From Bacteroidales bacterium (GTDB lineage Bacteria > Bacteroidota > Bacteroidia > Bacteroidales > UBA12077): DNA of 42,671 bases. The position numbers were made by a program, and so were the translations under genes. Under the pieces are notes generated by a model. The model did no database searches. It saw only the letters and a list, made by a program, of their open reading frames with translations, and had not been told where the DNA came from. The stretch spans positions 1-42,671 of the forward strand of contig JANQHR010000082.1 in the NCBI GenBank assembly GCA_028282585.1, written 5' to 3'. Shown in pieces: positions 1 to 42,671 of this stretch; position 1 is the first letter of the stretch, and every line of letters starts with the position of its first letter.

Positions 1-211
1 TGATGAGCATCAGTTCTTTACACATAAAATCAACTATATAATTTAGCACAGGTCGTTGTCTGGTAAATTGATAAGCGTGCATTTTTCTTTTATTCAATAT
101 ATATTTCCATAAACAACATTCGGCTTTTGTCATTGAATTACGAAGTTCTCTGGCACGAAATTGAAGTTGTTTGTTATAATGGTAGTTATTTGCTTTAGAT
201 GCCTTTTGCAT
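1..211 (-). CDS. DUF559 / Vsr-like endonuclease-domain protein, 5' part (runs off window start)
   Basis: Manual translation from ATG at 211: MQKASKANNYHYNKQLQFRARELRNSMTKAECCLWKYILNKRKMHAYQFTRQRPVLNYIVDFMCKELMLI. ARELR-x-MT-x-AE-x-LW ... F-x-RQ-x-P ... YIVDF-x-C is the DUF559 signature. Not in the ORF track. Confidence 0.85.
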   Translation of the reverse strand, partial: MQKASKANNYHYNKQLQFRARELRNSMTKAECCLWKYILNKRKMHAYQFTRQRPVLNYIVDFMCKELMLI

Positions 212-254
212 AATTTAAATATAATTATTTTCTGTTAATTCTACCCCCTTTTAA

Positions 255-273
255 TTCCCCCTCATAGGGGGAA
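255..273. repeat. GC-rich REP-like hairpin TTCCCCCT-CAT-AGGGGGAA upstream of the DUF559 gene
   Basis: Perfect 8-bp inverted repeat with a 3-nt loop, preceded by a second C-run (ACCCCCT at 243-249), in otherwise AT-rich DNA. Confidence 0.6.
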
Positions 274-495
274 ATAAGATGTAGTTTTTATTTTACTTCT
301 TTTTGTTGGCAGACAGGTTTTATGGTAAGTGGCAAGGAATAAGATCAATACAAAATGTATTCTGGTATTTTTTGTAATTGCTTACTTGCTTTTTTATTGG
401 AAGAAATATATGTGTCCACCATAAGGAAAAATAAGTATGACCCCTCGTAATTGGGCAAATGAAATGTTTATTGTAAAGTAAAAGTATTAAAACAA

Positions 496-1398
496 TTATT
501 GGATAGTTCCAAGTAAACCTTTTGCCTGGTAATTCTTAATAACCTCAGGATCGTGATTAGGAATAATGAAAATATCTTCGGATTGGTTCAGATTGTGAAG
601 CCAGCGGATCAGATGTCCTATTTTTTTTATGTTTTCGCCACCAAATAAGGTTGCCAGAAACGGCCTGTTTTTTAAAAGTTCTATATTGGCAAAATTCCAT
701 ATAATATTACCGGCTAACAGGTATTCATTTCCATTCTGAAGTTTTATATAAATCATTTGATGTCCTCGGCTATGTCCGGGAGATTCTATTAAAACAATCC
801 CGGGAGAGATCATAAAGCAATGTTTATAATCTAATACTTCTACATTAAATAAAAATTGACTGGTTAATCCTAATTTCTTTATTTTAGAGCTGTTAAATTG
901 CTTTTTTGTAATTAAAATCCTATCTGTTAAAGTTTCTGAATTTGGTAAATAAACCAATCCACCCATATGGTCCTCAAGTTCGTCTGTAAACAATATCAAG
1001 TCGGCATTTAACAATGCTTTTTGCTGTGTTTTAAAATTATCTCTTAAAAACTTTTTACCATATTTGAATTCAATGAATTGTTGTTCGCTCATAGGTGCGT
1101 CGATCATTACGGTCCTGTCGCTATAAACAAGCTGAAATGATGTTAGAACTGATTTATTGGGAATGTCTTTTTCTCCTGCAGCAATAGTCCATGGAATAAG
1201 TTCGCCTTCGCCCGTAACTATTGTATTAATCGCAACAGGTAAATCGGAATCAGAACCAAATAGTTCACGAACCTCATTTATATCAATTTGAAAATTCGAT
1301 TCTTTTGGGATATACGAATAATTAAACAGGAAGTACTTTGCAATTAAGGCAAGTACAATACTGATAGTTATTCTTATATATAGTTTCCTTCTTTTCAT
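496..1398 (-). CDS. Metallo-beta-lactamase-fold protein with N-terminal membrane anchor and degenerate metal motif
   Basis: VMIDAP, DHMGGL, SPGHSRGHQ, LLAGN and IPNHD motifs in MBL order. HxHxDH reads DELEDH. Confidence 0.8.
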   Translation of the reverse strand: MKRRKLYIRITISIVLALIAKYFLFNYSYIPKESNFQIDINEVRELFGSDSDLPVAINTIVTGEGELIPWTIAAGEKDIPNKSVLTSFQLVYSDRTVMIDAPMSEQQFIEFKYGKKFLRDNFKTQQKALLNADLILFTDELEDHMGGLVYLPNSETLTDRILITKKQFNSSKIKKLGLTSQFLFNVEVLDYKHCFMISPGIVLIESPGHSRGHQMIYIKLQNGNEYLLAGNIIWNFANIELLKNRPFLATLFGGENIKKIGHLIRWLHNLNQSEDIFIIPNHDPEVIKNYQAKGLLGTIQ

Positions 1399-1491
1399 TT
1401 GTTTAATCTAATTTGGTTTTTTATTCGTGGTGCGTTTACTAAGTACTCCCGAAGATAAAAAAGTTACTTTATCTTTATCGTAAGTAAACTT

Positions 1492-1499
1492 CAAATTTA
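1492..1499 (-). promoter_or_regulatory. Bacteroidota -7 promoter box (TAAATTTG) for the MBL-fold gene
   Basis: Exact TAnnTTTG on the minus strand ~95 bp upstream of the start codon. Confidence 0.45.
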
Positions 1500-1789
1500 G
1501 TTTATTCAAAATAAATACTAATTTTTCTATGTTATTTAAATTATTCGGAAATTCAGCTTTATGCTCAATTCCTTTTGAGTTTAGCATAGTGATATTTTTA
1601 TTATTTAAATCAACAAGTTAACAGTAGTAAACGTTCAAAATTAATGTTTAAAAAATTCATTATGGTTGATGATGATCAAAAAACAATCTGACCTTACTAA
1701 TTTTACCCGTATTAGTTAGGACAACTATTTTAATCCTATAATTTGTACTTTAAAATATATAATCAACTTAGAAATAGAAGCCAATGCAA

Positions 1790-2578
1790 TTAAATTGCAT
1801 CAGCTAATAATTCTTCAAGGTAGGGCTTTATCCTGAATTCAGTACTTACCTTTTTATATTCTTCATCATGATCTATGTTTTGTTTAAAGCCCTTTTTTAT
1901 AGCCCGTACCATGGTGTTTTTGTCCGTGTAACGCGATGAAACAAAGTCGAAAATGTCTACTTTGTATCCTGATTTTTCTAGTAAGATTGCACGCAATGAA
2001 TCGGCAATCATCATTAATGTTTTATCGCGAAAAGCTTTGTGCCTTGTAATTGATTTTAGTGAATTACTTTTCAATTTAAGCGAACTCTGGCAACAAGCCA
2101 CGGATAAAATTGTTTTAGCATTGCAACGAATACCCAAATGCATGGTTTTGTCAGTGGCTGTATCGCATGCATGCAATGAATAAACCATATCAACGGGTTT
2201 GTCAAGTGTAAAGTTGACAATATCTGACGCATGAAAATACATATTTGTGAATCCCATATCCCGGGCTAATTTTCTTTTGCTTTCCATTAGTTTTTTATTG
2301 TAATCAATACAATGGATCTCAATATTTCTTTGCTCAATCTTTTCGTAAAAATAATAGGCTAGAAGGCTAAGGTAACAATTACCTGCCCCGCTATCGACTA
2401 TAACTGTTTTTTTCTTTTTTGATGATTTTCGAATCTCGGAATGTATAATTTCCATATAGGCAAGTATTTGCTCTATTTTAACAGTTTTATCCAGGGATAC
2501 CTGGGAACTTCTGTTTTTAAGTTTCAATACATAAAATATATCATCAAGTTTTTCTCTAATTTCTCTATTTATTAACAT
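1790..2578 (-). CDS. Class I SAM-dependent methyltransferase (Methyltransf_32-like)
   Basis: IVDSGAGNCYL glycine-rich SAM motif, SLHACDTATD and SVACC motifs. Confidence 0.85.
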   Translation of the reverse strand: MLINREIREKLDDIFYVLKLKNRSSQVSLDKTVKIEQILAYMEIIHSEIRKSSKKKKTVIVDSGAGNCYLSLLAYYFYEKIEQRNIEIHCIDYNKKLMESKRKLARDMGFTNMYFHASDIVNFTLDKPVDMVYSLHACDTATDKTMHLGIRCNAKTILSVACCQSSLKLKSNSLKSITRHKAFRDKTLMMIADSLRAILLEKSGYKVDIFDFVSSRYTDKNTMVRAIKKGFKQNIDHDEEYKKVSTEFRIKPYLEELLADAI

Positions 2579-2838
2579 AATATGCCTGGTTTAAAGTTGG
2601 TATCCGAGGCAATTCATAATGTAATAAGACTAGTGTTTTAAATATTAAAAGTATTTTTGATAATCGAATAATCTAATTACATCTATTTGCCTCAATAAAA
2701 ATTGATTAAAATTGAATGAGTTATAATGCTATAGCTGAGAGTGCTATGCAAAATAACCTTATGTAATTAAATCATTCGTTCCCAAGCCATTCTATGAATG
2801 TATGGGGCGGTTTCCCGGCTGTAGTTTAAATTATGGTA

Positions 2839-2846
2839 CAAATGTA
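2839..2846 (-). promoter_or_regulatory. -7 promoter box (TACATTTG) giving a ~255-nt leader before the methyltransferase
   Basis: Exact TAnnTTTG on the minus strand, immediately upstream of a GC-rich structured segment. Confidence 0.55.
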
Positions 2847-2960
2847 GAACAATTATTTACCATTATCAATTGATGATAATCAAGAATTTTGTTTAAACGG
2901 GCACTTATTTTTTATTTAAAACGATGTAAACGAATAATAAAAAGTAGCTTATTATCGTGT

Positions 2961-3419
2961 CTAGGTTTTATCCTGAAAATATTTCTGAATTCTTTTAAAA
3001 TGGTCTTTTTCATCTCCATTTAAACTTTGGAAAAGGTGTAAAATACCATCATCTGTAACTTTGCTCATAAATTTCTGATAGTTTTTTTCAACGAATGATT
3101 TTTCTATTTCGAGCCCTATTTTACAAGCCATTTTTTGGGTGGGGTTTTCTTTAAATTTAGTAAATAGCTTTTTAAGATGACGGCGGGTCTGTTTAATAAA
3201 GTTAATATCCTTAATGGAAATAATATCAATTATTTTACTGTCACCCTGGTAAAATTGTTTAATTTTTCGTAAAACTGAGGTGTGGTTTAGTTCTTCTTCT
3301 GCGAGCGTTTTCCAAAACTCTGAATCATTTTCAAAAGTTTCAGAAAATAAATGATACATGTTATACGCGTCCAGTTCAAAATTAATCGACTCATCAAGAA
3401 TCTGTTGTATGTTACCCAT
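2961..3419 (-). CDS. Ferritin-like / rubrerythrin-family four-helix protein
   Basis: E-x6-Y, EELNH, LEIE and DEKDH diiron-type ExxH motifs in two repeats. Confidence 0.75.
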   Translation of the reverse strand: MGNIQQILDESINFELDAYNMYHLFSETFENDSEFWKTLAEEELNHTSVLRKIKQFYQGDSKIIDIISIKDINFIKQTRRHLKKLFTKFKENPTQKMACKIGLEIEKSFVEKNYQKFMSKVTDDGILHLFQSLNGDEKDHFKRIQKYFQDKT

Positions 3420-3497
3420 TGCTAAAAATTCAATTATACTACAAGTGTAACGGTGTATTTGCCAGATTGTTTAAAATATGCTATTTACGCAAAGATA

Positions 3498-3872
3498 TTA
3501 TACAGTTAATTCAATTTGATTTCCTTCAGGATCCAGAATTACACTTTCGAAGTACCCATCACCGGTTGTACGGGGCTCATCAAAAATGGTGTAATTATCT
3601 TTTCTTAGTTTTTCGGTTAACTCTAACACTTTTTCTTTACTTCCTATAGAAATGGCTAAATGCGCAAATCCAATTTTAGTTTTTTCTCCAAATACTTCAG
3701 GTTGATGCATAATTTCAATGCGTGATCCATTTTCAAAAGAAAGAAAGTATGAGGTGAAATTTTTTAACGGATTATGATATTTCTTGCCATAATTCATATT
3801 AAAGTAGTAGGAATAAAACTGCTTCATCCTTTCCAAATCTTTTACCCAAATGGCTACATGTTCAATTTTCAT
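3498..3872 (-). CDS. VOC family (glyoxalase/bleomycin resistance) protein
   Basis: KIEHVAIWVKDLE, AHLAIS and GDGYFESVILDPEGNQIEL motifs. Confidence 0.9.
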   Translation of the reverse strand: MKIEHVAIWVKDLERMKQFYSYYFNMNYGKKYHNPLKNFTSYFLSFENGSRIEIMHQPEVFGEKTKIGFAHLAISIGSKEKVLELTEKLRKDNYTIFDEPRTTGDGYFESVILDPEGNQIELTV

Positions 3873-3878
3873 GACATT

Positions 3879-4451
3879 TTAATCAATTTGAATATCGTAT
3901 TTGTTTAGTAAACCTGAAAGGTTATTGATAGAAAACCGAGCCTTTTTGATTTTATTGTTTTCCGGATCAATTGTAAAATTGAATGCTGTTCTTAAATCAA
4001 CATTTTCCAACAGAGTATTTTCAAAAATTGCACCGTTCAGATCACAATTATCAAAAACAGCATGGCTTAAATCGCAAAGCGCAAAATCAATCTCGATTAA
4101 CTGACAACTCTTAAATCGGGTATTCTTGATTTTCATTTCATAAAATGAAGAATGGGTTAACGTACAGTTCTCAAATCGGAATGATAATCCAAAATCGTTA
4201 CAATCGTTGAAATGCAATCCAAGCATTTTACAATCCTTAAAACTTACGTCCTGAAATGCGGTTTTGTTAATATTGGACATACTAAGATTACACGCGTTAA
4301 AATCACAACCTGTAAATAATATTTCAGAAATATCAGCTTTTGAAAAATCACAGTTTTTAAAGATGCAATTTTCGTATTCGCCTTTTTCTAATGGTGTTTT
4401 GGCAAAACTTATATTGTTAAAAGTTTCTTCGTCTTTATATACTGGTAGCAT
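3879..4451 (-). CDS. Pentapeptide repeat protein
   Basis: Continuous [NDSCA]-x-F/L-x-x pentapeptide periodicity (NCIFKNCDFSKADIS, CDLSHAVFDNCDLNGAIFE). Confidence 0.9.
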   Translation of the reverse strand: MLPVYKDEETFNNISFAKTPLEKGEYENCIFKNCDFSKADISEILFTGCDFNACNLSMSNINKTAFQDVSFKDCKMLGLHFNDCNDFGLSFRFENCTLTHSSFYEMKIKNTRFKSCQLIEIDFALCDLSHAVFDNCDLNGAIFENTLLENVDLRTAFNFTIDPENNKIKKARFSINNLSGLLNKYDIQID

Positions 4452-4465
4452 AATAGTTTTAAGAT

Positions 4466-5311
4466 TTACAGTTGTTTGATCATCTCAAATTGTTTACCAC
4501 TTAATGCAATAGAATTTGATTCCATAAATTTACTGATTGTGTTGCAACGGGTATCGGTATTTATACATTTTATTGAGTTGAATTGATTTATTTTCATAAT
4601 TTCTGCTAACAGGTTGGTGCCTATGCCCTTTCTGCGGTTATCTTTATCAACTGCTAATAGTGTTATATCGCCGGATTTCGTTTCCATAACACAGAATCCT
4701 ACAACTTTATTATGAAGGAAAGCTGCAATTGCTTTAAATTCTTTCGTATTTCTTTTTATCGATTCGAAACTATTTTGCCATGAGGGAATGAAATCAAAAT
4801 AGCTTTTATAGTTTTCTATTTTATCTAATTCTATGGATTTTATTTCGGTTGAGCCATTATATTTAACTTTAAAGTCTTTATTATCTTGAATGTAGTAGTT
4901 AAACTCTCTGGTAATTTCAAACCCCAACTTTTTGTAAAGTGAAACAGCTTTGGTATTGTGTTGTAAAACTTCAAGTAAATATTGCCTAACACCGGCTTCT
5001 TTAAGAAATGGTGTTGAATGCTCGAAAATTTTCGTCGCCAATCCCTTTCCCCGGTGTTCCTTCATAGTTCCTGTACCGGTATCGTAGGCAGTTTGTATTC
5101 CATTGAAGTTTCCGATACCATTAAATGTAAAAGCTACCAGCTTGTTACTATCAAATGCTCCAAACGATAATTCGGGAACAAAGCCTCTGCGTACCAACAT
5201 TCTTTCCAACTCTTCTATTTCTAATTGCATTTCATAATTGGCAAAAGCATTCTTGAAGGAATTAAATAAATCATCAAAACCGATATTTTTAAGTGAGTTT
5301 AGTTTGTACAT
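4466..5311 (-). CDS. Tandem-domain GNAT acetyltransferase
   Basis: Two acetyl-CoA motifs (HRGKGLA, NRRKGIG) and LEV..N..A..LY.KLGF. Start set at ATG 5311 (MYKL); the ORF extends to 5344. Confidence 0.85.
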   Translation of the reverse strand: MYKLNSLKNIGFDDLFNSFKNAFANYEMQLEIEELERMLVRRGFVPELSFGAFDSNKLVAFTFNGIGNFNGIQTAYDTGTGTMKEHRGKGLATKIFEHSTPFLKEAGVRQYLLEVLQHNTKAVSLYKKLGFEITREFNYYIQDNKDFKVKYNGSTEIKSIELDKIENYKSYFDFIPSWQNSFESIKRNTKEFKAIAAFLHNKVVGFCVMETKSGDITLLAVDKDNRRKGIGTNLLAEIMKINQFNSIKCINTDTRCNTISKFMESNSIALSGKQFEMIKQL

Positions 5312-5351
5312 TTTATTTTTTTTGTTATTGGCAATCCAATGCAAAATAGAA

Positions 5352-5534
5352 CTATTTGTTTTTATTTGAGAGAATTGAGGTGGTAATAAGGCCTAAACCT
5401 ATTCCTGCTAACAAACAGCCTACAAAGATTAGTACATTTGTTTGAAGAAAAAAGAATCCGACGCCTAATCCAATTAAAGTTCCACCTCCAATTGCCCAGG
5501 TGCTTTTATCCTCATAGCTTTCATTTGGTTTCAT
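5352..5534 (-). CDS. Small two-TM glycine-rich membrane protein
   Basis: 60 aa, two hydrophobic GxxxG helices, 1 bp from the upstream gene. Confidence 0.7.
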   Translation of the reverse strand: MKPNESYEDKSTWAIGGGTLIGLGVGFFFLQTNVLIFVGCLLAGIGLGLITTSILSNKNK

Positions 5535-5535
5535 T

Positions 5536-6657
5536 TTATACCTCCGGTTTTTTTATTAATGTATAATCTTGTTTTACTTCTGTTATTATGAGTTGCTCAT
5601 TTAATGGTTTTAAGCCAAACAATGGCCGTATAAAGTTAATCCTTCTAATTATCAATTCATATAGTCCGAAACTTCCTATGTAAGTTATCAATACGCTTAA
5701 TATAAGCTTGATGATTGCCGGTACTTCCATTGGAAACACAAGCATGGAAGCCAGGTATAAAAATATCATGTGAACAATGTAAACCGGATAAACTGCCTGG
5801 CTTAGGTAACTTAAAGTATTACTAGGTCGATTTAAATATTTATATGCAAATCCGAATGCAGTGAATACCCACAGAACAGATTCGATGGCAGAAATGTAAT
5901 TCGGAGCCTCTAAATTAAAAATGCGTAGTCTTATTGTAAAAGAAGCTACAGATAGTATGAAATACAACCATCTCCATTTAAGAACTGTATTCCAAAATGT
6001 TTTGCCACTTACTACAAAAGTAAAACCAAATAGAAATGCTATTAATCCTACTACAAAGCCGTGTAATGTAAGGGCATATAGGGTATAAAATTGTGGTTTT
6101 ATTAGAACCGTTTCTATTACAAAAATCAGTGCCACAATTAATAAACTAAACGGATTTCCGTAAAGCCATTTAAGCGTTTTAACTACTTTTCCTTCCTGGT
6201 TTCTTTTGAAATAAAAGAATAGAGGTAACAAAAGTATAACGTAAATAAATATGTTGGCTAAAAACCATAGGTGACTTCTGCTTGGGATGTAAGACAAATC
6301 CTGGTTATAATAACTTTGCCATATAAGGGTATGTATGGGAACGATTAATAAGACCCCAAATATAAAGGGAACTAAAATTCTCTTGGTTCTTTCCAAAACA
6401 AGTTGCTTAAAGTTTCTTTTTCCAATAGCAAAACTTACACCCATTCCTGAAACAAAAAATAACAAAGGAATTCTCCAAACATTGAGCATACTCATAGGTG
6501 CCCATAATGTATTAATCGGATCATCATTTTGTATAAACATGATAAGAACCCCCCATGGTTGAAACCCTATTCCAATATGGTAAATTAAAAGCAATCCGAT
6601 TGCAATTACCCTTAACCAGTCTATATCGTATCTTCTGTTAATTTCTAAAGTTTTCAT
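5536..6657 (-). CDS. Acyltransferase family 3 (OpgC/MdoC-like) membrane protein
   Basis: RRYDIDWLR..A..LL..YH, PLLFFVSG, HLWFL and YPVYIVH motifs; about 10 TM helices. Confidence 0.88.
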   Translation of the reverse strand: MKTLEINRRYDIDWLRVIAIGLLLIYHIGIGFQPWGVLIMFIQNDDPINTLWAPMSMLNVWRIPLLFFVSGMGVSFAIGKRNFKQLVLERTKRILVPFIFGVLLIVPIHTLIWQSYYNQDLSYIPSRSHLWFLANIFIYVILLLPLFFYFKRNQEGKVVKTLKWLYGNPFSLLIVALIFVIETVLIKPQFYTLYALTLHGFVVGLIAFLFGFTFVVSGKTFWNTVLKWRWLYFILSVASFTIRLRIFNLEAPNYISAIESVLWVFTAFGFAYKYLNRPSNTLSYLSQAVYPVYIVHMIFLYLASMLVFPMEVPAIIKLILSVLITYIGSFGLYELIIRRINFIRPLFGLKPLNEQLIITEVKQDYTLIKKPEV

Positions 6658-6705
6658 GGTTTTTAGTTTAAAGTGATTTTATAACATCGAATTGCTTTCA
6701 GATTT

Positions 6706-7296
6706 TTACTTAAGAATCTCAGCAATAACAGGACGAGTTTCTTTAATTCGCTCCATATCCAATTTCAATCCAAGTGGGGCTAATTGTTTTGCAATTTGCT
6801 CGTAAAAAGGTTTTACCTGGTCAAATGGACCAGAAACTGACTGCAATGCTGTCGATTCATAGGTGTTTTTTGCATTTTTATCAGCCCCTTTGGCTAAAAG
6901 CGCTTTTACAATTTCGGTTCTGCAAAAGAATGCAGCAGTGTGCAGTGGAGTTGACCCTTCATTGTTGGTTGTGGTTAAGTCAGCTCCACCTTCAATTAGT
7001 GCAATTGCAATTGAAGTTTTTCCGAATGTAGCCGCAATATTTAATGGTGTTGAACCGTACTGATCTTTAACATTAAGATCGGTACCTGCAGCGATGTGTT
7101 GTTTAACGGCATCAAGATTACCAATAAAAGCAGCTGTGTGAATATCCATGGCCGGGGCTTTCACCTCTTTTTCTGTTTTGGAGGTTTCTTTATCTGCAGT
7201 TTTGTTTTGCGCATTTCCGCATGACCCAAATGCAATTAGGGCAATACTGGTTGCAATTGCTAAAGATTTCATTTTGTTTGTTTTAAGTGTTTTCAT
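6706..7296 (-). CDS. Ankyrin-repeat lipoprotein
   Basis: Lipobox FGSC after a hydrophobic stretch; three to four ankyrin repeats (GSTPLNIAA, GSTPLHTAA). Confidence 0.88.
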   Translation of the reverse strand: MKTLKTNKMKSLAIATSIALIAFGSCGNAQNKTADKETSKTEKEVKAPAMDIHTAAFIGNLDAVKQHIAAGTDLNVKDQYGSTPLNIAATFGKTSIAIALIEGGADLTTTNNEGSTPLHTAAFFCRTEIVKALLAKGADKNAKNTYESTALQSVSGPFDQVKPFYEQIAKQLAPLGLKLDMERIKETRPVIAEILK

Positions 7297-7315
7297 AGTT
7301 AATTTGTATTAAATG

Positions 7316-7906
7316 TTAGAAGTTATTTTCATAGTTTGTATATACCCGTTTTTTAATTCTACAAAGTGATTCTGGTGATATGCCTAAAAAAGACGCAATG
7401 TGTTGTTGTGGTACTCTTTGAAATAAAGTATTATTCGTTTCCATTAGATTTAAAAATCTTTCTTTAGGGCTAAGAGTTATAAACTTCTCAATTAATAGTT
7501 GTGATTCGATTAACTCTTTTTCCTTAGCATTGCGAACGATTATTTCAAAATTGATTGAGAAACTAATGAGTTCGCGGATTATATCTTTATTGATCTCTAT
7601 CAAAACAGTATCTTCAATGGCTTCAAAGTTTTTTTGAGTTAGCACTGTACGTTTTAAACTGGTACTTGTCCAAATAAAACTTCCCTCATTATAAAAGAAT
7701 GCTGTTTTATCTTTACCGTCTACATTATAAAATAATCTCGCGCAGCCGTCTATTATGAAATATATATTATGAGGATAATTGCCTTCACGAAGTATGATTT
7801 GATTTTTCTTGAAAAACCTGATTTTGGAATGCTTTTTTAGATAAGTTAACTCCTCATCATTTAGTTTTCCATATGTAGTTATTTGATTTACAAATTTACT
7901 GAACAT
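7316..7906 (-). CDS. Crp/Fnr family transcriptional regulator
   Basis: cNMP-binding beta-roll (ILREG..IYFIIDG) and C-terminal VPQQHIASFLGISPESLCRI helix-turn-helix. Confidence 0.9.
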   Translation of the reverse strand: MFSKFVNQITTYGKLNDEELTYLKKHSKIRFFKKNQIILREGNYPHNIYFIIDGCARLFYNVDGKDKTAFFYNEGSFIWTSTSLKRTVLTQKNFEAIEDTVLIEINKDIIRELISFSINFEIIVRNAKEKELIESQLLIEKFITLSPKERFLNLMETNNTLFQRVPQQHIASFLGISPESLCRIKKRVYTNYENNF

Positions 7907-8009
7907 GACATCCTGGTTTTTAGTTTTGCTTATGTAATTTTTGATAATGTAAAGGTCAGTTAAACCATGATGTGCAACTAATCAACTATGCGGAAATAGT
8001 TATCAAATT

Positions 8010-8070
8010 TGATGTATTGATAAAAAATATGATGTAAACCTATAAATTATGATGCAAGTTATGATGCAAG
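8010..8070. promoter_or_regulatory. Direct-repeat array TGATGYA (8010, 8030, 8050, 8062), candidate AraC-type operator
   Basis: Three copies spaced 20 bp plus a 12-bp tandem duplication TTATGATGCAAG (8047-8070), between the divergent Crp and AraC genes. Confidence 0.55.
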
Positions 8071-8224
8071 GTTCATTAAATCAATAAAATAAATGTTTTG
8101 AAGTTATAGATTTTATCGAGTGAATTTAAATGGGCCTAAGTTCTATGTAAACATTAACAAGCTATTTAATCATTAATTTGTATATTCGCTTAACGTACAA
8201 AACGTGCTAACAGGATTTTAAAAA

Positions 8225-10276
8225 ATGCGGGACTTCCAAAATATCGATAACGAATTTATAACCAAGATTAAAGGGATTGTCGAGGATAATATATCAAATG
8301 AAAACTTTGGTGTTTCGGAACTTGCAAATGAAATTGGGATGAGCCGTTCAAATTTACTTCGAAAGGTTCAGAAATTAACAGATTTGTCTGTTAGCCAGTT
8401 TATCAGGCAAATTCGTTTGGAACGTGCTATGGAAATTCTAAAACAATCATCTGTAAATGTTTCGGAAGTTGCTTACAGGGTTGGATTTAGCAGTACATCG
8501 TATTTCATAAAATGTTTTCGTGAACTTTATGGGTATCCACCAGGTGAAGTTGGAAAAAAGGAGCTTGAAGGAATCAAACCAGCAAATCTTAAGAAATCAA
8601 GAAAACCAAATAAATTAGTTATCCTAATATCTACAATTTTTATTTTAGTGATAGTTTATTTTGTAATTATTCAACCATACATTACAAGAAGGATACAGTT
8701 TAGAAAATCTATAGCGGTACTGCCATTTCGAAATGATAGTAACGATTCTACAAATGTATATGTTATCAATGGTGTAATGGAAGCAGTACTCAGTAATCTG
8801 CAGAAAATAGAGGACCTGAACGTAATAAGCAGAACATCTGTTGAAAAATATAGAAATACAGAAAAATCTATAAGAGACATAAGAAAGGAATTAAATGTAT
8901 GCTATGTGATTGAAGGCAGCGGACAAAAAATCAAAGATGAAATTTTTATTAGTATCCAGCTAATTGATGCCGAAAAGGACAGACATTTATGGGCCGAACA
9001 ATACAGGCAGGAAACAAAGGATATATTTCAATTACAAATAGATGTAGCTAAAAATATAGCTGAAGAAATTAAGGTCATTATGACTCCTGAAGAGGAGGAG
9101 CGAATAAATAAAATTCCAACCAATAACCTGGTTGCGTATGATTATTACTTAAAGGGTTTGGATTTATATAATAAAGCCGGAGGAAATCTCATCTATGCTA
9201 TTGATTATTATAAAAAGGCAATCGAACATGATTCGGAATTTGCACATCCTTACGCTGGAATAGCAAAGTGTTATTATTACATAGATCTGTTTCAGATTGA
9301 TAATGTTTATAGCGATTCTGTTGCTATTTATGCTGACAAGGCCTTACTATTAGATCCTGAATTAGCCCAAAGCCTGACTGCAAAAGCATTATCGTTTTTA
9401 ATTAAGGGAAAACATCAGCTAGCAATTCCTTATTTTGAAAAAGCATTGGAGTATAATCCAAATTCTGCTGAAACCTTGAATTTTTTATCTGATTTCTATG
9501 CTAATATTAATCCCAATACGTCTAAATATTTGGAATATGCTTTAAAAGGAATTCAGCTGGATATCACTTCTCACGACTCAACCATGGCAAGTTATATCTA
9601 TTTGCATGTAAGTAATGCTTTTATTCAGTCGGGTTTTGTTAAAGAGGCAGAATCATATATCAATAAATCTCTGGATTATAATCCTGAAAATATTTTTTCT
9701 CATTATGTAAAAGCATATATAAAACTTGCAAAGAACAGAGATCTGCAACAAACAAAAGAAATGTTAATTGAAACATTAAAAATGGATACAACCCGACTGG
9801 ATGTACTTCAGGAAGTAGGGAAGATATGTTATTACATGCGCGATTATGAAGCGGCCTATTTTTTCTATAAGAAATTTGTGGATGCAAAAGAAAAATACCA
9901 GTTAAGTATATTTCCTTCTGAAGATGCTAAAATTTCTATTGTATACGCTAATATGGGTTTGAAAGAGAAATCCGATCAGCTTTTACATAATTATTTTGAA
10001 TATGCCCAACATAATCAGTCAATTTATAAAAACTTAAGCCTGGCCTCGTATTATTCGGTAACAGGAGATATAGAAAGGGCCTTAGAGTATTTAAAGCTTT
10101 TTACAAATGAAGATAATTATTTTTACTGGCTGGTTTTGTTTTTGGATATGGAGCCTTTGATGGATAATATTAAGGATCATCCGGAATTTAAAAGAATGAA
10201 TAAAGAATTGATTGATAAGTTTTGGGATTACCACGAGGAAATAAAAACTACACTTAAAGAAAAAAATCTGATTTAA
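8225..10276 (+). CDS. Membrane-anchored regulator: AraC HTH - TM - TolB_N-like - TPR repeats
   Basis: MSRSNLLRK...VAYRVGFSSTSYFIKCF AraC domain; TM at ~aa131-152; KSIAVLPF..VISRTSV..YVIEGS domain; AYDYYLKG and TPR helices. Confidence 0.88.
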   Translation: MRDFQNIDNEFITKIKGIVEDNISNENFGVSELANEIGMSRSNLLRKVQKLTDLSVSQFIRQIRLERAMEILKQSSVNVSEVAYRVGFSSTSYFIKCFRELYGYPPGEVGKKELEGIKPANLKKSRKPNKLVILISTIFILVIVYFVIIQPYITRRIQFRKSIAVLPFRNDSNDSTNVYVINGVMEAVLSNLQKIEDLNVISRTSVEKYRNTEKSIRDIRKELNVCYVIEGSGQKIKDEIFISIQLIDAEKDRHLWAEQYRQETKDIFQLQIDVAKNIAEEIKVIMTPEEEERINKIPTNNLVAYDYYLKGLDLYNKAGGNLIYAIDYYKKAIEHDSEFAHPYAGIAKCYYYIDLFQIDNVYSDSVAIYADKALLLDPELAQSLTAKALSFLIKGKHQLAIPYFEKALEYNPNSAETLNFLSDFYANINPNTSKYLEYALKGIQLDITSHDSTMASYIYLHVSNAFIQSGFVKEAESYINKSLDYNPENIFSHYVKAYIKLAKNRDLQQTKEMLIETLKMDTTRLDVLQEVGKICYYMRDYEAAYFFYKKFVDAKEKYQLSIFPSEDAKISIVYANMGLKEKSDQLLHNYFEYAQHNQSIYKNLSLASYYSVTGDIERALEYLKLFTNEDNYFYWLVLFLDMEPLMDNIKDHPEFKRMNKELIDKFWDYHEEIKTTLKEKNLI

Positions 10277-10487
10277 TTACTTAGTAGTATACAATATCGT
10301 TTTATAGTAGGTGTTGATTTGTAAAAAAATAATAAAAATCAGAAGGTTAGGGCTTTAAAACAAGCTAAAACAGGTTATCGTTTATTACCCGGTTCTAGTG
10401 GGAAATGATACGTAACAGAAACTGCCAGGTTCTTTTGTGATTTTGTAGTTAAGAAAAATCACTTTTTCTAAAAATCTAAATATTCTA

Positions 10488-10958
10488 CTAATTTCTAACC
10501 TTTGTTTTTTCCATAAAAATTGCCAACCCCACGCAAGCTTTTGTTCCTTCCAGAACGCTAACATTTTTTTCATTTGATACAATTGTAATTTCAATCGATA
10601 TTAATTCGGTATGATCCAGAGCCAGGCTGATATTATTGGTGTAGTTATCATATTTATTATCATAAATGACTTCTCCGTTAACTGAGCTTCTTAATTTGAA
10701 ACGCAATGGATAATATCTTTCCTCGGTACAGCACTGAATAATTATTTCTTTCTGACCATATAATACAACTTCATAAATTACGGTTTTTCCAACCCCTAAA
10801 TAATGACTACGTGATAAACTACTTAGTTTAAATCCTTCAATATCATCTACCAGACAGCTCTTTGATTTATGAAATTCATGACATTTTTGACCATGTGCAG
10901 GATTTATTAAACCAACAATGGTAATAACTATTATAATTAATAAATGATGAATCTTCAT
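10488..10958 (-). CDS. Secreted Cys-containing hypothetical protein (paralog of 10985 and 29792)
   Basis: Signal peptide ending AHG-Q; shared motifs C-x8-C, SR, VxYG, CT..YP..F, YDNK, CxG. Confidence 0.8.
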   Translation of the reverse strand: MKIHHLLIIIVITIVGLINPAHGQKCHEFHKSKSCLVDDIEGFKLSSLSRSHYLGVGKTVIYEVVLYGQKEIIIQCCTEERYYPLRFKLRSSVNGEVIYDNKYDNYTNNISLALDHTELISIEITIVSNEKNVSVLEGTKACVGLAIFMEKTKVRN

Positions 10959-10984
10959 GTGTATATTTTTTATATTAGATCGTG

Positions 10985-11461
10985 TTAAAAATTATCTTCC
11001 ATATAAATAGCCATGCCTATGCATGCTTTCCCATCTTTAGATTTTTTTATTTTACTTTCTTTTGGTTCAACACTTATTTCAATAGCCAGCAATTCGGTAT
11101 GATCAAGCAAGAAATTTAAATTATCTATATAATTGTTGTATTTATTATCGTAGATAACTTTTCCGCTTTCCGACTTTATAAGTTTAAAGTGAACCGGATA
11201 AAAATCATCTTCGGTACAACATTTAACAACAATTTCAATGCCACCATAAAAAACAAGTTCATATCTAACTGTTTTTCCTATCTCCAGATCATATCTTCTG
11301 GATAATCCACTACGCTTATATCTGTCTTCCGCAAATTCGTAGGTGCAATTAGCTGTTTCCAGAAAGTTTAAGCATTCCAGATCGCCTTTTGAAACTACTG
11401 TTGCAGAAGTATCTATTAATAGAGGAAATAGTAAACCCAATATGTATGTTTTTAGAATCAT
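10985..11461 (-). CDS. Secreted Cys-containing hypothetical protein (paralog of 10488 and 29792)
   Basis: Same motif set; VIYDNKY.NY and LDHTEL.IEI are shared with 10488. Confidence 0.8.
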   Translation of the reverse strand: MILKTYILGLLFPLLIDTSATVVSKGDLECLNFLETANCTYEFAEDRYKRSGLSRRYDLEIGKTVRYELVFYGGIEIVVKCCTEDDFYPVHFKLIKSESGKVIYDNKYNNYIDNLNFLLDHTELLAIEISVEPKESKIKKSKDGKACIGMAIYMEDNF

Positions 11462-11463
11462 TT

Positions 11464-12294
11464 TTAGCTATTATTTACTATCTCAGTTCGTATTTTAGAA
11501 ATAGTTTCTTTCAACTTGTAAAATTCCTCTTTCTCTATTTTAAGAGTAGGGCCTCCTTTAAATCGTATTTTTCCATCTGGGGTTCTGATCATTTCCCGTT
11601 TGGTTCCTTCTGTTAATTTTACCCTGTCGTAGATAGCTTGTATCTCTTTTAGGTAAACCAATATTGCCGCAAGATTTCGATTATTTTTATGTAAATCGCA
11701 CGATTTAACCAAATTATTAAATGCATATTTTTGTTCGGCCACTTTTTGAATTAAAGCACTATTTTCCTCGTAATTACCTGCAAGATTTACAGCTATGTAG
11801 ATACATTCGATATAAGCCCCCGCAATAATTAATGTCATTGCATTTTGATTATTATTAGCTTCCAGTTCGTGCATTATATCGTAATAATAAACATTGGTAA
11901 AGTGATAAATTGAGTCGAAATTATCAATGTTTTCTGTAAAATCGCTTACCAGATTTTCTTTTATCTGAGATGATATTAAGAGGTAATTACTTAGTTGACC
12001 AATAACTTCCAGATAATTTAAAACTTTTGTTCTTCTCGAAAAAAAAGCAGCATAGGCCATGTCTGCCATATAAATACCCAGGTTTAAGTTTCTCGATTTA
12101 GTATCAATGTATTTTGAAAGGTTTTCAGTTGGGTTCATCAGTTTGTTATCAAAGGATAACTGTCCCTCATCTATTACCGCAATCAGTTCACCCGGTGTGG
12201 GATAAAGGAAATAGACCTCGGCACTGGTTTGTGAGATAGAGATTTGGTGTAAGAACAAAAAGCAAAGGATGGAAATTAGAAGCTTATAATTCAT
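11464..12294 (-). CDS. Secreted alpha-helical hypothetical protein (paralog of lipoprotein 28849)
   Basis: PTPGE, NP..N...Y.D.KSR..NLGIY.AD.AY, GA..E..Y.AVN and QK..F.N motifs shared with 28849; signal peptide has no lipobox. Confidence 0.82.
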   Translation of the reverse strand: MNYKLLISILCFLFLHQISISQTSAEVYFLYPTPGELIAVIDEGQLSFDNKLMNPTENLSKYIDTKSRNLNLGIYMADMAYAAFFSRRTKVLNYLEVIGQLSNYLLISSQIKENLVSDFTENIDNFDSIYHFTNVYYYDIMHELEANNNQNAMTLIIAGAYIECIYIAVNLAGNYEENSALIQKVAEQKYAFNNLVKSCDLHKNNRNLAAILVYLKEIQAIYDRVKLTEGTKREMIRTPDGKIRFKGGPTLKIEKEEFYKLKETISKIRTEIVNNS

Positions 12295-12805
12295 TACGTT
12301 AAGTTTTAAATTGTGTACACTAAAAATATAAAAAAAATATGTAAAAATGAATTTAAGTTACCGATTAATAATGTGAGATTTATGGTTTATACGTTAGTAA
12401 GATACAGATAAATATTCACTTTTCCATATTATGTTTCCTTATACAAAAAGAATAAATTATTCAATCCCATAATTAGGTATTAATACCCTATTAATTTTTC
12501 AAGATTAGATTTAATTATGTATAGGCTTAAATGGATACAACAAGAGTCTGTAAAAATAAATTTAAGAATAAAGCTTTGTAAAACTGAGAAAGATAATTTT
12601 AATCAAAGTGTATTTTTAATAATGACCTATATATTAGTTATTTATAAGAAGAAGGATTATTAAATAAGTCTTTAAACAAATTAATTTAATGCACTATTGA
12701 AGCATACGATAATAAAAACAGTAAAAATTAAGATAAAAGAATTTGAAATAAGATAAAATATTTGTCCCAAGTAAAAATACCCGGTATTAAATCCTAAAAG
12801 GAAAA

Positions 12806-14908
12806 ATGATTATGAACAATAAAAGTAAATCTCGTGAAAAATTAATTCAGGAAAACGAGAAACTAGAGTTTCAATATTCAAGGTGCATTCGCTTATTAGA
12901 AAATGCCAGGGATATGATTTATCGAATGTCGCTTCCCGAAGGTATATATGAATATGTTAGTTCTGCTTCAAAAGAGGTTTTCGGTTACGAGCCGGAAGTT
13001 TTCTATAATAACCCGGTCCTTATCCGCGATGCAATTCATCCTGAGTTTGTTCAATATTTCCAAAAAGAGTGGGAAAATCTTTTAAACGATAAAATGCCTG
13101 AAACATATGAATATAAAATAATACATAAATCTGGTGAAGAAAGATGGTTAAATCAGCGTAATGTTCTTATAAAAAATGAATTTGGAAAACCCATAGCCAT
13201 AGAGGGAATTGTAACTGATATTACAGCAAGAAAAAAAGCAGAATTTGAACGCGACAAGCTAACTCTTGATATAGGAGAGCGAGTAAAGGAACTAAATTGT
13301 TTATATAAAATTTCGGATTATTCCTTCGAAGGAATTAGTATAGAAGAATTTATCCGAAAAGTAATTGAAATCATTCCTCCTTCATTTCAATACCCTGAAA
13401 CTACAAATGCGAAAATTACGATAGGAGAAAAGGAATATAAGAACAAAAATTATAAACCTTCAAAATGGAATTTAAAACATGACATAAAAATAGGAGAGCA
13501 AAAGGCAGGAATTATTGAAATAAATTATGAGGATGAAATGCCAGAACACTTTCAGGGACCATTTTTAAAGGAGGAGTTAAACCTGATTAATGGTATAGCT
13601 GAAATTGTAGGAAGAACAATTGATTTCAGAAGAAAGGAAAAAGAACTAAAAGAAAAAAACGAAGAGTACTTAACAATAAATGAAGAACTAAAAGAAAAAA
13701 ACAATGAATATCAGCTTTTAAATGAAAAATATATAACGCAAAATGAAGAGTTATTGGAACGAAATGAAGAATTTAAAGTAATTAACGAGGAACTAAAGAA
13801 ATCAAATCTACAACAATTAGCACTTTTCGATGGAATCGATGACGTTATTTATGTTGCTGACCCGGATACATATGAAATATTGTATTTTAATAAAACTGCA
13901 CGTGATATTTGGGGAAAGGATTCTTTAAGAAAAAAGTGTTACGAAATCTTACAGGGAAGAAAAGAACCATGCCCATTTTGTACTAATGATAAAATTTTTG
14001 GTAAAGATGAGGGTAACTCTGTAGTATGGGAATTTCAAAATGAGATTAGCAAACAGTGGTTTCGGTGTTCTGATAAGGCAATAAAATGGAGCAACGGAAA
14101 GATGGTTCGTTTTGAGTTGGCCAGCGATATTACAGAGCAAAAGAATACACAATTTAAATTGCAGAATACATTGAAGGAACTGGAGCGATCAAATAAAGAA
14201 TTAGAGCAATTTGCATATGTTGCTTCTCACGACCTGCAAGAACCACTTAGAAAAGTTAAAAACTTTACGGAGTTACTTGAAAGAAAATACAAAGGTGTAA
14301 TTGATAGTAAAGCAGATCAGTATATCAGATATATTACTTCCGGTGCAGATAGAATGCAAAACCTGGTTTTAGATTTACTAACGTTTTCAAGAGTTTCAAC
14401 TAAAGGTAAGGATTTTGTCTCAGCCGACTTTAATGAAATAGTTCAAAAGGTTTCAGATAACTTGCAATTAAGTATTGAAGAGGCTAAAGCACATATAGTT
14501 ACTAACGATTTGCCAGTTTTAAAAGTAGATGAGACACAAATAATGCAAGTTTTTCAGAATCTAATTAGTAATGCAATTAAATTCAAATCGGAGGTACCTC
14601 CGATTATAAATATAAATGCAGTGGAGAATGAAAACTATTGGCTGTTCGAAATCATCGATAATGGTATTGGGATGGATATGCAATATAAAGAAAAGATTTT
14701 TGAGATTTTTCAACGCCTTCACACTAAAGAAGAATATGAGGGCACCGGAATTGGTTTGGCAATATGTAAGAAGATTATTGAAAGGCATAATGGCAAAATA
14801 TGGGTAGAGTCTGAATTAGGAAACCTGTCTGCCCTGTCTTCCGAACAGGCAGGAAGTAGACAAAGCGGAACAAAATTTTATTTTACAATACCGAAAAAAA
14901 TTAAATAA
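12806..14908 (+). CDS. Cytoplasmic sensor histidine kinase: PAS - GAF-like - coiled coil - PAS - HisKA - HATPase (Cph1/BphP-type kinase core)
   Basis: FAYVASHDLQEPLR H-box, QNLISNAIKF, DNGIG, IFQRLH and GTGIGLAIC; PAC motifs GIVTDIT and ASDITE; no TM helix. Confidence 0.92.
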   Translation: MIMNNKSKSREKLIQENEKLEFQYSRCIRLLENARDMIYRMSLPEGIYEYVSSASKEVFGYEPEVFYNNPVLIRDAIHPEFVQYFQKEWENLLNDKMPETYEYKIIHKSGEERWLNQRNVLIKNEFGKPIAIEGIVTDITARKKAEFERDKLTLDIGERVKELNCLYKISDYSFEGISIEEFIRKVIEIIPPSFQYPETTNAKITIGEKEYKNKNYKPSKWNLKHDIKIGEQKAGIIEINYEDEMPEHFQGPFLKEELNLINGIAEIVGRTIDFRRKEKELKEKNEEYLTINEELKEKNNEYQLLNEKYITQNEELLERNEEFKVINEELKKSNLQQLALFDGIDDVIYVADPDTYEILYFNKTARDIWGKDSLRKKCYEILQGRKEPCPFCTNDKIFGKDEGNSVVWEFQNEISKQWFRCSDKAIKWSNGKMVRFELASDITEQKNTQFKLQNTLKELERSNKELEQFAYVASHDLQEPLRKVKNFTELLERKYKGVIDSKADQYIRYITSGADRMQNLVLDLLTFSRVSTKGKDFVSADFNEIVQKVSDNLQLSIEEAKAHIVTNDLPVLKVDETQIMQVFQNLISNAIKFKSEVPPIININAVENENYWLFEIIDNGIGMDMQYKEKIFEIFQRLHTKEEYEGTGIGLAICKKIIERHNGKIWVESELGNLSALSSEQAGSRQSGTKFYFTIPKKIK
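14824..14862. repeat. Nested palindromic REP-like element inserted in frame in the kinase gene
   Basis: CCTGTCTGC-[CCTGTCT-TCCGAAC-AGGCAGG]-AA-GTAGACA; the protein has 14 extra aa between VESELG and GTKFYF. Confidence 0.7.
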
Positions 14909-14910
14909 TT

Positions 14911-15354
14911 ATGAAAGAAGATTTAAAACGGATCGAGGTTCTTTTAGTCGAAGATGATCCTCAAGATGTTGAAATTACTAAAGAATTGATGGAGTTATCA
15001 AAGGTTAGACTAAATGTTAATGTAGTTGGAAACGGAGCAGAAGCTTTATCTTATCTTAGAAAGGAAAATGAATTTGCTAACTCAATGAGGCCTGATTTAA
15101 TACTGTTGGATCTAAACATGCCCAAAATGAATGGTAGAGAGTTTTTGCATGAAATAAAAAAAGATGATTCACTTTGTATGATTCCCGTCGTGATCCTTAC
15201 AACCTCAAAAGCAGATGAAGACATTGTTAAAACTTACAAACTTGGAGCAAGTTGCTATGTAACAAAACCTGTAGGTTTGGACCAATTTCAGAAGGTAGTT
15301 CAGGCTGTAGACAATTTTTGGTTTACTGTGGTTAAATATCCACCGAAATCATAA
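14911..15354 (+). CDS. Single-domain response regulator, Rcp1-type
   Basis: LLVEDD, PDLILLDLNMP, VVILTTS, YVTKP and the C-terminal FW motif; 2 bp after its kinase gene. Confidence 0.92.
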   Translation: MKEDLKRIEVLLVEDDPQDVEITKELMELSKVRLNVNVVGNGAEALSYLRKENEFANSMRPDLILLDLNMPKMNGREFLHEIKKDDSLCMIPVVILTTSKADEDIVKTYKLGASCYVTKPVGLDQFQKVVQAVDNFWFTVVKYPPKS

Positions 15355-15422
15355 TTTTTTAAAAGATTTTACCTAAACCAACTAAATATGATTGTTTTGA
15401 AACTGATTAATTTATTATAGTT

Positions 15423-18400
15423 ATGGATAAAAAAAATTATAAGATATTGCTTATCGAAGATGATGAGGGTGATGCTTTTTTATTCAAAGAAATAATAAGT
15501 GATGTTAAAAACTACAAATTTGATATTACAACCATAAAAACTTTAAAAGAAGCAATTAGTGAGTTAAAAGGTGAAAATTTTGAATTGGTAATAACCGATC
15601 TTGGATTGCCAGACAGTAATGGTATAGATACTTTTATAAAGTTAGCAGAGCACTTTAAGCATATACCCATCATAGTCTTAAGTGGATTAGGCAATGAACA
15701 GGTGGCCTTAAATTCAATAAAATTAGGAGCACAGGATTATATTGTTAAAGGAGAGTATGATGCTGAAAAAATGTTCCAAACCATTAGATATTCATACGGT
15801 AGAAAAAAATTATCAAATCAATTATTAGAAAGTACGGACAGATTTAAAAGTATAGCAGAGAATATACAGGATGGATTAACTATTATTGAGAACAAGAAAG
15901 TTGTATATGTTAATAACAGGATGACAGAGATAACAGGTTATTCGCTCGAAGAACTTAAGCTTATATATAACGGAGATACTGATATTGAAACTAATTTAAC
16001 AATTTTTTTTAACCAACTAAGCGATTCCGGTAATTTCTACGGAGATGAATCTTTATGGATTAAAAGGAAAGATGGCAGACGCTGTTACTTAAGAAATAGA
16101 ACAACGGTAAAAAAAACTAATGGACGTAAAATAGAAAAGTACATTTCTACAACAGATATTACAAATAACTGGAGAAATGAGACTATAAAGAATTTTGTAA
16201 ATACAATTACATCTTCAATTAATGTGGTTGAGAACGAAAAAGATTTTTTTAAAGTTATATATAAAGAGGTACATAAAATATTCAACGATAAGGAAATATG
16301 CCTTGCGATAACAAAGGAAAACCAAGTTGATTTTATTAATGTTAAGGATAAAAAGATTCAAATTCATGAGTTTCCGTTACATGAAAGCATGTGTAATTTA
16401 TTATTAGAAAATCAAGAAGCAAAATATTATAACGAAAAAGAGTTAAATAAACTTGTAAAAGAAGAGAACGCAAAGTTTAATGGAAAAGTTCCAAAATCAT
16501 GGCTAGGAGCCTCAATATATAGCAATAACAAAAAGCATGGTGTTTTAATTCTTAAAGATTTTGAAAATAATTCAGCTTTTAATGATGAAGATTTAGAGTT
16601 GGTTAAGTTTATTGCTAAACAAATTACTCTTGCCATTCAGAAAAACAAAAGTGAAGAAAAAATCCATCAACTATCATTATCCGTTGAGCAAAGCCCTGCC
16701 GCAGTAATTATAACTAATGTGGATGGGAATATTGAATATGTTAATAATACGTTTACCGAAGTTACCGGATATGAGAAAAATGAAGTTTTAGGGAAAAACC
16801 CCAGGATTCTGAAATCAGGAAAGACAACAGCAAAAACATACCTCGATTTATGGCAAACCATAGGCAAAAGTGAAACATGGAAAGGAATATTTATTAATAA
16901 AAAGAAATCAGGAGAGATTTATTACGAAGAGGCCAAGATCTCACCAATAACAAATCATGATAATAAAGTAACGCACTACGTAGCAATTAAAGAAGATATT
17001 TCTGAAAGAATTGAAAAAGAGAAAGAGTTATTAGTAGCAAAAGATAAAGCGGAAGAATCAGAGCGAAGAATTAAAGACCTGTTGATAGAAATGCAGATTA
17101 AAAATACGGAGATATCTGAATTATTAGATGGTGCTAAAAAAATCTTGGAACTTAGTTCGTTTAAAAAAATTGCTAAAATCCTTTTTGATTCCTGTAAAAA
17201 ACTTACCGGAGCAAAAGCAGGATATGTTGCTCTATTGTCAGAATCCGGCTATGAAAATAACATTCTTTTCATGGATAACGGAGACAATAATTACAATGTT
17301 GATCCCAATTTAGCTATGCTGGTTCGTGGACTAAAGGAGTTAGCTTACAAAAAAAAGGAAGTTGTTTATGATAACGATATTAATAATTCCGAATGGCTTA
17401 AACATTTACCGGAAGGTCATGCTGCAATGAAAAATGTATTAATTGCTCCGTTAATTATAAAGAATCAGGCTGTTGGTGTAATCGGAATTGCAAATAAACC
17501 TACCAATTTTACTACTTCGGATGCGAGAATTGTTAGTGCTTTTGGAGAATTAGCTTCTTTGGCATTATTTAATTCGCAAAATATTGAAGAATTAAAAGAA
17601 GCCAAAGAGAAAGCAGAAGAAAGTGATCAACTAAAATCGTCATTTTTATTGAATATGTCACATGAAGTGCGTACACCAATGAACGGTATTATTGGATTTT
17701 CTCAATTTCTTAGGGATCCGGAACTATCTTCCGAAAACAGGATTCGTTACATAAATATTGTAAATGAAAGTTGTCAGCAGTTGTTAAAAATTATTGAAGA
17801 TATACTTGAGATCTCTAAATTAGAAACTCAACAAGTAGAAATAATGAACGAAGAATTTGATCCTGAGGAGGTAACAAGTAATATCTTTTTGGAACATAAA
17901 GAAATTTGTGAACAAAAAGGAATTGATTTAAATTTTCATTGTAAGGCTTTAAAAAAGAGAAAATTATATTCGGATAAAATAAAAGTGGTTCAAATCCTCA
18001 AAAACTTATTAAACAACTCTATCAAGTTTACACATGAAGGCAAAATAGAAATTGGAATAAAAGATAACAAAGAACACATAAAATTCTTTGTTAAAGATAC
18101 CGGAATTGGTATAGAACCTGACCTAAAAGACAAGATTTTTGAAAGGTTTAGGCAGGCGGAAGTTGCAATGTCTAGAAATTATGGTGGAACTGGTTTAGGT
18201 TTAGCAATAGCAAAGGGATATATAGAATTAATGAATGGTAAAATTTGGGTAGAGTCAGAAAAGGATAAAGGTTCTACTTTCTATTTTGAATTACCATATC
18301 AAAACACAAAAAATGCGATAACTAAACCTATGGTAGAAGATGTTCAGGAACCAATAATAAGCTTTATTAACGCAAAAGTTCTGGTTGCAGAAGATGAGGA

Positions 18401-18740
18401 AATTAACTTTCAATACATTAAACGGGTTTTTAATGGTTTAGGTATTGAAAATATTGTAAGGGCACATAATGGGAGAGAAGCAGTTGATATGATAAATGAT
18501 GAAGATGATATTGATTTAATAATGATGGATTTAAAAATGCCAATTATGAATGGATTTGAAGCAACTCAAAAAATCAAATCGATGAAATCAAATATACCAA
18601 TTATTGCACAAACGGCATTGGCAATTCCGGGCGACCGTGAAAAAGCATTAGAAGCAGGTTGCGATGATTATATTGCAAAGCCAATTGATTATGATAGTTT
18701 GTTGAACTTAATTGAAAAGTACATTACTTTAAATGATTAA
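15423..18740 (+). CDS. Hybrid histidine kinase REC-PAS-GAF-PAS-GAF-HisKA-HATPase-REC
   Basis: N-terminal receiver (IEDD, ITDLGLP), NPRILKSG PAS, MSHEVRTPMN, GGTGLGL and a C-terminal receiver (MMDLKMP, IAKP); no TM. Confidence 0.92.
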   Translation: MDKKNYKILLIEDDEGDAFLFKEIISDVKNYKFDITTIKTLKEAISELKGENFELVITDLGLPDSNGIDTFIKLAEHFKHIPIIVLSGLGNEQVALNSIKLGAQDYIVKGEYDAEKMFQTIRYSYGRKKLSNQLLESTDRFKSIAENIQDGLTIIENKKVVYVNNRMTEITGYSLEELKLIYNGDTDIETNLTIFFNQLSDSGNFYGDESLWIKRKDGRRCYLRNRTTVKKTNGRKIEKYISTTDITNNWRNETIKNFVNTITSSINVVENEKDFFKVIYKEVHKIFNDKEICLAITKENQVDFINVKDKKIQIHEFPLHESMCNLLLENQEAKYYNEKELNKLVKEENAKFNGKVPKSWLGASIYSNNKKHGVLILKDFENNSAFNDEDLELVKFIAKQITLAIQKNKSEEKIHQLSLSVEQSPAAVIITNVDGNIEYVNNTFTEVTGYEKNEVLGKNPRILKSGKTTAKTYLDLWQTIGKSETWKGIFINKKKSGEIYYEEAKISPITNHDNKVTHYVAIKEDISERIEKEKELLVAKDKAEESERRIKDLLIEMQIKNTEISELLDGAKKILELSSFKKIAKILFDSCKKLTGAKAGYVALLSESGYENNILFMDNGDNNYNVDPNLAMLVRGLKELAYKKKEVVYDNDINNSEWLKHLPEGHAAMKNVLIAPLIIKNQAVGVIGIANKPTNFTTSDARIVSAFGELASLALFNSQNIEELKEAKEKAEESDQLKSSFLLNMSHEVRTPMNGIIGFSQFLRDPELSSENRIRYINIVNESCQQLLKIIEDILEISKLETQQVEIMNEEFDPEEVTSNIFLEHKEICEQKGIDLNFHCKALKKRKLYSDKIKVVQILKNLLNNSIKFTHEGKIEIGIKDNKEHIKFFVKDTGIGIEPDLKDKIFERFRQAEVAMSRNYGGTGLGLAIAKGYIELMNGKIWVESEKDKGSTFYFELPYQNTKNAITKPMVEDVQEPIISFINAKVLVAEDEEINFQYIKRVFNGLGIENIVRAHNGREAVDMINDEDDIDLIMMDLKMPIMNGFEATQKIKSMKSNIPIIAQTALAIPGDREKALEAGCDDYIAKPIDYDSLLNLIEKYITLND

Positions 18741-18764
18741 TCTGAATTTACTTTATATTAATAA

Positions 18765-21700
18765 ATGCGTATACAAGACCTTTCAAATATAATACTTGAC
18801 AAATTACAAGATGGAATCGTAATAATAGATCAGGAAAAAACTATTCGTTATGCTAATTCTTCGGCGGTTGGAATGTTAGATAAGGATATAAAAGCTCTTA
18901 TTGATACGAAATTTAAGTATCCGGTTTTAAGTCAGGGATATAATGAAGTAGTAATTTCTGCAGGCAATATAGAAAGAAACGTTGAACTTTCTTTTCAAAA
19001 AATAAATTGGAAGAGTAAACCACATACGTTAATTACAATTAAAGATATTACCGAAAACAGACTTTTAGAAAAAGAATTGATAAAAAAGAGTGAAATGTTT
19101 CAATCATTTTATGATTACTCACCCTTGTGCATGCAATCGTTAAATAAAGAAAGTATTATTGTTGATATAAATCCCGCCTGGTCTGATACGCTAGGTTATA
19201 AAAAATCAGAAGTAATAGGAACATTTTTTAAGGATTTATTACACAAAGATTATAAAAATCAGTTTAATGCTAACTATGAGAAGTTCTTACGTACCGGATC
19301 TCAAAAAAATGTATACTACAGGTTAAAAAGAAAAGATGGAACATACATCGGAGTTGAGTTTAACGGAAGCATTGGTTATAATTCAGAGGGAGAGATCGAA
19401 AAAACTTATTGCGTATTTAAAGATATAACAAAGCAGAAACAGGTTGAGAGAGATTTAGAGCATAAAATCGCAATTTTAACTGAAGCAGAAAGAGTTTCAA
19501 AAATTGGTCATTGGGAGTTTGATATGATCAATAATAAGTTTTTCTGGTCGGAAGAAGTTTATAAACTATTTGAAATTGAAAAGGATAAAGTTCAGGAATT
19601 GAGCTTTGAGTTTTTTTTGCAGTTAATTCATCCTGACGACCGAATTCATATTCAAAATGAGTATAGAAATTCAGTTGAAGAGAAAAAAGAGATAATACTG
19701 GAATATAGAATTTATACAACTTTTAAAAAGATAAAGTACATAAAACAAAAGATTAAAACTGAATATGATAAAAAAGGACATCCAATAAAATCATTTGGGA
19801 TCGTAGTTGATGTTACTGAATTAAAGAATACCTCAGATGCTACAAAAGAAAGTGAAGAGTTGTATAGAGAACTCTTTGAATCAGAATCTGATGCATTATT
19901 TTTAATTGAAAACGAAACAGGAAATATTTTAAAAGCGAATAGAGCAGCAGAAAATCTTTATGGATATTCAGTTGATGAATTATTAAAAAAGAAAAATACG
20001 GATTTATCTGCAGAACCTGATAAAACGAGAGATATTACCCTAAAATCACCTATTATTAAAGATAACGTAGTATTTATTCCTTTGCGTTATCATAAAAATC
20101 AAAAAGGAGAGGTATTTCCAGTTGAAATTACAGGACGTTTTTTTGAGTGGAAAAAAAAGAAAGTACATATAGCTGCAATACGAGATATTACAAAGCGTAT
20201 AAAAACTGATGAAGCATTAAAAGAATCCCAGCGCACTTTGTCTGTTCTAATGAGTAATCTGCCGGGAATGGCTTATCGTTGTAAAAATGATAGTAGTTAT
20301 GCAATGTTGTTTGTAAGCGATGGGTGTAAGGAGCTAACAGGGTATGAGCCACATGATTTAATTAACAGTAGATTGATTTCGTATAATAAAATTATTCATC
20401 CTGATTATGAGGCGGCTATAAGAAAAGATATACAGAAAGCGATTAAAGGAAAAAGGCAGTTTCAGTTAGAATATAAGATTAGAACAAGGGAGGGTAAGGA
20501 AAAATGGGTATGGGAAAAAGGTATCGGAATTGAGTCTAAAGATGGAAAAGTAAAATACCTCGAGGGATTTATATCAGATATTAGCGATTTAAAAAGATTT
20601 GAACAGGAACTTGTTAAAGAAAAAGAAAGAGCTGAAAAAAGCGATCAACTAAAATCATCTTTTTTGGCTAATATGAGCCATGAAATTAGAACTCCAATGA
20701 ATGGAATTATCGGCTTTGCCAAGTTATTGTTAAAAGAAAACCTTGATCACCGTAAGAGAAAAAAATACGTAAATATTATAAACAATAGCAGCCAGCAACT
20801 TTTATCCATTATTGGCGATATTCTGGATATCTCAATAATTGAAACAGGAAATGTGAAATTATTCAATACTGTTTTTTCTTTAACCGATTTGTTAGAAACT
20901 ATTTACAACTCTTTTATACCAATAGCAGAATCAAAAAAGCTTGATTTAGTTAGAAAGATTCAAATTCCGCAAAACAAAGATTTAATATTTGCAGATCAGA
21001 TTAAACTTCAGCAAGTTATAACAAACCTTGTGAATAATGGAATTAAGTTTACCGAAGAAGGATCAGTGAGTATTGAATGTAATCTTAAAAAAGATTTATT
21101 TACAATTGCAGTAAGCGATACAGGAATTGGAATTAGTAAGGATAGAATTCACGAGGTATTTGATAGATTTAATAAGGGAGAGATTGATTTAACATATAAA
21201 TACGGCGGAACCGGCTTGGGATTATCTATTTCAAAAGCTTTTGTTGAACTAATGGGAGGAAAGATTTGGGTAGAGTCTGAGAAAAATAAAGGTTCTAAGT
21301 TTTATTTTACTTTACCTTTCAAACTAGCTCACAAAAGAAATATATTAACTCAGTCAATCGAAGAATCAGAAAAAAAAGCCTTGAAAAATGCAAGAATTCT
21401 AATCGTGGAAGATGAATTGATAAATTTTGAGTATTTAAAAGGTTTACTGCAAGAGATCGGAATAAATTACATTATACACGCAGAACAAGGAAAATTGGCA
21501 ATGGAATTTTACAATCAGTACAAAAATATTGATCTGATTTTAATGGATTTAAAGTTGCCTGATATTAGTGGATTTGAGTTGACAAAAAAAATCAGGAAGC
21601 TTGATAAAAATGTTCCAATAATAGTGCAATCAGCGCTGACAACTCCAGAGGATAAAAATAGGGCTTACTTATGTGGTTGTAGTAATTTTATAACCAAACC

Positions 21701-21767
21701 AATAGATGATAAAAAGTTGACAAGTATTATAAAATCATATATATTGAATACTGAATTAAGCTATTAG
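18765..21767 (+). CDS. Hybrid histidine kinase with five PAS domains and a C-terminal receiver
   Basis: Five PAC ends (KDITE, KDITK, VDVTE, RDITK, SDISD), MSHEIRTPMN, GGTGLGL and LMDLKLP; no TM. Confidence 0.92.
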   Translation: MRIQDLSNIILDKLQDGIVIIDQEKTIRYANSSAVGMLDKDIKALIDTKFKYPVLSQGYNEVVISAGNIERNVELSFQKINWKSKPHTLITIKDITENRLLEKELIKKSEMFQSFYDYSPLCMQSLNKESIIVDINPAWSDTLGYKKSEVIGTFFKDLLHKDYKNQFNANYEKFLRTGSQKNVYYRLKRKDGTYIGVEFNGSIGYNSEGEIEKTYCVFKDITKQKQVERDLEHKIAILTEAERVSKIGHWEFDMINNKFFWSEEVYKLFEIEKDKVQELSFEFFLQLIHPDDRIHIQNEYRNSVEEKKEIILEYRIYTTFKKIKYIKQKIKTEYDKKGHPIKSFGIVVDVTELKNTSDATKESEELYRELFESESDALFLIENETGNILKANRAAENLYGYSVDELLKKKNTDLSAEPDKTRDITLKSPIIKDNVVFIPLRYHKNQKGEVFPVEITGRFFEWKKKKVHIAAIRDITKRIKTDEALKESQRTLSVLMSNLPGMAYRCKNDSSYAMLFVSDGCKELTGYEPHDLINSRLISYNKIIHPDYEAAIRKDIQKAIKGKRQFQLEYKIRTREGKEKWVWEKGIGIESKDGKVKYLEGFISDISDLKRFEQELVKEKERAEKSDQLKSSFLANMSHEIRTPMNGIIGFAKLLLKENLDHRKRKKYVNIINNSSQQLLSIIGDILDISIIETGNVKLFNTVFSLTDLLETIYNSFIPIAESKKLDLVRKIQIPQNKDLIFADQIKLQQVITNLVNNGIKFTEEGSVSIECNLKKDLFTIAVSDTGIGISKDRIHEVFDRFNKGEIDLTYKYGGTGLGLSISKAFVELMGGKIWVESEKNKGSKFYFTLPFKLAHKRNILTQSIEESEKKALKNARILIVEDELINFEYLKGLLQEIGINYIIHAEQGKLAMEFYNQYKNIDLILMDLKLPDISGFELTKKIRKLDKNVPIIVQSALTTPEDKNRAYLCGCSNFITKPIDDKKLTSIIKSYILNTELSY

Positions 21768-21784
21768 ATCTAAATAATAATTTA

Positions 21785-24640
21785 ATGGAAAATAAAATTA
21801 ATGCTCTGTTTTATAATTATTCAAGTCAGGATATAAAGAAACTTGCAGAAGAGGTTCAAAAATTTGGATATTTTCTGAACTCTAATAATATCAAGGATTT
21901 GAATAGAGAAATGTTGAGCTTGAAGGATAAATACTGGGATGTGATTGTTTTTGATTATGAGTCTGTTAGAAAAAAATTAGATTCTTTGGTTAAACAACTC
22001 CTTGATTGGAATCCTCAGATGAGCATTTTGTTAGGTTCCGATAAATTCAATGAAAATCTTATTAAAGAGATTAATAAAATTGGCATTAACGACCTGGTTG
22101 TAAAATCAAATTTAAACCAGGTTTGTTTGGGTTTGATAAGGAATTTTGAGAAAACCAAAGTATTGGAGCAGTTTGATTTTACTAAAAAAGAACTATTACG
22201 TAGTCAAAAAACACAAAACGAACACGATCACTTTTTAAATCAAGTTATAGAATCGACATCAAATCCCATTTTCTACAAAGGAAGAGAAGGACGGTACCTG
22301 GGTTGTAATATAGCTTTTGCAGAATTCATAGGATTACCAAAAGAGGAGATTATTGGCAAAACTGTTTTTGATATTGCTCCTAAGGAGTTGGCAAGGAAAT
22401 ATTACGAAATGGATGAGGCATTTTTCAGAAATCCGGTTACTCAGAAATACGAATATAAAGTTGCTAATGTTAACGGTGATATAATGGACGTAATGTTCTA
22501 TAAAACGGCTCTAAGAGATGATGGTGGTAATGTGGTTGGATTATTGGGCCATATGTTCGATGTCACCTTACAGAGAAAGTCTGAAGCAGAAAAATTAAAG
22601 GAAAAAGAAATCGCAGATTTTATTTTGGATACGTCTGATAGAATATATATTACTCTGGACCTAAATGGTAATATAACCAGCGTAAACAAAAAAGCTTGTG
22701 AGACTCTGGAATTAAACAAGGATAAATTATTGGGCACAAATTGGTTCGATAGATTTATACCTGAAGGTGAGATAAAAGAAGTTAAAAACATTTTTCACGG
22801 TATAATTGACGGTTCGATAATTAATGATAAAAAAATTGAAGGAAATATTCTAACTGCCACAAAGAAACGGAAAGCTATATCATGGGAAAATAGACAGATA
22901 CGAGATTCCGGAGGGAAGGTAATAGGGACTTTAAGCTCAGGAAAGGAGTTTAAGCAAAAAGAAAAATTAGCACAAGAGCTTCAGATGAGCGAAAGAAAGT
23001 ACAAAGCATTAGTTGAAAATATGCATGAGGGATTGAGTATTATCGATTTTGAAGAAACGGTTGTTTTTTCAAATGCTTCATTCGATCATATATTTGGATA
23101 TGATGAGGGCGAGATGTTAGGTAAAAATATAAAAGACTTTATAATATCTGAAGATGTACCTAAAATACTTCAGGAAACAAAAAATAGAAAAAATAATATT
23201 AGTTCGCAATATAAATTAGGTATTAAGAGAAAAGACGGTAAAAAAAGAATTATAAAAGTTTCTTCTGTACCATGGATGAATGATAAAGAAGAGATTGTAG
23301 GTACATTGGGATTAGTAATTGATATAACAGCAGAGGAATATTCAACAAAACGACTTGAAAAGAAACTGTTGATTGAGCAATCTATTATTAATATCTCTTC
23401 ACAATTCATTTCGACTGATGATTTCGAATCAAAGTTGGAAGACTCATTAAAGGAATTGCATAATATAATTGAAGCCGAGCGTTACAGTATTCTAGCTATA
23501 AAAAACAATAAGTTAAACCTTGTTTTAAGAAAAAGTTATGGTAATACTTTAAAAGAGCTACCTAAATTGGAAGAAATGGATTATAATCTTTTTGAGTATT
23601 GTTTAAACATGCTTGAATCGCTCGATTTTATTTTTATTGATGATGTATCAAAATTACCGGAACAAGCGGGAGTAGAAAAAGAAACATTTAAAGAGTATAA
23701 TGTTTTTAATTTTCTTGGAATACCTTTTTACTCCGGTACAAAACTTAAAGGATTGTTAGTTATTAGCAATATTTATGAAGTTAATGAATGGACAATAGAA
23801 GATTTATCATTATTAAGAACAATTTCTGATATTATAGGGCACGCCTTTAGTCGAAAAGAAGCTGAAGATAAGGTAAATAAACTAAACAGGGAACTGGTGA
23901 CCAAAAATAAGGAACTGGAACAGGTAGTTTATGTAACATCACATGATATACGCTCTCCGGTTGTTAATATACTTGGTTTTAGTGATGAAATGATAAAAGC
24001 TTTAAATAAATTATCTGATAAAATATTTAATGAAAATAATAAAATCGTAAATAAGGAAGATATAGAGTTTCTTTTAGAAAAAGATATTCCGCACATTTTA
24101 AGCTTTATAAAAATAAGTGGGCAAAAAATTGATAAGTTATTATTGGCATTACTGAAACTGTCGCGTTTGGGAAGGGCAGCAATTAATAAAGTTAATGTAG
24201 ATATGAATCAGTTGATGAGTTCATTGATAAGTACTTTTGAGTACAAAATACACGAGGAGAATATTAACATTGTTGTTGATGATCTACCATCATGTTATAC
24301 TGATGAAGTTCAAATAAACCAGGTGTTTTCAAATTTAATTGATAATGCTATTAAATACCGATCATTAGAAAGAGAGGCTCAGATAAAAATTACAGGAAAG
24401 GAAGTGGGTGATAATATCATTTATTGTGTTGAGGATAATGGTATAGGAATTTCAGAAACAGAATTAGATAAGATATTTGACGTATTTTATCGCATCAATC
24501 CGGAGAATCAGAAAGGTGAAGGAATGGGATTATCTTTAATTAAAAAAACAATTGAACGATTAGATGGAAAGATAACGATAGGGTCAGAAGAAGGAGTTGG
24601 ATCGAGATTTTTTATAAACCTTGAAAAATCAATGGTTTAA
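21785..24640 (+). CDS. Histidine kinase: degenerate REC - 3 PAS - GAF - HisKA - HATPase
   Basis: YVTSHDIRSP, NLIDNAIKY, EDNGIG and GEGMGLS; N-terminal receiver-like region (WDVIVFDY, DLVVK); no TM. Confidence 0.9.
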   Translation: MENKINALFYNYSSQDIKKLAEEVQKFGYFLNSNNIKDLNREMLSLKDKYWDVIVFDYESVRKKLDSLVKQLLDWNPQMSILLGSDKFNENLIKEINKIGINDLVVKSNLNQVCLGLIRNFEKTKVLEQFDFTKKELLRSQKTQNEHDHFLNQVIESTSNPIFYKGREGRYLGCNIAFAEFIGLPKEEIIGKTVFDIAPKELARKYYEMDEAFFRNPVTQKYEYKVANVNGDIMDVMFYKTALRDDGGNVVGLLGHMFDVTLQRKSEAEKLKEKEIADFILDTSDRIYITLDLNGNITSVNKKACETLELNKDKLLGTNWFDRFIPEGEIKEVKNIFHGIIDGSIINDKKIEGNILTATKKRKAISWENRQIRDSGGKVIGTLSSGKEFKQKEKLAQELQMSERKYKALVENMHEGLSIIDFEETVVFSNASFDHIFGYDEGEMLGKNIKDFIISEDVPKILQETKNRKNNISSQYKLGIKRKDGKKRIIKVSSVPWMNDKEEIVGTLGLVIDITAEEYSTKRLEKKLLIEQSIINISSQFISTDDFESKLEDSLKELHNIIEAERYSILAIKNNKLNLVLRKSYGNTLKELPKLEEMDYNLFEYCLNMLESLDFIFIDDVSKLPEQAGVEKETFKEYNVFNFLGIPFYSGTKLKGLLVISNIYEVNEWTIEDLSLLRTISDIIGHAFSRKEAEDKVNKLNRELVTKNKELEQVVYVTSHDIRSPVVNILGFSDEMIKALNKLSDKIFNENNKIVNKEDIEFLLEKDIPHILSFIKISGQKIDKLLLALLKLSRLGRAAINKVNVDMNQLMSSLISTFEYKIHEENINIVVDDLPSCYTDEVQINQVFSNLIDNAIKYRSLEREAQIKITGKEVGDNIIYCVEDNGIGISETELDKIFDVFYRINPENQKGEGMGLSLIKKTIERLDGKITIGSEEGVGSRFFINLEKSMV

Positions 24641-24692
24641 GTTTATAAATTGAAATAAGTTTAGTACATTTAAGGATAAATAAACTAATAAA

Positions 24693-25817
24693 ATGACACA
24701 TTATACTCCAGATTCACAATATACCATTCTTGTTGTCGAGGACGATGTTGGATTACAATATTTAATAAAATCAAAACTAGAAGAGGAAAAGTACAATATT
24801 ATTACTGCAGTTTCCGGAGCCGAAGCGATGGATTTTATTAAGACACAAGATGTGTATTTAATGTTATTGGATTATAAGCTAGCTGATATTACCGGGAAAG
24901 AGTTATTACAAAATCTAAGCAAAGAAAATATAGAAATTCCATTTATTTTCATGACAGGTTTTGGTGATGAAAGGATTGCTGTTGAGATAATGAAATTAGG
25001 GGCCAAGGAATATCTTGTTAAAACCGGCGATTTTCTAAATCAAATCAATGTTATTGTCAATCGTATTATAAAGGAAATTGAGAATGATGAGAAATTAAAG
25101 CGAATGCAGAAAGAGGTGGAAAGCTTAAATAACATGAAAACTCATTTTCTTAATATGATAAGCCAGGAAATAAGAACACCCCTAACGGGAATATCCGGAG
25201 CATTGCACCAACTCAGAAATCAGGAATTTTCTTCAACTATTAGGGAACTTTTAGAAACACTGCAAAATTCGGTTCAACGTTTAGATGATTTTGCAAGTAA
25301 AACTATTCTTTCCACACAGTTAAGTTCAGGGAGGTATCAACTAAATATATCGGATCTCAATGTAAAAGAACTAATTCAGTATTGTTACCTGGAACTTACC
25401 AATGAGATAATGGACAAACAAATTGAGATTGTAGAAGATGTAGATCCGAACCTGGTTATAAAAGGAGATCGTGATTTAATGTATAAAGCATTTTTATATT
25501 TAATTGATAATGCTATTATTCTTACAAATCCGCAAACATCAGTAGATATAAAATTAGAGAAGGTCAATGGGTATATTAAATGTTCAATTCTTGATCATGG
25601 CGATATTGAAATTGAAGATCCGGAAGACCTGTTGATGAATCCATTTCTAGCTTCAAATCAAGATCTTTTGGGTAATTTCGGTTTAAGCCTGTTTTTGATT
25701 AATCAAATTGTAGAAAAACACGCCGGAAAGATTAAAATAAAAAGTCCAAAAGATGCAGGAATGCTTATTGAGCTTTATTTTAATCCTGACAAATTAATCA
25801 TAGAAGACAATGAATAA
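24693..25817 (+). CDS. Receiver domain fused to a pseudo-histidine kinase (H-box His replaced by Gln)
   Basis: Intact receiver (VEDD, LLDY, FMTG, YLVK); H-box reads MISQEIRTPL; eroded G boxes (DHGDIE, NFGLSL). Confidence 0.85.
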   Translation: MTHYTPDSQYTILVVEDDVGLQYLIKSKLEEEKYNIITAVSGAEAMDFIKTQDVYLMLLDYKLADITGKELLQNLSKENIEIPFIFMTGFGDERIAVEIMKLGAKEYLVKTGDFLNQINVIVNRIIKEIENDEKLKRMQKEVESLNNMKTHFLNMISQEIRTPLTGISGALHQLRNQEFSSTIRELLETLQNSVQRLDDFASKTILSTQLSSGRYQLNISDLNVKELIQYCYLELTNEIMDKQIEIVEDVDPNLVIKGDRDLMYKAFLYLIDNAIILTNPQTSVDIKLEKVNGYIKCSILDHGDIEIEDPEDLLMNPFLASNQDLLGNFGLSLFLINQIVEKHAGKIKIKSPKDAGMLIELYFNPDKLIIEDNE

Positions 25818-28800
25818 AATATTAATAGAATATATAATTCGTTTGTTTTCAATAATCTCTAACATTTATTCCTCTGTTCCGAGTACAAATGTAAAAGATT
25901 TTATATCATCCATTTTAAAGAAAGAATTTGGTAAAGAAGCAGTAAAAGATTTTGTATCTCAATTTGAGTTGAATTACTTAAAATATAAAGAAATAAAATC
26001 AGAAAATAAGGAGGCACTTAAAGATATACTAGTGAGATTAACAAGAGAAGTTAATGATAAGCTGCCTCAATGGGAGCGATTTGTAATATTAATTAGATTG
26101 CTGCTTTTTAATAAATTTCTTTTGCGATATCCTTTTCACAAAAGCGAAAGCCAGATTCGATTATCTGACTTACTAAAGGAAATAGCTTCTGAGTTGAATA
26201 TTGATGATAATGAGTATAAAAACTGTAAATCATTCGTAGAAGAAAAACTATATAACTTAAAAGAGAAGGAAAACTTATTACTACTTTGCGAAAAAAAGCC
26301 TTTTAATATAGAAATTAGTTTTTTTGAGAAAGACGGTTTTAAGGGGCAGCTTTACTTTCTGATAATTAAAAGCATAAAACTGATTATTTTTTATTACAAG
26401 GGTAAAGAAAATATACAATTTAATAATCAGATTATATTCCCTGAAAATATTTACATACTTCCCAAAGGTGCTTCAATCAAGGGAGAACATATTGAACCGA
26501 TATATTACAATCAGATTCTAAGACATTTTTTGTCTGAAGAAACGGTACAATTATTTTTTGAGGCTAAAGATGTTGATTTCAGGTTTAAAAATAGTAAAAA
26601 TGGAATCCATGATTTAAAAGCAAGTATTAAATCAGGCCAGATAATTGGCATAATAGGGCGTAGTGGTGTTGGAAAATCTACTTTACTAAGTTTGTTAAAC
26701 GGAACTCTTTTACCACAAAAGGGACAAGTTACTATAAACAAATTTGATATAATAGAAGATCAGGACAAACTCGAAGGGCTTATCGGGTATATTCCTCAAG
26801 ATGATCTTCTTGTTGAGGAACTGTCTGTTTTTAAAAACTTATACCTAAATGCTAAACTTTGTTTTGGAGATCTTACAAATGAGAAGATAGAAGAAAAAAT
26901 AAGTCAATTGCTTAAAGACCTTGACTTATATGACGTAAAAGACCTAAAGGTTGGTAGTCCGTTGAACAAGTTTATAAGCGGAGGACAGCGTAAGCGATTA
27001 AATATTGCCCTGGAGTTGGTTCGAGAACCTTATATTTTATTTGCCGATGAACCAACTTCAGGATTATCATCATCTGATTCTGAAGAAATCATGCAATTGT
27101 TTACAGAGCAAACTATTAAGGGGCGGATTGTGGTAATGAATATACATCAACCTTCATCTGATACTTTTAAATCGTTCGATAAAATTTTATTACTTGATAA
27201 AGAAGGGTATCCGGTTTATTTTGGTAATCCGGTAGAATCAATTCCATATTTTAATAAACTTGCGGAAAGTTTTGTAACAGTAGCTGATAGTTGTCAAACT
27301 TGCGGAAATATAAATCCGGAATCAATATTTAAAATTCTTGAAGAAAGAAAAGTAAATAAAAAAGGAGAGTTTGTAAGTTTTCGAAAAGTTAAACCCAACG
27401 AATGGCATCAGCATTATCAGGAACAAATAAAATCAATTAAAGAATCGATTGATATAAAGAAAGAGATTCCAAAAATTACATTTAACAGGCCAAATTTCTT
27501 AAAACAATTTCTAATTTTTAGTGAACGTAATTTTTTATCAAAATTTGCTAATAAACAGTATGTATTATTAGCATTTCTGATAACACCCTTATTGTCAATA
27601 ATTCTTTCATTATTGTGTAAACACACAAGTTCAGATTTCAATCATTATGTTTTATATGGAAATGAGAACATTCCGGCTTATCTTTTTATGGCAGTTATTG
27701 TTGCATTATTTGTTGGTTTAATTATTAGTGCGGAAGATATTTATCGCGATCGAAAAATACTTAAACGAGAAGCTTTCCTTAAGCTAAATAAAATAAGTTA
27801 CCTAAAATCAAAAATTCTTTTCTTATTTATTTTAAGTGCTATTCAGGCTTTATTATTTGTAATATTAGGTAACTGGATACTCGGAATTAAAGGGATGATA
27901 TTTTACTATTGGATCATTCTTTTCTCAACATTTTGTTTTGCAAACGTTGTTGGATTGCTTATATCATCATTGTTTAACTCAATTGTTGTAATTTACATAC
28001 TGGTGCCGTTATTTATAGTTCCTCAAATATTATTAAGTGGAACCATGGTTGAATATGACAAACTAAACTCTAAAGTAATAAGTGATGAATATGTTCCTTT
28101 TGTTGGTGATATAATGGCCTCACGATGGGCTTATGAGGCTATTGTTGTCTCTCAGTTTGAAAAAAATAAGTATCAGAAGAAGTATTATAAATATGACCAA
28201 CAGGATAGTTATGCACGTTTTAATGTTTTATTCTTAATTCCGGAATTAAAAGATGCTGTTGATATACTTAGAGATGGTTTAAGAGATGGTAATATTAAAG
28301 AGTTAGAGGATCACTATAAATTATTGATTTATGAACTTGGAAAGACTAGTTCCAGACCTTTCTCCGATCTTAAGAAACTAAGATTTGATGAGTTATCTGT
28401 TGAAATGTTGAATTCTATTGAAAATTATCTAAATCAGTTGAACTCAGAATTAATAGAGATTGTAAATAACGTATCTTACGAGAAGGATAGTATTACTCAT
28501 GAACTAATTTCCAAACTGGGTGATATTGAAAGTTATAATAATTTTAAAAACAGGAATTCGAATAAAAGCATAAATGAATTGGTTTTAAGGAGACAAACTT
28601 TTAAACCATTTATAAAAAACAATAATAAGATTATCAGAAAAATTGAACCAATTTATCATGTTCCGGGATCAAAGATTGGGAGATCTCATTTTTTCGCGTC
28701 TGAGAAAAAATTAGGTTCGTTAACCATAAATACAATAAGCTTTAATATAATTGTTCTTTGGTTTATGACACTATTTTTTTGTATCTTTTTAATCATTTTG

Positions 28801-28818
28801 TTTTATAGAAAATTTTAA
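25810..28818 (+). CDS. ABCG/White-like NBD-first ABC half-transporter with N-terminal extension
   Basis: GRSGVGKST, YIPQDD, ISGGQRKRLNIALEL, ADEPTSGL and NIHQP, followed by an ABC2-type TMD (LKRE, PQILLSG, SRWAYEA) with a large loop before the last TM. Confidence 0.88.
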   Translation: MNKILIEYIIRLFSIISNIYSSVPSTNVKDFISSILKKEFGKEAVKDFVSQFELNYLKYKEIKSENKEALKDILVRLTREVNDKLPQWERFVILIRLLLFNKFLLRYPFHKSESQIRLSDLLKEIASELNIDDNEYKNCKSFVEEKLYNLKEKENLLLLCEKKPFNIEISFFEKDGFKGQLYFLIIKSIKLIIFYYKGKENIQFNNQIIFPENIYILPKGASIKGEHIEPIYYNQILRHFLSEETVQLFFEAKDVDFRFKNSKNGIHDLKASIKSGQIIGIIGRSGVGKSTLLSLLNGTLLPQKGQVTINKFDIIEDQDKLEGLIGYIPQDDLLVEELSVFKNLYLNAKLCFGDLTNEKIEEKISQLLKDLDLYDVKDLKVGSPLNKFISGGQRKRLNIALELVREPYILFADEPTSGLSSSDSEEIMQLFTEQTIKGRIVVMNIHQPSSDTFKSFDKILLLDKEGYPVYFGNPVESIPYFNKLAESFVTVADSCQTCGNINPESIFKILEERKVNKKGEFVSFRKVKPNEWHQHYQEQIKSIKESIDIKKEIPKITFNRPNFLKQFLIFSERNFLSKFANKQYVLLAFLITPLLSIILSLLCKHTSSDFNHYVLYGNENIPAYLFMAVIVALFVGLIISAEDIYRDRKILKREAFLKLNKISYLKSKILFLFILSAIQALLFVILGNWILGIKGMIFYYWIILFSTFCFANVVGLLISSLFNSIVVIYILVPLFIVPQILLSGTMVEYDKLNSKVISDEYVPFVGDIMASRWAYEAIVVSQFEKNKYQKKYYKYDQQDSYARFNVLFLIPELKDAVDILRDGLRDGNIKELEDHYKLLIYELGKTSSRPFSDLKKLRFDELSVEMLNSIENYLNQLNSELIEIVNNVSYEKDSITHELISKLGDIESYNNFKNRNSNKSINELVLRRQTFKPFIKNNNKIIRKIEPIYHVPGSKIGRSHFFASEKKLGSLTINTISFNIIVLWFMTLFFCIFLIILFYRKF

Positions 28819-28848
28819 AAATTATATAAACTAAAAAACTTTTATCTC

Positions 28849-29745
28849 ATGAAAATGAAATTACTATTTATTCTAAGTTTCTTTGCGGTTTTTACCTTGG
28901 CCCAATGTAAATCTGATAAAAAAGCAGAGAAAGAACAACCAATCGAAACGGAAGAAAACCAAGGTTTTGATGATGAGGAACAAGTTGTTTATATGTTACC
29001 TTCGCCTGATGAGATTTTTAACGAAATATTTATTGAAGATATAGAGCTAAAACCTGAATTTGTTAATCCAGCAACAAATGCAACAAACTACGTGGATATT
29101 AAATCGCGATCGGTGAATCTGGGTATTTACATTGCCGATTTTGCTTACCTGAGTGCTATTGATGATAGTGCCGATGAATTAGAATATTTAAGAATAATTC
29201 GTGATTTAATGGATAAAGTGAATTTATACGGGATCGTTGATGAAGAAATGTTAAACAGAATAAACGATAATTTAATGGTTAAGGATTCATTAGATAAAAT
29301 TTCACAAGAGCTATATTATAAAATGTCCAGAACGCTTGAAAATTCGGACAGAAATAATATTCTGGTTTTAATTTCAACCGGAGCGATTGTTGAAGCCCTT
29401 TATTTAGCCGTAAATAATATTGATTTTGATCATTCAGGAGAAGTAATTCAGAAGATCTTCGATCAAAAATTTGTTTTTGATAACTATTATGAGTTTGCAT
29501 CAAATTACTCCGATGATATTTATGTTAAAACTGTTTTAAGCGAACTAGCAGCAATTAGAAATATGTTTGATCACCTGGATTATAAGGAAAGTGATATAAA
29601 AGTTAAGAAAGAGGGAGGCGATGATTTCTTGGTAATTCAGGGAGGTAAAGAAATTATAGTTACGGAAGAAGCATATTTAGGATTTAGAGAAAATATAACA
29701 AACGTAAGGACTCTGTTGGTAAGCATCTCAAAATCTATTAATTAA
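28849..29745 (+). CDS. Alpha-helical lipoprotein of unknown function (paralog of 11464)
   Basis: Lipobox LAQC, then a charged/acidic linker; PSPDE and NLGIYIADFAY motifs. Confidence 0.85.
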   Translation: MKMKLLFILSFFAVFTLAQCKSDKKAEKEQPIETEENQGFDDEEQVVYMLPSPDEIFNEIFIEDIELKPEFVNPATNATNYVDIKSRSVNLGIYIADFAYLSAIDDSADELEYLRIIRDLMDKVNLYGIVDEEMLNRINDNLMVKDSLDKISQELYYKMSRTLENSDRNNILVLISTGAIVEALYLAVNNIDFDHSGEVIQKIFDQKFVFDNYYEFASNYSDDIYVKTVLSELAAIRNMFDHLDYKESDIKVKKEGGDDFLVIQGGKEIIVTEEAYLGFRENITNVRTLLVSISKSIN

Positions 29746-29760
29746 GCTTAAATAAACTTG

Positions 29761-29768
29761 TATATTTG
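29761..29768 (+). promoter_or_regulatory. Internal -7 promoter box (TATATTTG) before the 156-aa gene
   Basis: Exact TAnnTTTG 23 bp upstream of ATG 29792. Confidence 0.5.
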
Positions 29769-29791
29769 ATAGAAACTTAAAATTTAAAGTT

Positions 29792-30262
29792 ATGGTTTGC
29801 CTTAAAAAAATATATTTCATTTTTATTATATCAATAATTTCATTTTCAGTTCAGGCACAAAGGTGCGATGGTTATCATAAAACAGGTGATTGTAAAATAT
29901 ACAGATCAGATGGATTTGAATATTACGGGCAATCACGAAGCGCCTTGTTAGAAATAAGAAAAAAAGCAGCTTTTAAAGCCGTTTTCTATGGGCAACGTGA
30001 TTATAAAGTAGTTTTATGTACCGATTATGGTTATTATCCAATTCATTTTGTAATAAGTAATGCAGATACTAAAGAGGTTTTATATGATAATAAAGAGGAT
30101 GATTATGTTGAATCTGTTGGCTTTACAATAGATAAAACGCAAAACTTAGTATTCGATGTTACAATATTAGCAGAGGATTTAAAGGCAGAAGATGCATTTG
30201 ATTTAAGAATCTGCACGGGAGTAAACATATATTGGAGAAAAGTACCAAAAATGGGATTTTAA
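29792..30262 (+). CDS. Secreted 4-Cys hypothetical protein (paralog of 10488 and 10985)
   Basis: Signal peptide ending VQA-Q; C-x8-C, QSRS, VFYG, LCT..YYPIHF, LYDNK and ICTG. Confidence 0.85.
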   Translation: MVCLKKIYFIFIISIISFSVQAQRCDGYHKTGDCKIYRSDGFEYYGQSRSALLEIRKKAAFKAVFYGQRDYKVVLCTDYGYYPIHFVISNADTKEVLYDNKEDDYVESVGFTIDKTQNLVFDVTILAEDLKAEDAFDLRICTGVNIYWRKVPKMGF

Positions 30263-30275
30263 CTTGTCCTGTAAT

Positions 30276-31079
30276 ATGCTTAGAGTTAAGTTATTACTTC
30301 TTTCAATTATAGCTGTATTATCTGCAAGTTCTCAAAATCTTGTACGCAATTATAGTTTTGAAGATTATGATGTTTGCCCAAATGAAGTTACCATCGATTC
30401 CAGAAAAGAATTAATTCCACACTGGTACATGCCTAATAAAGGCACAACGGATTACTTTAATAGTTGTGCCTTTCGCCAGGTAAACGTACCGGATAATGTA
30501 ATGGGTCATATGTATGCGCTTCAAGGAGATGCTTATGCAGGTATTATCTTGATTGAACAGCCTCCATCGGAATCCGAATTAAAAAAACCTCTCCATTATA
30601 GAGAATATTTACAGGCACAGTTAACATCACCCTTAAAAAAGGATAGCCTTTATTGCGTTCAATTTTATTTTTGTATTGCTTCGTACTCAACATATGCTGT
30701 AAATAAGCTAGGTCTGTTTATTTCGAAAGAGCCTGTAATAAAAAGATTAAGTACTAAAGTTATTGAAGTTGAACCACAAATTTCTGTGGATACAGGTAAT
30801 ATTTATAATGATCGGGATAATTGGTATCAGGTGTGTGATACTTTCAGATCGAGTGGTGATGAACAATTTATTACAATCGGTAATTTTTTTGATGATTATC
30901 ATACCAGAATTGAAAAATTGGATATTTCTATTTACCGAGGTACTATTCAGCAAAGCATAAATGAAAACAAATTAGCTTATTATTACATTGATTATGTTAC
31001 CGTAACACCTGTTTTAGATACACTGTCTAGCTTTTGTATAAATAGATTTTCAATAAAACCAAAAAAGGAGTCTGATTAG
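30276..31079 (+). CDS. Secreted beta-sandwich protein resembling the N-terminal domain of Bacteroidota OmpA/T9SS-cargo proteins
   Basis: Signal peptide, then QNLV.N.SFE..CP, DYFNSC..VPDN..G, YAG, REYLQ..L..PL, ITIGNF and YYYID.V. Start set at ATG 30276 (ORF track uses TTG 30264). Confidence 0.75.
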   Translation: MLRVKLLLLSIIAVLSASSQNLVRNYSFEDYDVCPNEVTIDSRKELIPHWYMPNKGTTDYFNSCAFRQVNVPDNVMGHMYALQGDAYAGIILIEQPPSESELKKPLHYREYLQAQLTSPLKKDSLYCVQFYFCIASYSTYAVNKLGLFISKEPVIKRLSTKVIEVEPQISVDTGNIYNDRDNWYQVCDTFRSSGDEQFITIGNFFDDYHTRIEKLDISIYRGTIQQSINENKLAYYYIDYVTVTPVLDTLSSFCINRFSIKPKKESD

Positions 31080-31089
31080 ACCCCTTTTT
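31061..31089. terminator. Bidirectional intrinsic terminator between convergent genes
   Basis: AAAAAAGGAGTCT-GATT-AGACCCCTTTTT: stem flanked by A and T runs. Confidence 0.75.
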
Positions 31090-31111
31090 AGTAATTTACT
31101 ATGTTTCAATT

Positions 31112-31948
31112 TTATTTACTACAATTTGTATCCTCCCCATTACTGTCCCAACAATGCCATTCCGTGTCTTCGAAATTATATTCTGCTTTTACACGCCCGA
31201 AATACTCAGTGGTACTCCATTCTATTTCACAATCAACAAATTGTTGGATGAAATAATTATAAAAATGAATATCATAAAATGCATTATAGTCACTGTCCTG
31301 TAAGCCGTAAGTTAAATAACTTCCGTTGAATAGTTCTGTTTCACGGTTATCATTTAATTCTCTCACAAATGTGTATGTAATTTCGCTAATTTCATCACCT
31401 GATTTACTCCATTCAATGTCTAATACCTCCTCTTGGAAATCATAGCTATGATATAAGGTCCATTCGCCGCCGTTCCCATCTAAATTAGAGGTTCCTTCAA
31501 ACCATTTAAATTCATCATAACCTCCAACTCCTTCTTTCGCAACATACATTTCCCATTTAATATCATTTGTACGAATCTGTCCGGTTAAACGCGCCGTGTG
31601 CGAACTGGCAAATCCGGTAACTTCATAATTCCATTCCCAGGTGGCATCTCCTGTATATTCAGGAGAATAATTGAAAGAATTATAAAAAGCGGCTACTGGA
31701 ACTACAAGAGTAGCAGAAAGTAAAAAACTCCAGAATCCTACATTTCCTGCAGCAAAAGAATAATTGGTCTGAGTATTTACAGATTTTTCAAAACCGGTTT
31801 TTGAGTCTACGGTAAAGTCACTAAAATCTATAAACATCGATTCATAAGGAGGTAATTCCGGTGGAGTTCCGTTGTCCTCTTCATCACAAGCAAAAAATAA
31901 CGGTAATGTTAGAGTTGCAATGAATAAAATACTTAAAAATTTCTTCAT
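31112..31948 (-). CDS. Hypothetical lipoprotein (acidic, beta-rich, probably surface exposed)
   Basis: Lipobox FFAC followed by DEEDN; Trp/Tyr-rich beta-strand pattern. Confidence 0.8.
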   Translation of the reverse strand: MKKFLSILFIATLTLPLFFACDEEDNGTPPELPPYESMFIDFSDFTVDSKTGFEKSVNTQTNYSFAAGNVGFWSFLLSATLVVPVAAFYNSFNYSPEYTGDATWEWNYEVTGFASSHTARLTGQIRTNDIKWEMYVAKEGVGGYDEFKWFEGTSNLDGNGGEWTLYHSYDFQEEVLDIEWSKSGDEISEITYTFVRELNDNRETELFNGSYLTYGLQDSDYNAFYDIHFYNYFIQQFVDCEIEWSTTEYFGRVKAEYNFEDTEWHCWDSNGEDTNCSK

Positions 31949-31982
31949 AGTTTTTTGGTGTTAGTTAGTTTTCAGGAATAAT

Positions 31983-31997
31983 TCAATAAGTATGCCA
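31983..31997 (-). promoter_or_regulatory. Sigma54-like -24/-12 promoter TGGCAT-ACTTA-TTGA
   Basis: Matches TGGCAC-N5-TTGC spacing with two substitutions, 35 bp upstream of the lipoprotein start. Confidence 0.55.
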
Positions 31998-32030
31998 ATT
32001 ATCCTTTAATACGGTTTGCCACTAAAAATG

Positions 32031-32753
32031 TTATTGATTGGAAAACCTTATTTTTAAGTCCAAAATGTTTTTTTTATATGTTTTACCAATTGGAAGTTTT
32101 TGATCATTAACCAGTAACTCGTTGGTTGCAATTTCTTGAATTTTCGATTTTGAAACTAAATAAGATTTATGAATTCGAATAAAATTATTTTGTGGTAGTT
32201 TATTTATAATTTCATTAAAGCTCATTAAAGTTAATACCCGGGAATCTTTATAGTTTATAGATAAATAATCTTTCATTCCTTCAATAAAATAAATTTCATT
32301 TATAAATATTTTGATTATTTTACCACTACTCTTTACAAAAATATGATCCTTTTCTTCAGTTTTATTTTCTGACATCAAATTTAATTTATAATCTTTTTTT
32401 ACATTATCATATATTTTTTCCATTGCTTTGAGAAAACGATCAAACTGGATAGGTTTTAATAAATAATCATCAACATCAAAATCATAGCCTTTTAGTGCAT
32501 AATGATCAAATGCCGTTGTTAAAATAACATAAGGCTTGAGCTTAAGATTTTGTAAAAGTTCAAAACCAGTGATTTCAGGCATTTCAATATCCAGTAATAT
32601 CAAGTTAATCTGATTTGCTTTAAGATAATTAATAGCATCCTTAGCATTGTCAAAACAATATTTTAAATCGACGAAATCAATTTTCGAAATAAAACGCTTG
32701 ATTTTATTTAATGCTAATATTTCATCATCAACAGCGATACAACTTAAATTCAC
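32031..32753 (-). CDS. LytTR family response regulator
   Basis: VDDE, LLDIEMP, DYLLKP receiver; IYFIEG.KDY and FIRIHKSYLV LytTR domain. Confidence 0.93.
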   Translation of the reverse strand: MNLSCIAVDDEILALNKIKRFISKIDFVDLKYCFDNAKDAINYLKANQINLILLDIEMPEITGFELLQNLKLKPYVILTTAFDHYALKGYDFDVDDYLLKPIQFDRFLKAMEKIYDNVKKDYKLNLMSENKTEEKDHIFVKSSGKIIKIFINEIYFIEGMKDYLSINYKDSRVLTLMSFNEIINKLPQNNFIRIHKSYLVSKSKIQEIATNELLVNDQKLPIGKTYKKNILDLKIRFSNQ

Positions 32754-33772
32754 AATTCAAAGATCTTAAGTTTAACTATATATTCGTTTTCTTTATTTGA
32801 TATTGATAACTTATTATTATCAGGATAAAGTAGTTCTAATCTGCGCTTTAAATTTTTAAGCCCAATTCCATTTGCGTTTTGTTTATTTGTAATGGTTATG
32901 AACTTATTTTTACAAATGAATTCAATACTTTCATGATTAAATATAAATTTAATATTTATCCCGGTAAACTTGGTTTTTCTGTCTACATATTTTACCGCAT
33001 TTTCTATTACAGGAAGGAAAAGCAGTGGAGCTATTTCTTTATTAATAAGTGTTCCTTCTATTGAAACATTTATAAAGTTATTTTTTTTAAAACTTAAACG
33101 CACAAAATCAATATAGTTCTGAATAAATTCTAATTCCTTATTTAAAGGAACTTTATTTGTTTCCGATTCCTTTAAAACATATCTCAAAACTTCTGATAAA
33201 TGAAATATGGCTTTCGAGGCTTTTTCTTGATCGTTAAAAATCAGTTCATCAATATTATTTAAAGAATTGAACAAAAAGTGGGGATTCAATTGTGACCTTA
33301 AATACTTTAATTCAATTTCCATTTGTTTCATCAAAATATCTTTTTTCTGAAACTGGTGTATAAGATTTAACCGAACATATTTAATTGTGGCAGCCATGCT
33401 TGTGATCGAAAACAGAATAATTAAACTATTTGCAAATTGTTCTTTAATTGATGCCTCGGAATAATATAAATCAAGATTAGGTAAAATGTAATGGCTTACT
33501 ATTGCCGAAATAGTTGTTAAAAAAACAATGGTTAGCAAAGTAAACAATAGAAAAGGAAATATTTTGAAAGAGATTAAATATCTTGGAAATAGGACATAAA
33601 GTACAAAATAAACAGCAATAATATCTTGCGGAAGAAAAAATAAGTTTGTTTTAAAGATTTCAAAAAAATGTCCTTGATATAAATATGGGAAGAATGTATA
33701 AATGAATAAAATTCCTAACCAAAAAATTACATGAGATAAAATCCTGTTATTGAAAAAATAAAAAGATTTCAT
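32750..33772 (-). CDS. LytS/YehU-type membrane histidine kinase
   Basis: Four TM helices, LRSQLNPHFLFNSLNNI, ENAVKY and GIGLKNLKRRLELLY; 4-bp overlap with the LytTR gene. Confidence 0.92.
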   Translation of the reverse strand: MKSFYFFNNRILSHVIFWLGILFIYTFFPYLYQGHFFEIFKTNLFFLPQDIIAVYFVLYVLFPRYLISFKIFPFLLFTLLTIVFLTTISAIVSHYILPNLDLYYSEASIKEQFANSLIILFSITSMAATIKYVRLNLIHQFQKKDILMKQMEIELKYLRSQLNPHFLFNSLNNIDELIFNDQEKASKAIFHLSEVLRYVLKESETNKVPLNKELEFIQNYIDFVRLSFKKNNFINVSIEGTLINKEIAPLLFLPVIENAVKYVDRKTKFTGINIKFIFNHESIEFICKNKFITITNKQNANGIGLKNLKRRLELLYPDNNKLSISNKENEYIVKLKIFEL

Positions 33773-33908
33773 AATGAAAATTCTATAATACGTTTGGTAA
33801 AGATATTGTAAATCATATCAAATTTAAATACCGAATATCTATATTATTAGTCCGTTGATCGAAAAACGTAAATGTGTTTTATATTTTTTCGTAATTTCAA
33901 AACTAAAA

Positions 33909-34886
33909 ATGAAAAGCTTTTATGTTAATCTTTTTTTAGTTTTATCATGCTCGACATTTGCTCAATTAAATGATAATTATTTTGATGAAAAATTACCTCT
34001 TGAAAAACCTGAGTTATTTCTACCCGAGATTGTTTCAAGCGGTTTCCACGAACATAGCGGATTCGATATTTCACCAAATAAAGACATTGCATTATGGACC
34101 ATATCATTAAACGGACATAAAATTATTTTGGAAATGAAGAAGAACGATAATGCTTGGGAAGGGCCGGAAGTGGCTTCATTTTCAGGTCAATATCGCGATG
34201 AATTTCATTTTTTCTCACCAGATGGGCAAGTAGTTTATTTTAATTCATACAGACCAGAAAATGAAAAGGATTCCGTAAAATCAAAATTCCAGCACTGGAT
34301 GGTTAGCAGAGGTGAAGAGGGATGGGGTGAAGCTAAAAGAAACTTGCAATGGCATCCTGAATTATGGACATACTCCATGTCCGAAAATGAGTCTGTGTAT
34401 GGTTGGGCTACTTTAGATTCAACAAAGAATGATGCTGATATTTATGCACAAACAAAAACTGCAAAAGGATATTCTGAGCCATTAAGATTAAGTGATAGCA
34501 TAAATTCCGATGCAATTGAGTATTGTCCATTTATTGATAAAGAAGAAAAGTATATCATTTTTTGCAGAATGGGTAGTGGAAATCTGGATGGTATCTATAT
34601 TAGCTTCAAAAGAAAAGATGGAAAATGGACCCATGCTGAGAGATTACCAGCTTTAATTAATCAGGGATATGTCGAGCGATTTCCAATTGTAAGCCCAGAT
34701 GGAAAATACTTTTTCTTTAACCGGCAATCATTTGAATATAGATCCCATTCAAATAAAAGATTAAATATCGAAATGGTTAAGGAAAAATATTTATCCGAAC
34801 CATTTAATCGGTTTGGTGATATTTATTGGATAAGTGCAGATTTTATAAAGCAATTAAAAAATAAAAATAGTTTTGTTAGTGATTAG
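33909..34886 (+). CDS. PD40/TolB-like beta-propeller secreted protein
   Basis: FSPDGQ.VYF.S.R, DIY, INS...EYCPFI, VSPDGKYFFF and DIYW. Start set at ATG 33909. Confidence 0.85.
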   Translation: MKSFYVNLFLVLSCSTFAQLNDNYFDEKLPLEKPELFLPEIVSSGFHEHSGFDISPNKDIALWTISLNGHKIILEMKKNDNAWEGPEVASFSGQYRDEFHFFSPDGQVVYFNSYRPENEKDSVKSKFQHWMVSRGEEGWGEAKRNLQWHPELWTYSMSENESVYGWATLDSTKNDADIYAQTKTAKGYSEPLRLSDSINSDAIEYCPFIDKEEKYIIFCRMGSGNLDGIYISFKRKDGKWTHAERLPALINQGYVERFPIVSPDGKYFFFNRQSFEYRSHSNKRLNIEMVKEKYLSEPFNRFGDIYWISADFIKQLKNKNSFVSD

Positions 34887-34971
34887 AATAGATCACGATA
34901 AACCCATATTAATTGCAAGTAATTCTGCTTAGACTTATAATTATTAGAAATTCTAAATTCACTAATATAGA

Positions 34972-35946
34972 ATGATTATGAAAAATTTAATAGGATTTTT
35001 AGCAATAGTTATTATAATAGCCGGTTGTACGGAAAAGTCAAGTACGTATATCCCTAGAATAGAAGGAGCATATTTAGGACAAAAACCTCCCGGAAGTACA
35101 CCCGAAATATTTGCTCCAAATATTGTTTCTACAGGATTTGATGAACTATTTGGAACCTTCACTCCTAATGGGAAAGAATTTTATTATATACAGGCAGGTC
35201 CTCCCATATGGACCATAAATATAATTAAGCAAGAAAATGGAAAATGGTTAAAACCCCAAGTAGCCGAATTTTCTGGAAGTTATACTTCAAAATTTTGCTT
35301 ATCTCCTGATGGGAATGAGGTCATACTAACCTCATTTAGACACAAGGAAGAAAGCGATGAAGAAGTTATATTTCCTACAGCATGGATAGTTAAAAGGACA
35401 AATCAAGGATGGACAGAACCTTCTTATTTGGAAGGTCTGGATAGTGCTTTTGCTCCTTCAATATCTGAAAATAAAAACATATACTTCTTTAAAGTAGGAG
35501 AAAAACATCAGGATCTATATGTGTCAAAGTATAATAATGGAGAGTACGAAACTCCTGTTAATTTAGGTGATTCAATTAATAGCCATCAGGATGAAGCAGA
35601 TCCTTACATTGCGCCCGATGAAAGTTATATTTTATGGAATTCTAATCGTGAAAATGGAACAGGAATTTATATTTCGTTTAAGAGAAAAGATGGATTGTGG
35701 ACAAAGGCAAAAAATGTGGGTGAAAATATTAATTCTCTTGCTCCTGTTAATGTAGGTAGTGTAAGTCCTGATGGGAAGTACATATTTCTATTTAGTAATA
35801 AATATCATTTTAGCGATTATAGATATAAAGAAATTACTTACGAAGAAAAGATGAGAATTCTGAATAGTCCGGGAAATGGAAGTATTGACATTTACTGGGT
35901 GGATGCATCCATTATTGAGAAACAAAAACCAAAATATATTGAATAA
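34972..35946 (+). CDS. PD40/TolB-like beta-propeller lipoprotein
   Basis: Lipobox IAGC; YLGQKPPG..PEIFAP, PYIAPDESY, VSPDGKY and GNGSIDIYWVDAS. Confidence 0.87.
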   Translation: MIMKNLIGFLAIVIIIAGCTEKSSTYIPRIEGAYLGQKPPGSTPEIFAPNIVSTGFDELFGTFTPNGKEFYYIQAGPPIWTINIIKQENGKWLKPQVAEFSGSYTSKFCLSPDGNEVILTSFRHKEESDEEVIFPTAWIVKRTNQGWTEPSYLEGLDSAFAPSISENKNIYFFKVGEKHQDLYVSKYNNGEYETPVNLGDSINSHQDEADPYIAPDESYILWNSNRENGTGIYISFKRKDGLWTKAKNVGENINSLAPVNVGSVSPDGKYIFLFSNKYHFSDYRYKEITYEEKMRILNSPGNGSIDIYWVDASIIEKQKPKYIE

Positions 35947-36907
35947 AATAAAAGGAAAGTTTGTTATATCATTCATATTATTCATTTTATTGGGGTGTGG
36001 CAAACAAAAAGATCTTAACCTTAAAGGACCGTATTTAGGTCAAAAACCTCCTGGAGAAAAACCTGAATTATTTGCGCCAGGCATTATTTCTTGTGCTTAT
36101 GACGAAAGGATGATTTTTTTTACAAATCAAGGTAAAGAGTGTTTTTATCAGGTCAGGGGTGTTCCTCATTCGGTAATTTTTAATATGCAATTTATACAAA
36201 ATAGCTGGACAAAGCCTGAAACAGCGTTCTTTTCCGGAAAATACTTCGAAGAATTTGGTATTTCACAAGATGGCAATACAATTGTATTTACTTCAAACAG
36301 GCCGTTTAGTAATCAAGGTGAACCTCAAAAGGATTTTTATGTGTGGAAATCAATTAAAGTAGATGGTATATGGGGAGAACCCAAAAATTTAGGCGAAAAT
36401 TTTAAAGGAGCAGGTTATCCAACAATAGCAAACAATGGTAATATATATTTTTTTGATAATGGTGAAGATGGTTTAGGCAAAAGTGATATTTATGTCTCCA
36501 GGTTTGTGGAAGGTAAATATTTACCGGCAGAAAATCTTGGTGATTCTATTAATACTGCTGGGTATGATATAGATCCTTTCATAGCTCCTGATGAAAGCTA
36601 TTTGATTTATGCATCTGATAATAAGAAGAATGGTCTTTATATCAGTTACAAAAGAAGCGATGGAGCCTGGACAAAAGCTATTTATTTGGGCGATGAAATT
36701 GGTAGAGGAGAATCCATTTGCCCAAGCGTATCATCAGATGGCAAATTCTTCTTTTTTACTAGTGTGAGAAGATCTCATAATGGTATTTCTACAGAATATT
36801 TATCATATGAGGAAAAAATAAACGTTTTAAATGGTCCGGGAAATGGGAGTAATGACATTTATTGGGTGGATGCTTCTTTAATTCAAGAAAATAAACCAAA
36901 CTTTTAA
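35939..36907 (+). CDS. PD40/TolB-like beta-propeller lipoprotein
   Basis: Lipobox LLGC; same motifs as 34972. Start probably TTG 35939, overlapping the upstream stop (ORF track starts at 35876). Confidence 0.82.
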   Translation: MNKIKGKFVISFILFILLGCGKQKDLNLKGPYLGQKPPGEKPELFAPGIISCAYDERMIFFTNQGKECFYQVRGVPHSVIFNMQFIQNSWTKPETAFFSGKYFEEFGISQDGNTIVFTSNRPFSNQGEPQKDFYVWKSIKVDGIWGEPKNLGENFKGAGYPTIANNGNIYFFDNGEDGLGKSDIYVSRFVEGKYLPAENLGDSINTAGYDIDPFIAPDESYLIYASDNKKNGLYISYKRSDGAWTKAIYLGDEIGRGESICPSVSSDGKFFFFTSVRRSHNGISTEYLSYEEKINVLNGPGNGSNDIYWVDASLIQENKPNF

Positions 36908-37059
36908 GACAATTATTTGCACATTAAACGTTATATTTTATATTAGGTTTTAGTATAAATAAAATCGTAAAACCGCTCATTATTTAACATTTAAAGTTTC
37001 ATATATTAAAAAATAATGCTAAATTCGATTAACATTTAAAAATGAGAAAAATTTAGACA

Positions 37060-39711
37060 GTGGTTAATAAGTGGCGCAGATATATAAAACATCCCTTGTT
37101 TATTGGTACAATTTTGGGTCTTCTGGTAATAATTTTATTAGCTAATTTCTTACCTTTTTATATTACGGAAAAGATCGAAGAATCTAAGATCAATAATAAT
37201 GGAGAAGTTTATTATTACGATTTAAATCATGATGGAAATAGTGAGAAACTCAACTATTATCATTACGATAGAATATTTCAACCTACCTTATATTTATATG
37301 ACTCAAATGAAAAGCTTATAACTTTATGGAATTTTCTCGAGTCTCCGGTAAAAAATTTTAAAATATTTTCGGACGATTACAATAATGATAACCAGGACGA
37401 GATATTTGTATTTACGGTTAAAATGGATTCGGTGTTTTTGTATATATTGACACCTGAAAAAGATAAGGAACCTTTATTATACCGTAGGTACATTACAAGT
37501 TTAAATACAAGCGATTCCAACTTAAAAATTGAATCAATTGGTTTATTTAATTTAGATGGAATTGATAACAAGGAGTTTCTGTTTACTATTAATGCGGGTT
37601 ACCCATATTCTCCCAGAAAAGTCATCGCATTTAATATTGATGAACAAAGTTTAAAATTTTCACCGGAATTAGGAGCAAATATTCAAACTCCAATAATTAT
37701 TGAGGATATCAATAATGATAATACCTTGGAAATTATAATAAATAATAAATCGGTAGATATTATTGGAAATGGAAATAGAGCTCAGTTAATTATCCTAAAT
37801 AATCAACTTGAGTACCATTTTCAACCTAAGGATTTTTACGGAGGATCATCACAAATTTCTGTTAAAACTGTTTCTGAAAATGGAAAAAAAATGTTAGCTG
37901 TTTTACACAGCGGCAATAGTAACGAAAATGTATTTAATAATTTGATGTTATTTACTCCCTTTGGAGTAAAAAAGAAGGAAGTAAATTTAAAATCAAACGC
38001 AAATTTAGTTTTGATTCCGATTTCTAGTAATGAAGATAATTTATACCTTTTATCTGGTAAACAAATATATAAGTATTCTTTTCAATTAAATAAGCTTAAA
38101 ATACGCAGGATATCAAAAGATGAGGATTATCATTTTATTTCGGAAAGAGATGTTGTTGGAAATGACGAAAGTGAATATCTATTTGGGAGTAGGAACAACT
38201 TATTAATTACATCTAAAAATTTTAGACACAGTACAAAGATTAATGTTAAAAACGATAAAAAACTGATTATAACGGATCAAAATGAAAACAACAAAACAAA
38301 AGCATTATCAGTTCAGGGAGGTGAAAATTGGCAATTGATTGAAATATACGAAAATAAGGCCTTTTTTTATGAGTCAATTTTCTATTTGATTATTTTTCTG
38401 ATTATTACTTTTAGCGTATTTGGGATAAGTAGGTTAAAATTTAACTTAAAAAGTTTGAAAAAATCATTTTTGGGTAAGAGTGAGGAGATACTGCTTCATG
38501 AGCTAGAAGAAAACCTTAAAGATAAATTTACAGATCTTAAATCTCATGTTGGAGAAATAGGAGACCAAATAACTGGAGATTCTTATGAAAGAATACTAAA
38601 TAAAATTGATGATACATACAATGAGGTAAAAAATATTTCAAAAAATATTCCGGGTAAAAAGGGAAAGCAGGAAACATTTAAGCAAAGACTTCTAGACGCG
38701 CTAAGCGAAAAACAAGTTTCTTTAAAGGCTAAACTTCAAATATTTTCTGAAGAAAGTTTTACTTCCTTAAATAAAGTTACAAAAGATGCTATTGTTGAAT
38801 TATGTGATAAGTGCGTTGATTTTATTGAAAATTACTCAAATAGTGAAGAACTGAGTATACAATTAATGCATCATTCTGAGTACATAAATATCCTATTTGA
38901 GATAGAAGGATTATTTATTAATCCTGATAATTTGGAAAAAAACCTTGAATTAGATACAACAGTTAAAAGAATAAATAGCAAGCTAGAATTGGCTAATATA
39001 AGAGGATACGGTACTATAATTAATGCTTCTGTCCCTTTAAATATTTTGGAAGGCGAAATATCAAAATCAGTAAAAAAGATTAAAGTAATAATTGCAGAGG
39101 ATCATGATGTTTCGTTATTTGGCTTAATTTCATTGTTCAAAACAAAAGAAGATATTGAAATTATTGGTACAGCTAAAAATGGAATGGAGGTTCTTAAGCT
39201 TTTGGAAACGAAAGATACTGATGTTATCATTACAGATATATCAATGCCAGGTATGGATGGTATTGAGCTTACAGAAAGACTTAAAAATGAATATCCGCAA
39301 ATAAAAGTAGTTGTATTTACTATGTACATGGAAAACTGGTTTGTTGAGCAACTTATAAATCATGGTGCAAAAGGTTTTGTTTCTAAAAACTCGAAAACAG
39401 TTGAGTTAGTTGGTGCGGTAAGAAGCGTTGTAGAAGGTAATAATTACTATTGCCCCCAGTTTAAATCTAAATTTGGTTTTAAAGGAACTAACAATGGAAT
39501 AAAACAAAAGCTAGATTCTTTATCAAAAAATGAACTTCACATTGTAAAGCAATATGCAGAAAATCTTTCCAAAGAACAGATCGCAGCTAAAATGGATTTA
39601 AGTACAAAAACTATTGATAATTTTGTCGCTAATATCCTTATTAAACTTAATGCAGGTGATGAGGATGAGATCATACGAATAGCTAAAAAACAAAAATTTG
39701 TTTCTGAATAA
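37060..39711 (+). CDS. Fused membrane sensor: TM - FG-GAP-like periplasmic domain - TM - degenerate HisKA_3/HATPase - REC - LuxR HTH
   Basis: DLNHDGNSE, DYNNDNQDE and DINNDNTLE Ca-loop motifs; second TM at ~aa437-456; NarL-type receiver (IAEDH, ITDISMPGMDG, FTMY, FVSK) and LuxR HTH. Confidence 0.82.
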   Translation: MVNKWRRYIKHPLFIGTILGLLVIILLANFLPFYITEKIEESKINNNGEVYYYDLNHDGNSEKLNYYHYDRIFQPTLYLYDSNEKLITLWNFLESPVKNFKIFSDDYNNDNQDEIFVFTVKMDSVFLYILTPEKDKEPLLYRRYITSLNTSDSNLKIESIGLFNLDGIDNKEFLFTINAGYPYSPRKVIAFNIDEQSLKFSPELGANIQTPIIIEDINNDNTLEIIINNKSVDIIGNGNRAQLIILNNQLEYHFQPKDFYGGSSQISVKTVSENGKKMLAVLHSGNSNENVFNNLMLFTPFGVKKKEVNLKSNANLVLIPISSNEDNLYLLSGKQIYKYSFQLNKLKIRRISKDEDYHFISERDVVGNDESEYLFGSRNNLLITSKNFRHSTKINVKNDKKLIITDQNENNKTKALSVQGGENWQLIEIYENKAFFYESIFYLIIFLIITFSVFGISRLKFNLKSLKKSFLGKSEEILLHELEENLKDKFTDLKSHVGEIGDQITGDSYERILNKIDDTYNEVKNISKNIPGKKGKQETFKQRLLDALSEKQVSLKAKLQIFSEESFTSLNKVTKDAIVELCDKCVDFIENYSNSEELSIQLMHHSEYINILFEIEGLFINPDNLEKNLELDTTVKRINSKLELANIRGYGTIINASVPLNILEGEISKSVKKIKVIIAEDHDVSLFGLISLFKTKEDIEIIGTAKNGMEVLKLLETKDTDVIITDISMPGMDGIELTERLKNEYPQIKVVVFTMYMENWFVEQLINHGAKGFVSKNSKTVELVGAVRSVVEGNNYYCPQFKSKFGFKGTNNGIKQKLDSLSKNELHIVKQYAENLSKEQIAAKMDLSTKTIDNFVANILIKLNAGDEDEIIRIAKKQKFVSE

Positions 39712-39746
39712 TTTACTCAAAAAAGGTAAACTTTTATAGGTTTCAC

Positions 39747-39754
39747 TAAATTTG
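39747..39754 (+). promoter_or_regulatory. -7 promoter box (TAAATTTG) for the TPR-membrane protein-ung operon
   Basis: Exact TAnnTTTG 22 bp upstream of ATG 39777. Confidence 0.55.
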
Positions 39755-39776
39755 TGTGAAAATTTTGCATAAATTT

Positions 39777-40088
39777 ATGGATCATATTAAAGCTAAGGTA
39801 AATAAGTATATTAAAAACAGAGAATATACAAAAGCAATTAAAGAGTTGTCTGATTTGATTGAGGAAGATTCTGGAAATATTGATTGGTTAAAACTGAGGG
39901 GTGATATATATAATTTAAAGCAAGACTATGGAAAAGCTTTAAATGATTATAATAAAGTGTTAAAAATTGAAACTGATGATAAAATTATTGCCTCAAAGAT
40001 TGAAATGATAAAAGATATTCTTAAATTTCAAGCTTTAGACATATTTGAATCGACAAATTTAAATAAAGATCCTTGGTTAGACGATTAA
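39777..40088 (+). CDS. Small TPR protein
   Basis: TPR pattern LRGDIY...DYGKALNDYNKVLKI; C-terminal NLNKDPW. Start moved from GTG 39756 to ATG 39777 because of the promoter position. Confidence 0.8.
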   Translation: MDHIKAKVNKYIKNREYTKAIKELSDLIEEDSGNIDWLKLRGDIYNLKQDYGKALNDYNKVLKIETDDKIIASKIEMIKDILKFQALDIFESTNLNKDPWLDD

Positions 40089-40092
40089 CATT

Positions 40093-40590
40093 ATGCAACT
40101 AAATTATAACGCATCACATACCGATCAGAGTTTTATGGGGCGGGTATTTCTTTTTGCGAAGCGCAATTACTGGATGTTTATTCTCGACGTATTAGTTATT
40201 ATTTTTGCCGCTATTCCTCCATATACATGGGAAGAAACAAAGATTCTTTTAATTTTAATCGGGATTTTATTACTACGGGACATATTTGTACTTCGAATAG
40301 CTTTTAATCATTTGGGTAAATTTATCGCAAAAGGAAATGAAGTGACCATTGGAATTTTAAAAGGAAGCAAATTTCAAAAAGATATTATTGAATGGCTTCC
40401 GGATATTGAAATTGAAATCCGCTATAAATTAAACACTCCCGTTTTAATGATATTAACCGGTGGTGAAGTTATTTTTAAGCAATATCCCATGGGTATTTGG
40501 ACTTTTGAAAAAATGAAAGAGTTTATGGATTCATTCTACGATTATAAAAAAGAACAAGCATTGTGGAAAATTTATAAAGGACAAGACTGA
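40093..40590 (+). CDS. Hypothetical two-TM membrane protein
   Basis: Two hydrophobic helices, then a soluble beta-rich tail; 4-5 bp spacing to neighbours. Confidence 0.7.
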   Translation: MQLNYNASHTDQSFMGRVFLFAKRNYWMFILDVLVIIFAAIPPYTWEETKILLILIGILLLRDIFVLRIAFNHLGKFIAKGNEVTIGILKGSKFQKDIIEWLPDIEIEIRYKLNTPVLMILTGGEVIFKQYPMGIWTFEKMKEFMDSFYDYKKEQALWKIYKGQD

Positions 40591-40595
40591 TCCCG

Positions 40596-41330
40596 ATGGT
40601 TAAAGATCCTGTTTTTCTTAATTCTTTAAAAAATATCGATTCATCATGGAATGATTTCCTAACAGAAGATATGATAAATCTTCTCCTGGAAATCCAGAAA
40701 AATATAGGCGAAACAGAAAACGAATATACTCCTCCAAAAAATAAAGTGTTAAGGTTTCTTGAATCTTCATTATCAGAAACTAAAATTATTATACTTGGAC
40801 AAGATCCTTATCCACAGAAAGGAGTTGCAACAGGCAGGGCATTTGAAGTAGGGACTTTACAATCCTGGAATGATAAGTTCAGCAACATTTCGTTAAAAAA
40901 TATGGTACGTGCCATTTATCATGCTTATAATGATAAATATCTAAAATATAGTGAGATAAAAAAGGAAATTGGATTCAATTTTCAGTTGAACGTACCAGGT
41001 AGATTATTTGTTGACTGGGAGAAACAAGGAGTTCTATTATTAAATACATCTTTTACTTGTGAAATAGGAAAATCGAATAGTCACGAAAAATACTGGCGCG
41101 AATTTACGAATCAGTTGCTTAATTATATAGCAACAAGAAATAAGAAAATAATATGGTTTCTCTGGGGAAATAATGCCAAATCAATTGTTTCCGATATTAA
41201 TATTGAAAGAAAAATCGAATCAATGCATCCTATGATGTGCTACCAAAAGGCAGACCGACCAAATGACTTTTTATTTGGAAAAATTAATTGTTTTAAAGAA
41301 ACCAAAAATATGATTAACTGGCTGGGTTAA
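40596..41330 (+). CDS. ung: Uracil-DNA glycosylase, family 1
   Basis: IILGQDPYP, ATGRAF, W.KQGVLLLN, SH..W..F, FLWG and HP motifs. Confidence 0.9.
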   Translation: MVKDPVFLNSLKNIDSSWNDFLTEDMINLLLEIQKNIGETENEYTPPKNKVLRFLESSLSETKIIILGQDPYPQKGVATGRAFEVGTLQSWNDKFSNISLKNMVRAIYHAYNDKYLKYSEIKKEIGFNFQLNVPGRLFVDWEKQGVLLLNTSFTCEIGKSNSHEKYWREFTNQLLNYIATRNKKIIWFLWGNNAKSIVSDINIERKIESMHPMMCYQKADRPNDFLFGKINCFKETKNMINWLG

Positions 41331-42156
41331 TTTTAGAATTAATATAGTCAGCAATTGCCTGATCATATAAACCCATGATTCTTCTTAAAACTTTATTTTT
41401 GGTATCGAACTTACCATCCCCAATGTTTTTAACAGGTAATACTTTGATAGATGTTCCTGATAAAAATGCGCAATCCATATTTGATAAATCCGAAAAATGA
41501 ATTCTATCCTCTGCTATATCAATATTTTTCTGTTTGCAGATATTGATTAGTTGTTTTCGTGTAATCCCGTTTAGCACATCACAAACCGGAGGGGTAATAA
41601 CCTTATTATTTTTAATAAAGAATATGTTTGACCGGCTACCTTCAGCAACAAATCCGTCCTTATTCATCAATAATACCTCGTATAATTTTTCTTCAACAAT
41701 TCGATGATTTGCTTTTTTTCTGGCTTCTGTATTATAGACTTTAGCATTAGGATTTAATCTTACAGCATTGCATAATCCCACTTCAACACCATCTTGATAT
41801 TCTTCTTTGTTTGGAAATAAATAGGGAGTAAAATAAATTAACAAATCTTTTTCAGAGTTTCCATTTTGATCATCAAACCTGACTATAAGTTTAATTTTGC
41901 CTTCGTTAACCTTGTTTTTCTTGATTAGTTCATTGATAAGAGTTTCAAAATCGCAATAACTTTCATTGATATTTAACCGAGAAATATCGGCTGAATCAAA
42001 AAGCCGGTTAAGATGATCTTCTAAAAAAATCGGGATACCGTTCTCGATTTTAATTACTTCATATATAGCTTTCCCTTTAGTTAAAAGGTTGTCATTAAAA
42101 TCTTTACACGATCTAAATCTGAAATTGTGAAGATATAAATCATTCGTACACTCCAT
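41314..42156 (-). CDS. Class IV PLP-dependent aminotransferase (IlvE/PabC/Dat-like)
   Basis: YEVIK, HLNRL..SA, NAK (PLP lysine), EGSRSNIFF, LNGITR and FLSGT motifs. Confidence 0.88.
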   Translation of the reverse strand: MECTNDLYLHNFRFRSCKDFNDNLLTKGKAIYEVIKIENGIPIFLEDHLNRLFDSADISRLNINESYCDFETLINELIKKNKVNEGKIKLIVRFDDQNGNSEKDLLIYFTPYLFPNKEEYQDGVEVGLCNAVRLNPNAKVYNTEARKKANHRIVEEKLYEVLLMNKDGFVAEGSRSNIFFIKNNKVITPPVCDVLNGITRKQLINICKQKNIDIAEDRIHFSDLSNMDCAFLSGTSIKVLPVKNIGDGKFDTKNKVLRRIMGLYDQAIADYINSKINPAS

Positions 42157-42565
42157 AGTAATTAAATTGTTCTTAAAAGTAATAATTCATATAGTAAAAA
42201 CGTATTGTTCATGATACTTTTCAAAAAAGGCAAACTTTAGGTTTGCAAATTAAATAATCTTTCTAATTAGTTTGACAGTTTTTGTAATTCAGAAATTTAT
42301 GTCCATTTTATCAGCGTAAACGTTTTTTCATCGCGTTTTGCAGCCTGACGGTTGCATTTGAGATTTTAGCTAACCCTCATTAAACATGCAAGTAGCTTGA
42401 GCGCTAAAAAGTTTTAACGGTGCTCTAAAACATATAAATTAAGGGGTCACCTTTTAAGTGGTTTTGGAATAATATATGGAGGGGAGTCCTGTTTATTAGA
42501 TACCCATTTTATTTTAATATAATTTTAACTAAAATAGTATACTGTAAAAACCTGGTTAAATAATT

Positions 42566-42671
42566 ATGAAAAAAAACATATATTATTCTTTATTAACTCT
42601 TTTTATAGTATTTGGAACAATAGCTTGTGAGAAAGACGACCCCGCAGGCCCAAACAACCCGCTCAATGGCA
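42566..42671 (+). CDS. Lipoprotein, 5' fragment (possibly FISUMP-domain family)
   Basis: Manual translation MKKNIYYSLLTLFIVFGTIAC-EKDDPAGPNNPLNG; lipobox TIAC. The family guess rests only on the NPLNG motif. Runs off the window end. Confidence 0.65.
   Translation, partial: MKKNIYYSLLTLFIVFGTIACEKDDPAGPNNPLNG

What the first reader, a model, noticed from the sequence alone, without database searches (positions are those of the whole stretch)
10488..31079. Candidate undescribed envelope transport/signalling system: phosphorelay plus ABCG-like exporter, bracketed by duplicated secreted-protein modules
Seen: ten plus-strand genes (12806-31079) with gaps of at most 68 bp run from a six-gene phosphorelay into an ABCG-like transporter, a helical lipoprotein (A), a 4-Cys secreted protein (B) and a secreted beta-sandwich protein, ending at a terminator. 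Across the divergent promoter region lies a second module, A'-B'-B'', in the same order. I cannot assign A or B to any characterised family. Established: ABCG-type exporters move lipids, sterols and other hydrophobic cargo and usually need extracytoplasmic acceptors. Inference: the ABC transporter with A and B forms a Bacteroidota export or lipid/signal-trafficking apparatus with interchangeable accessory subunits, regulated by the cytoplasmic phosphorelay.
Basis: partly seen in the sequence, partly recalled or inferred. Interest (0 to 1): 0.85.

Follow-up and report, generated by a model that had tools for sequence, protein, structure and literature searches.

The report
Signal-linked ABC transporter with unknown partners
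A Bacteroidota gene cluster joins a cytoplasmic signalling relay to an ABCG-like membrane pump and three secreted proteins of families nobody has described, and the pump and its first partner stay linked and evolve together across genomes, so they very likely work as one envelope machine whose cargo is still unknown.

Summary
Ten plus-strand genes (12806-31079; gaps 2, 68, 24, 17, 52, -8, 30, 46, 1 bp) run from six soluble PAS/GAF histidine-kinase and receiver genes into a 1002-aa ABCG-like half-transporter. Three secreted proteins follow: A (helical), B (beta-sandwich) and C. A'-B'-B'' lie across a 511-bp divergent gap.

A, B and C match no Pfam, NCBIfam or PDB family. A still has 2873 cluster representatives.

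The ABC-A link is real:
- The genome holds five paralogous ABC genes, each next to its own A.
- In 400 other Bacteroidota genomes, A and the ABC's N-terminal domain occur in the same 12.
- A is adjacent to 17 of 23 ABC genes there.
- The ABC and A trees share the same five clades (Mantel r 0.88).

The ABC carries a TerB-like N-terminal domain and a predicted periplasmic loop of about 235 aa.

Signalling genes recur beside it. A REC-kinase gene lies directly upstream in 22 related loci. In other clades a SiaA/SiaB/SiaC partner switch sits where P. aeruginosa has SiaD. One genome fuses SiaC to an ABC-N-like domain.

Best reading: a signal-gated exporter handing cargo to periplasmic A/B. Cargo, binding and direction of signalling are untested. 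I rate it a new variant of a known kind, with moderately high interest.

The parts
10488..10958 (-). B'': secreted 156-aa B-family protein
   Evidence: ORF. 28-30% identical to B with 4 invariant Cys. B-family HMM 3.6e-58. No real Pfam or NCBIfam hit.
10985..11461 (-). B': secreted 158-aa B-family protein
   Evidence: 5.7e-55. 43-47% identical to B''.
11464..12294 (-). A': 276-aa A-family protein with a signal peptide but no lipobox Cys
   Evidence: 27% identical to A, E 6e-33. Groups with the A of the window and of contig C100 in the A tree. The A'-B'-B'' arrangement recurs in L129, L130, L133 and L136.
12295..12805 (.). 511-bp AT-rich divergent intergenic region between A' and the first kinase gene
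   Evidence: The sigma-70-type scan found no more sites than in shuffles.
12806..14908 (+). Soluble PAS-HisKA-HATPase histidine kinase (700 aa)
   Evidence: Pfam. No hydrophobic span.
14911..15354 (+). Stand-alone receiver (REC) protein, 147 aa
   Evidence: Pfam.
15423..18740 (+). Hybrid kinase REC-PAS-GAF-HisKA-HATPase-REC (1105 aa)
   Evidence: Pfam.
18765..21767 (+). Hybrid kinase PAS x3-HisKA-HATPase-REC (1000 aa)
   Evidence: Pfam.
21785..24640 (+). PAS-GAF-HATPase kinase (951 aa) with an H-box-like SHDIRSP
   Evidence: Pfam. Sequence shown.
24693..25817 (+). REC-HisKA-HATPase protein (374 aa); overlaps the ABC start by 8 bp
   Evidence: Pfam. An ortholog lies directly upstream of the ABC in 22 related loci.
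25810..28818 (+). ABCG-like half-transporter (1002 aa): N-domain, NBD, then TMD with a large loop
   Evidence: Pfam. TIGR00955 2.2e-71 but below its cut-off. ABCG2 and ABCG1 matches. ATPase motifs invariant in 26 homologs.
25810..26574 (+). N-terminal cytoplasmic domain (residues 1-255), TerB-like plus an unassigned beta-rich part
   Evidence: TerB hits in 3 of 5 own paralogs (2 above the cut-off) and in 13 of 26 family members. Atlas TerB lead. The window copy gives no Pfam hit itself. In the own genome this domain occurs only in the five ABC paralogs.
28036..28746 (+). Predicted periplasmic loop (residues 743-979) between TM5 and the C-terminal TM6
   Evidence: Hydropathy. Its location is inferred from ABCG topology, which I recall; it was not tested.
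28849..29745 (+). A: 298-aa helical secreted protein, probably a lipoprotein, of an undescribed family
   Evidence: Adjacent to and co-diverging with the ABC.
29792..30262 (+). B: 156-aa secreted beta-sandwich protein with 4 Cys, of an undescribed family
30264..31079 (+). C: 271-aa secreted protein of an undescribed family; TTG start 1 nt after B's stop
   Evidence: Orthologs (44-84% identical) lie downstream of B in 20 related loci. No paralog in the own genome.
31062..31089 (.). 12-pair hairpin with flanking A and T runs between the convergent genes; terminator-like

Best explanation
The core of the finding is a conserved Bacteroidota envelope module. It consists of a homodimer-type ABCG-like half-transporter, its dedicated periplasmic partner A, usually B, and in this ortholog group also C.

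The transporter has four parts in order: a TerB-like N-terminal cytoplasmic domain, an intact ATPase, an ABC-2-type membrane domain, and a loop of about 235 aa predicted to face the periplasm.

Most likely mechanism:
1. ATP hydrolysis drives export of a hydrophobic or amphipathic compound out of the inner membrane.
2. The compound is passed to the secreted helical protein A, with the beta-sandwich B, acting as extracytoplasmic acceptor or adaptor at the large loop.
3. Transport is switched on or off post-translationally by cytoplasmic signalling proteins encoded next to it, acting on the N-terminal domain.
4. In this window the switch is a six-gene soluble PAS/GAF phosphorelay that encodes no DNA-binding output. 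In paralogous modules it is a SiaA/SiaB/SiaC partner switch.

My odds for each step:
- ABC and A are functionally coupled: shown by comparative genomics, about 0.85.
- Regulation by the neighbouring signalling proteins through the N-domain: inferred, about 0.5.
- Export to A/B as acceptors: inferred, about 0.35.
- The cargo is unknown.
For: Coupling of the ABC and A.
- The own genome has 5 paralogous ABC genes of about 1000 aa (37-41% identical to the window's copy over the full length), each adjacent to an A paralog.
- In 400 other Bacteroidota genomes the A profile hits 12. The ABC N-domain profile hits the same 12 plus one weak hit in a 252-aa ORF.
- In those 12 genomes, 17 of 23 ABC genes have A directly adjacent on the same strand.
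- ABC and A distance matrices for 21 pairs correlate at r 0.879, reached by 0 of 2000 permutations.
- Maximum-likelihood trees of the ABC and of A recover the same five clades, and each of the five own-genome paralogs falls in a different clade.
- B follows A in 62 of 90 A genes in named loci.

Transporter competence. Walker A, the Q-loop, SGGQ, Walker B D413-E414 and H446 are invariant in 26 homologs. The NBD comes before the TMD, with matches to ABCG1 and ABCG2.

Topology. Five hydrophobic spans are followed by 237 soluble residues and then a final span at 980-998.

Secretion. A, B and C all begin with hydrophobic signal segments.

Signalling link.
- The REC-kinase gene overlaps the ABC start by 8 bp. 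Its ortholog precedes the ABC in 22 of 44 ABC-bearing named loci.
- No DNA-binding domain was found in the six signalling genes.
- SiaC-family genes flank 2 of 5 own ABC paralogs (Pfam).
- SiaC-family genes also flank 9 of 23 ABC genes in other genomes. Pfam confirmed this in the 4 loci I checked.
- In one clade the operon order is SiaA-like, SiaB-family kinase, SiaC, ABC, A, B. This places the ABC where P. aeruginosa has the SiaC-activated cyclase SiaD (PMC7647112, passages).
- One genome encodes a 365-aa protein directly upstream of its ABC in which residues 80-250 match the ABC N-domain profile (9.1e-11) and residues 246-364 are SiaC (9.5e-35).
Against: - No cargo, no binding and no transcript was observed.
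- The window's own N-domain gives no Pfam hit. TerB is seen in 13 of 26 relatives.
- The FHA lead is one sub-threshold hit: 18.4 bits against a cut-off of 20.7, in 1 of 5 paralogs. A profile search of PDB sequences gave no FHA match.
- 6 of 23 ABC genes lack an adjacent A. Of these, L083 has B only, L079 has A 4 kb away on the other strand, three have a small unrelated lipoprotein, and one has nothing.
- 45 of 90 A genes in named loci have no ABC within two genes. 18 of those lie near a contig end.
- A-B pairs also occur beside unrelated housekeeping genes in distant taxa, so A-B can presumably act without this ABC.
- SiaC is abundant in this genome, with 17 genes. The window's own locus has no SiaABC genes.
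- The 12 genomes come from 4 families, so they are not independent.
- The periplasmic location of the loop rests on hydropathy plus recalled ABCG topology.
Confidence: 0.5

Rival explanations
1. Mechanotransmission rather than transport. The ABC moves no substrate. It uses ATP hydrolysis, gated by cytoplasmic signalling, to change the shape of its large periplasmic loop and so switch the activity of periplasmic A/B/C. This would be inside-out signalling, in the manner recalled for FtsEX with EnvC.
For: - The loop is large, predicted periplasmic and conserved at its ends.
- Dedicated partners co-diverge with each ABC paralog.
- The signalling operons lack a transcriptional output domain, and the ABC sits where the effector enzyme sits in siaABCD.
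- No substrate-related enzyme genes are conserved next to the module.
Against: - The membrane domain is of the ABC-2/ABCG type. The characterised members I recall are exporters, whereas the known mechanotransmitters belong to another fold class.
- A and B show no enzyme-like family match that would need switching.
Confidence: 0.2
2. Detoxification or immunity module. The transporter expels a membrane-active compound, such as an antimicrobial peptide, surfactant or pigment. A and B bind or shield against it. This resembles recalled ABC-2 immunity transporters with an accessory lipoprotein and a two-component system (LanFEG with LanI and LanRK), or Bce-type modules.
For: - There are several paralogous modules per genome, each with its own signalling genes.
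- The distribution is patchy: 12 of 400 genomes.
- Extracytoplasmic partner proteins are present.
- In P. aeruginosa the SiaABCD pathway responds to surfactant stress (PMC7647112, abstract passage).
Against: - The kinases here are soluble PAS/GAF proteins, not membrane sensors.
- No biosynthetic or bacteriocin genes are conserved nearby.
- There is no sequence similarity of A or B to known immunity proteins.
Confidence: 0.15
3. Outside-in sensing. The ABC with A/B/C is the sensor. It detects an extracytoplasmic ligand or its own transport flux and passes the information through its N-domain to the soluble kinases or to SiaC. The signalling genes would then lie downstream of the transporter, not upstream.
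For: - The kinases lack membrane or periplasmic sensor domains.
- The REC-kinase gene is translationally coupled to the ABC and conserved beside it.
- Flux sensing by ABC transporters is known for Bce-type systems (recalled).
Against: - The kinases carry many PAS and GAF domains that can sense on their own.
- In siaABCD-like operons the position after SiaC is the output position.
- No transcription-factor output that would use the information is encoded in the operon.
Confidence: 0.1
4. The genes are only neighbours. A, B and C are unrelated periplasmic proteins that happen to lie beside an ordinary drug-efflux ABC gene.
For: A-B pairs also occur without an ABC nearby. Sources annotate the ABC merely as a multidrug-type ATPase.
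Against: - Five of five own paralogs are linked.
- The phyletic pattern is identical in 400 genomes.
- Three different gene orders all keep A next to the ABC.
- The trees are congruent.
Confidence: 0.03

Closest known systems
Eukaryotic ABCG half-transporters (ABCG1, ABCG2, ABCG5/8; White family, TIGR00955)
   Same: - The NBD precedes an ABC-2-type TMD in one chain.
- phmmer aligns residues 273-751 to ABCG2 (3e-37) and residues 258-782 to ABCG1.
- TIGR00955 scores 2.2e-71.
- The largest outward loop lies between the last two spans (ABCG topology recalled).
- By recall, ABCG and ABCA exporters hand lipids to extracellular acceptors.
   Different: - The score of 241 bits is far below the TIGR00955 cut-off of 736.
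- There is an extra TerB-like N-domain of 255 aa and a loop of about 235 aa, which I recall is far larger than the ABCG loop.
- The protein is bacterial and has dedicated periplasmic partner genes.
Mycobacterium tuberculosis Rv1747, an FHA-domain ABC exporter regulated by the kinase PknF
   Same: An ABC exporter with N-terminal regulatory domains, encoded in an operon with the signalling protein that controls it (PMC3138270, PMC3908365 and PMC8339232: search listing and start of abstracts only).
   Different: - No convincing FHA domain is present here.
- The signalling partners are histidine-kinase and receiver proteins or a SiaABC partner switch, not a Hanks-type kinase.
- This is a Gram-negative system with periplasmic partners.
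- No direct sequence comparison with Rv1747 was made.
SiaABCD partner-switch pathway of Pseudomonas aeruginosa
   Same: - Paralogous modules have a SiaA-like PP2C (2.7e-48), a SiaB-family kinase (9.9e-53, above cut-off) and SiaC (Pfam 1.3e-42) in the same order, followed by the effector gene.
- By the paper's passages, unphosphorylated SiaC acts by binding its effector (PMC7647112; PMC8457831, listing only).
   Different: - The effector position holds the ABC transporter, not a diguanylate cyclase.
- The window's own locus has a phosphorelay instead of SiaABC.
- SiaC binding to the ABC is inferred from adjacency and one fusion protein, and is not shown.
Bacteroidota GldA/GldF/GldG gliding-motility ABC-2 transporter (recalled, not tested)
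   Same: A Bacteroidota ABC-2-type transporter that needs an accessory envelope protein and has an unknown substrate.
   Different: In Gld the NBD and TMD are separate genes, and GldG is a large membrane-anchored protein. No similarity of A, B or C to any Pfam family, GldG's included, was found.
GOLD, PliG and collagen-binding beta-sandwich domains (for B only)
   Same: Foldseek best matches of the B model are p24 GOLD (1.7e-4, target TM 0.69), PliG (2.7e-4) and the ColH collagen-binding domain (5.9e-4).
   Different: Sequence identity is 7-15%, query TM is only 0.41-0.52, and there is no sequence-level match. This is generic sandwich similarity, not membership.

Membership tests
ABCG / White subfamily (TIGR00955) | NBD N-terminal to an ABC-2-type membrane domain in one polypeptide | tested here: met
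   ABC_tran at residues 267-417 and ABC2_membrane at 566-783.
ABCG / White subfamily (TIGR00955) | Score above the curated family cut-off | tested here: not met
   241.2 bits against a cut-off of 736.35.
ABCG / White subfamily (TIGR00955) | Alignment to solved ABCG proteins across both NBD and TMD | tested here: met
   ABCG2 3e-37 over residues 273-751; ABCG1 8.7e-37 over residues 258-782.
Active ABC ATPase | Walker A, Q-loop, signature SGGQ, Walker B with catalytic Glu, H-loop | tested here: met
   G283-T291, Q330, S390-Q393, D413-E414 and H446 are invariant in 26 sequences.
TerB domain (PF05099) | Pfam match above the gathering score in the N-terminal region | tested here: inconclusive
   The window copy has no hit. 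Own paralogs score 4.8e-11 and 3e-7 (above cut-off) and 9.7e-4 (below). 13 of 26 family members hit at E <= 0.01. The Atlas lead scores 0.90.
FHA-domain ABC transporters (Rv1747 type) | FHA domain with its phosphothreonine-binding residues | tested here: not met
   One of 5 paralogs scores 18.4 bits against a cut-off of 20.7, and the window copy scores nothing. The PDB profile search gave no FHA match. By eye, the alignment shows no conserved Ser-x-x-His (the motif is recalled).
SiaABCD-type partner switch | PP2C phosphatase, SiaB-family kinase and SiaC phosphoprotein encoded together | tested here: not met
   These genes are absent from the window. They are present beside paralogous ABC genes on contigs C6 and C32 and in 9 of 23 loci of other genomes.
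SiaABCD-type partner switch | GGDEF cyclase SiaD as the effector | tested here: not met
   In the C6-type loci the gene after SiaC is the ABC. Among the flanking genes of the C6 locus that were scanned, none is a GGDEF protein.
Bacterial lipoprotein (for A) | Signal peptide ending in a lipobox with an invariant Cys | tested here: inconclusive
   Cys20 is at least 90% conserved in 18 sequences. The window copy reads L-A-Q-C, with Gln at position -1, and A' lacks the Cys. The lipobox consensus is recalled, and no predictor was run.
Any described family for A, B or C | Significant match in Pfam, NCBIfam, PDB sequences or PDB folds | tested here: not met
   - A: (0 of 52 matches at E <= 0.001).
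- B; only generic sandwich folds.
- C; its fold was not tested.

The most novel reading that the evidence does not exclude
The module would define a new way of controlling membrane transport. A partner-switch phosphoprotein (SiaC), or in this window a soluble phosphorelay, would bind the TerB-like N-domain of an ABCG-like exporter and gate it directly. The exporter would then load a lipid-like cargo onto a previously unknown family of helical periplasmic proteins (A) that act like bacterial apolipoproteins, assisted by B. The five paralogous modules per genome would be five separately signalled envelope-remodelling channels.
Probability: 0.25. Interest if true: 0.8.

Novelty: new variant of a known kind. 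Interest (0 to 1): 0.62.

Why it matters
- Bacterial ABCG-like exporters with dedicated periplasmic partners are poorly understood, and nothing is known about these in Bacteroidota.
- Family A alone has 2873 cluster representatives at 50% identity and no entry in Pfam or NCBIfam. Tying it to a transporter gives a first handle on a large block of 'hypothetical' envelope proteins.
- The recurrent placement of the transporter behind signalling modules that lack a transcriptional output, together with a natural SiaC fusion to an ABC-N-like domain, suggests direct post-translational control of an ABC transporter by two-component or partner-switch proteins. I found no paper describing this.
- Cultured carriers exist among the named loci, for example the Perlabentimonas gracilis strain of locus L124. 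The idea is therefore testable.

Tried and rejected
Complex prediction. I submitted ABC residues 565-1002, B residues 24-156 and A residues 47-298, with A as the scored partner. The verdict was 'no answer'.
- The three runs scored 0.68, 0.67 and 0.68.
- Controls with A replaced scored 0.00 and 0.08.
- The control with the ABC chain replaced still scored 0.50, so the score is not specific to the ABC.
- I do not use this result for or against binding.

RNA evidence. No RNA holder was listed. One DNA run holds the stretch and may be its source.

Structure and sequence comparisons that gave nothing:
- Foldseek of the A model against the PDB found nothing at E <= 0.001.
- Profile searches of PDB sequences with A, B, C and the ABC N-domain gave only noise.
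- The Atlas search for A returned only unnamed Bacteroidota clusters.
- The word-indexed homolog search with the ABC N-domain found only 16 close relatives. The wider range came from profile searches of genomes.

Other rejected leads:
- The sigma-70 promoter scan was uninformative, with counts at or below shuffles. Bacteroidota promoters differ from that consensus (recalled).
- In L088, L090 and L091 I tested whether the 145-165-aa and 300-aa ORFs after the ABC are divergent B or A. They are not.
- I considered an FHA assignment for residues 160-250 and dropped it as unsupported.
- Literature searches for this architecture found nothing relevant: TerB/FHA/ABC/Bacteroidetes, SiaC/DUF1987/ABC, 'TerB domain' with 'ABC transporter' (0 papers), and SiaC/partner switch/ABC-2. 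Subscription journals are not covered, and supplements were not opened.

Full report
**1. The observation**

The ten plus-strand genes from 12806 to 31079 are separated by 2, 68, 24, 17, 52, -8, 30, 46 and 1 bp. The three minus-strand genes 10488-12294 are separated by 26 and 2 bp. They face the first kinase gene across 511 AT-rich bp.

Pfam identifies the first six plus-strand genes as histidine-kinase and receiver proteins rich in PAS and GAF domains. None carries a DNA-binding output domain, and none has a convincing hydrophobic span.

The seventh gene encodes a 1002-aa protein with ABC_tran followed by ABC2_membrane. It matches the White/ABCG model TIGR00955 at 2.2e-71, though far below the curated cut-off. 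It aligns to solved ABCG2 and ABCG1 over both the nucleotide-binding and membrane domains.

A (28849-29745), B (29792-30262), C (30264-31079), A', B' and B'' match nothing in Pfam or NCBIfam.
- A and A' are 27% identical (E 6e-33).
- B, B' and B'' share 28-30% identity and four invariant cysteines.

A 12-pair hairpin at 31062-31089 sits between the convergent genes. The scan scored it on the minus strand, and it overlaps the end of C. 'Terminator' is therefore plausible but not clean. C's beta-sandwich fold could not be tested.

**2. The ABC gene and A belong together**

The window's genome (4.9 Mb, 173 contigs) holds five paralogs of the ABC gene, each about 1000 aa. They are 37-41% identical to the window's copy over the whole length, including the unassigned N- and C-terminal parts. 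Every one lies next to an A paralog. The gene orders are:
- ABC-A-B-C in the window;
- ABC-A-B on contig C100;
- A-B-ABC on C116;
- A-ABC on C32;
- ABC-A-divergent B on C6.

Two further A-B sets have no ABC beside them: the window's A'-B'-B'' and one on C116.

In a sample of 400 other Bacteroidota genomes, a profile of A hits 12. A profile of the ABC's first 255 residues hits the same 12, plus one weak hit in a 252-aa ORF.

In those 12 genomes I fetched all 23 ABC loci.
- A is directly adjacent on the same strand in 17.
- A is 4 kb away on the other strand in one (L079).
- One locus has B only (L083).
- Three have a small unrelated lipoprotein instead (L088, L090, L091).
- One has nothing recognisable (L089).

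For 21 ABC-A pairs the two distance matrices correlate at r 0.879, which 0 of 2000 permutations reached. Maximum-likelihood trees of the ABC and of A recover the same five clades. Each matches a gene order, and each contains one of the five own-genome paralogs together with orthologs from other families. The paralogs are therefore old, and each has kept its own A. This is what co-evolving partners look like.

The caveat is that the 12 genomes come from only four families, and kin are not independent.

B is less constant. An iterated B profile finds it after A in 16 of 26 A loci of other genomes, and beside 62 of 90 A genes in named loci. One whole clade (A-ABC) lacks it.

C is specific to the window's ortholog group. 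It has no paralog in the genome. Orthologs 44-84% identical follow B in 20 related loci.

**3. The parts**

The ATPase motifs are invariant in 26 homologs, so the transporter should be active.

Hydropathy gives five spans between residues 585 and 742, then 237 soluble residues, then one strong span at 980-998. With the NBD in the cytoplasm, and with the ABCG arrangement I recall, this places residues 743-979 in the periplasm as an unusually large last loop. That location is an inference.

The first 255 residues are a family-specific domain. In the own genome it occurs only in the five ABC paralogs.
- Three of the five paralogs hit Pfam TerB, two of them above the cut-off. So do 13 of 26 family members, and the Atlas gives the same lead.
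- The window copy itself gives no hit.
- A sub-threshold FHA hit in one paralog found no support in a PDB profile search. I do not call the domain FHA.
- A CxxC pair (C495 and C498) between the NBD and TMD is at least 90% conserved and is unexplained.

A folds as a helical bundle with one beta-hairpin and a C-terminal helix (pLDDT 78.9, pTM 0.76). It has no PDB fold match at E <= 0.001. Its Cys20 is nearly invariant, which suggests a lipoprotein, but the window copy's L-A-Q-C is unusual and A' lacks the Cys.

The A family is large. It has 2873 representatives at E <= 0.001 and 1140 at E <= 1e-30 in the 50%-identity library. All 150 listed representatives are single stretches, 229-340 aa long and mostly about 300 aa. 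The 77 closer relatives are named only 'hypothetical protein'. Named carriers include:
- Bacteroidales MAGs;
- a Tenuifilaceae MAG, Perlabentimonas gracilis (a strain record) and a Salinivirga MAG;
- Flavobacteriales, Cryomorphaceae, Cytophagaceae, Cyclobacteriaceae and Sphingobacteriaceae MAGs.

B is a beta-sandwich (pLDDT 86.3). Its best fold matches are GOLD domains, PliG and a collagen-binding domain, at low identity. This is generic similarity.

**4. The signalling connection**

In the window the REC-HisKA-HATPase gene overlaps the ABC start by 8 bp. Its ortholog lies directly upstream of the ABC in 22 of the 44 ABC-bearing named loci, down to about 22% identity.

The other clades show a different but parallel pattern.
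- On contig C6 the operon reads SiaA-like PP2C phosphatase, SiaB-family kinase, SiaC, ABC, A, B.
- On C32 a SiaC gene follows the ABC.
- SiaC flanks 9 of the 23 ABC genes in other genomes. Pfam confirmed it in the four loci I checked.

In P. aeruginosa the phosphorylation state of SiaC, set by SiaA and SiaB, controls the cyclase SiaD by direct binding (PMC7647112, passages). Here the ABC occupies SiaD's position.

In one genome a 365-aa protein just upstream of the ABC joins an ABC-N-domain-like region (residues 80-250, 9.1e-11) to a SiaC domain (residues 246-364, 9.5e-35). This fusion argues that the two domains interact.

Against over-reading: this genome has 17 SiaC genes, so SiaC serves many partners; only one such fusion was seen; and the window's own locus has none of these genes.

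**5. How it most likely works**

I read the module as a signal-gated ABCG-like exporter. Cytoplasmic signalling proteins act on the N-terminal domain. In this window they are a soluble PAS/GAF phosphorelay ending in the REC-kinase. ATP hydrolysis then moves a hydrophobic or amphipathic compound out of the inner membrane. The large periplasmic loop presents it to A, with B and here C as further extracytoplasmic components.

- Shown: linkage, co-occurrence, co-divergence, ATPase competence, secretion signals, and recurrent signalling neighbours.
- Inferred: topology, physical contacts, direction of information flow, and export.
- Unknown: the cargo.

The rivals are an inside-out mechanotransmitter without cargo, a detoxification or immunity module, outside-in sensing, and mere neighbourhood. 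The last is contradicted by the comparative data.

A' groups with the ABC-linked A of the window and of contig C100 in a quick tree. The divergent arrangement recurs on four related MAG contigs.

**6. Comparison with what is known, and novelty**

- By sequence, the transporter core is closest to eukaryotic ABCG half-transporters, but it fails their curated cut-off.
- By logic, it resembles Rv1747, a regulated exporter encoded with its signalling partner (listings only). It also resembles SiaABCD with a new effector.
- A, B and C are undescribed families.
- Four literature searches found no description of this architecture. Those searches do not cover subscription journals.

I rate it a new variant of a known kind: an ABC exporter with new regulatory and accessory parts. 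It is interesting mainly because it ties a very large unknown protein family to a transporter, and because it suggests direct control of an ABC transporter by two-component or partner-switch proteins.

**7. Limits**

- The complex prediction gave no verdict, and no RNA data were found. Both are described under Tried and rejected.

Noticed in passing
window 27292-27303 (ABC residues 495-498): A CxxC pair in the linker between the NBD and TMD (consensus ECxxCGNxNPE) is at least 90% conserved in 26 homologs. In a homodimer it could form a shared metal or redox site.
   Followed up: no
L079:5895-6992 (+): A 365-aa protein directly upstream of an ABC homolog joins an ABC-N-domain-like region (residues 80-250) to a SiaC domain (residues 246-364). 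The same locus also has a separate SiaC, two SiaB-like genes and a PP2C gene.
   Followed up: partly
genome G000, 17 places: The genome encodes 17 SiaC-family proteins, all above the Pfam cut-off, and at least 6 SiaB-like (DUF6272) proteins. This is an unusually large partner-switch repertoire, and only two of the SiaC genes lie beside the ABC paralogs.
   Followed up: partly
L088:10122-10619, L090:10164-10604, L091:6538-6975: In one ABC subgroup, A is replaced by a small (145-165 aa) lipoprotein-like ORF with a conserved EEWxxxDxFHMxMAExFHP stretch. It is unrelated to A or B by profile comparison.
   Followed up: partly
window 33855-34886 and 35876-36907: Two 343-aa PD40 (beta-propeller repeat) paralogs are separated by about 1 kb with no ORF of 70 aa or more. 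The neighbouring 32001-34000 block has the lowest G+C in the window (24.6%).
   Followed up: no
window 37060-39711: An 883-aa protein has REC and LuxR-type GerE domains only in its last 210 residues. The first 670 residues or so, which start with a hydrophobic segment, match no Pfam family.
   Followed up: no
window 8225-10276: An AraC-type HTH regulator fused to TPR repeats (683 aa) lies 211 bp from the end of B'', convergent with the A'-B'-B'' module.
   Followed up: no
window 31112-31948 and 32031-33772: A 278-aa lipoprotein-like ORF of no family (weak Riean_0653 hit, 0.006) is convergent with C. It is followed by a LytTR response regulator and a His_kinase (LytS-type) pair.
   Followed up: no
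L109: One contig with the full REC-kinase, ABC, A, B, C cluster is filed under a 'Thiohalospira sp.' MAG. All other carriers are Bacteroidota. Mis-binning is the likeliest explanation.
   Followed up: no
L162, L165, L168, L172 and L146, L149, L150, L156, L158: Distant A-like genes in Flavobacteriales-type contigs sit in two other recurring contexts, without B or the ABC nearby. One is after ORFs of about 950 aa and about 190 aa. The other is before ORFs of about 512 aa and about 215 aa.
   Followed up: no
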